Assembly (NCBI GenBank): GCA_023231475.1
Contig: JALJEE010000763.1
Span: forward strand, 1-64,000
Source of the DNA: Seison nebaliae
Lineage: Eukaryota
Length of the DNA stretch: 64,000 nt
Reading direction: 5' to 3'
A program made the position numbers and the translations under genes. Numbering within the stretch: position 1 is the stretch's first letter; each line of letters begins with the position of its first letter. Shown here one piece after another: positions 1 to 64,000 of the stretch. Under the pieces are notes generated by a model that saw only the letters and a program-made list of their open reading frames with translations, ran no database searches and had not been told where the DNA came from.

Positions 1-642
1 CTTGATAGATAAAAGGAAAAGAAGTTCTTCGTTTGTCGACAGCATTCGTCGAAAATTCATAAGAAGCTTCTACTCCTTTCATCATAGATGTAAATATCTT
101 CCTCTCAAATTGAAGATAAAATTGTTTTTTACATTCTGTTGTGGTTTCTATGGACTCCAAGCAGCCCTTGGTATTTCCAATAAATTCATAGACTCCTTAG
201 ACAAAGCGTATAATCGGTGCATTCGAATCTTACTCGGTCGCCCTAGACCTTTTTGCAGAGCTCTGATGTTTTCCATTGTAGAACTACCTCCTTTTCCGGT
301 GGTTCTGCTAGAAAGGTATCTCTCGTTGTCGGAAAACATTTTGACATCACCGTTTCCGTTTCCGGAATTTCTGCAATGTGAACGATTTAATTCACCTCTC
401 CATTATTTTTGTTCTTATTATCAAATTACATATCCTTCATCCTTATCGGATGCCAGAAATATGTTTGTCCGTTTCAAAGTAGATGAATATGTACCGGATG
501 CTCTCCTCTCTCACATTCCACTTGGCCGTGGGCTCATTCGTAATAATAATTTTTCCGGTCTCACCAACTTTTTTCCGAATTTAGTTTCTATTTCTTAATT
601 ACCCAAAATTGGGATTGTATTCTTAATAAATAATAATAATAA
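1..642 (+). mobile_element. 3' end of a non-LTR retrotransposon (LINE) ORF2 plus short 3' UTR and (TAA)n tail; truncated by the window edge
   Basis: The ORF is open from the edge to 598 and contains 'KIKLFFTFCCGFYG...SLDKAYNRCIRILLGRPR', which resembles the post-RT (thumb) region of APE-type LINEs. It is followed within 30 nt by AATAAA (625-630) and (TAA)4 (631-642). It has no introns and differs in composition from the host genes. Confidence 0.75.
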
Positions 643-1643
643 AAGGATGAAATACGTTATTCGTTTGTACTACTTGAATGATAATTTTCTTACTCATTAC
701 TCAGCTTTGCTCATTCCTGGTCTGAATAATGTTATCAAACCTTTAACAAAATGAGCAGTTAGGTCAACAACGCTAAGGATTATGTTTCTGTTTATTTGTT
801 AAATAAAATATATTTTACTTAGATTCTAAATAATGTGTTTTTTAAGTCCCCAAATATTTTCCAAATACTCCTTATTTGGTAGTTTGTTTATACTAGGATC
901 ATTATCATCATAATTGACTTAAATCTAGAAACCGTCAAGCTATACCGAACGATGATAAAATTTTGTTTAAAATGCATAAATGGTAACAGATTATATAATT
1001 CTCTTCTGGTTCGAAAATTGGGTATGAGAGATATAATTTTTTGTGAACTAACTAACAGGAAATTAATACATGCATGTCGACTTGTCATTTAGTTATGCAT
1101 TATTTAAACAAATAAAAAAGAGTAGGTACCATTTAGATTTTTTACGCAATATGTCTCCAATTGCTGTTCTCATGTTAGTGAATTTGTTATTCGTCTCAAC
1201 AAGTTTTGACAGTGTACAATAAAAGTATTCTTAAATTAGTTGATTGAATTTTGGCAACATAATTATTCCAATATCAGAATTTTAAGAAAAATTTCAAAAC
1301 TTAAATTACTAACGAATACTGAAAAATAATATTATATATTTATAATAATAAATAGATTATAAATATATCGATTTTAAGTTTTATTGACTATAAATGGAAT
1401 AAAAGAAACGGGAATTGTTTAGTATAGATTAAGAATAATAAAAATCTGGGAGAAAATTACAAAAAATGTTGGAAAAGGTGTTTGAATAAATATTATGAAA
1501 TGAAAATACATACAACATCCAAAAACTATCTTTAAGATAATGATTAGATGTATCTGGAGATGTATAAAAATAGAAGATTGATATAATAAATAAATTAATA
1601 GAAATGAAATTATAATATCACTTAGAAATTTGACATTCTCGGA

Positions 1644-2903
1644 TTATTTCAAAATGTTTTCAATTGAAAATGAATGAGTAGTTGTTGTGGTCGGTTCTTT
1701 ATGTAAATTGTTTCCATTCTCTAAATTTGATAATTGAGTACCGTTTGGAAACGTTATCCCATCTGAATTTATGTCATGTTCATCTAAGTTGTTGTGATTG
1801 GGTACTTTGTTTGATCCGTTTAAATGGTTATACAACATATATGTCAAATATAGTTGGAAATTTTCTTTTAAAGCAAAATCTACTTTATTACTTTGAACTC
1901 CAGATATTTTCTCATCTTTCAATAATTTCTTATTTGGTTTTTCTGATCTTCCTGGTCGCTTAAATTCTCCATTACAATATTGTGATTTGCTGTAAGAAGT
2001 ACGAACACGTCGATTGGCAAACCATTTTTTAACTTGTTTCGGCTTGAGATCAGTTTCCTTAGCTAACGAATTTGTTACATCTTCATTCGGATATGGATAT
2101 GACTGATTCTCATCATACCATTTTCGTAAGATTCTTATAGCATCAGGATCAAGAAATCTCGATTTATTTTTTTTGTTTGAAAATCGATTATCATTTCCAT
2201 TATCACTTGTTCGATTATGTTCGCGTAAAATTTGAGAGTTATCATTGAAACTGTTGTTTTCATTTGAGGAAATTGATGAGGTGAAAATTTTCTGATTCAA
2301 CAATGATTCGTTCGATACTAGTGATGAATTTAACGTTCTATTTATTTGGTTGTTATTAAGAATTTGATTATTCGTATTAGATGTAAATGTTTCATTCTCT
2401 AACAATTTCTGTTGCTGTTGCAAAAGTACTATTTTGAGCAAATGATTTGAAAGATCAGTTCGATTATTACGACTCAATTTACTAGGAGAATCGATTTCAA
2501 ATGAAAATTTTCTCTTACAATTAGTATCTTGCTGATCATCTAAGGAAAGAAAAACGAAAAATTATTATAATTACTTATTTGGGTAATAATTTAAAAATAC
2601 TAACAGAGATATCCAGAATCGCATAATCCATATTTATTTTCGAAATTTATGTTTTCCTTATGAAAACTGCCATGCGACTAAAGATAATAATTATAAAATT
2701 TTTGAAATTATTTAAGCAAAATTAACATCATCAATTGATCGATTATCTTCATCATTTGATTGTACACCGCTGGTATTGCTAGAAAGACTGGCATTCTCAC
2801 TACGGGTCGACTTGTCGCTATTCTCATCAAGAGAGTTATTTGATGATTCTTTCGAATGATTCAAGTGCATCATTGATTGATTAGGTTCATCAATAAGTTT
2901 CAT
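1644..2903 (-). CDS. TALE-class homeodomain transcription factor (3 exons)
   Basis: Homeodomain RFLDPDAIRILRKWYDENQSYPYPNEDV...QVKKWFANRRVR has the TALE PYP loop. Inferred exons 2903-2727, 2677-2605 and 2539-1644 join in frame across GTT..AG introns 2726-2678 and 2604-2540. C-terminus is FSIENILK. Confidence 0.88.
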
Positions 2904-5900
2904 TTTGAAATCTGATAAAGAATACACTAAAAGAAAATCAATAAAATTTTGAGAATGTTCTAAAATAAAAGAATATAAAACGAGAATTATAAATTTTCTT
3001 AGAATATTATCTGACAATTTATACGGGAAATAAATGATCATAACAAATTCTAATAACTATCAAGAGCTGAACAGTTAGAGATGGTGAAATTAGGATTTAC
3101 AAAACAGATTTTCAGCTTGAAAAACAATGCGATAGTTATAGAAAGATAACTGAATAGTATAATCCTTACATGAGATTCACAGTATGCTATAAACCATTCG
3201 ATGGCAAGGTGAGATAACGGAAATTATTCATTCATTAGGTTATTTGAAAATAATTTATCCTCTTAAATTCGAATGATCAAAGACCATATTTGCTTAACAC
3301 GACGATAATCATTCAATTAAGAATGACAAATTCCTTCCTGTAGCTCGAACGAACGTTAAAGGAAATTCTTGTACTGAATCAATGATAAAAAGAAAAAGAC
3401 GATACTTTCATGGAATACTTTTCTTATTTTTATATTATTTTATTGTGGAACGTGGAACGAAATATATCGAGTGCTATATCGTTAATTCAATTCCAATGCT
3501 TAATGAGTAGATGAGACTGATTGCATTAAAATTTATAAATTCCTCCTCATAATCAATATAAAATAATCATTTATTAGCAAGTAATAAGATTGGGAATTTT
3601 GAGTAAACACAACACTGTTACTAATCACATACTCAGTTACCTAGTAATGTTGAGAATGAACTTTCCAGAAATATTTCCAGACCTAAATTAAACATCCTAA
3701 ATGTTAAATTAATATCGCACATAATTGTGAGCTATCAATCTGGGTAGCTCGTTTAACTAGTCTCGCGAACTAACTCGCAACAACTAACAAATGGAAACAT
3801 TCATTTAAACATTGAACTTTAACTAAAAACCAACCAGGTCTTAATGTTTTTTTTCAAATAAACGAAAATTTATTATATTCTTCTTATATATCAATTTTGG
3901 AAAATCTTGTATTTATGAACGAAAATCTTCACCACTTTTACACTCATTAGAAATGTAATTGAGATGGACTTTCAAAAGATTTCTAACGGCAGAATTCACA
4001 GATCTGTTCCGCTATTTGATGAAGAAACGAAGACTCGAAAGTATTCTATCTGCACTATAAGGATTTTTGAAAATATCACAATTTATTTGATTAAATTGGA
4101 AGAATTCATGATAATCAAAGAAGCGAAGAACTGGAAAGTATGAAAAAAATGAGAAACCGGAAAATTTTGAGTTAAGAAAAAAAGTTATGTGGTATATTCA
4201 ATATTTCTTATTTAGATATTTATACGGAAATTAAGGTATGGAGACCGAAATAATTATACTTTTATGTCGCATACTTCTGACCGAGTAGAAAGTTTTCAAA
4301 ACTGTTAAATTACTTCATCGAATTATGAAACAAGGTAGTGTGTTCCAAACAATTGTTTCAATTTGGCTACTCGATGTTGAAGAGTTTTGAATCGTCCAAT
4401 TTATCGAAGAAACATGAGAAATAATAGAATGATGCTAAGGAAAGATCTCAATTTGCAAGAAATATTGAGTCAGACGACCAAACTGTTTTGGAGAATATAA
4501 TACGGAAATATTCATAAAAAATGGATATATACGAACGAATGTACACTAAAAAACTTTCATAATTGACAATTTCTTCTCTGGTTGTCGATGGAGCGTAAGA
4601 TAATGATACATATTTAGTTAGATCATCAAATTTGCCTAATGAGCGCTCAAAATAAATTCAACGAATGAAACGAAACAAAGAAAAATAGTATTGAATCCCC
4701 AAAGACTAGCTCGTTGATTAGGTTCCTCTTTCGAGCTCGATGTTTTAGTAGGAAAGAGTTCGATAATTATGATGGTGGTAGTGGTGATCGCTTTGTTTTC
4801 TTTTTTCATATTTACTTGTCAATGGATCTTTCAGATGGATCTTATGCTGTGATCATAAAGAAAGAAGATCCATTCTTCGCTTTTCAAACGATACGATTTC
4901 CTCTTACCCACCGAATCAATAAGAACGTCTCACGTCCATATGAAAGTAAAATAAAAAGCGACTGACACATTAAGTTACACCCAGAAATATCAATGTAGAG
5001 TGTAGCGATAAAAGATCCGATGGGTAGTAAATATCATAAAGTTCGTTCAGATACCTTGCTACTTTCGTTCGTCTAAATGGATAGGTATTAAGGAACAAAA
5101 TTAAATAAACTATTGTTCGTAGAGAAGAGATCTAAAAATATTGATTTGAACGAATCGATGATATCTTTCTCGCAGTTAGTGGTAATAGATTCATCAACAA
5201 CTCTGATAAACGAATCAATCAGAAATTTGTCACAGCCAATCGATTTCAAGCATAATCAAGATATAATTCTCGCTTAATCGGATGAACAAAAACGGATACT
5301 TTAGTCTATCAAATATTGTTATACATCTTCCTCTTAAAAGTTTTTAAATTTTTCATCATTTAAAAATAGTATTAAAAATTCCGGGGATGCTTTTGCAGAA
5401 GAACATTTTCTGTTTTTCTTCTTCGGATCAACTTAACATCATTAGTCATATTTAGTTAATTAAAAATGGATATTATTCAGTTTCAATTGGGTTTCAGATT
5501 TATCATTCTCGTTATCAACATAATTTATTAAATTAAAATGACTTCTATACAAACAAGTTCGTTCATTATGTCATTGTTCAACATTTTGGTTTCAACGTTT
5601 CAAATTAAACTAATAAATTAAAGAATCGGTTAATCAAATAATCAAGTAATGAGATCACAACAGTATAACCAATCATGACAGAGGATAAGAAGAGAACAAA
5701 AGTTATTTAAATTAGCATTTCAGTTTCTTGTTATTAACCAGTTTTACTACTTATGGGAAGTTATGATTCCAATATTTTCATGTTATCAGTTTTCAATTAA
5801 AAATCGTTTACAATATTATTTTAGGGTGTGCATCAGAATTTGCAGACATATGATATTCCTCGATAGAAAAACATCGTCCATATGGAAAAACATTGTATAA

Positions 5901-7061
5901 GTTATCTTATTGTTTATTCTTAGATTTCATAGTTGCCTCTTCTAATTTCTTTGTTAAAAGTGATTCGTTTAATAATATTTAATTTAAATTAATTAAATTT
6001 TTTAATTCGAAATTACTTTTTGAATTACTTGTGCAATGTCTATGTACCTCCGAAAAGTATCAACCAGTATCAGAATATATGAAAATAGAGAGTATTCTTT
6101 GAATCGATAAGCTATCGATCGAGATGTTTTAAGTTTTTTATCGATTTTAAAATTAATTTTTTCGTTTTTTATTTAGTTTCTGTAATTCCTTCTGGTAATT
6201 CTTTTTTCATTAATTTGCTAAAATAATTAAAAGTCCCGACATTTAGGAAACATTGAATAATTAATGTTCGTTATATAAATAATGTGAATGTGAGATGGTT
6301 CCCATTATCTTCATATTTGTGTTTATTCTGAGAAATCCTTGAGATAAATGGAAATTGTAGAAAACATTATGCTCAAATGAAGAGAATTGGAAAGAGCATA
6401 GTTTTCTGGCCAACAATTATCGGTTATTGTTTTGGATATGAATAAGCATCTAAAAAATTAGAGAAATAGCCAAGGATGAAATTATTTTTGGCAATCATGA
6501 AGTATGATGATGATCATAGATAATACGACCAAAAATCGTATCAACTCGGACAATATAACTAACATACTTTATTGTTGCACATTGAGAAAGACAAGAAGTA
6601 TTCCATCTCTTTTATTTGTGTAATTTGCATTTAAATAATTGAAAGTTCTCTTTTTCGATAATGAGGAAGATGAAATAATTAATATTCGTTATTATCTTCA
6701 ACAACTTCACTTATATGAATGATCTTTTGTATATTACACATTATGTGCAATATCTTATTATTCAACTAAACTTGGTAAGTTTTCAAGGGCCCACACCATC
6801 CCTCTTGGTGTTATTGTATAAAAGAACGATTGATACATTCAATTTTTCTTATACGAGTTCTTAATAACTTACTATTCATCAAAATTATCGGATGTAAATT
6901 GATGTCCAACAATATCAACTAAATTTTTCAACGAAATTTATTAAGTTTTTACTTTGGAATTTGCTTCAATATATTTCGGGTTTCAAATGTACGGATACAT
7001 TTCTCAATAATTATTATTTCTCTTCTTTAATTTTAATCGTTATATGTATTAAAGTTTCGTT

Positions 7062-9080
7062 ATGACAACTGCTGGTAGCAAACGGAAGCTCTTTCGAGAT
7101 CAAGGAAGACAAACTAGTTTTGAAGATATTCGAACTCCTACAATTGATCATTTCGTTTCGACCGTAACTCAAACTGACCGTCAACAAATAGTGAAGAAAT
7201 CATGTCATCGATCATCAACTATGCCATTGCTACATCATATTACCACTAATAATAATCGAATAACATCGGATAATATGGAAATTTCGAGATTTAAGTTAAG
7301 GAAAGGTGAAATTCGAGTTTCTCCCACTACAATCGATGAAGATTTACCGTTATTTAGAAAACAAAATTTGCTCCAAACACAATACGATTCTGTTATTGAC
7401 GAGAGTTTTTCTTTTGATCAAAGTTTTTCTTTCCAACAATCAATTGAACATCACTCCCAATATAATAAACGACCGATGACTTTAAATGAAGAAGAACTTA
7501 GTTTAGGCTATTCATCAATGGACAGATCAATCGAAAAATATCCATCGATTAATGATGCAATTGATACAAGTGGACAGAACAGTGAAAACAACAATGAGAA
7601 ATATGGGGAATTGGAGAAAGAGTTTCTTACTCATTTGAAATTCGATGAAAGTTCTCAGAAGGATCAGGCATTCTCCTATCATCATACTCCAAAGGAAGCC
7701 TTGACAAGTTCATTAAATTTTCCTAATTTCAATTTATCGGAAATTCGATCGATCATTGAATTTTCATTAAAAAATTTTCTTTGCAACAACTTTTATCGGA
7801 TATCCTTTGTCATCGATAGAAATGACGAATGATTATTGTTTTCTAATGAACTTTTCCTTTCTTCAAATATATACTCACCAATTCTGTTTCTTATTTTTCT
7901 TTAAAAACCAAAAGAATCAATGTCAACACAACAGTATAATCTAGGCGACTTAATCCAATTTCCACATCTCCCCAATTTATTATGTTATATTTATCGTCAA
8001 TTGGAAGCACTTGGTTAGACAATAAATATTTTTAGATTTATTCTGATATTTTTAGATGAGAGTAGAGATAAACAAATTGCTAAATTTGTTTATGCAATCA
8101 CAAAATTTCAACTGAAATTACAACAACACTTGACTGGTCATCTGAAAGATCAGTTTAAGAATATTAAGTATGAGAATTGTTTCGAATTTTATCATTATCT
8201 CACAACTGTCTTATTAATTGAGGAAGAGGTTGATTTCACTCATAATATCATACCGACCGATTTAACAAATTCGAAATATTTACTAAATGAACTCTCAATC
8301 GGTCAATGGTCGACATTGCTCCATCTTCTTTATGATACAGTTGGAAACAGTTAGTAGATCGACATGTCTTCATTACTTCTAAATCGATAATATAATTGAC
8401 AGTTTGTCATGCAAATCATCCTCCATATCAATTAACAAATCAGTTATCGATGAACAGATCGGAAGAGAGATGTGACATTAATCAATTAATTAATTCATTC
8501 GTCCATACCAAAGATCAAAATTTCCTTATAATTCGATTAGGATTCGAAATGAATGAGTTTCCTATCATACCGTATACCAATCCTACTACATCGGTTCCAT
8601 CAGCACCAACTACACCGACCAGATATTTACCCTATAATTTTTATTCAGTCCAATATTTGAATTTGACAAATACGACATCGGGTTTGTTTAATAGAATAAT
8701 TTATTGAAATACTCTTAAATTTATCCATTTTTATTTAACCAAAAGGACCAATACAGTTATGGCAATTTTTATTAAGTTTACTAATGAACATTAATCATCA
8801 AAATATTATTTGCTGGACATGTAATGAATGGGAATTTAAGCTGCGTAATCCGGACGAAGTTGCACGATTGTGGGGTAGAAGAAAAAACAAACCAAAAATG
8901 AATTATGAAAAATTATCACGGGGTTTACGATATTATTACGATAAACATATCATTACTAAAACATCGGGTAAAAGATATGTCTACAAATATGAGTGTGATT
9001 TATCTCTTATTCTACAAAAGACACCGGAACAGCTGTTTTCTTTATTAAATTGCAAACCATTAACCGAAGATGATGAATAA
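7062..9080 (+). CDS. ETS-domain transcription factor, ETS1/ETS2/pointed type (multi-exon; 5' structure approximate)
   Basis: Splicing 8682-8745 restores [11 protein letters not shown], followed by [51 protein letters not shown] and an ETS1-like tail ([14 protein letters not shown]). ORFs at 8130 and 8396 link in frame through short introns. The link to ORF 7062-7832 is likely, but I could not resolve its junction. Confidence 0.85.
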
Positions 9081-9644
9081 AAATTTCAGTATGTTTTGTC
9101 ATCTTTTATTTTGCAATATTCTTCGAAAGAATTCTAGTCCAAAGTTTTTAAAAATTTATTCTCTTACCAGTTGAACAATTGTTATTATAATTAACATTCT
9201 TAATAATTAAATTTTTATTCTTGAAATTTATTATTCAAAATCCTCTCGTAACAATTCATAAGTAAAATTAACTATTAACATAGGAATTGTCTTCTTTGAA
9301 GTTTGAAAAGGAGCGTTTACAACCTAATAAACTTCGAATGCATCGATTATATGCTCGATCTAAAGCGTACATTGATTTCATTGAAAATCGCATCCTTCCA
9401 TTTGTATGCTTATTTAGAAAGAGATATCTATCACATGATTATTTCTTTACATGATACATGATTATATTAATAAATTATTAATGAATAATAATTTATTTTT
9501 TCCAAACATATGTTGAAGTCAATTTTTCGACCACTGGCTATGGTTCCCACTGATTCACAAACCTATGGTTCAAATCATTTATTTTTTTATTGTAAATGTA
9601 AATCCCTATAGGGTAATTGACTTTAGCCATATAATAATTATTAA

Positions 9645-10100
9645 TATATATATGATATTACTCTTCAATCATCCATTTTTAACTGTTCCATCCTTCACAG
9701 TACACAACCGGCGTTCCTGTCAGATCACACTTCTTTGACGTGCTCTCTTTCTCTCAGCGTTCGCAAGACAACACGCTACCGCAATCCTTCCCATATTCCT
9801 TCCACGAGAGTTGGTCGAAACTACTGTAAAACGAACGACATAATCCAAGAATCTCTGGCACATCGATTCAAATGTTTTTTCGACCGTGACCATAACTCGA
9901 TGGACTCGTCACAACTAATGTTATTCCTCACTCATTTCTCAGCCACTTCTTACACTGCACAGTCACATTCAATATGGAAAGACTCTCCAGCCTTTCCCAC
10001 ACCATTGCCAGAAATAACCGCTGCATTAATCCGAGCTAAGAAGGCTTTCATAGCGTACGACGTCTCCGTCGAATTAAATCGTCGAAATAAATATATATAA
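9645..10100 (+). pseudogene. Possible LINE ORF2 fragment (end of AP-endonuclease domain plus linker)
   Basis: The frame is open upstream of the listed 9735 ORF and reads YIYDITLQSSIFNCSILHSTQPAFLSDHTSLTCSLSL, resembling the terminal 'D...SDH' motifs of EEP domains. It sits in a GC-richer island with abrupt AT-rich borders and lacks an initiator ATG at the 5' end of the frame. Confidence 0.4.
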
Positions 10101-11533
10101 TCATGATATTAATAATAATTAAATTATTATTCATTATTACGATGATTATCGATGTTTGAGAACTTCACATATCCATTCTCTATCACAGAACCCATATAAA
10201 CGATAAATTTATTCAATTATAAAAAAATACCTACATAAATAATTACAAATCAGCACAGTTTTTACTGTTTTCACCTCCATAATGGACAGAGGGGAAATAC
10301 CGAAAATACATACAAATTTATATATATAGGTGGCGAAAACCTCGACAATACACAAGCAGAATGGTCTAGAGTAACTCTCCATTTCTAGAAAATAAAGCTT
10401 ACAATCTGGTGATAAGCTTGTCACAATCTTGTCAGATGTGTCCATAAGAGTGGGGGAAAACAAGACGTATAGACACAGGATGGTTCATCATGAGGGTGGT
10501 GAACAGCCCGAAATGAATAAAATGAGGTGGTAAAATATAATGGTGGAGAAAACACCGTGATTCATAATGTCAGATAAAAAAAATTAGATTTCTTATAGAA
10601 TACGTTTGATTGAAGAACAACGAAGAATCATTGAAGAAATTTAATGTAAAATTCACTTCAAATCGATTATCTACTTAATCTGAACAACTTCAGCACTGCT
10701 CCCCAAGTATATTATATAGCATATAATATTCTTTCGCATCTAATACAAGGACTTTTCAATTTTATTCGTAAATTGTTCCATATTGTTTTTTAAGCGCATT
10801 TTATTGATCTGTAGTATTGTAAACATTTCCAGTCTATCATGAAAGGGTACCCACTGATCTTTTTAGGACGATTTAAGACATACATTTAGTATAACAGTAT
10901 TTAGCATCTAATAATTTTAATCAGTTACTTTTCTTAGCAAGTCTATTTTACTGTCTCTCAATTTGAAAAGTACGCTTTCGTCAGACAAATAAGTAATTTT
11001 TAATCCTAAAATTTCTCTCGTCGAAAATTAGCAATATTAGTTCCCGAACATCTGTTTTTTCTTATTTTAAAATTTATTTGATATACAACTTAAAAGTAAG
11101 ATTTTCAACATTTTCCCAATATTTCCCAGAAGCACAGTATGCTAAATATATCATATTTCTAACATAAAGCGAGTAATAGTGTATGGTAGAGACCAAATTA
11201 TATTCATTTCCTTAACTAATTGCAAGCTTCAATTGATAAGTTTCTCATTTTGATTATCTGTGTTTGTGTAAATCTAGTTAATTTATTAGTAGAGAAATGT
11301 TCTTTGTTTAATTGTCATACAATTCTCAGTCCCTTTTTATGATCTTTATAAATTATAATCGATAATCGATAATTATAATCATCTACTGATTCGTCGACAA
11401 TGAGTAGTAATTTTGACTACATTTGAACAATTGATAGATGATTCCGTGAGATATGTTTGCTGGAAGTATATTAGCGTATATCATTGATCAGTGTATGATT
11501 AATAATTAGAAAATCAATATAACTTTCGAAATT

Positions 11534-14500
11534 ATGACAAATTTTTCTCGAAATGTTAAACTTTGTTGTTGGAAGAATTGGATATGTATTCGAAGACATG
11601 TTTTTCCGTTCATCGTCGAATTATTACTACCTATTATTATACCGGTTGCCATCATGGTTTTCGTCCGATATGAGATACCGGCCGAAAGTTTTACAAATAC
11701 AACTTCCTGGGAATCAATTAATCCTAATGGTGGGAGATTATTTTTACATAACGGATGTATTGCATATACTCCTGTCTCAACCAATAATGACAAATTAATG
11801 GGACGATTAGGAAAAGTTCTCCAATTGACAATTGTTCCTTTTAAGAATGAAGTGGAGATGGAGAGAGCAGCATTAAATTGGGAAAAGGAGAGATGGTATG
11901 GAGGAATCGTTTTCATGAGTGATATAAAGGATGAAGAAATCGTCTATTATAAAATACGGATGCCAAATCGATTGCGAGTCATAACTTATGGAGATGCTCA
12001 ATGGAAAACGAATATGATGCACGTTCGGAAAATTATCTCATTAAAACCGAGAGATATAACAGATAAGACTGGAGGACCTCCAAATTATTGGGAGGAAGGA
12101 TTCATTAAATTACAATGGGCAATTGACAATGAATTAACTGGATCGACAATAGAATTAGATGAATTACAAAGAATGACTTATCCACCGTTCAATGCGGATA
12201 AGATCGCTAATTTATTATCAAATCAATTACCATTTATCTTCACTCTCAGTTACATGTTCATTGTGATATTTGCAACACGATTGATTACGATGGAGAAAGA
12301 ATCAGGAGTAAGAGAATTAATGAAATTACATGGCCTTACTCGAACACAACAATGGATAGCATGGTCTATTCGTTTGATAAGTTTAATGATAATTTCTTGT
12401 ATTATTATTACAATTTTTTTTAAAGTTTTTTTCTTTTTTTCTCTTCTTTCATAAATTAATATATTCTTAATTAAATGTAGATTAAAATACCTGGACAAGA
12501 TAGTACGTTTGAAGCAACTGAAATTCTCCGATTTAGTTCTGGCAGTTGTTTCTTTGTCCTTATCTTCCTCCATTCACTTCTCTCCATCACTTTCATCTTA
12601 TTGTTGGGAGCTATCTTTAACAAAGGTTATGCTGGAGCACTTGGCAGTGCAATCATTTGGTTTCTCACGTATGTGCCCTATACATTCATTCGAGGAAGGA
12701 AATTGCCATTAATTGCACGATTCTTTATTTCATTTCTTCCTAATATGCCAATATCATTTGGATCAGAATTATTAAGTCAATTCGAAGGACGTTCAGAAGG
12801 ATTACATTGGTCAAATATTACTAAAGATTATTTGGAATCATATCCCTTCATCTACATTTTTCTCTTTATGATATTCGATTTCTTCTTTTATCTACTTCTC
12901 GCCATTTATATCGATGATGTGAATCCTGGAGAGTTTGGGGTACCAAAATCATGGTATTATCCGTTAACGGTTTCTACATTTCTTCCAAGAAATAACATAA
13001 ATTTCATTTTAAACAAAACTTTAGTGTTGCTACCATTCTTGTAAAAAGAATAAATATGAATATGTTACCGATCCATATGTTACACAAATTACATCAGAAA
13101 GTGAATCGAATGTTACATCGAACGCTAATATGTTTGAAACGAATTCTATCACAAACAAAGAGGTAATCGTAGATATTATCGATCTGAGAAAGGTGTTTCG
13201 TGGACGGAATGGTCAGAAAAAAATTGCTGTAGATAATTTAAATATGAAAGTTTATGAGAATGAAATAACTGCTTTTCTTGGTCATAACGGTGCTGGAAAG
13301 AGTACGACGATTAATATCTTAACTGGAATTATGAAAGCAACATCAGGATCGATAATTTTCAATTCGACAGATATCGTGAAATATCCGAATGAAATTCGAA
13401 ATTCTATTGGACTGTGTCAACAGAAAAATATTCTTTTCGATTATATGACAGTTGATGAACATCTCTATTTTTTCGCACGTCTCAAAAATGCTCGAGATGT
13501 TGAAGAAGAGAAAGAGAAATATTTAGGAGAATTGGGATTGGAAGAGAAACATTCAGCTCAATCGAGAACATTATCAGGTGGTCAAAAAAGACGATTGTGT
13601 ATTGGAATCGCTTTCTGTGGTAATTCGTCGTTAGTGATTTTAGATGAACCGACAGCTGGTGTTGATCCTTCAGCTCGTCGTGAAATTTGGAATATTCTCC
13701 GATCAAATAAAACGGGAAGAACAATTTTATTGACAACTCACTTTATGGACGAAGCTGATTTACTCGGTGATCGAATTGGAATTATGGTAGATGGAAGATT
13801 ACAATGTTTCGGTTCCTCTATGTTCCTCAAATCTCGATATGGATTAGGATATCGATTAACTTGTTCGTTAAAAGATAAGAATAATGTTGGAGAAGAAATG
13901 TCGAAACAAGTGATAGAATGGTTGAGAATTGAAGGTGGAATGAAAGAATCATCGATAATAACAGCAATCGGAAATGAAATGTCTTTTCGATTACCAAAAG
14001 AAGGTTCATTCGACGGTCGATTAAGTGCAATGTTGAGATTGTTAGATAAGAAAAAAGAAGAATTCTTTATCGATAAATGTGGATTATCTATAACGACATT
14101 AGAAGAAGTTTTCCTTCGAGCAGTAAAAAGTAAATCAAAAGTAGAAAATGTGAAACATTATCAAGAAAGTAATAGTAATGATAATGATGATGGAGTTAAT
14201 GTTTCTTCACAATTAATTGACGAATATGTAAAGAAAGATTATCGTGTCTTATATGGAATGGCGAGAAAGAAACAACAGACGAGAGGTTTATTTCAGAAAA
14301 TTTATTATGGAAATATTAGACGATGGTGGTTCGCTATTATTCAAATATTAATACCTGTCTTCTTCACCGTCATGGCGATTGTTTCGACAAAACTTATCAA
14401 ATCTAGAACTAAAGAAATTTCTTTGTTAATCGGACCTGGAACGTATAACAAACAAATATTTCCTTATCAATTTATAGAAGATTTTTCTAATGAAACCAAA

Positions 14501-16969
14501 TCGAACGTCAAAGATTGTATAGAGAAAACTTTATCTCAAATTGCAGATAGTGACGGAATTCCATCAAAGCATTTGATGGCACATAATATTGAAGATGCAT
14601 TTCCCGATAATTCGCCATTTAAAAAATGTGGAAATGCCAAAGATTTCACGGATTACGTTCTTTGTTTTGGTAACGCATTTGGAACTTACCAATATATTGA
14701 AAATCATATTATCGGAATGACAATTGATAAGAAGGATGACAAGTTAATGGTGAGAGGATTATTTCAAGATTTCTTTTATCATTCTGCATCTTATTCGTGG
14801 AATATCGTCCAAAATTTCCGTCATAATTGGTTAGAAGGAAATGGAACGTTAATACGTGTCTATAATCATCCATTACCATTAACAGTGGATGATCGAAAAG
14901 ATAAGCGAAGTCTTGTCATGGAAACAATTGGGAGTTTCCTTGTTGCCACTAATCTTCTTATGGGATTCGCCTTCCTCTTTGCTTCATTCACTGCCTATAT
15001 CGTAAATGAAAAGAATTCGAAAGTAAAACATCTTCAATATATTTCTGGAATTGGATCGTTCTTCTATTGGGGAACGCACATGATATGGAATCTACTTCAA
15101 TATCTTTTCATTATCATATTAGTCGTTGTCCTTGTAAAAGTTGGAGATATTCGATCATTCTCTGAAACGATCTGTTAATATTTCTTTTCAATATAAATTC
15201 TCTAATTAATTCTCTATTTTCATCATTTTTAGCACGTTCGATGGAGATTTTCCTTCTACTCTTTTTATATGGACCGGGAGAATTGTGTCTCATGTATATC
15301 TTATGTCAAGTTTTTAAGAAATCTGCCACTTCTGTTGCGTTTCTTACCGTCTTCAATCTTCTCAGTGGTATCATTCCTGTAACTATCGTTTACATCGTCC
15401 AATTAGTTGACGACACGGGCAACATTTCGAATTATTTAAATTTGGTCTTTATGGTTCTCTTTCCTAGTCACGCTTTTGGTATGGCTCTATTGAATTATGG
15501 AGTTTTATATTCTCAAAAGATCTTATGTGAATTCTGTTTATTCTTCTATTTCTTATTATTTCCTTAATTCATTTTCTATTTTCAGTACCAATATTACCCG
15601 TTTGTTCAATTACTTATTTGTCATTAAATAAGAAAGCGATTGGAAGAAATCTAATAGTTTTGGCAGCAGATTCACTTTTTTATTTCTTATTACTCTTTGC
15701 TATTGAATCGGATATTCTTAATCGTTTTTCTCAATTCCTTTTGCGTCAATGTCGTCCTTCCAATAATCAAATTAATACTGTAGTTAATTTAGTTTTATTC
15801 TTTTGTATTTATATCTTTCTGACTAAATAGGAAGGTGATGAAGATGTGAGGAAGATGAGAGATAAAATATTAGATATCGATTTTTATGAATATGATGATC
15901 TACCACCAATTGTCGTCAAAGGGTTGTCGAAGGAATTCAAACGGAAAATAATTGCTGTACATCCCTTATATTTCCAATGTGAATATGGAGAATGTTTCGG
16001 TCTATTAGGAGCCAATGGAGCTGGAAAAACAACAACTTTTGATATGATGACAGGAATTCTCTATCCGACACGTGGAACAGCTTTCATTGTATCGGACGAT
16101 ATTAGGAAGAATTTGAAAAATGTTCAAAGGAACATTGGTTACTGTCCCCAGTTTGATGCACTTTGTGAAATGATGACAGGTAAAGAACTCTTGACTTTTT
16201 ATGGACGATTAAGAGGAATAGCTAATGAAGATCTATCGACTTATACGAATTTATTATTGAGAATGTTCAATATAGAACAATATTCTGATGTTATTGCTAC
16301 AAAATATAGGTTTACCATTTTGTGGAAATTTGAAATTTATTTCATTAAAATAATAGTGGTGGAAATAAAAGAAAATTATCCACAGCTATTTCATTAGTGG
16401 GTAATTCTAAAATTCTGTTTTTGGACGAACCAACAACTGGAATGGATGTGGCTGCTAGACGATATCTTTGGACTGTCATCAACAAACTGAGAAACACACA
16501 AGAACATACTTTAATTCTCACATCGCATTCAATGGAAGAATGTGAAGCATTGTGTACAACTGCAGCCATTATGATTAATGGACAATTCAAGTTGAAATTT
16601 ATTTTCTTAAAAAAAATTAATATTTCATTTATCAGATGTCTTAATTCGATTCAAAATCTTAAAAGTATTTATGGTGAAGGAGTTACTATATCCGTCAAAG
16701 TAGCTGATGGTGAAAATTTAAGTATTTTAGAAGAAAATCTTAATGCGAAATTCGGAAGTGCAAATGTCATATGTCTAAATCGATGCGATAAAATCGGACA
16801 ATATCAAATCAAAACAATTGACATATCGTTATCGTCAATGGCGGAGATGTTCGATTACATGAGCGAAAATAAAGATCGATTAAATATTAAAGATTTTTAC
16901 GTAAACCAAACTACACTCGAACAAATATTTAATGTCTTTGCTCAAGAGCAAAAACCAATAAATGAATGA
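11534..16969 (+). CDS. Full-length ABC transporter, subfamily A (ABCA3-like), 8 exons
   Basis: Layout is TMD-NBD-TMD-NBD. NBD1 has GHNGAGKST, LSGGQKRRL, LDEPTAGVD and LTTHFMDEAD. NBD2 has GANGAGKTT, YSGGNKRKL (restored by intron 16310-16356), LDEPTTGMD and LTSHSMEECE. TTLEEVF and TTLEQIF follow the two NBDs. Seven short introns join the ORFs in frame. Confidence 0.95.
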
Positions 16970-17382
16970 GACAAATATCAGATACTTATTTTCGTTTTAT
17001 TTTTTCAATTTTTTTACAGTTTACAAATTGTTAAACTATATCAAATATCCTCAAAATCTTAAAAATAATAATTTAGCGGAAAATATAATAAAAGCTATGA
17101 TAATGAAAACGAAGAGAAAATGTTCAAAATTAAAAATTGTTTAAATTGTGTATTAAAATTATTTTGATAATTGTCAAGCAACAACTAAGCTTACCTTCTA
17201 AACTCATGTTTTCTCTATTTTTCTACGTTAATAAAGTGAAGTTTTGAAAAATAATTTTAAAAAGAGTTCTATCCAAATAAAATTTGGGAAATACCAATAC
17301 AAATCTTACTTGTTTTTCGTAAACTCCTGTAATCGTGTGGTTTGTTTCGTTTGTCTTTGTGTAGAAGAGAAAAAATCAGAAT

Positions 17383-18810
17383 ATGAATAACAGCCACACT
17401 AAAAATAATAATTATTATGATGCTAATCTACCTGAAGAGATTAAATGTGTTTTCGAATGTACTTTCATCATAAGTTCATTCAAATTCAATTATTTTGGAA
17501 CTTTGTTAGCTGTGGGTGGTCAAGACGGAAGATTGTTAATTTTTGATTATAATCGTGAAAATGTTGTTTGGGATCGTCGTATATTTCGAGCACCGATATA
17601 TTCTATAAGTTGGAATCAGAATGGACATCTCATTTCTTGTTGTACGGCAACGGACATCTGTATTTTCCGTTTAGTTGATTCAACTGCAATTTATCGATTT
17701 CATTTGAAAGAAGAGATCACTTCAATTATCTGTCATCCATCCATCGAATATTTATTTTTATTTAATTTCTGTAAATTTCCTTCAACTTACCTCCATCTCA
17801 ATTCACATGGCAATGAATTGATGAAATCATGTCGTCCACTTCCTCGACATGAACATCATGGAATTGAAGAGAATGATACGATTTCCAATTTTACATCAAA
17901 TGGACAATATGTTCTTAGTGGAAATCAACGTGGAAAGATCTCAGTTTTTTCCATCAATAATCGATTAGCAAGAAAAGTTGTTTCGAGATTAAATGGGAAG
18001 GAATCTCTAAAATATCTTAAACATTTTCGAGTTTCATCTCAATCATCCACTCCCACTTCATCCACCAATAACAACATGTCCTCCACTTCCAATTTAGCTA
18101 TAAAACAAATTGTTTGTCGATCTCATGATGAACCAGATGATGAATATATTCTAATTAATGTCAGTGATCGATATCTTCTTCTCTATCAATTATCTGCTAT
18201 TCTTTCAGATAATCGAAATGACACAATTGAACCACTTCAACTTTTCCAAGATAATATCGACAAATTACAAATGAAACGATCATCATTAAATTTCGATGGA
18301 AGTATGGTTGCTACTACTTCAATGAAACAACAACAATATCGAATATGGTCATCGATGGATGGATCGTGTATTCAAGAAATTCCCAAACATAAAAACGATC
18401 AAATAACAGATATTGATTGGCATCCCAAATATCATGAATTAGTGACAACTCATTTGAATTGTATTATTGTTAGAAGTGCTGCCATCTTTCAAAATTGGGC
18501 AGCATGGGTTCCAAATTTCCGTCAATTACACGAAAATGAAGTTTATGAAGAACGAGAATCAGAATTTGATGTTTATGATGAAGATGCTTCTTCCATATCG
18601 AAATCACCGAATTCTAATGAAATTATCGATTGTTATACGATCGATCCGAACGATTTTAATGAACATGACAATGAAGATAATTTACTTCATCTTCCTCTCA
18701 AATTGAATAATGACGAAGATGAGAAGACACTTCAACTTCGAGTGAGAGAATTAAACAATGACATTCCACCAATTGATTTGAATGTGGAAGAGAAATCTTC
18801 TTATTTTTAA
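17383..18810 (+). CDS. RBBP5: RBBP5/Swd1, WD40 subunit of COMPASS H3K4 methyltransferase complexes
   Basis: WD40 repeats (FNYFGTLLAVGGQDGRLLIFD; ITDIDWHP) are followed by the RBBP5 hallmark NWAAWVPNFRQLHENEVYEERESEFDVYDED. Single 475-aa ORF. Confidence 0.92.
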   Translation: MNNSHTKNNNYYDANLPEEIKCVFECTFIISSFKFNYFGTLLAVGGQDGRLLIFDYNRENVVWDRRIFRAPIYSISWNQNGHLISCCTATDICIFRLVDSTAIYRFHLKEEITSIICHPSIEYLFLFNFCKFPSTYLHLNSHGNELMKSCRPLPRHEHHGIEENDTISNFTSNGQYVLSGNQRGKISVFSINNRLARKVVSRLNGKESLKYLKHFRVSSQSSTPTSSTNNNMSSTSNLAIKQIVCRSHDEPDDEYILINVSDRYLLLYQLSAILSDNRNDTIEPLQLFQDNIDKLQMKRSSLNFDGSMVATTSMKQQQYRIWSSMDGSCIQEIPKHKNDQITDIDWHPKYHELVTTHLNCIIVRSAAIFQNWAAWVPNFRQLHENEVYEERESEFDVYDEDASSISKSPNSNEIIDCYTIDPNDFNEHDNEDNLLHLPLKLNNDEDEKTLQLRVRELNNDIPPIDLNVEEKSSYF

Positions 18811-18839
18811 TTATCATCACATTTCATCAATTTCTTCTA

Positions 18840-20408
18840 TTAAACTTTTTTCTTTATCGTTTTATTTCTCCGTCTTATCCATTCATCTTTCCACATGAAA
18901 AAATTACATTTGGCTTTTATATCATCAGGTCTTCCTTCCGGTTTTCGACAAACATAAAATTTCCTGTTTATATTTTGAGAATTTTGTTTAATTACTGTTC
19001 GCTCAAGACAATGTTCTTTATGTTTCCAACATTTTGGTGCAGTCACATCAATAACGTCATCGCGAACTTTCCTTTTCGAAGTTTCCCCAATTTGTTGTTC
19101 CTTTTTTGAATCATTTTTCGGTAAGACGTTAAATAAAGTGGAAATCTTTTGTTGTTCCAATAAACGTCTTCTCATTCCAGATGGAATAGTATTTGATGAA
19201 CGCAATTTAATATTAAAAGTTGCCATCACCGGCACATGATCACTACCTGAATGATCACTTAAAATTTCTGATTGAATCACATATTCTTCCAATGATCGAC
19301 TACAGAAAATATAATCAATTCGTGAACCATAATTCGTTTCATATGCTCTCGTTTTCTGATTCCAACAAGTATAAACATCTTTCTTCTTCGGATGGAGATG
19401 ACGAAAAGTGTCAATTAAAATATTTTCTATTTTATTCTGCGATAAAATCGTTTCATCGTGAAAAGAATCATTTGAATAATCTTCAAAAACGAGTCGATTT
19501 ATCCAATTTTGAAATCGATCGAATTTCATTTCATTCTATAAATTCAGTTTTAATAATTAATTTAATAAATTTAAAGATAATAATAATAATAAAATATATA
19601 AATAAGAAGAAATAACTTCATTAAAAATGGAAAATTTCGCACTATCATTATATCGTCGTGAGATATTGAAATCACCACAAATAATGAAGAATTGTTGTTG
19701 TTTGATCAATTCTTCTAAATAGCATTGCAGTGCAAAAAAGAATAAAGTTTTATAATTTAATCGATCATTCGATATTCTTGTGATAAATTCATCTTTTCCA
19801 CAATTCTTGTCTATTCGAACATATTTGTTCGATTCGTCATTATCTTCGGCCGAATACATCGGACAATATACATTGATAACATGAAGACATTCGAATGTTC
19901 TCTCATAATTTTCATCCGTTGGAGATGGTGAACGTGGAAATCGATTTGAATATAATTCAAAAATATCTTTTTCAATGATTTTTTCGTGTTCTTTTCTTTT
20001 TTTATCCATAAGATATTTTCCAGCAATAAATCTCCCTTCTGACAACAATTGTTCTTTGATCTCACATATCAACAATTCAACATTTTCACATTTATCTTTA
20101 TAATATTCACGTATTCTTTCTTCAAAATGTTCAGTTAAGAAATTTGTTTGAATGCTGATGGGAACGAGTCTTTCATGAGAGAATAATGCAGTTCCTGAAT
20201 ATCCTTTCTTCCTCTCCGAACAGTTGAAAGACGATAAATAATTTTTTCTTGTAACCAAATCAGAATGCAAAGTCGATTTAGATAATTTTGTTTCTTGTAA
20301 AAGAATTATGTCATAACCATTTCTACCAAATAGTTCTTGATCATTCTCCATCGATCTCCAACTATTCACATTCCAACTCATTATACTCAAACCATTTTTC
20401 AAATTCAT
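18840..20408 (-). CDS. APEX2: AP endonuclease 2 (EEP domain, PIP box, zf-GRF), 2 exons
   Basis: Motifs SWNVNS, LQETK, GYSGTA, NVYCP, GDFN, NYGSRIDY and GSDHVPV are present, plus a PIP-like QQKISTLF and C-terminal zf-GRF PKCWKH...RKFYVCRKP...CNFFMW. One intron inferred at 19616-19536. Confidence 0.93.
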
Positions 20409-21314
20409 CGAAATAGGAAATCACTTCATTTAAATTCCATAAAATTTTCTTTTAATTTTAAATTGAAAAATATTTCTACAATTCAACTAATTTTCATACA
20501 TGACATCAAATGAACAATATATATTTGGAAATTTAAATTTTATGCTCCATAAACGTTTTTTTATAAACACATGTTCTTCATTTTCTCATTAATTAATTGA
20601 TATATCGATCACATGAGACCGAATAGAGAAAGGAAGAAGTCACTTGAAATATATGTATAACGTGATGTATAACATTCTTCGAATTATAAACAATTTGTTC
20701 TTATTTGTTAGTTTATTTTAATTTTAATTTTAAAAATATAAATTATATTTCAACAGTTATTTAATGTTTGTGATGATAATGAATTAAATTAATAAATTCA
20801 TTGATATTCGTCAAATTGTCATTTTCAAGCGTGTTGCAGCGTATGGAAATTGTGAGGCTTACATTTTATTAAAGCTTGAAATGAAAGTATGATATAGTTC
20901 AATATAGGTAGTGAGAATGTATTTATTTTATATATAAATAAATAGTTGAATAGTTGTTTAATAACGGACAGATATGAATGACAGATAATTTGCATTGGGA
21001 AATTATTGTCATTTCTTTTCGTCAATAAGTACACGGTGTGATCTGAATAATACTCTTTTCAATTCAATAAGGAAAATAGTTGAAGATAAGGTATTATGTA
21101 AGAAGAAATCGATTGTATTGAAAGAAAACATTACAATAATATTGTTCCGTTTTTCATTTTATTTTTTAATAATCTTATGAAGAGGCAGATATCGATCTGA
21201 TTCATCTTTTGAATAGGAGTGATCTTCATAAGAATCTTTCGAATTTGAAAATAAAAAGAAGGAAGGGAAAATATAAAGGAGGATAAGGAGAAGATTTTGG
21301 ATAAAGCAGTCGTT

Positions 21315-23377
21315 ATGCGAATGAACAACCCGAATCAGATAAAGCCGTCCGTCTCCTCTCAACTCATTTCTAGTTCGGGTACAACTGTTGGACAGGATTC
21401 TCGAAAACATCTTCGTGTTCGTCAGACAATGACCTCTTCCGTCAGCAATCGATCACAGAAAAAGATTAATGGTGTCCCTTATTCACAATCGACAACGAAC
21501 ATTCCGGGCAATGACAGTTCAACAATGAAATCGAGAATTCATTTAAATGTTTCATCTCGTAAGAATGCGGGTCACAACATGGCGAATAAAGTGGTAAAGA
21601 ATGAGAAAGATTTCAATTCTATTTATCCATATACTGGAAAGAAAACAACAGAGATAGAAAATATTGTTACTCATCTCAAGAGTAAACAAATCAGATTAAC
21701 AACGAATAAACCGCCAGAGAACGAACTCCGTCGGCTAATTCAAGAACGATTGAAAGTGATGGAAGAGACTCCGAGTACGAGAGTGATACCTGAAACAAGA
21801 GAACCACTCATCAATTTCCATGATCGATATATTGTGGGAAGTGTTATCGGTTCGGGCACTTATGGGTTCGTTTCTACTTTTTCCATCACTCTTTTCCATA
21901 TCTCAATTTTTTAGTCAAGTGATGAATGGAATTCATGTGCCATCAAAAGAGAAAGTTGCAATTAAAAAGATCTTAATGAAATCGGAACAAGATGGAGTTG
22001 ATATTCTCTATTTCCTTTTCATAAATTTATATTTTTATCATTTTCTTTTTAGTTTCCACGAACGACTTTGAGAGAGATAAAAATTCTCAAATCTTGTCGT
22101 CATGATAATTTAGTTTCATTGAGAGAGTTCTGCTTTAGTATCGGTTAGTTATATATTTTTCCTTTTATCGACAATTTCTTCTTTTTTTCCAGAAAAGGAT
22201 TCGATTGAGTTCTATCTCATTATGGATCTAGCTGATCATGATCTCGCTGGTCTCATTAATCAGTTCAAATCAAAATTTACCGTAGTCATGAAATTGGCAA
22301 TTTTAAAACAACTTTTAATCGGTTTGATTTTTTTTCCTTATTTCCGTAATGTCGATAATAATGATGATAGCATTGGAATATATTCATTTCAATCATATTT
22401 ATCATCGTGATCTGAAAACGGCAAATATTCTCATCAAATCCAATGGGAGACTTCTACTGGCTGATTTCGGATTAGCAAGAATTGTGAAAAATGTCGAAAC
22501 GTTGACGAATGGTGTCGTCACTTTGTGGTATCGACCTCCTGAATTACTTTACGGATGTATGAAATATACGGATAAGATAGATATGTGGGGTGTTGGTTGT
22601 ATCGGGGCTGAAATGTGGCATGGTAGTGCCATAATGAGAGGATCATCAATCATCGAACAATTGAAACATATTCATCATTCGTGTGAGAAGATAAAGAAAG
22701 ACAATTGGCCGAAAATTGACCAGATGCCAAATTATAAGAAGTTAAATACTCAATGGAAAGATGAGAGATTGCCTAATTTCATTGACTGGAAGAAACGTTT
22801 CGAGAATAAAGAAATTTTAAGCTTCATTAAGAAATGTTTGACGATTGATCCGGATAAACGATTATCAGCTAAAGAAGCATTAGAAGAGACGATATTCACG
22901 AATATCGGAGAGAAACATATGAAGTCATTGGGAACGATGTTACAAAGTCTCCAAACCAATTGCTTCGAATTAGTACCGGAAAAAAGATTGAAACGGAAAA
23001 ATTCTCATGATCGAAATGATGCGAAAAGAAAACATCAACATAATCGTCAGAATGATATGAATAATCCTCATCATCGCCATCATCATCATCATCACCATTT
23101 AAATAACAACAATAATAAAAATAAATATCTCAATGATAATGGAGGAAAATTTTCAAATTCAAAAATTTTAGGCAATCATCTTAACTCTTCAAATTCATCT
23201 GAGAAAATGTCAGATATTCAACCGATTCCATCAAATTATCATATACACGAAGACATGGGCGGCATTACCTCATCTTCCAATTCCGGTGTTACTCATCCGA
23301 CCAAACATAATTCCAATACGAACATTAATATTTTCAATGCGAATTTCGAAAAGAATTTAGAAAATTTATTGTTTTAA
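21315..23377 (+). CDS. CDK9-like transcriptional cyclin-dependent kinase, 5 exons
   Basis: After removing four short introns the protein reads IGSGTYGQV, VAIKK, DGFPRTTLREIKIL, HDLAGL, HRDLKTANIL, DFGLAR and TNGVVTLWYRPPELL. The first in-frame ATG after the upstream stop is at 21315. CDK9 versus CDK12/13 placement needs a phylogeny. Confidence 0.85.
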
Positions 23378-24549
23378 ATCCTTCAACTTCTTAATTCGTG
23401 TACCTGATGTGCACTCTCAATCACATCTCATTTCACAACGTCCAAATTTAGGTAAATAATTTTTTTTTAAAATTCCACTTCATGTTCTTTATGATCTAGT
23501 GTTCGATCTCTCCTAAAATTGGTATAATTCCGGTGAAGATTTATGTTTTTCCATTAAAATGAAGTGCAATTTGTAGAGATAATTTTGTATTTTATGATGA
23601 ATCATTCTCCTCCTTCTTTTTCTTTATGATTCTCTGGAGACGAATTGATCATTGGCGAATATTGAATTGAATGAGAGTTTCCTTTGAATTTTCGTGGAGA
23701 AAAATATTCTTTTTCCAATTCCTTCATAAACCAAAAATATTACATCTATTCAATCACCAAAAGCAAAAATATATTACCTGTTTTAAAAAGAACGAATTCT
23801 TCCAAATTCAAAATCCTGAAAATTCTCTTTCTCAACATTTCCTCTTTATTTCAAGTTCCATCTTTTGAAATATGGAAAAATTACATTGATTTCCTTTATG
23901 CTAGTTATATATTTTTTGAATTTTCATCCAAAATATTTCTGATATTTTCTTTTCTTTGTTCCTTCAACTTGTAATTTCCTCTTATTATAACTGAATTAGA
24001 ACCGATAACAGAAAATCTCATGTTTTTGCTGTTTTTTTTGGAAGATGAAATAATGATAAATATAAATGGGTTTACCTTCAATTTTCCCTATAAAATATTT
24101 CTCGTCTAATTTATTTTTAATGGGTTTAAATATCTAATAATTTTCATATAAAAATACAGTTTGAAAAAAATTTGGACAATTAGCGAAACTAAATTTTTAA
24201 AATAAAAAATTCTAAACAATCTCTTTTTTTTGTATTTTTTCTTTTCTCTTATGTTTACTTAATTAATTGTTCCTTGCTAGTACACGACTTCTTAAGGCGG
24301 GTCATTCATAAGAGGAAAGAAGAATATGATCATTCATCGTTTATCTAGTCGTTACACATTCGTAGTTTTCATTCGTAAATAACGAGGAAAAGGGAGGTGG
24401 AATAAAGTAAAATGTTTATTTATATGACAATGATGATGTGTGTTTATAACTTTCCACGACTGCATCTATTTTTGAAATATTTCATTGAAATTGAATTGAA
24501 ATAGAAATATTGTATTCGTTTTATACAAATTCCACTAGTTATACATGAA

Positions 24550-27025
24550 ATGAGTGTTGAAAATTCGAGAGAAGATTCTTGTTTCATTTTTCAACTCTCT
24601 ATTTCTCCTCCTGTATAAAACGCAAATTTATTAGATTTTCTTCTTTGTGCATTATTCTTTATTTGGGATATGATCACTCTCGTTCACCGTACGGATAATC
24701 AGTCGAATCCAATTAATAGTAATCGAACATTGATGAAGGAAATAGATGGTGAGGTTGATCATCCAAATCAGAGTGGAACGATTTGGAAGAAGTCAAGAAA
24801 ATTAGTGGAAATGATAAAAGATTTGAGAGAGCGTTTCCAACGAATATTTGATGTAGAAATGAAAATTGAAGATAAATCAAGTTCGAGAATTTGTTGAGAA
24901 AATAAAAATCAAAATTTGAATAAAACATATCGACAGGAATGGAAAATAGTTCCAATTTGACAAAAATTATTCTAAGAAGTTCCACTTCTACTGCAATCGA
25001 AAAGGCAAAAGTTTCTTTTAAAATCCAAACGAAATATTTGAAAAGAATTCTATTTTTTTTTTCCAGAAATATATCGATGCCATCGAGACATTGTTGAATG
25101 GAGATGGTGATGATGTTTGTGAATTAGTCGAAATTCCTAACAAACTTCTGTCTCTCGTTTGTACGGGCGTTTTCCACGAATTCATTGCATTTCATTATTC
25201 GGTTATAGGTCGTTTGTTAATAGATGATGAGATAAGAAAAGGTACTAAACAATTATCATTTGCTAATATGTTTTTGGAGATGGATGAGTTGAATGAATGG
25301 AAATGTAAGAGAAAAATTGAAATAGAGCAACTGAACGAATGGACATTTATCCAAAAACAAAAAATGGATATTTCTCTTAAATTTTATTCTCACAAACAAA
25401 ATTGTCAGAAACCGATTCATCAGAAACTCCAGAAATCTGATCAAATAGCAACATCAGTATTCCTCCTCTATGGAATCGATCAAGCAAAGAGAAAGAGTTG
25501 TTTGGAATTTGTTCGATCTTTGTCTCATTTTGAAGCGATTTCAATCGATCAAGAAATTCTATATCAAATTTCTGTTAAGAAGCGAAATAAAAATCAATAT
25601 CGTCATCAAGAACAATTGCGGCAATTACATGATAATTTGAATTATCTTCTCTATTATTTCTTCCGTCGATTCGATTACACGATCGAAGAGAAAACGAAAT
25701 CGATAATTGTTAAACGTGAACAATTTGAAGATGAGCATTTAGATATAAACATTTTGTCTTATTATCAAATACATAACTTATGTCTGTTGACGAAAGCGAC
25801 ATTACTTTCAGAATTATTACATTTAACCTTCCAAATGAAAAAGAAGAATTTTGACATTTTTAATCTTCAGGAAGAACAGATGGACATTCCCCATCCATCA
25901 CTTTATTCGAAGAATCATCTTCAAATCGATCCGGAACATATGAACATTTGGACTCTAGTCAAATTGTTGGTATGTTCTTATTTGCATTATGAACGTATAT
26001 TAGAAGGATATGATAACGATAAAAAATGTTCGTTCATTGGGGAGAATACGAATGATTATCTCGTCAATTGGTTATTTGCCATCGGTCAGAAATATATTGA
26101 AAGTCATTTGGAGATTTTTTCAGATTATTTATTTCTCAACTCTTGCATTGAAAATGTTCAAAGGGATCTTCTCCAATTGAGTTTGTCCACATTTCAAACA
26201 ACTATTGAGAGAGAAGCAAAGAATAGTGGAACGATGAGTATTCGACTTAAAGCGAGAAAAGAGAAAGAAAACAAAGAAAAAATTCAACAATTTAAAAAGA
26301 AATTGAAAGATGTTCCATTTTCTAAAATCATTTCGAATAATGCCAAATCGTTAGAAGAACGTCGTCCACCAGAACGTTCGAGGACGACTGTTAAATTGAA
26401 AAACGCTCAGAAAAGTTTACCGAAAACGACGAAAAAGAAATTGGAAAAATATTTAAATATCACCAAGTTCTCTTGCAAGCGACCAGTTGTCATTGATGGA
26501 CAGAATGTAGCACGATATCACAATGGAGTAGAACATATCCAATTGTTGTTATCTTGCGTTAAATTTTTTATTGGACTTGGATGTGATCGAATCATTGCTG
26601 TTTATCCAGAACATCGAATTAAGTCACTGAAAGAATCGAACGAGAAAAATAAGAAGATTATTGAAGCGATTGAGTCGTTACTTCATCAGTCGTTTTGTCT
26701 AACAAAAAATAAAATTGTCAACGGTCAATTCATTCATCCTTATGATGATCGTATGATTCTCGATATCGCTTTGCGTCATTCCGCCGTTGTCATTAGTAAT
26801 GATTCTTATCAAGATTTGACAGCAACAAATAATGAATATATGAAATTCGTTAAGAAAAAGTTCTTTCTCCTTTTCAAATTCCTTTTCCATATTCTTTTTA
26901 GTCTCGTTGTTTTCTCTTGTGTTAATAACGAATTCTTTCCTGCAAACGATCCTAATGGTACCAGTCCCAAACGACTCTATTCGATTATCAACGACTTCGT
27001 ATCGGATGAGATAAAAAACAAGTAA
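24550..27025 (+). CDS. Zc3h12a/Regnase/N4BP1-type NYN (PIN-fold) ribonuclease with a long uncharacterised N-terminus, 5 exons
   Basis: C-terminal domain reads RPVVIDGQNVA...YDDRMILDIALRHSAVVISNDSYQDL...FFPANDPNG. Introns inferred starting at 24581, 24881 and 25011, plus an in-frame one at 26860-26901. Confidence 0.85.
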
Positions 27026-27529
27026 ATTTCCATTTGTGAACATTCTATTTCAAAGTATCTTTCTCTCTCTCTCTTTTAGTTTCAACATTCAATTGTATAT
27101 TAATCAGCTATTAGAAACACCAGAAATCAAAGGTTAACTTAATAGCATCACAATATAATTAACAATTGTTGTTACGTAGAACTTGGTTTGAAAAAGAATG
27201 TGGCAGAAGATAGATTGAAGATCATTTTTATGAGAATTATCAACTATTGTCCCAATCAGGAGAAGGAAATATATACGAAACTAACTGAATGTTACTCCAT
27301 ACTTACAAAAGCGGTATTACACAAACAATTGGAGGAAATCCTACATTATTCAATAAATTTGTAAATCAAAAATTCCATTGTCTTTTATAATTTGGATTTT
27401 AACTTACATTTAATATGAATTTCTTTTGCATCCATTCTTTATTGTTCCACTATCACCACATCTAATAATATGGTAAAGCCACTATTTTTAGTTGAAGTAA
27501 AATAATAGCTTATTCATTACGCAACATTC

Positions 27530-29132
27530 ATGGGAAGAATTAAGAAACCGGATAATTTTACGGTAAACCAAAAAAAGGAGGATGGTGAAAGGACGAACAA
27601 TGAGAAAATTACGGCAATGTTGATGGAATTGAGTGTGTATGAGAAGAATATTACTCGAAATCATCATAAGGCAAATATTTATAGAAAAGCTGCTCAGAAT
27701 GTAACTAGATTGGAGAAGCAAATAATTAACGGTGATGAGGCACAAAAGACAATTGAAGGAATTGGAAAGAAGATAGGGAAGAAAATAGACGAATTATTAA
27801 CTACAGGCAAGTTGAAGAAATTGGAAGAAGTTACGTTGTCGTTTAAGATAATTGTAATTGTTTAATTAAAAAAATATATGTTTTAAATAAGATTAACTTG
27901 TCTAATTTAATGTGCTAATACATTTAGAGATATTGCAAAAATGTTGTATGAAGTTTATATTGATGATTAGTTATAATAGTTGGAATTTCAATAGTTTTTT
28001 CTTTGAAAGAATAAGTATTAAAAGAAGAATTTTTTGTGACACTATGGAAAATTGATGCTGTAATTTTGTTTTAGATTGAAGAAAATTCGGATATGAAAGC
28101 TATTCAATTAATGAGTAAAATTAATGGAATTGGGTTAGTTGAGTTTGTAGTGAGAGTAACGATTTCCTGTAGACCAGTGTTGGCGCATACTTTGGTTCTC
28201 GAAAAGAACATCAAAACGATCACCGTACTGAAACAACATGAATCTTTATTGAATCATTCTCAATTAATTGGATTGAAGTTATTGTAGGAATTTTTTATTA
28301 TTCGATCGTCTTTTCCTTAAAGATATTTCGATGAGATTCAAATACCTATTCCAAGAGAGGAGATGAAAAAACATTATGAATTTTTAAAGAACAAGATTAG
28401 TGGAAAAGAATTGATCATGGAAATTGTTGGTAGTTATCGACGTGGTTGTCCATCAAGTGGCGATATTGATGTACTGTTAACTCATCCAAAATATTTTTCG
28501 ACTAATTCAGGAAAAACGAAAGATTTGGAGATTTTAATCGAAAGTTTGTCCTCAGTAGATTATATCATCGAGACGATATCTTGTGGAAAGATGAAGTTTA
28601 TGGGGATTTGTCAATTACCGTCTAATTCTAATGAAACATCATCGAAGAAAAGTTTTCTCTTAAACTTTCTATGGGAGAATTTAATGGAATTATTTCTATT
28701 CGTTTTGTATCTCGTTATCAAACAGGAAACCATAATAATTCTGATAAAAATGATAATGGGAAAGGAGAAATGGATAGTGAAGTAAAAAAAACGAAGAGGA
28801 ATCCGATCAAAGAACGAAAGTCAGAAATGAAAGAACATCGTAAGAAGAAATTGAATGAGAATATCTTCCGACGTTTAGATGTGACATTTACACCAATCGA
28901 CCATTATTATTGCGCCATTCTTCATGCCACTGGTAGTGATGAGTTTAATCGTCGTCTCCGTCAACATGCGTTGGATAATGGATATCGTTTGAACGAGAAA
29001 ACTCTTCGAAAGTTTCGTGTTGATGAGAAAAGTAAAGAAATGATTTTCGATGAACCTATTCCGATCAAGAGCGAGGAAGACATATTCCGTATAATCGGTT
29101 ACAAGTATCATTCACCTTCGGAACGTGGTTGA
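27530..29132 (+). CDS. POLB: DNA polymerase beta (X family), 5 exons
   Basis: Lyase domain HKANIYRKAA...GIGKKIGKKIDELLTTGKLKKLE; then VGSYRRGCPSSGDIDVLLTHP, KFMGICQL, RRLDV, TGSDEFN and EEDIFRIIGYKYHSPSER. No BRCT domain. Confidence 0.93.
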
Positions 29133-32100
29133 ACAGAGTATTCCAAATGTAAAATTAGAACTTGATAGATGTTTGATTTGACATCGATTGATTTTCACAC
29201 TCTCTTTCTCTTCTAATAACACTCTCCTTCTTTGAAAGAATGATGTGTCTGTTTGTGAGTATGTGTACTGAAAGTCATCTAATTCGATGGAGGAGGATGT
29301 TCTTCTAATTGAGAAAGTTGATTATCGATTAATTTCATTCAAAATAAAATTATTTTCCTTTTTTCCCCATTTTTATTTCCATTTTCCATATGATTGCAAT
29401 TCATGTGGTTGAATTTCGATTAAAACGATCAAGTTAATCACATGAAGTTCACTTCATTTCAAATGTAATGATGGAAGTAGATTGATGATCCGATATTGAA
29501 TTAAGAATAATTTTCTTGATAATATCCGGTTTAATAAAAGAACTTTAAAAGGAAATAAGGAAATGGAATGAAATTGAACGGAAATATATTATCATCTCAC
29601 TTCATACTGTTCCAAACTTTCCCACTGTTACACTCATTTTCCTTCATGACGGTGTTAAATGATACGAATTTAATCTTCCATGGATCTATGAATAACGATA
29701 ATGGCGGCAGGTTGATTGACAAGGAAAGATAATCTAATTGATATTTCTCCTAGTAACTTTTGAAGAATAAACTTAATTTGAATGTTGATGATGTTTCATA
29801 TGAGAAGACACAATGTTCTCTCATTGAAAGAAAAAGAATCACAAACCACACAGATGGTACATTTTTCGTCATGAAATTGTTAGTTAGAAAGGCAGGGGAA
29901 GAATTAATTGAATTATAATGGGAAAGGAGAAATATGAGTAAATTCATCGAACTATTTAGTTCATATTTCACAGTTGTTCAAATTGCTTATGCAAATGAGA
30001 TGATATCAGTTTTGTTTTCTCTTTTTTTACGGATACTACCAACACTGTTATTGTGTTTTGTGGTGTTAATGGTTGATGTTATCAAATTGAGAATGTGAAT
30101 TCCTTTCATTACTTTTTCTTTATTCTACATTTCGTCCACATTCCTTCTTTCCTCTGACACTTGCTCGTACAATTCTTAATTCTTCATTCGACCTGATCGT
30201 TACTAGACTAAACTTTAAATTGATGTCAATATTTAATTAGACGGTTATATCTGACTAGATTTGTCATCAATTCGAATATTCCATCTGTTGATATGAGTCG
30301 AATTCACTCGAATAAAGTAATGCTGTTGATTCTTCTTATTTGGTGGAAGGATGTTGTTCATTATATTTGTTATTGAATTAAAAATGTTGTCGATTCCAAA
30401 GAATCCTAAATAACATCTTCACTTTTGTCTCCATCCCACTTTCCATTTGACAAATCCATTACAACATTCTTCTCCATCAATTTCAAGCTTTCATCTCATC
30501 ACTACTCATCGAGTTCTATAACTGATGGGAGTTATCTACGTATACGGTTTTCATTCGAGAATACAGTTCAAACGAAGATATCGTTCTCATTTGAAAGAAA
30601 AAAAGAGAATCCGAACCCTGTAGACTTCTATCTAATCTCTACCAATTCGCAACATTAGATCACAGAAACATTGAACTTTCTCTTCTATCGTAATTGTTTG
30701 ATGTTCAACAGTTTACAAGAACAAGATACAATTCGATTCTATGACTACGTTACCTCTTTTTAATCAGTTATCGATCAGTTCCCTAAGAGATTGTTGGAAA
30801 TCTAGAATTTCCATATTCAACCATTTCCCAATTGTTGACTGCTCTCAAACCGTTTTCCGGTTCATTCAACTAGAATATTTAATCGGATCGTTTTTATTGG
30901 GAAAACATTTATTAAACGGATGAAAAAAAGGGGTAATGTTTCTAATTTAACTTCGAATTTATAAAGGTCCACATATTATTAATAACAGATATAAATATGT
31001 GTGTCAATTCTCTTTCATTCCCATATAATGATCAGTTATTTATCATCTATCACCAGTCACATTCCATATGGGTGTGAGAGGAGATATGACGAAATGTTGC
31101 GTTGGATTAACGTCCGATGAATATAATAAATGTTTTTCTTATGGATATATCAGTTTAATATCGGAGATGGACGATCATCAGATAGTCACAAAGAAATTTT
31201 TGTTATTTGTATATTATATTGTATGATAATGTATGATATCTTTCCTTATTAATACAATTCCATTAACTTCTTTTCGTGATTCTTTTAATCATTCCAATTA
31301 TTATTAGATTTATTCTCTACTTTCCCCGATTAAGTCATCGAAACAAAAGATTACTGAGAGACAATTTGGTCGTTCTGACATGGCAGAAATGGTGGGCGAT
31401 AAATCTTCATTCGCTCTAACTGACAAGTTGGTATTTTTAACAATTTTTTAATTATTCAAAACAATTGTAATGAACGATTTACCATTAATATATATGACGA
31501 ATTTCCATGAAAATGTAACCTTTCAAACTTATTATAAAGTACTATAAACTTTAATTCTTTCTATAAGAAAGGGAAATGGGAATCTTAAACGACAAGAGTG
31601 ATGTATCTGCATCAACAAAATTTATGCCTCATTTTAAGAATATGGTGAGAATATCACAAAATGTCATTTAAATTTAATTCATTAGATTCTTTGTTTAAAT
31701 AACAAACTTTCGTTTTCAAATATTTTAATGGGAGATATATGGAATAATAGTTGATATAATACCATCACAATATGAAACTTCATAAAAAATGTAGTTATTC
31801 TAAGAAATTAAAATTAAACAAAATTCAGTTTTCTCCGTCCAACCGAACATCAGGAATTGATGTGTATCAGATTCCGTTATTATTACCTATCAATTATTGC
31901 ATCATAATGGTTTATCATTTTTTGAATACATGTTATATAATGTGAAGTTATCTTGTACTGCATGATATAATTGTAAAATAATATTATGTTTTGTAAGTAA
32001 TATAATTGTGTAATGTTAAGTTAACACTGTTAACACTTATAATTATAACAGTCGGTTTATTTCTCAAAATGTAAATAGGTTTCATTTCTTAGGAAATAAT

Positions 32101-32847
32101 ATACAAATTTTTTGCTGAAATGCTCGTCTATTTGTAACGGTAAATTCGAGGGAAGAAATTTAAATTAATTCTCTCAAATGGTGGTTTTGAATAATTAATC
32201 ATGTGCAGTCAGCGGAAAGTTAACGTAAACGAGAAATTGGAATAATAATGTACAATAAGGTAATTTATAAAGTTACCTGACTTGATTTTAGTTTAGTTGA
32301 ATTGATTCTGAATGAATTAAATGATTTTGTAGAAAAAAGTTAAACGATGATTATTTTCATGTTGAATGTTCTGAGCACTTTAGAGATGTTAGACATTAGG
32401 ATGTAAACAAAAATGAAGAAAAGGAAACGTGGAGATGGAAAGGTATGAGAAGTATTCAATGGGAACATCTCACGTATACACTTCTCATCATCAATTTCAA
32501 AGAACAAAGTTTTGAAGACTTTTGTCTCAAACTTTTGCCCTTCACTCTCTTCGTTTCATTTGGTTTGACCTTCGACTAAATATGTTTATTTGAGGCTCAA
32601 CCATCGACGATTAAAGCAGAATTGTTTGAAATCCTATTATAATATTGAATTTTCTTCGTTCAATTCGATGAGATAATATCATCAATTTATTTATTTCCTT
32701 TTATTTTAAAATTTAACATCTTCTAGTGAAACGATATTGCATAAATCAAGTTACTATCTCCAGTTGAATCAACAAACTAGCGAGCTGACAAACCAACGTC
32801 ACCATTCTCACCAACAACTTAGTGATGATGAGAAAACAAATAATTAT

Positions 32848-34212
32848 ATGTCAAGTTATTTGAATAAACTTTCAGATCAGAGCCGAAAGAAACGAAATAA
32901 GTCGAATGAAGAGAAACCTTCAGTTTCATCTGATGAATCATTGATATCTGTCTATTCTCTCATCACTTATTTTGATAAACAGCCGAAACAACAACCATCT
33001 GATTCTGGACATAGTTCGAACTACGACGATTGCTCATCAAGTGAAGAATCGAATGAAAATAAAAGAAAAACTTCAAACAAGTCAAACAACTTAACAAGTC
33101 GGAACAATTTGAGAAAGTTCGATGATAATTTCTTAAATTATCTCTTATTATATAATAACGATCACCAATCAACTGGTGACACGAACACTGTTACGGAAAT
33201 TAATCAAGTCAACAACAAAAATAAAGAACATCAGCTTATTACACCAAAAGAAGAAGAACTTTCAACTAATTCGTTTCAAACTGACAATTTAGAACCAAAC
33301 ACTTCTCACTCGCATAATAATCCAATTTTCCATATAATTTCTTCTTCTTTCCCGTCGTGCTTACAATCTTCGTCGAGAAATAGAGATAAACAAGAAGGAG
33401 AAATGGAAACAAATCATCATTCCGATAACGTACCAGATTTATTCGTTCGAGCAGGAATGGATAATCGATCATATGGTGCTTGTCCTTTCTGCCAACAGAT
33501 TTTTATGGCTCTCTTATTAAAAGCAGATAATGAAAATGGCTTGCTTAAAGATTTTACTGTTACAGCAATAAATTTAAAAAATCCTCCAGCTAATTTCAGA
33601 AATATCTGCAGAGCGGCTCGTGTGCCCGTATTTGTTCACAATGAACAACTACTAACAGATGTATTAGAAATTCATGATTATATCGATTATACATTTCAAT
33701 CAACCGAAACTGATGAACATGAGAAATTTCTTAATGATATCTATCCAAGCACTTTGGCTACAAAAGCAATGATGGATGTTTATTATCGGTTTACTCATTT
33801 AATCAGATCATCCGATAGAAGTCGATCGGAATATTTAAAAAATAAACTTGTAAATGAACTAGAAAAAATCAATCAATTTTTGAATGACGCTGATGATGCT
33901 AGTCGGTCTACAAGAAGACGGTTTTTATGTGGAAATGAATTGACACGAGTTGATTGCGAACTATTACCTAAACTACAACATATTAGAGTAGCTGGTAAAG
34001 CTCTGGTCAATTTTCAAATACCAGAAAATTTAACAAATGTCTGGAAATATTTGGGATATGCATATGATAATGAAATTTTCATAAAAACGTGCCCAAATGA
34101 TTTAGAAATTGTGGACAGGTGGGCTTCTACCATTAAACGAAGTTACCAATCCAATTCAGTATCCAAAGATATTTCCACTTCCCTTCCATCTGGTATTTTA
34201 TTAATTGATTAA
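32848..34212 (+). CDS. CLIC: Chloride intracellular channel (CLIC/EXC-4 family, GST fold) with a low-complexity N-terminal extension
   Basis: Motifs LFVRAGMDNRSYGACPFCQQIFMAL and FLCGNELTRVDCELLPKLQHIRVAG...VWKYLGYAY...FIKTCP. The first ATG is at 32848, but the frame is open from about 32737, so an upstream exon is possible. Confidence 0.92.
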   Translation: MSSYLNKLSDQSRKKRNKSNEEKPSVSSDESLISVYSLITYFDKQPKQQPSDSGHSSNYDDCSSSEESNENKRKTSNKSNNLTSRNNLRKFDDNFLNYLLLYNNDHQSTGDTNTVTEINQVNNKNKEHQLITPKEEELSTNSFQTDNLEPNTSHSHNNPIFHIISSSFPSCLQSSSRNRDKQEGEMETNHHSDNVPDLFVRAGMDNRSYGACPFCQQIFMALLLKADNENGLLKDFTVTAINLKNPPANFRNICRAARVPVFVHNEQLLTDVLEIHDYIDYTFQSTETDEHEKFLNDIYPSTLATKAMMDVYYRFTHLIRSSDRSRSEYLKNKLVNELEKINQFLNDADDASRSTRRRFLCGNELTRVDCELLPKLQHIRVAGKALVNFQIPENLTNVWKYLGYAYDNEIFIKTCPNDLEIVDRWASTIKRSYQSNSVSKDISTSLPSGILLID

Positions 34213-37200
34213 TTTAAAAGTTTTTTTGATATATAATTTGTGTTGCAAAATTTGTAAGTTCATAAAAAATTATTTTAGTTTACTTCTCTTACTATTTGTC
34301 AATAATTTAGCGAGACATTCACCCCAACAAAATATTGTAAAAAATTGTCAGGCCAAGGGCTCGCAAATAATTTGGAATAAAGTTATAAAAGGGTAAAACC
34401 CTAATTTATTCAGATTAGAATTCGTATTATATAACATAAACCCTAACATACGTGTTGATAAATCAAGAATCGGTCAAGTCACACATTTAAATACCAAAAA
34501 ACCTAAAGCTTCCATTTTTTACTTATCATTTTAGAATAAACAATAACTTCTTTATAATAAAAGAGATATACAATAGGACGACATTTACATAACTTCCACA
34601 TCAAAATATTTTTTGTTTAATTTTAAATTACTTAAATAATTGAAATTTGAAAATAATTGTATTAATAATTGATTAATATTGTATGATGACGATAATATCG
34701 AATTAGCAATGAATGAAATCCGTTAAATTATGTGTTTCTTATGTGAAAAAGTCGATTTTGTGAATTAGTAAAGTTGCGGTGAAATTGTAGAGAAATTTGC
34801 GAAAAGAAAAAAGGGAATCAAAAAAGTTCCAATTTAATTATAAGAAGATTTCCATTAGATTGATGTATTCATCCTGTGAATGGGTTTTACTTTCCTTTTA
34901 AATTTTTCGGGTTTGCCTTTTGCTGGCAGAATCCTCTAATTAACCAATAAATCGGTATTAATTGTAGATTTATACATTTATTCCTCTCATAAAAAATATA
35001 TATGCATATCAGGTATAATTGAAACAACGCGAATTCAAAATTCCCCTTGAATTCTATATTCCAAAATAGAATTTTAAAATACATTTAATGCTCATTTTCC
35101 TTCAGATTATCAAAGAAAGAAAAATTTTATTTATAATGTCATATTACTTCGATATCTTTCGCACTTTACGATAAATTGTATCTGTCATACGCATAATATA
35201 TATAAATATATATATAACAAAACTATATCATCATATATACTATTATCATCGAAAAATGAACATCATTTTTCATAATAATGTGTATAAGATTAACTTATTC
35301 GTTAAATAGATTTCGTGATAGGTCGAATAGTGAAATCAGAAAAACTATAATTTAAAGATTCATGATTGGAATAATTGGAATATTCTATTCTGACGGAATC
35401 TCTATTTTATTTCGTCCATTACAATTTCCTAGAAAATGGGACAGAACGAACATTTATCGAAATGGAAATTGAATTTTCATAATTGATACGAAAACTAAAT
35501 GTCCATTAATAAGAACGTTATACGTCTTCATAAATTTTTATTCGTATCATTCTTATTAATTATTTTAGTCAAATTTCCTTAAATATCAAGAACTTTGACA
35601 ACAAAGTGATAACGTTAATTTACAAGTTAATGATATTTTAATATGTCGTATCAAACTTTTGTTGGAGATGTAATATCATTTAACCGATGTTAATTTAGAG
35701 ATCATATAATCAATATTTGTTTAAAATATTTTTTCTTAATTAATAACATCTTACATTTTTTTGTTTCAAACACCAATATAATGGTATTCTACCACAAATC
35801 TTATCACCTCGTATTACAGAATTTATCTGAAGTTACATTAATTACCAAATCTATCCAATTTCAGTTTCTAAGAACTTGACATAAAATTCTTGAATTTAAT
35901 AAAAAATTAAGTTTTTTATACAATTAAGTCAAAGTAATTAGAAAATATAGTTTTGAAGACGAAAAAGAGATTGTTATTAATGATGCCTTTTAAGTTGAAA
36001 TAAAGTAATATTAGCGGCTTTTTAATCATTTTACAATATGTTCCTCCTGTTTCCCAAAATCTCTTCGTCCAGGAATCTTTGCTAAATATTTGTATGAGAA
36101 AAGAAATAGTATAAGAAATTATTACTTGATATAATTATGAATGTAATTTTTAACTAGAGATAATTCCATAAGTTGAATTTTAATATCATTAAATATATGG
36201 TATGACGTAATTTTGTAAAGAATTTCTTTAACGACATTCCAAAATAGGTAATTAAGTATAATTTGAAATAGTAATAGTTAGAAATATTTTCATTGAAAAA
36301 TGTAGGTCATTCTTATTTAATTTCCGTTAGGATTATTAACAGAAAACTGTGGAATAAAACAGTAGCGCGTTTCTTTTCAATAGTATTAAAGTTTTGATAT
36401 GTGTGGAAGTTGAAGAATAAGATGAAGAAATATCAATTTCAAAAAGAACCCTAACACATAAAGGTTTTATAAGAAGTTACCCACGAATATGTTCGTGAGA
36501 AAGGAATCTGTAAAATATTTCCATTCGGTATAACTACCAATAAAAATTATTAATTTTAAACATAACGAGAAATATTGATTTTTATTATACGGAGAAGAGA
36601 ATTCACGTCATGAAAAAATTATGTATTTTACCTTACGTGTTACCATTATAATTAGAAGATATAGAAATTATAAGATTCGTAGTGATCTTCTCACTTTCTT
36701 TTCAATAAGTTCCAACTGAATAGAAAAGGATATAGAATTACCTACATGAAAATGAGTTCGAGGAAAACTACATGAAGATGAGTCGTGAGAGAAAATAATT
36801 ATAAACCAAATAGAAATATCACAGGAAAAAGGTTTAACACCGAACACCACTCAGCTCTTGGCTGATGGAGAGTTTTTAGCACATATCCAAGGCAACTTCC
36901 TTCAATTTAAGACTTGTGTAGTTCTTTTTTTTAATTGTATATTAGAGCAAAATTGTTTTGAGTTAGATGATGCATTTTTTATTTCTAGATACGATATGTT
37001 ATGTGCATCCAATTTTGTAGAAAATATCGATCTTCTTCTTCCCATTAATTGGTTGGGATCATTTGAAATTATTTGACGACAGAATATCGCGAATTTAGTA
37101 TTCGACATTTTACATAAATTTCATATTAATAATAACAAATATGGAAAATCGGTTACCGGTGACTCATTTTGGGCAAATGCTATTTCTTTCCAAAGATGTA

Positions 37201-40200
37201 ATGTGACATTTCGTTGACAGATCTTGACCATTAATTTGGAGGATAGATTCATTTCTATCCTAGAAAAGTAAAAAAATTTTCAACGACCATTTAACAGTTA
37301 TATTTTATTGAAAAAATGGTTTGAGACAAATGAATTTATGTTTTTAATTTCATCCTATTTCTTCTACCTTTCTTTTCGGAAAGGTCTTCTATTTCGGGGA
37401 AAAATGATGCTAATCAATAAACAGTTCCAATTATTTTATGAAAAGAACAATATGGATTATGAAATAAAATTTATATTAAACATTATAAAAAAAATATATC
37501 CGTCTTATCCTAATTATATTGTTGAAGAAGAAAGAATGTGATGGAATTATGATAGATGTTTGCATGAATACTGTTGAACGGTCTTTTGTGGAAGTGGACG
37601 TTAAAGTTTTCCGGTCAACAGTCGTCTTTCATTTAGCTCTAAATAATGGAGATGGGCAATTGAATTAGCATGCACCAATTACATTCAAGTGTTTGTGGTG
37701 TTTATTGAAATACTGAGGAGTGATATTGTTTGAAATAGTTTTAAGGAAGGATTTTAATTATGGATAAGTTAACAAAAGAGAAGGAAAGTAGATTGGATAA
37801 ATTTTCTTCTTAAGATTTCATTTGAACCTTTCAGCCATATAATATCCAATACATAGAGTACCCAACGTACTATACTATAATACAAAATGAAACATTGGAT
37901 TTTCTTCTTCATTTTTTTCATTCATTCCAATAAGATTTAACGATGTTGCTTGTCAAATACTACTCTATGAATATATGCAATTAAATTGGATGCTTCGCAC
38001 GAATTACGGATAAAAAATGCAAATTCATATAACTATTCCTATTTTCAATGTATATCCAGCTACAAATATCAATGAACTAGTTGGGAAATTTTGGAAATTT
38101 TACAATGTCTTTTATTCTTCTAATGAACTCATAAGGATATGGTAGAATTTATGAATGATATTGGATAAGGTGAAGAATAGAATAGAAAATGAAATAGATC
38201 AAGCATAAAAATGTTCATCATTCCAATCGTTCATAACTTCTGGAATTAACGATTGTGGTGAATCACATATACGATGTCGACCTGTAGATTATTGATTTTA
38301 AAATCCTTTTCTACAGGAAATTTGTTTATTCCCATCTACATTTTAGGGAAACATTTGGAGAAGCGTTGTCAAACATTTTCTCAGTGTGAAATGACCATTT
38401 GAATGAGCTCCCGGTTATTCTTCAACTAATGTATCTATTGGGAGTTGAAAACACTCGACATTAAGAATGGAATAGAACATATGGATATTTTGAAATGGTT
38501 GTTTTAATATGTATTATGTACATAATTTCTATATAGTTCTCCTGACGCATCATGTAAGATTGTATAATCATTATTCTTATTTATTTAAGCACTCTCATTT
38601 ACACATACGGCCACTTATTCTCCCTACGTGTATACATAAGTTTGGCTACGTATAATTTCTTATCCAAATCTAAGACAAGAATGTTCATATAGATGGTACA
38701 TACAAATGGTGTTAACACACCGGCTGCCTTCATTCATATGTATACAGATGAAATTGATACAAAATTTTAATTTAATTGTAGAAGAATCAATTGTATCATT
38801 ATACAATTGTTATACAACATTAAAGCTATATTACGAACCGAAAGTAGTCGAATATTTTATACTTTGAGTTTATATAGTCCTTTTTGTATAAACTCGAATG
38901 TACATGTGTATATTTGCAATATTCTCATCCTATTTATTTGTCTGTGAAAACGAAATGAAGCTGAACGATTGCCCGAATCGTCGAAGGTCATCCAAAGCAA
39001 AAAATGGAGGAATTTGAGTGTTGGTGTTGATTTTTCACATTTTACCTACCTCCTATTTCCTAATTTAAATTATAGAAGAGGAAGTCGCTTTTTTATATTT
39101 CATTTTCATTAACTATAATTAGACGATAATTATTCGCAGCTAATAAAAAATGGAAGCGGCTGATCTATTCGTTCCGATTTGAAGTAGATCAATTATTTTG
39201 ATAAGCTAAATTGAACGTATGTTTTGAGATTCATATGTAGACGAAGAAGTCGATTTGTCGGATTATAACTATTACTGTTTATTTAAATTTAGTCTTTTCT
39301 AATGATTAATGGACAAGATGCGGTGAATGAAATTCATTTCACCTTGAATGATTAATCTGAATTGAATAGAATAGCCAACTCATATGTACAGCGACTTTAG
39401 GACAAAAGAGCCGTTGGACAAGACACCCACGGCCATAAAAATGAACAGACTAAAGTTCTACGGAGAAAAATAATATGAAGTTTTCAATCATTGAAGTACT
39501 CAATCGTTCTTTTTTTTATTGATTTTAATTGGCATTTTAATTTTTTAATTTTTACAAATGCAATATATTATTTCCGATAAATGAATGATCATTCGAGTAA
39601 TTTGAATCTCTATTCAAAGAGATGATACTATTAGATCATAATCAATGACCAACCCACTTTTCTCAATTATTTCATTTAGGTTAGCTTCATATGTTGACTG
39701 TTATTGTTAGTTAGATAGGTAAGGAAGTTTTACTTCGTTCACACAATTGAATGTATATTCAGGTAGATGATAATTCAATGTGGTTCCTTATGTTCTATTG
39801 GACCATTTTCTTGTTGTAATCGAATTCTATGATTATTTCATAATTTCACAGAAATTATCTACAATGTCACCAAATGGTAATTACTTTTTTTATCTTTCCC
39901 AAATAATACAGTAAACATAAACTTTCTTAGATAAAACATAATGGGCGAGACGGAACGTTTTAAAAGTTTAGATAAGACCAACTCCCCAAGTATGTAAGAG
40001 AAGGATTGTGCTGTAGTTGAAATGAAACTTATAGTTGAATTGGATCATAATTAACAATTGATTCCTTCGAGAAAACTTCTTATTATTTCTTCCCAATCGA
40101 TTGCCATTGAAACCGATATTGTGTTAAATCATTTTTCATCTTTTTTTAACCATCCTTCCTATTATTCAATTTTAATTTTTCGATAGATGGATGAAGAGTA

Positions 40201-43200
40201 GAAAATCAAACAGATTAGCACTAAATTATTTGAAGCACACTCTGTCTACAAAATGCACATAATACACATATTGAAGTGATGTAATACCGGACACGGAGTA
40301 GTAGCGGAAAGTAGTTCCATTACTATATACACAGAAATCGATAAAAGGATTTTCTTTCGAACAAAATGAATAAATATAATGAGTTTCACCTAATGATTTC
40401 ATCGGTCATAGTATTTCCTCCAATAAAACAATGATTAACTAGTTAAATAAGTGAATGCTGAATGAAATGAGGTGGGCAAAACATTATGTTGGAAGAAAGG
40501 TGGTTTTTTTTTTGTTTTTCAAATCATTCTTCCTCTCGAATGCTTACTGTCCAACGCACGGTATTCACTGTGGAAATGATCCTTATCCCCTAATGCCTTC
40601 GTGAAAAATTGATGGAGGAAATATTAATTCATCTGCTCATCGTTCGAATACGAAATACTCACAACATTTTTTCTTCGGTGACGCCTAGATGGAAGACTAA
40701 TTGGCATGATGTTTTATGATACAAGTTTTGAAATGAGGATCTTTACTTCGTCTTCATTTGAGAGAGGTGCTTAGTAACTCCGTGAATAAGATATCTCGAA
40801 CGACTCTTAGTTAGTGGAGAACGATCATTTCTTTGATTGAAGGTCAAATTTAATATAAAGTTAATTTAACTGACATATTATGTGAGTTGGTGGACCATAT
40901 GGAATCTATAGGACACTTCATATCATGGCGACTTGGGCGACATGTTAATTTAATGTTTTCATTTAACCTCTTTCCAAATCTTTTACACACAACTATAATT
41001 CTTCCTTTTCTTATATGTCAGTATGTGATGTTGAACGGAACAGTTTCGGTTCATTCATCCACATCCTAATACGGTATGTGGGGGTCAAATATTTTGGTTT
41101 CTCTTATTCTCTCGTTATCTACTAATAGCAACAGTGTTAGAAATGATGTAACAAATTGAATATTTTATTGAAATTTTAATTAGTGTTTATGAGAGAAGGA
41201 GATAAAGTTGAAGAACAGATTGATCTAATCTTTTAAGAAAACTGATAAAATGTTATTAGCAAAGTCGAATTTTTAGATGAATTTTAATTTGTTTTCTAAC
41301 GAGAAATGAGAGAGTTTTCAAAAATTGAAGGATTCTTCCATAATTTGAATAATACGAACCCTTTGTTTTCAATAAGAACCTTTTATAAAACCAGCTCTTA
41401 CAGTTAATGGAACCATACGATAACCGATGCCATAAGTAATATTACTCTATAAATTTTATCCCAATAACAATCAGTTATTTTATGTAGTTCTTAGTATTTT
41501 ACTTATGATTCTATATTTGTAATGATATACTTATGTTGTTGTTCAGAATTAATAATTAAATTTAGCGAAATGTTAAAGTATTCACTAATTGAATTTCATT
41601 TTGTAACGTCTCTTCTTCAACGGTTGTGATTATGATGAGGAGTGATGAATGTGAATGAGATTTTTATTTCAGATATCCAAGAACGAAGTTAATTCATTTT
41701 CCATACTTATCATTTTTAATTTATCTTGTCTTCACTCATTTGGATTGCATTGTACTAGTTTCACAATAACTTCTCCAACATAAATACACTTTACTTGTTA
41801 TGGCCAACGCCAGTCTCCTTATTATTCAATATCGTTATATGATTATTATTTTCATCATCACCAACATAATGATTATTCTACCATAAACCGGTCATGGGGT
41901 TCCTTTCCTTTCCTCTCCAAATTTCAATGTATCCTTTCTATCTGTTCTCGTGTCCATCATAAAATCGACGACTTCCACACTTGTATTCTTTAGATTGATG
42001 CAGTCCATCAGCACTATTAGTAAAAGTTAGTTATTCTCCCATTCTTGTGTGAAAATGAAATAGAGTTATCTAAATAGTAAAGTTTCATTTTCGACACACC
42101 CGGAGTAGAAGTATGTAAAGATCGATTATTTTTATAAGACATCACCAAATTGTGCTTAAAGATGAAATAGATTGAAATGAGTGATTACTCATTTTCTGCA
42201 TCAATTCCATTTGGCAAGTTATTCAGCACCATTCTCTAAGTATTTCCAAGATCTCCGGATAATTCTTAAAAATTATTTTCATGGAATCTAGTTGTAATTT
42301 ACTATATTATCAATGAAATAGTTTCATGTTCCGTTTCTTCACATAATTTACGAATCTTCTTATAAATCCATTCATTATTTTACAAACAGATTATGATAAT
42401 ACATTTCAGATTACCACCTGATGGATGAATAAGTCTACTGATGACTAACATTTGGATAGTTTAAGCAAAACGATAAAGTTTTACTTCATGACAATTCAAT
42501 TGTCTCAAATATCATCAATGCAAAAATATAATAACCAATGAATATTTATCACAACATTTTAACAAACAACTCGATACTTCAAAAGTTTCAAAAAGAACAA
42601 TGTCATATCATATATGAAACGTTTTCCATATTCAAAGTAACTTATACTGTACAAATATCTGTACAAATTATATAACATATTACCAAACATATGGAACCAC
42701 ATAGTATCGGTTTACAGTTTAACTTCCGACCCAATAAACAGTACCATAGGCACATTTAAATTTTATTTTCTTATAACCTACTCAATTCGAAATCTTCCAA
42801 ATCAAATTACGAACAATTCCAATAAATTGGAAGATGCTAGGAAGATCACATATTCAACAAACAATAATACCAACAACCAAAACTCTAATCAATAGTTTAA
42901 CAAAATCGACAAAACTTTCTCAATCAATTTATCAATAAATCAATTAGGAAAAAATTTTTTTTGGAATCCAGCCAAATCATCAATTTCTTATTTTCAACTA
43001 TTTTTCATATCACCAATACTTGTAGTAATAAACATTTTCTCGAAATTACTCCTCGAGAATATTTAGGAAGTTTTCTATTTTTCAAATTCTCATCTACATA
43101 CCAGTGACACCCAAGAAAATATATATACAAACCTAAACTTTACAACGAAAATCTGGAAGCCGTCAAAGAAAAAAGGTTTGTAAATTAAACTATTATATCT

Positions 43201-46200
43201 ACTGACCAAGGACAGAACTTCATTCTTAAAACAAATCTTCCTTAAATCCTCTTTCTACATTTTAATTTATTTTAACATTAATCAGACCCATAAACAATTA
43301 ACCAAACAACATTAAGGACATGGTCATTTTGCACCAAAAAAATTTTCAACAAAGTACATTTCTCTCAAAAACTTTGGTCACTCCATGTTTCACTTTTCGT
43401 CATGTACGGTCTTTTTTCAATTTAATATTAAGTATTAGGTATTAGGAAAATTGAAAAAGTTTATTGCTAAACTGATATTGTTTAGCTTTCTTTGAGATAT
43501 ATATCTTTGTGAGAAAAACTCTTTATATCACGGTAAAGAATTAGCTACTACGATTAATAATTGAACAAATTGAACAGATGATTAAAGGGGAAAAATCAAG
43601 TGGAGCATTTCGTAAGAAATGAAAGGAAGCGAAAAATAAGAAATTTTGATTAGGAGAAAAAATTTATCAATCGAAAAAAAATCAATTTGAGGAAGAAGTT
43701 AATTAATTTAATTAATTTCGTGCTTTTCATCAAACCATAAATAGTCACAAGAGAATATGATGAGATTTGGATTGAAGATAATTGTTGTCGAAATTATCTT
43801 TCTCTTATCTTACACTCCAATATTATATGTGTCGTTAAGATCAATGTGAAAACTAAAGAAATTGATATTTGTTTGAAGAAGAAAAGAAAAAGAAAGTTTC
43901 AGAAAGTTTTTCAAAAACTCTCAAAAGTTGAAGTCGAACACGGTTTTTCTAATCGTTTCTTCTTTTCAACGAAAATAGAAGTTATATTTATAATAATTTT
44001 TAATCAATCAAATGTTTCTAATCTCATTCATTATTCACATTAGTTTATGTTAGTCAATTTCTCTGTTTACGAAATTAAACAAAAACGATTATTACGTCGA
44101 AAAATGAAAGAAAGAAAAGTTAGAGGAGAATTATTTTGTAGTCAACTCCACTTGAACGATAGTGGAGTCTCCAGATTTAGGAAAAATGGATAAGTCCAAC
44201 TTCTCTTGATATATTTAGGAACGGATGTTCGTTGTCGAGAAGTGAATAACAAGTGTCATAAGATGAAGTATCATGGTAAGTGCAACGAATGGTAGACAGG
44301 CGACTCGAATTGTTGTCGACAACTATTTTTTTAAGAATGGGAAAGACAAATGAAAATATTGAATATTGATCTTAAAGGATAGTACTTCCGATTAGTACGA
44401 ATTCCGATGAATTCCTTACGATTATTGACCGAATTGAAACACTTTTTAAAGAATAGAATTCCCATAAAATGAGAAACATTATTCTTCGAAATTGATTTTA
44501 TTCAACCTATTCTTCCGCTTCTCACCAAATTTACATTCCACATTTAGTTTCTCCTTCATCTTCCAAATTCAGTTCGTTATCCCAGTCAGTGAACCTGAGG
44601 TTTAATGGTGATTTTGATTGTGAATTGACAGAAGTTATAACATCAATCACCGAAATGAACCTTCTCAACTACTTGTTAGTGAGCTGATATGTCGATTGAT
44701 ATGAGGAACATCAAAAACGAATTTTTTTTGAACTCTTTTCGTTTTAGTGGTCGAATTGTGTGAAGTGAATAATAAACGACTCTCAATATAAAAGTAAACA
44801 AAAGAGCAGTCTTCCTCAAATTTTAGTAGTTATATCTAGCGGTAGCTAATGCTTAATCGAATATTTTCAACCAAATTAATCAAAATTCAAAATTTCCAAC
44901 TAGATTAGTTTCATTGATTTCATTTGATAAGTCTCAGTATTAATGAACCAAAAGAATGCATTAACCTGACTCTCTTTCAAGATTTTATTAGAAGTATTAA
45001 GTTTTTGTCAATCGAATTATTTATTCTCCCACATTCCTCCACTTCCATTAATCATTAGGTTACTCTCTTTGTTGAACATGGCGATTCATCAATATCATTT
45101 AATAGCTCCATTGATACGGGACTCATACGAGAGTCGAATCAATAATCATTATTAAGTCAAAAAAAAATGAATCTGATTTTTCCAAATGGTGATAACATAA
45201 AATTAGTAACATGAAAGTGAGAAGATTGTTAGATCTCAAAAAAGAAGGAAGGGAATACTATTTCTATCTTGAATTTTCCATCAACTTGTTGTAAAGACGC
45301 CGATCATATTTGTTATTGGGACATAAAGAGAACGTGTGATGGACGGTACAATTGTGGTCATTAATGCAAAATGGAATGATCTTCCAGTTAAATTGTGTAA
45401 ATGATTAACGTTCTCCACACGATCAGTATATTGAGCTAATGATTTTTTCATCAATTTTTTTTCCTTCTTTTAAGAACTCCGACATCGACACTTTGTTAAT
45501 GCTTGTCAGTTCTTTCTTCTATCTAACTGAAAGATGAAATATAAATGATTATTATGATATTGGGATAGATACTTGTTAGGATAGTGAGTGTAGATATTAG
45601 ACAACCTGTACATTGCTGAATATCGTGCTATTAGAAACCATCATTATTTTATGAATAGTAAGAGGAGTGTGTTGTCTTTAATTGGTAGTCGTTGAAAAAT
45701 GTTGAAATTTAATTATTTTTCATATCATTTACAAATATTTCAGTTATTACACATATTCACTATTCCACCTATGTTTATCTTCATCAGTTTGTCTAATAAG
45801 AAAAATGAAAAATTGAAGGAAAAGTTTCAAAGATGAGAGATGTCTGAAATGAGTGACTCACTCACAGTGAGAGAGTACGCACATATATAGGTATCTATTT
45901 CGATCGCATCACCATTTCAACCGTTCGACAAGTAAAATAACAACAAACTAAATTCTGCACGAGTAACAGACGCCGTTACGTTTCAACATTTTCATATTTT
46001 GAGGAAAGTAAAATCATGATTAAATGGATTGAATAAACAGTTGTAGGATCAAATACGTCCGACACTATAAAAACATCTCTACCATATTATCTGCTTTTAT
46101 TTTTGCAAGATTCTTACCTTCCTTTCATACCATTCATTTAATTTCCTCTTCAACGGTAAATTTTCAAGATTGTCTTGATTTTCAAACTCTCCTGTGTATC

Positions 46201-49141
46201 CTCCCAACGACTCGTTTTCTGATTTGAGAAAACGGGATTTTTATATAAGAAAATCACCTTTCTAAATACGTTCCAAAAAAATTCATTACTTCTAGTTACC
46301 TTCTGCTTCTTTCAAAAAGTCTTTCTCACAACTTGTTTCATTCGAGTTGTTTATATAAATTTATTATTGATAATAAATGGAGTAAACTCTTCCTATTCAC
46401 TCAAAGGAGCACGTGTGATTGTGATGTTTGGAATGACAAGATAAGATTAGTGGCACAACCAACTCTTTTTCAGAGTCGTTAGTAGCAGTTACCGAGGCTA
46501 ATGGAGTGCCAATCAGTTTCTCAATTGTTTAGTGTCAAATTGCAGAATGATAAATTTTCTATATTTGTAACTTCTTCGTCTTCCATCTATCGACGTTTGT
46601 AAACAATGGACTTTATGTAATTCACCTATCGATATGTGGCACTTTGTCGAATTCTTCAAATTTCCATACATACATCTATGTACAGATAAATGTTCCATTA
46701 AATTGATCGATAGTTACCAATGTTAAATATCCGAATAACAACAAGCCTCAGAAAACTTGAAACTTGTCCTCCTGACCACTCGTCAATTGACGTCGTCCGA
46801 ACTTTTATTAGATTAAGGAGAGAAGATTTCTGGAATATTTTTCCGGTTGTAAACGTCGTTTACTAAATAACAACTGAACTTTTATTAAACGGTGAGACAG
46901 GTTGATGAATGATCCCTATTGATTTATTAAGAGGGAAATTGGTAAACATTTAAAAGAAGTTGATTCCACTTATTTTACAGACTGTCTTTCTTTTAAATGG
47001 AGTCATTAGCAGATGAATTATGGCGTTGGGGATTCATCGCTAATTCATCACCTTGTCGTCGTCTGCTCATTCGTCATCAGAATAATCTCTACGTTACTTT
47101 CCTGTCATTTAATCGCGTTTTACTTATCATTGTAGCGATAACCGTATGTTTTCTCCTTCAATTTTCTGTAGATTTTATGATTAATAACTTGTCGTACATT
47201 TTTTTATGTTCGACGAAGAATGAAAGAAATCTCAGCTTTTTTCAAGTTTTTCTTCATTCTAGGACCATCGGTTTATCTATGTGTAACTCATTCGATTCTT
47301 TATTGGATCTAATGTCCATTCTGTTCAACTGAACCGATTTATGTTCACTTTTTATTCTATTGACGTTTGCGAAGCACTTGAAATCGACAGACTAATTAGA
47401 AGACTCATAATCAAGAATGCAAATTTATCTTCTCATTTCGGAGGGACTCCTTCTGATTATTATCTAAGATGTTTAAGTTCTTCTGCTTTCACTCTCATCG
47501 GTAAGGTAAACTTTCTCTGGTTGATAGCGATATCGATCGTCTGACGATTAGATGTTGTCGATCCATGTAACAAGTTCAGGTAAGGGGAGATAAAAACAGA
47601 TTGTTTCATCAAAAAGCAGGAGATGGATATGAAATTTAGCACGGAAATGTGATCAGTTCAGTTGATGTATGCTTAATGATTGTTCCCCATATATATATTC
47701 AAATTTAATTTACATAAATATCTGATGTTCATTATCGTTCTTCACTTTATAATGATTTAAAGAGTAAGTGAGCTGGTAGATATTGGCGGAAAATAAAACG
47801 GTGTCTACTTTGAACACCTCTTCTACTACATGGGAAATGTTGAAGGGAAAGAGCAAAAAAATCAAAGTTTTTATTTCCTAAAACAAAAATTTTAGTCCAT
47901 CACCATTTATGTTTTTGTTGTTGCTACAATTTCCGTTGATGGCGATGATGATAATAAAGTTTTATTTATTTGAATTCTTTATACTGCTCTTAAGTTTAAA
48001 TGAAAGATATTAATCATCTCATTAATAAAATGGTTGTTGAGCAACCGCTGAGAATAGTGCGAACGTTGCAGAAACGTTTGTCCGTTAAACTTGACCAAGC
48101 AGCTAAGAAGTGAGAAAGATCCATTACTTAAATGGTCTCAATCTATTAGCTAAATAGCTGGATTGTACAAAACAGAACTCAACATCATTTGTGCTAATTT
48201 TATGCGAGAGTAGCTGATGACATGTGATCTCGATAAAGGATAGTATTCCTCTTGATTGCCTTCATCACCGATGTTCAACTTCTAAATTGAACATCCAAAT
48301 ATTTACAAACTTGCCTTTTCCTTCATTATTATCATTAACGTTCTGTGCAACTGGGAAGATTATGGGTCAATTTCAGAGGGAGACTTCACATTTTTGTAAG
48401 ATTCATTTGAAAGAAATTTCCTGAAAGGTTCGATTGATAAAAGTTTGATGTAATTCACTTCTTCACTTTTCTATTCTAACAGAAATTCAAAGCACCTTCA
48501 TCCTTCTTTATCATAAACTTTTCTCATTCAAATTAAATTTCTAATACGTTTACATTATCTTCTATTCTGATGACAACCATTTGTCGTTGAATAAATTATA
48601 TAATTATATTTGATATTCATCAGTTACCTAGTAGTGACCAATTGACCATATGTTCCTCTTTTCATCTTTCACAAGGGAAGATCAAAGTTACATTCATGTG
48701 GTTAACGATATGTAATGTTCTGAGTCTATCCTTCGGAAAGTCCACTTGTTCAATTCTCTATCCTAATAGTTCTAGTTTTGACTTTAAACAAAAATATCCA
48801 ACAACACTTAATTAGATTAAACATAATCATATTTCAACTCTTTTCAATTCAAACGGATTTTAATAACCACAGTATTCTAGGGAAAAAGTTGAAATGGGAA
48901 ATGATTCTTTACGATCTCTTAACTTCCGACTTGTGAAGAGTCAAACTGTTCTAAATACAAAATATGTGTGTAGGTAAAGTTCTTTCTTAAATATACTTTT
49001 CTTCTCGAAAGAATGATATTGTTCTTCTCTCATGAATTTTTCTTCTTTTTCCTTTACTTTTTATTGTCGTAGATTTTTGGAGAACAACAACAAAACGAAA
49101 TTGCGAAGAAACCATTTAAACTTTAGTATGAGCGAAGTAAA

Positions 49142-52100
49142 ATGCTCTTCATGAATATTCCAGCGTCCTTGAATAGTCCGAAAGGGAACGACGTGAAAAG
49201 CCAAACATCGGACGTTTCATCAATCGAATCTGTTTCATCATCGTTATCTTCTTCCTCCACGTTGTCGACGGATTTGTCAGGTGGTGGTGTCGAAGATCAG
49301 AATACCAAATTTTTTATGACGAACAATCTCAATTCTTCAAATTCTCAACAACATATAACCAACAACAATAACAACAATATTTCAAATATTAATTTCAATA
49401 ATACTAGGCAGCTTTTCCAACATAATTCGACATCATCACAATCGATTGGCTCTCCAAATTTCCTCCAATATTCTTCAACTCCACAAACAAAAAGAACGGA
49501 AACAACTACTGCCAATTCTCAAAATAACAACCACCAATTGTTAGGTGGGACTGAGAGTAAATCGATTGAATCTGATATACGATCGAATTATGATGCATTA
49601 TCCGCTCTCATCTCACAAACATATTCTCAATATAACATGACAATCACTCATCCTTACTATCAATTATATGAGAATGCTGCTGCAACTAATCTACTATTCA
49701 ACAATTTAATGAATCTCTCAACTAATAACAACAATTCTGTCACCAACACCAATAACAATAACTGCAACACCGTCAATCAAATTCAACAACAATCGAATTC
49801 TGTAAATCAACAACCGTATTTGGATAATTATACTATGATCGCATTAGCTGCTCAACAAGCTGCATTGGTTAATCCACAGAATTTGACGAATATTCCCTTG
49901 TTTGACAGACAACCACATACAATAGACAAATTACCACAACCACTTGGCAGTGAAGTATCACCACAAGAGAAACCACCATTATTTTCGAGTAAGGCGAATG
50001 TTTGTAATGTATGTTCGGAACCAGCTAGTGGATTACATTGTGGTGCAGTGACTTGTGAAGCGTGCAAAGTTTCTTTTCTTCTTTATTGAGAATTATTCTA
50101 TTAATTTTGATTATAGAAATTCTTTTTGAGAAGTGCAAATGGTGAAGCGGAGAAATATAAATGTAATCGATTAGGAAATTGTTCGATAACTCGTTTCACT
50201 CGAACTCTATGTCAATTCTGTCGATATCAGAAATGTCTCACCGTTGGTATGAAATTGAATGGTTAATTTTTATTTTCCTTCATTTTTCAATATAATGAAT
50301 TTTCTCATTTTTTAGCTGATATTCGAACACCCAGTGTTACTGAAGTGTTCAAGAAGATTCCATGTACGGTGTGTAAAGCACCAGCATCTGGAATGCATTT
50401 CGGTTCGATCACATGTGAAGGATGTAAAGTTTCATTCTTTTTATTTTCTCATTTTTCTTTCAACATTTTTATAAAAGGGATTCTTCCGTCGATGTATTAA
50501 GGAACCAAATCCTGAATTTAAATATAAATGTCTCAATAATCGTCAATGTGTTATTAGTAGTTCTACTAGAAATGTTTGTCGATCATGCCGATTCCGTCGA
50601 TGTATCGGTGTTGGAATGTCAAGTAAAGCGAGTCGAATTGGACGACAATCGAATTTATTCAAATTTCAAGTGATGGAAATGCAAGCAAATGGATCGAATG
50701 ATCCCCAAGAAATTATTCGATATATGACGGAAGTTGGACGGAATAAAGCTGCACGAATGGCAAGTAAACGTAATCCGGTTCCTGGTATTTGGTCTGCCAT
50801 AAGTTCCGGTCTTCGCTTATCCGCATCATCGTCTTCAACGTCTGTTGGTCAAACGACGACCGATGAAAATAAAAAAGAAAAAAAGGAAATAGGAAAAGTA
50901 AAAAATTTGGTAAAGAAAGAATATAAATCGAGCAACATCTCAAACAATCACATTAACGACAACAACATGAAGCTTACTAATGAAACAAATCAATTTATAC
51001 ATGAGATTGGCGGAGAGATGTTGGAAAGTCCGATAATGAATCGGCAACAAAACCTCAATTTAATGGCATCGGAGAATAACAGAAATATTCCACAACAATT
51101 CGATTATCCGATGAGAAAATTAGAGAATTATGATCAACGATCTACATCAACCTTTCCATCATTGTCTAAAGAAGTGATACAAAATAAGACTAATGACCAC
51201 AATCTCAGTAATCACCTTCTACATAACTCATTCTCCAATTCCAACTTGTCGTCAACTATTCATTCAAATGAACTCTTACCTCCAAAGAATTCCAACTGTG
51301 TTGGTTAGTCTCATTATTTTCTATTATTTTGTTTTTATTGTAATTTTGTAATTTGTAATTCTTACTTTATATTTTTAATGATCATATCTCATATACGTAT
51401 GTATTGCTTTATACGACAGACTGTATTACTATTACAGATAATTTTTATGTTTCATTTTTATAATATTCTAATTCTTGTGAAAAACATTTTTTCTTTTTTT
51501 CATTAATTGTACTTATAAATTTTTTCTTAAACCTCTCAAATAGATCCGATGAAATTGTTGAATATTATGAAGAATAAGGAGCAGAATCAACAATTATTTC
51601 AACCACCATATTCATCATCACAATCAAATATGAATATGAAGAGACGAAGTATTGACCAGGTGCCAGGAGAAACATTGAAACGACTGTGTACGAATCAACC
51701 GAGATTATCAGTTCCTTATAATTTTTCTGATTCTAAACTGATGGTCAAAGCGCAACAACAATATGTCAATCACTCGATGATAAGTGGTCAGGAGAACTTA
51801 GTGAAAGAATATGAGGATATTATTAATCAAGTTCAACAAAGTTTTCTTCGACAACAACAAGTTTCCTTCGATTATTTCCAATCGTCTTTATTGAAATTTT
51901 CTTTTATAATTCTTTCTATAAAAGTTATTGAACAACTTTTATGAATATAATGATTGTACATCATCGGTTGCTGATATTTGTGCGGAAAAATTAACGAGTT
52001 ATGGGAAATTATGTGTCCGTTTCGCCGCCTCTTTACCAGGTAACTTTTATTTTTCTCTTATTTGGATGAATGTTTAAATTGAATTCTTTAGATTTCTCCT

Positions 52101-53505
52101 CCCTACCAAACAAAGATAAAATTCTTTTGATCAAAAAGGCTGTCCATGGATTCATTGTTCTACTTCAAATTAATTATAATCCTTATCAACAATCGGAAAT
52201 CGATGATAAAGATGATGATTCATGGAATTATTTCAATGTCAATAAAAAAGTCTTCGATATGATATGCGAAGAATTCCCAACTTATGGTCGAATTCATAAG
52301 AAGATGCGTGACGTACGTAAAATAATTTTGAAATCGAAAATCGATTTCAGTGAATTATCTCTATTATCAGCATTACTCATCTTCAATCTCAGTTAGTTGT
52401 TCTTCAATTAAAATTCATTCTTCATTTGATTCTTGTAGTGGAAACACCGAATTTGATAGATGTGGAAAGTGTAAATCGATGTCATGCTAATCATCTGAAA
52501 ACATTGTATTATTATATTGAAAGTTTGATGATTGTTTTCATTTCCTTCATTTATGCTCATTATTATTCATTTTCTTTAGAATGTAAGAAAACGTTCAATG
52601 ACCGATGGTACACCATCATTCATATCTCGAAATATTTGAATGAAATTAATTCTTGTTTTATGGAAACGGAAAATATTAGAAATGAAATGAGTTCTCTCAC
52701 AATTAACAACGGGAATAATAATTCAAGAGAATTCAGTAACAGTATGAATTCGAACGACGATGTGATCAGTTGTCTACAACTTCGAAATGGTGAAGATAAT
52801 TCGGAGAATAATTCTTATTCTATCGATTCTTATGAATATTCGAATGAGTTCAATTCTCATGAAACACATCCATTTCACAAAGACAACCAATTCCATCAAC
52901 TCGACATTTTTGGTGATGGTCGGACGAATGTCGATCTCTGTTCTTCTTTCCCTAATCAATCTAATTTTGATCTGTCCACACCTTTCTCCTCATTTTCCAA
53001 TGTATCTCCTTCTGCAACTGCTGCCTGCTCTACTGCCAAATCAACGACATCATCTTCGACATTTGGACAAGATCAAAACTTCTGGTCAAATATGCCATTC
53101 ACATCGATGAATTCTGATTTAATGGATTCATCTGTCTCGTCATCAACAATCAATATGAATAATGTTCAAATGCAAAGAGAAGTTGAAGATGATATATGTC
53201 AAAAAGGGACGATTGATAAGGAAAAATTAAAACTTTTAGAATTATTGAAAACACTCTACATTCGTCTTAAAGAAAAATCGGAACATGTTAATATGTGGAA
53301 TAAAGAGTATGCTCCTTGGGAATCATCATCATCTTCTTCTTCTTCTTCTTCCTCTTCCTCTTCCTCCTCCTCTTCTTCATTATCATCATCATCTGTATCA
53401 TCTACTCTTCCGGTGACCACATCAAATACGATGGACAATGTCATCGACTCCTCTTCAATTGGCATCGATTCAACGAACAAGATTCGCGAATTATTTACAA
53501 TTTAA
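49142..53505 (+). CDS. Nuclear receptor with two tandem DNA-binding domains (2DBD-NR) and a ligand-binding domain, 9 exons
   Basis: DBD1 is CNVCSEPASGLHCGAVTCEACK/KFFLRS...CQFCRYQKCLTVGM. DBD2 is CTVCKAPASGMHFGSITCEGCK/GFFRRC...CRSCRFRRCIGVGM. The LBD signature is FAASLP/DFSSLPNKDKILLIK. Introns include 50069-50116, 50262-50315, 50429-50477, 51304-51543, 51861-51924 and 52040-52091. Confidence 0.93.
53323..53394 (+). repeat. Mixed TCN trinucleotide repeat encoding a poly-Ser tract in the nuclear receptor C-terminus
   Basis: A run of tca/tct/tcc codons translates as SSSSSSSSSSSSSSSSSSSLSSSS. Confidence 0.9.
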
Positions 53506-54269
53506 CCGTTTACACATTCGACACGCATCGAACTCTCTCAGGACCTTAATATATAAGAATTCTTCGAGATCATTCTGGTGACGTAGATCGTTTAATTTGA
53601 TTCTCGTCCGACAATCTCAAAATTATTAACATTTCATTGTCTTTCATTATTTTTAATCATTTGTTCAATTAATCTCTTCGATTTTTGACACATCTTCGTC
53701 TTCATCATCAACAGTAACTTGTTTCTTTCTTTATTCAATGATCACTTGATTGATTGATTGAAGGATTAATTAGTCGAGATGGTTGTGATGTTACGACTTA
53801 TTCTACAGAAAAGAAATAGAAAATCTAAAAATTTTTCCCGTTTTTTTCCGGTTCAAATATTATCAATTTTTTATATTTGGAATTTTTTACACAGATTCTC
53901 TCAATATTATTTCTCAGATCCGTTCTGTCTCATCTCTCCTATATTATACCACTGAATAATTGTATTCAAATGAAAGGAAGTTTGTTGGATCGATTTGACT
54001 GCTGATTAATTAAGGAATTAGCATAAAACCACATTTCCTTTAATCTATCATCATCTTATCCTTCTAACCGTTAAAGAAATTTGTTCATTTTTCGTCTCTT
54101 CAATTTCCTTCTCTTAATTCTCTCTCACACACTCTTTCAATTTTGCGTCATTTACTACACGAAAGTTTCAAGCAGAATCAATTTCCAGATTAGCTGAAAT
54201 GACAACAATTTAATTGTTTTAAATTCTATATTTTCTAAGCAATTTTATTTCTTTTTTTATCGTGCCTGT

Positions 54270-54273
<4 letters not shown>

Positions 54274-54302
<29 letters not shown>
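54274..54302. repeat. (AT)n microsatellite
   Basis: Perfect alternating AT run of about 29 nt. Confidence 0.95.
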
Positions 54303-54305
<3 letters not shown>

Positions 54306-54646
54306 CGCGAAATGAAACGTCTCATTTACTTTTTCACCTGACATAAGTGTAAAGGCAAATCCATCGGATTGGAAAGACAGGCAACATTTAACGTAAATAT
54401 CTCTATTGCATAACATAATGCTACACTGAATATCTATAGAATTATTTTCGTTTTCATCTTTTTCTTTTATTTCTTTACAGTGTATAGAAGAGGAATTGTC
54501 ACATATCATGGTTAATTGTTTCGAATTTGATTCATGATATTGACTGATTCCAATTCTTTTCATCATTTCCTCGTTTTTATTTGTTTGTTAATTTAATTAA
54601 ATTTCAACGTAACAAAAATATACAAATGATGTGATTTAAACAATTT

Positions 54647-56119
54647 TCAGACATATGATAATTTTGGAAATAGGGTCAATGAAAAAGACAAAGATATTTG
54701 TTGCAGGATTAGAATTAGAACATTTCTTATTGTTTCGTTAAGACGTCCATTAGAATTGCCATCGATTGATATTCCTCGACAGTTCGACTCCAAAATAGTT
54801 GATCATCTTTAAAAAAATATTTAAAAGAGTTTTAAAAAATGAAATTAAACTTGACAAATTGAATGAAGTTAGAAAATTATGAAGAAATGATTGTTCGATT
54901 GGACAATCAATAAGGAAACTCATAAAAATATGTTTCCCATTGTAAATTTGTTTGGAGAATTCTAATTGGCATTCCGTCAAATGCGTCGGCGCCACGTTCA
55001 ATCTTTTCACTTGTTGTAGTTGTAATTGATTTAATTCTTTCCCGTCGATCATCGAATGATAATGGGAAATGATTTTATAAGCGATGCAATCAGCATCTTG
55101 AGCATTGTGGTAAATGAGAACTATCAGACCCTAAAATAAAAGAAACATAATAAAAATTGAAATAATGAAAAGAAAAACGATTAACATTTGTGAAAATGGG
55201 TTCTGGATAAACAAAAGGAATTAATTGACTGATATTAGTACTGGTAAACCGAATCGCCTGTAATTCGTCTGGTATCTCATCACATTTGTTAGTCAAACGT
55301 TCTGCCTATCAATCGGAAAAATCATCGGAAATTCGATAAAGAAATAAATGCAAAATTAAGAACTTCGGTGGCAAAAGAATGTTGTCCTTCTTCTGGTGTA
55401 AAATTATGAATTTGATTGAAAAGATTATGAAATGGGTCAATATCTGTCTTCTGTAAAATTTCTGATTTTCATTTTAAATGTAATTTTAGTAAATGGAAAA
55501 AAACCATCATATCCATCGAAATTCATTGTGAGACATTGAAATTTGATGTTATTACTCGATTCGATAATCGGTTTGGTGGTGCAAAGTAAATTGATTTGAC
55601 TATCTGAACAGTCTCTTGTTCTCAGTTGTTGGGTGGCAGCATAAAATTGACAATTATGACAATTACGAATAAATAGACTTCCTCGAACAGCAGCCAAAAC
55701 AATGATACAATTTGAACAATGATCAATTGTCATTTGTTGGACATCCTTCAGAATAAATATTCTGCTATTCTATTAGAAGAGATGAATATTTTCAAAAAAT
55801 TTTTCAAATTGAAATTAATAACTCTACAATCGATAATAGACAAAGGAGCAATCTCTTCTGATTTCAAACGAATAACAACATCATTCTCAATATTTTTCAT
55901 TAAATAGTCATCTGTACCAGTCGTATTGTTTTTATCCCTAAATCATAAAATTATTTTATAAGAACCATTCGAAGTGCTTATGAACCATGAATAAGTCGGT
56001 TTCTCTGTTGAAACAGCAATTTCGTGATTATTATTATTAGCATTGTCAGACGATTGGAAAATATAGAGATCTTGCCTCATTCTGCAACATGGCAGATGAC
56101 TTTTAAGAAAATTCCACAT
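54647..56119 (-). CDS. RP2: Protein XRP2 (ARL3 GAP; TBCC-like beta-helix plus NDPK-like domain), about 7 exons; 3' end approximate
   Basis: Spliced product reads KPTYSW/DK...DYLMKNI...IIDCR/NSRIFIL...MTIDHCSNCIIVLAAVRGSLFIRNCHNC...QQLRTRDC...CTTKPIIESS...DPFHNLFNQIHNFTP. The YSWD N-terminal motif and C-terminal extension fit RP2 rather than TBCC. Confidence 0.87.
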
Positions 56120-56990
56120 GCTTCTAAATTTATTTTCTCAACAATCGATTGGTAGTCATGGTAATATGATTAGTCATCTTAACAATCCAAAGAAGTTATA
56201 ACAACAGTTAATTTAATACAAATTCAAATGTTCAGCTCCTATGGAAATAGTTCGCAATAATTCAAATCGATTGTTTTCATATGATACAATCTTCTTAACT
56301 TATTTTACTAATTGAATAATATTATAAATTCAGTAAATATTTTTTTGTTAAATGAGAAAAATATAGTTCAGAGTTTTATTTTTGTCAATCAGTCAATTCT
56401 TTATTTAAGTCATTTTGGTTTGCTCATTTTTTATATCATTTGACAAACTAATTTAGTATATTCTATAGTAGTCTAATTATTTTGTCTCCTCTATCGAATT
56501 GTTTGTATAATATTTAGATCGTGTTAAATAGTAATATGTGCAATCGGAATGGTAATGCAAATCATTCAATGAAACAGAAAATACTAATATAGAAATCTAG
56601 ATTGTTAAGTTATATAGAACATATTAAAAAACAAAGTTCAATAAAAAAAATGGTATAAATGTTTCTGTTGGACGGATTATTACAGAATTTATATCAAACA
56701 GAATAGTCAAATAGGTGGGAACGTGCAATTTGAGTAAGGAAATAAAAAGTAGTTGGATATTTTCATGAATCGAACGGTGTCTTTGGTAAAGACCATGCAC
56801 GTATATCAAAGAGCGGATTTTCTTAAAAACCAGATATATATCTGATATTTCTTTCAAATTTTTTTTATAAATATAGAAAAGGAGAAAAAGAGAATATTTG
56901 AACTTATCATTCATTTTGTTAATTCTTTCATTCATCAAAATTCTTTGTTGGGAGGAGAGTAAGTTCCATTATTCATAGCGATTATTCATC

Positions 56991-59237
56991 ATGACAACCA
57001 TTACGTTGAATTACGTCCAATGTTATCCAAGTGAATCCATTCAGGCATTCCCTGTCTCGTCGGTGACTTGTCCAAGAAATCAAATTATAAAGAAGATCGA
57101 TCATATATTGGAGGAAAGTAAAATATTTGGGGTGTGCGATGGATTTTTCGTATTCTTTTATGGTGCACATGTCAATTTCATTCGTCATGATGATTCGATA
57201 AGTTTCGGGAAGAAGATTTTGATTAATTTAGGGAAGAATGATCCCTTGACGGAATATCTTATTAAATTGTTCCTTCATAAATATGTTTTGGTGAAACCAT
57301 ATTGCACATTGGAACGAGGAAAATGGACATTTAATGAATCGATTTATTTCGTGAGAGAAACTCCTGCTCCACGTCACCTCAGCCATTTGGGAACTCTTCG
57401 AAATTTAAATGGAAATACGATGAATTCAGCGTGTGAAGGAATGTTCCGTCACGTTGTCACTCAACCCGATCAATATTACATTAATTATGATCGTTGTTGT
57501 CGAGCTGTATTCTCAATGAATTCCATCGTTCGAATGTTGGATGATCTACAACCGGAAAATTATTATGAAATGTTAAAAAATTTCATAGGTCTTAAAATAC
57601 GAAAAATCTTAAATGGTATCCCTCGACGTACATATCGAGTGAAAGATGTTACTATGGTCACTTCGGAAAGTTTACGTTTCCGTAAAAATCAAACTGTCGT
57701 CTCCGTGCATGAATATTATCAGAAACGTTATGGCATAACTACTAATGGTAGTTATCCATGTTTTCGTGTGGGTTGTATGGAAAATCCAACATTCCTCCCA
57801 ATCGAAGTTTGTCAAGTAATTCCTGGTCAATTGAGTAGAATACGTACGACTAATTTGCATCCGCCACAACCATCACGAATAGTTTCAAATACACAATCTC
57901 AGATAGTTAATAATCCGATTTTTGTTGTGGATCAATCGCCATTGAAAGTGCAGAAATGTCTAACCGAAAATTCTACAATTCGTACGAGAAATAATACATT
58001 GTCTGTATTACATGGAGAATGGACGATGAGTCTTGATGAATTTTATCGATCAGCTGAAATTAAGACTTGGTTCATTGTTCTCATTCAACATCGAGCGACA
58101 ACAGAATGTCTCCATAAAATTGAGAAGTTCATCATGTTCATTATTGATCATGCGAAACGATTAGGGATGACTTTAAGTCCATTCCCTCAAGTCATTGAAT
58201 ATGAGAGTTTGGAGAGTTTCAAAGAAATTTTCCCAGCAATTTTAGAACAGAATAAAGAAAGAAGAATTTTATTCTTATTCATCATCGCCCAACAAAACAA
58301 TTCGAAGATCTACAAAGGAATTAAAACTATTTGTTTCCCATATAAGAATATTGTCAATCAATGCATTCGAATAGATAATATCAATAGTGACAATTCTCAA
58401 AAAATTTTAAGTTTACTTATGAAAATTAATACGAAGTTTGGTGGAATACCTCATGTGGTACCTCGAATCAATCGAAATCGATTTCGAGTTTATTCCTTGT
58501 TGTTCATGGGAATTTATATCACAAAAGATCATCATTTCGGTACTCTACCACAACAGACATTATCGATCGTATTAACAACTGATATAAATTATTCAGCATA
58601 TAAATCGGTAGTAGTAAAATTTCCCATTTCTACTCATTTAAGTTTCAAAGATAAGATGAGAAGAGTTTTCACGAAACTGTTGAAAGATTTGGAGGATTCA
58701 GGTTATCTCACTGGATTGTTCATTTTTCAAAATAAGATATTGGAGAAGAGTGAAACGAATATTGAAAAAGGACAATTCGCTTTAATCAAAAGTGTCTGCA
58801 ACTCATTGAGAATCGGGAACAAATGTACTTATATCATTTGCGATCGGTTACATAAAACGAAAATTATCAGTACTTCAGTTCCAAGATCACATTTCCGCGT
58901 TTGTATCAACAAAACTATAACAAAAGAAAACGAATTCTTTTTATATTCTCATAACGAACGAAATGCGAAACCATCACATTATATCGTTCTTGAGAATGAG
59001 ATGAATTATTCAAATGAATTACTGGAGGAATTATGTCTCGATTTATCTCATTGTTACATGCGATGTTCCAGAAGTATTTCGTTACCAGTACCTTTAGCTT
59101 ATGCGAAATTATTAGCAGAAAGAACAAAGATTCTCGATGATAAGAATGTTGCCATTCATAGTAAACCCGAATTCGAGAGTTGTGTTCCAGATGTGAAAGA
59201 AGATATTAAAGTAGAAGAAACAATGTATTTCATCTGA
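56991..59237 (+). CDS. Divergent, intronless Argonaute-family protein (PAZ-MID-PIWI), predicted non-slicing
   Basis: PAZ: RTYRV...VSVHEYYQKRYGI...YPCFRVG...FLPIEVCQVIPGQ. MID: IYKGIK...NQCI...LMKINTKFGG. PIWI: FFLYSH...KPSHYIVL...LSHCYMRCSRSISLPVPLAYA. C-terminus MYFI. Single 748-aa ORF. Confidence 0.93.
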   Translation: MTTITLNYVQCYPSESIQAFPVSSVTCPRNQIIKKIDHILEESKIFGVCDGFFVFFYGAHVNFIRHDDSISFGKKILINLGKNDPLTEYLIKLFLHKYVLVKPYCTLERGKWTFNESIYFVRETPAPRHLSHLGTLRNLNGNTMNSACEGMFRHVVTQPDQYYINYDRCCRAVFSMNSIVRMLDDLQPENYYEMLKNFIGLKIRKILNGIPRRTYRVKDVTMVTSESLRFRKNQTVVSVHEYYQKRYGITTNGSYPCFRVGCMENPTFLPIEVCQVIPGQLSRIRTTNLHPPQPSRIVSNTQSQIVNNPIFVVDQSPLKVQKCLTENSTIRTRNNTLSVLHGEWTMSLDEFYRSAEIKTWFIVLIQHRATTECLHKIEKFIMFIIDHAKRLGMTLSPFPQVIEYESLESFKEIFPAILEQNKERRILFLFIIAQQNNSKIYKGIKTICFPYKNIVNQCIRIDNINSDNSQKILSLLMKINTKFGGIPHVVPRINRNRFRVYSLLFMGIYITKDHHFGTLPQQTLSIVLTTDINYSAYKSVVVKFPISTHLSFKDKMRRVFTKLLKDLEDSGYLTGLFIFQNKILEKSETNIEKGQFALIKSVCNSLRIGNKCTYIICDRLHKTKIISTSVPRSHFRVCINKTITKENEFFLYSHNERNAKPSHYIVLENEMNYSNELLEELCLDLSHCYMRCSRSISLPVPLAYAKLLAERTKILDDKNVAIHSKPEFESCVPDVKEDIKVEETMYFI

Positions 59238-59308
59238 ATGTGATCCTCTCTCATTTATTTCTATCACACATTTTCATTTTTAAAGAAGAATTTTTTGTTC
59301 TTTCTTTT

Positions 59309-62300
59309 TCATTTTGCACTTTTTTTTTGCTTATCATTACGTAATTTTGGAGTAGTTGTTGTTGTTGGGGCTGTTTTGCTGGTGCCGTTTGATTTAGATT
59401 TGGACTTCTGTAAAGACTTTCGTTTTTTCTCTTGTTCTTTTGTTATAAAAATTTCGATTAATTTCAATAAAATCTTTTTGAAATAAACTTTTTAAGAACG
59501 GAAGTCGACGTGCATTTTGGTTACATGCATCACTACTGTCACTCATCAAATGTTTCTTCCAAGATTCTTCTCCTTTCTCCGATAAGACTTTTTGACATAG
59601 TGGACATATCATGGAATTAGTTAGATCTTTCATTCGAACACCTGTCAATTCAAATCAAAAACTTATTAGGAGAGAAGAAGAAAAAAACATTTCTTTGAAT
59701 TCGTATGACTTGACATCTCCGATTTCTTGATACTCAAAGTACAATTTCGACATGTTTCAAATTCATTCTTTTTTTCACATTCTGTTCGTCGATGTTCGCT
59801 CAACGCTGTAATTTCTGTGATTTGTTTACATTCATCACATCGCATCATCAACGGACACGCCTCATAATAATGAAGATTTAGTGACTGACTATTTAAGATT
59901 TCACCGGTTTCTCCACAGAACACACAAGTACTGATGAGAAAGTGTAAAAAAATCAACATCGAATTCATCAAACAGGAACTTGTCAAGATTGAAATCTTTA
60001 TTCGATTGACCATCAGCCGATAATTCACCAATGCTCTTCTGACGGTGTTTAGAACGAGATGTTGGTGTTTGCATGTTTGTATTGCGACCACTATACAAAC
60101 TGAGACTTTTCACACTAGTCGTATCTGCTGGAACCTTCCCGTCGATTTGGTCAAATGCGTCGAATATATATCGATATTTGACATTCTTCCGAGCTGCATC
60201 ATCATCAGATGGTAAATGCTTTTTTATCGCTTTCCTTTGTGACTCGAATCGACGATAAATATCAATTATCATTTTAGATGAAAGTTCTCGAACATCACCC
60301 GTCGTACTTTCTACAGATGATGACAATAATTTCATAGTATTATCTATTGACATACCACTACAATATTAATCAAATATAATTTCCACACGATGATATTGTA
60401 CTAAAGAAAAAACTTTTTTTCATTTCCTAAAAGGTTTGTTAAGTTCTCTAAAATTTCTATTCTCGCTTTCGCTTGCTTGCTCGGAAGGTTGCTCTTGATA
60501 GGTTGTGTACATAATGATGGTACATAGCCTAAACTCTAAAGATAATGATGTAATTTGAAATTATTTAAAAATATAATTTAACTTGGACTTCTGGTAATAC
60601 GGTGAAATCTGAGATGAATTGCATGGAACAATTTCTAATCTTTTTATTCTAAAAAAAAAGAAGAAATAAAAAATTTGATTTAAATAGAAAATTAACATTA
60701 TTTCCTGAGTGATATAAAACTGATGGGAAAATTTTGTCAATTACGTTCATCTTTTCACTTTTATCGATTCTAAGATGGGATTAGTAATTAGATTAAGAAA
60801 ATAAAAACTTGAATTTCTTTGAAAAAGTTTTGTACAAATATTTCACCAATTTCAACGAACCATCAATAATCTGATGGAAAAAGAATATATAAAAGTATTT
60901 TCCATATTAAGAATATTCTTATAGAAAGCTAACGCTGTACACGTTATCTTTTAACGATTTAGCTAGAACCAAACCAGTTGCTCGAAACATCTCCTTTGCT
61001 GCTTCTTCGTTCTTATCGAACTCCATTACTTGCTTTGTTACGGCTTCAATGGACTCTTCTCGTTTCGTATGAAGTTTGGAATAAAGATGTAGTATCTACA
61101 AGAAATGAGATATTGAAAAAAATCAATTTTAATGTTTATTCGATTTTTGGTGTGGAATGTTAACGACAGGACGAGGAAATATTTCCATCATCGGAGAGGC
61201 TTCTCTGATCTCCTTCTCAGATAATTCGTTATCGTTAATCGATGAATCATCATTATTATTGTTATTATTGCCATTTTCATAATTCGTTAAACGTTCTTGT
61301 TCATATTCATTCAAATCTGTCATACTTTGTTGTCCATTCTCCTTCTTCAATAGTGCTGGAATAATGCGATCTTCATATCGTAAAGTTCCTCTGGAAATTT
61401 CGAATAAAAATAAGAAAAGAAATGGAAAAATGTGTGTGGTTTTCAAAATTAACTCTGGAATATTTCTAGAACTTTGTAATTGTTTTTCTTCACTTGAATT
61501 CTCTTTCTCCTCATCCACTTTCCTTCTCACATTATTATGTTCTCGTTGTGTAACGAAGAAACCGTCACTATCATCTAACTGCTTATCATATGAATTTATT
61601 AGACTAATTTCATCATTTCCAGACGTTCTCATTGGCATTTCTGTTTCATTGTTATTGTTTAAAGTATTTTTCATACGCATCATCAGAGTATGTGGCAATT
61701 CAACTAAATCGTGATATTGTAACTGTTCATAAGTAAGTGCACGATATTGATCTGCCTGCGTCTTTTTCATGAGAGCTTTATCGAAATCTTCTTTTTCAAT
61801 AGCTCTCTTCTTTTCGATTTCATATCGACTTAATCTTTCCCCAATCTGTTGCAATTCATTAATGGCTTTCTTTATTTTTTTTGCAAGAAAATAATTTTCT
61901 TTCGAAACAGCTTCTTTCTTCCTTAGATCGAGTGCACGAATAATTTCTGCGACTTCTGGATCTTGGTACATATCGAATGCCAAATCGTTCAGATCATAAT
62001 TGAAATCGGCTGTTGACTGTTCATAATTAATTGATTTAGTTAAGAAATTATCATCGATAATTGTGGAGGTTGAAGCCAAAGTGGAATTCATATAGTCGCC
62101 TAAAATCGAAATAGCCACCACTCCTACCTGATTGTATACATTGTAACGATTTGAATAGTTTTTATGGATAACTAATTTGATCATGAATCCTGTTGAATGC
62201 ATATGAATCGATTTCAGTTCTCTCGCTTCGTAATTCGTTCGTTGATTAGATGACAATTCTACATATCCCAATCGAGAATATCGTGCAGTTTTAGCCGTCT

Positions 62301-62550
62301 CAATTTGTGTCGTTGAATCACCAACGAAAACTTCGATCTTACTAGAAATCAGATACTGATGACTGAGAATTTGAATTCCATTGATAGTACATCGATCCTT
62401 CAACATCAAAATCAAAGTTTGGGGATAACTGCAAAACTTCTCCGATTGCCATCCAATAACTAACGGTCCGTGGAGGTTAAGTTCGGAGGCCGGATGATTT
62501 TCTTCTTCCGAAGTGACGTGGACAACCTCGAAAGGAACTTTTGTTAGCAT
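59309..62550 (-). CDS. CEP104: Centrosomal/ciliary-tip protein CEP104, about 11 exons
   Basis: N-terminal jelly-roll domain (GWQSEKFCSYPQ...ILSHQYLISSKIE...LGYVELSSNQRTNYEARELKS), coiled coil (DLAFDMYQDPEVAEIIRALD), TOG-like helical exons and a C2HC zinc-finger array (CVFC...HYYEACP..CDEC...HRRTEC...CPLC). Ten short introns inferred. Confidence 0.93.
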
Positions 62551-63602
62551 TGGGAGTGGCACAATTGAAATTAGAGAAGTGAAGTATTTATCGGAATATA
62601 CATTGAACGAATGAAATTAGGAATTGAGGACGAAGGACCATAAACAAAATTGTTGTTATCGATTTGAAATGGCCGAATATCTTCCTCTGTTGAAAATCGT
62701 AGGGCAATTTTGAAAAGAAAAGAAAAAACTAATTTTATCGAGGAGAAAATAAAATAGAAACCAGTTTGATATAGAGTGTATAAACACCAATACTTCAACT
62801 ACATATTCCAGAGTGTAGAGAGTATAACGAGTGATCTCTATTGAACATATGTATCGTGATAAACATAAACTATGTGTGTAAATGGAAAAAGAATAATAGA
62901 ATTCGTTGCTAAGCAATCATAATATTATTCGATGTTTGAGTTCATGTAAGTTCACTCTTTTACTAGCATATACATATATAACCCATTTCCCATTTACCAG
63001 CAGTGAGATCAACTAATTACTTCGAAAACTTCACTATAAATGACAAATTTAATTTTACAATTTATTGCATATTCGCTTGTTTGGAAATTTTAAAAGTTTC
63101 TTCCATTCCTGCCTCCTTTCTCTACAGTCCTCTTAATTCCTACCCTCCCAGAAAATTTGTGTAAGAACCTTTTACCCTCATTTTTCTTTATAAAGATGTT
63201 ACTAATAAATAGAACGACGGAAATTAGATGTAAATTACAATTTCTTCATATAATGATTTCATAAGGAATGAATGTGGCTATTATTGAACGAATTGAGGTG
63301 AAGAAGAAAATAATGATGAAATGTGAAAACATAAATTAGAATAATAAAATATTCCTGAATAATGTTATATTTATTCTTAATCTCCGGAATGAAAATAAGA
63401 ATTATGAATGAAATTTATTATTGATCTGACAAATTGAGCAGAAATTAAAGTTTTTACAAAGAGAGGAAGTTTAATCGTCGTTTAACAAGAATGAGAATTT
63501 AAGAAAAAATAAGTGAAGGTGGAAATATTGGAGTCTCTGTAAATGAATATCGATCCAATATCAGTAGACATCATTAGAAAATTTTGTTATTTGAATGACG
63601 AT

Positions 63603-64000
63603 TTAGTGTTTATGATTATAAGACAGAATAAGTGGGAGAGCGATACCGATTAGAAAACAGAAAATTTCACTTTTACTCAATCTCTGATGTGAATGACAAC
63701 CATTGGAGATTTGTTGTGGGTCATTATTTGTCAGTTGTACTTCTACATCCAAAGTGTTCGATGTTGAATTCGATGTTTGTTGTTGTTGATTCAATTCGGG
63801 AAGAACATGTACAGTCGCTACATAGAGAAACGTTCCAGCACTGAATAACATAGCGATTGCTGTACGATACGATCCACTTGTTACTGACATTTGTGATGAT
63901 GGTGAGAATTGGTAGATGGTTAAAGAATAATAAGTTACAATAGCTGCAACAGGAGCAGCTAAAGAAAAAATTAAAAGATGACGTCGAATTTGTTCACGAC
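63603..64000 (-). CDS. SLC39A9: Zinc transporter ZIP9, C-terminal part (5' end outside the window)
   Basis: The frame from the window edge reads REQIRRHLLIFSLAAPVAAIVTY...TAIAMLFSAGTFLYVATVHVLPEL...LPLILSYNHKH, matching the ZIP9 C-terminus. Confidence 0.92.
   Translation of the reverse strand, partial: REQIRRHLLIFSLAAPVAAIVTYYSLTIYQFSPSSQMSVTSGSYRTAIAMLFSAGTFLYVATVHVLPELNQQQQTSNSTSNTLDVEVQLTNNDPQQISNGCHSHQRLSKSEIFCFLIGIALPLILSYNHKH

Follow-up and report, generated by a model that had tools for sequence, protein, structure and literature searches.

Animal introns normally begin with GTA or GTG, and the consensus of the major spliceosome is GTRAGT. For a 64-kb stretch of DNA from the marine rotifer Seison nebaliae (Seisonidea; the window, in what follows), an initial annotation described near-universal GTT donors and proposed a rewired donor code, with the caveat that its own choice of donors might have been skewed to GTT. 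The question that this locus raises is whether the splice-site code of an animal has changed at the third intron base, or whether GTT follows from base composition or from the way in which introns were drawn. The genome of S. nebaliae is about 46 Mb with compact genes, and has a GC content of 31.9% in one of two lineages (PMC8351084). In the window the GC content is 25-33% and 13 genes are recognisable. Public models support three of these: the exons of SNEBB_003853, a CDK9-like kinase, are identical to the window sequence, SNEBB_003850 matches the ABCA exons at 100%, and a 902-aa public CEP104 protein maps exactly onto the window. The genes and introns considered here are the following, with the evidence for each model in brackets.

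1644..3041, minus strand: TALE-type homeobox gene (Pfam Homeobox_KN, parse); GTT introns 2726-2678 and 2604-2540, each donor the sole in-frame GT; 5' end of the model uncertain
7062..9080, plus strand: ETS gene (Pfam Ets, parse); GTT introns at 7708, 8014, 8350 and 8682
11534..16969, plus strand: ABCA transporter, SNEBB_003850 (public model, parse, HMM); GTT introns at 12425, 12970, 15174, 15536, 16310 and 16591; tandem GTA/GTT donor at 15780/15783
18840..20408, minus strand: Exonuclease-III-type AP endonuclease with a GRF zinc finger (Pfam, parse); GTT intron 19616-19536
21315..23377, plus strand: CDK9-like kinase, SNEBB_003853 (public model, HMM); GTT introns at 21866, 21997, 22144 and 22322
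23452..23499, plus strand: candidate intron with donor TAG|GTAAAT (public model only), downstream of the CDK stop codon used here and outside the curated 50
24550..27025, plus strand: NYN-domain (Zc3h12a-like) gene (Pfam, parse); GTT introns at 24581, 24881, 25011 and 26860
27530..29132, plus strand: DNA polymerase beta (Pfam); GTT introns at 27830, 28134, 28278 and 28652, the first three placed by hand on conserved motifs
49142..53505, plus strand: nuclear receptor with two DNA-binding domains (Pfam, parse); GTT introns at 50069, 50262, 50429, 51304, 51861, 52392 and 52523
52040..52091, plus strand: GTA-donor intron of the nuclear receptor, CAG|GTAACT (parse)
54727..56080, minus strand: TBCC-domain gene, which we take to be RP2-like (Pfam, parse); GTT introns at 55985, 55822, 55504, 55363, 55185 and 54850
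59309..62550, minus strand: CEP104 (Pfam, public protein, HMM); ten GTT introns at 61453, 61164, 60933, 60808, 60696, 60582, 60413, 59979, 59688 and 59488

The curated set comprises 50 predicted introns from 10 genes, which lie on both strands, and its intron density is about 1.8 per kb of coding sequence. A GTT donor was found in 48 of them (+3 is T in 48, A in 2, and G or C in none), so that the recount of predicted junctions bears out the near-universal GTT first described. The five junctions that had been singled out at 8682, 16310, 21997, 50069 and 50429 lie where they were placed and are all GTT, and no curated intron begins with GTAAG or GTGAG, as had been stated. The introns are short, with a median length of 52.5 nt (39-245) and 47 of the 50 below 100 nt. 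All 50 have GT..AG ends, which the parser imposes; every resolved junction of the three exactly mapped public proteins likewise fits GT..AG in two mapping runs, in one of which the ends were left free. The base at acceptor position -3 is T in 31, C in 12, A in 7 and G in none, and intron bodies are T-rich, as in introns of the major (U2-type) class. Minor (U12-type) introns carry GTATCC or ATATCC donors, and no such motif occurs among the 27 distinct donor hexamers of the set (GT donors only), 26 of which start with GTT. No clear branch-point consensus was seen, CTRAY-type words being present in 5 of the 50 introns. GTT makes up 41% of the GT words window-wide and 35 of the 77 inside curated introns. 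Against the 51% T of intron bodies, the excess of T at +3 (48/50) has a binomial p of 3e-12.

The caveat on biased donor choice was addressed in several ways. A donor-blind parser, which scores codon usage, intron composition, length and acceptor and never intron positions +3 to +6, returned 53 introns with 48 GTT, 4 GTA and 1 GTG donors. Mutating +3 in silico left its recovery of the 50 curated donors nearly unchanged: 46 with the native base, 46 with A, 45 with G and 44 with C. The parser is therefore blind to +3. In curating its output, two unsupported CLIC introns (both GTT) were removed, five introns of DNA polymerase beta, a gene that the parser had mis-parsed, were exchanged for four motif-based ones (3 GTT, 1 GTG and 1 GTA being given up), and the GTA donor of CEP104 intron 4 was exchanged for a homology-supported GTT that scored better by 17 bits. 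The introns at 23046, 23288 and 23452, present in the public CDK model only, were left outside the curated 50. In a check by homology, HMMs built from 30-45 non-Seison homologues ranked a GTT first among the GT donors in 21/21 introns of CDK, ABCA and CEP104; 17 of these 21 have no non-GTT rival within 5 bits and the other 4 are not pinned. Seventeen of the 50 introns hold a single in-frame GT within 30 nt, and all 17 are GTT, while the 46 competing in-frame GT donors are divided into 15 GTT, 11 GTA, 11 GTC and 9 GTG. Uniting the HMM-pinned and single-GT sets gives 30 independently fixed donors, of which 30 are GTT. The three public models agree, with 20 GTT and one GTA/GTT tandem among 21 curated introns, although they are not independent RNA evidence. 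Contigs of three sequencing runs on positions 44001-64000 are DNA-like or without cover and have no intron-skipping joints, and are uninformative on splicing. The suspicion of a donor choice skewed to GTT is countered by the donor-blind parse, the HMMs and the single-GT introns, and the GTT observation is confirmed as a property of the predicted junctions.

The exceptions are few. The clearest is CAG|GTAACT at 52040, which matches 8 of 9 canonical consensus positions. Splicing from an in-frame GTT located 21 nt upstream would presumably remove a helix-3 motif of the ligand-binding domain; searches of PDB and of homologues for support of this GTA donor gave nothing useful. At the tandem donor 15780/15783 of ABCA, the GTA and GTT choices are not separable by the HMM check. 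The TAG|GTAAAT at 23452, past the CDK stop codon used here, is a plausible intron. Two further introns of the public CDK model, a GTC donor at 23046 and a GTT donor at 23288, are probably false calls, as they are open frames with about 30% T. Both clear GTA donors (52040 and 23452) are preceded by AG|, so that sites of canonical type still seem to function where the exon side is canonical. Such apparent canonical-type use counts against an altered U1.

The age of these introns could be assessed for the kinase. A metagenome scan with Rotaria CDK9, covering 6 of 64 parts, returned four loci, of which two (L002 and L003) were used; L001, a CDK9 without introns, and L004, an unrelated kinase, were excluded. 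The two retained loci are genomic, have a GC content of 28-29% and contain segments 66-100% identical to the Rotaria query, and we infer that they are bdelloid-type. On these two contigs, all nine CDK9 introns, at eight positions and 49-65 nt in length, begin with GTA. GTT is thus found at 0/8 bdelloid-type positions against 48/50 Seison introns (p=2e-8). A donor-blind aligner given the Rotaria protein alone recovered all four window CDK introns, with GTT. The introns at 21866 and 22322 share residue and phase with bdelloid-type GTA introns, and a third, probably 22144, lies within one residue in the same phase. Since introns with GTT in Seison and with GTA in the bdelloid-type loci occupy common positions, the predicted donor switch is lineage-specific with respect to these loci and old introns were converted in place, on the basis of one gene and two contigs.

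This comparison bears on two rival explanations. GTT could be a by-product of AT- or T-rich short introns, or of donor choice; bodies with 51% T, GTT as the commonest GT word, the 4/21 homology-tested junctions that are not pinned and the one GTC and one GTA donor of the public CDK model all speak for this. It is nevertheless largely refuted and we regard it as very improbable, given the composition test above, the fixed donors that are GTT throughout and a parser blind to +3. In addition, GTA is found in equally AT-rich and short bdelloid-type introns, so AT-richness and short length do not yield GTT. Recent insertion of introners (mobile elements) with a chance GTT end would account for the similar lengths, but has very little probability in our view: two to three of the four CDK positions are common to bdelloid-type loci rather than lineage-specific, the intron bodies share no common sequence as judged by eye, and exon and intron signals trade off like selected signals. 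The interpretation first proposed thus finds support in part: its rewired donor code is supported as lineage-specific with respect to the bdelloid-type loci, as situated at ancestral intron positions and as not due to base composition.

The signal extends to both sides of the cut. On the intron side, +4 is A in 21/50 (p=0.04) and T in 19/50, +5G occurs in 13/50 against a background of 5.8% (p=4e-6), which agrees with its initial description as occasional, and +6T in 35/50 (p=0.005), while T amounts to 58-62% from +7 to +10. The commonest hexamers are GTTAGT and GTTAAT with six each (GTTAGT is expected 0.4 times), and the background-corrected consensus GTTAGT is the canonical GTAAGT with one change. 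On the exon side the frequent final A also stood up to counting (A 26 and G 13 of 50): A at -1 exceeds the 18.0 expected (p=0.014), and C and T are depleted. This A is part of a dinucleotide, as AA| closes the exon at 21/50 donors, a count that 0 of 20,000 simulations reached and for which phase-matched coding sequence predicts 6.9. Among the 30 fixed donors, 14 have AA| where 4.2 are expected. Of the 329 exonic decoy GTTs, only 35 are preceded by AA. The canonical AG| is not enriched (2/50 against 2.6 expected by chance), and with a purine at +3 in 2/50 the set does not belong to the canonical GTRAGT class. The next exon starts with A in 26 cases against 18.4 expected (p=0.02), and G is not in excess there.

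The two sides are not independent. At least two of +4A, +5G and +6T are present in 2/21 AA| donors against 17/27 other GTT donors (p=0.0003), and the same trade-off appears in the fixed donors (1/14 against 9/16, p=0.007), both tests having been chosen post hoc. AA| is a second recoded signal, anti-correlated with intronic +4A/+5G/+6T, where the initial annotation had flagged only the last base A. A two-class (seesaw) architecture is found in recoded letters, AA|GTTnnn versus nn|GTTAGT-like. The AA| and class tests were picked after inspection of the data, with n=50 from a single 64-kb window.

Taken together, the GTT donors and AA exon ends make it likely that Seison has undergone a rewriting of the small RNAs responsible for recognising intron starts. 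In the normal register, nucleotide 6 of U1 stands opposite +3, where a U would accept A or G, a G would accept C or U, and an A would accept U alone. No C is found among the 48 pyrimidines at +3 (p=1.5e-5 at intron composition), and for a +3 that admits T but neither C nor G, an A in U1 is a better match than a partner tolerating wobble. As the other intronic positions keep the normal register, ACUUAC to ACUAAC is the simplest reading of the strict +3T. The explanation that we favour, at somewhat short of an even chance, is an altered U1 5' end with A opposite +3, perhaps joined by another change, in U1 or U5, that would favour A over G at the exon end. U1 would then read ACUAAC instead of canonical ACUUAC in normal register, U6 would go on reading +5G and +6T, the exon-side AA would be recognised by a changed U1 nucleotide 9 or by U5 loop 1, and the remaining information could come from the short length and U-rich bodies of the introns. 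Among GTT words only, true sites are separated from decoys with an AUC of 0.76-0.77 in the normal register against 0.66-0.68 in the shifted one. Counting against the altered U1, the compensated form matches on average 5.4 of 9 donor positions, and free-register duplex energies separate true from decoy sites with an AUC of 0.49-0.56 under every U1 version. Lineages with atypical donors also mostly keep a canonical U1, as in Giardia, Trichomonas, Micromonas and Thecamonas (10.1101/2022.06.08.495308). A published model pairs both exon-end Gs with C39|C38 of U5 loop 1 (PMC8283771). An Rfam scan of the window returned no spliceosomal snRNA, its two matches both lying under gathering scores. A fuller version, tentative and on the whole rather unlikely, is a recoding on both sides of the cut, in which U1 would read AA|GUUAGU by way of two changes (about ACUAACUU for ACUUACCU), or a C to U change in U5 loop 1 would make both exon ends prefer A, with the two-class architecture of animals kept across thousands of old introns.

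Two alternatives leave the snRNAs canonical. Proteins may force +3U, either through change or loss of U1C, LUC7, PRP8, SNRNP27K or METTL16 or through a TIA1-like U-tract binder, with U1 pairing relaxed in short, length-defined introns. The +4 switch in yeasts tracks protein rather than snRNA changes (PMC10581693), Seison assemblies lack about 35% of the metazoan core genes (PMC8351084), the T content from +7 to +10 would suit such a binder, and +3U may pair with a G of an unchanged U6 ACAGA box, as suggested for Entamoeba (10.1101/2022.06.08.495308). A G partner in U6 should, however, admit the +3C that is never seen, and relaxation by itself predicts about 51% T at +3, not 96%, and we consider the protein explanation unlikely. 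U1 could instead be shifted one base exonward, so that A|GUU is paired as AG|GU, a bulged pseudouridine being optional, and the cut site is set by U6 and U5. In that register A7 of U1 faces +3 and U10 faces -1, which predicts the +3T and -1A seen in 48/50 and 26/50 donors, and with a canonical U1 true sites are told from decoys better when shifted (AUC 0.74-0.76) than in the normal register (0.66-0.68). Shifted, bulged and asymmetric-loop registers have been demonstrated in human cells, although as minority classes (PMC4856993). A pure shift predicts -1A and +3T with +6G/+7T, yet +6G is found in 1/50 donors overall and in 1/26 of those with -1A, and G is seen at +5 instead. No association of -1A with +4A or +5A is seen (p=0.15 and 0.55), and the -2C that a shift predicts is at background (9 against 7.9), the enriched base being A. 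A canonical U1 in a non-canonical register is on these grounds unlikely as well.

Few features of animal gene expression are as conserved as the 5' splice-site code and the 5' end of U1, and wholesale donor change has been published mostly for intron-poor protists and fungi, in which few sites need to co-evolve. Seison would represent a donor change in an animal whose intron density is ordinary, with degenerate signals and introns common to other rotifers. Two questions thereby become testable: how thousands of donors can keep up with a change in their reader, and which of U1, U5/U6 or proteins determines the code. Where gene finders or scores of splice strength have been trained on GTRAGT, they will misjudge the Seison lineage.

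In a literature search of main texts, largely outside subscription journals, no report of such donors in Seison, rotifers or other animals was found. The main text of the Seison genome paper, in its available parts, does not contain the term snRNA, has one unrelated match to splice and does not mention a donor consensus (PMC8351084), and the available parts of PMC10599564, PMC11347168 and PMC10125929 hold nothing on the Seison donor question. As judged from the predicted junctions, GTT donors with a recoded exon end are a real feature, with the mechanism as proposed above. The closest published case is Entamoeba, with near-universal GUUUGU(U) donors (88-90% GUUUGU) and a co-evolved U1 ACAAAC (Roy and Bowser, 10.1101/2022.06.08.495308). 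It is the single +3U lineage with a reported U1 that we found in print, and its U1 matches. Seison resembles it in having GT..AG introns with near-universal +3U. Entamoeba is, however, intron-poor with a strict hexamer and +4U, whereas Seison is an intron-rich animal (about 1.8 introns per kb of coding sequence in the window) that has 26 GTT hexamers with GTTTGT in 1/50 and about as much A as T at +4. Its +5G is weak, and its exon end is recoded. The Saccharomycotina have likewise switched one donor position lineage-wide, at +4 to U, with the U1 motif invariant in 227/230 genomes and the switch following loss of METTL16/SNRNP27K (PMC10581693); there U1 and U6 are unchanged, while the Seison switch is at +3 and leaves +4 mixed. 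Atypical human 5' splice sites used in shifted or bulged U1 registers (PMC4856993, citing Roca and Krainer 2009) share A|GUU, +3U and -1A with Seison, but the shifted class needs the +6G that Seison has in a single donor. Finally, animal 5' splice sites fall into AG//GUNNN (U5-type) and NN//GURAG (U6-type) classes (PMC11732430). The exon-side and intron-side classes of Seison are anti-correlated in the same manner, and differ from those of other animals in having AA for AG and, fixed in both classes, T for R at +3.

Two introns of the public model of the CDK9-like kinase (SNEBB_003853) and a candidate exon upstream of a CLIC-like gene stand outside the count of introns:
23046-23171 and 23288-23360, +, introns of the public CDK model
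31380-31426, +, candidate short ATG exon with a GTT donor at its end
32727-34212, +, CLIC-like gene

The reading frame stays open through both introns of the public model, T makes up about 30% of them, and judging from their sequence they are probably false calls. The frame of the short ATG exon agrees with that of the CLIC-like acceptor 1.3 kb downstream. Another ATG frame, near 31576, ends at a GTGAGA word that is mismatched in phase to this acceptor; both candidates, the GTT-ended exon and the GTGAGA frame, are left out of the intron tally.

Beyond the window, CDK9 was followed in metagenome loci found with the Rotaria protein:
L001, 1-2599, transcript-like contig without introns, three reading frames in succession

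CDK9 is the middle frame, and acceptor-like words sit immediately ahead of the start codon in both the second and the third frame. The neighbours of CDK9 are the same on the genomic, bdelloid-like loci L002 and L003. This contig may represent an operon that is split up by trans-splicing.

Other genes of the window include:
17383-18810, +, single-exon WD40 gene, presumably RBBP5-like
56991-59237, +, divergent single-exon Argonaute, predicted from its PAZ, Mid and Piwi domains
49142-53505, +, nuclear receptor that carries a tandem pair of C4 zinc-finger DNA-binding domains and whose ligand-binding domain is divergent

The WD40 gene lies tail-to-tail with the AP endonuclease gene (18840-20408, -), their ends separated by 29 nt. 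Among the long frames listed, none in the roughly 15 kb upstream of the nuclear receptor (34300-49000) could be recognised as a gene. We take the receptor's layout to match the 2DBD-NR kind, which is found in flatworms and some other invertebrates.
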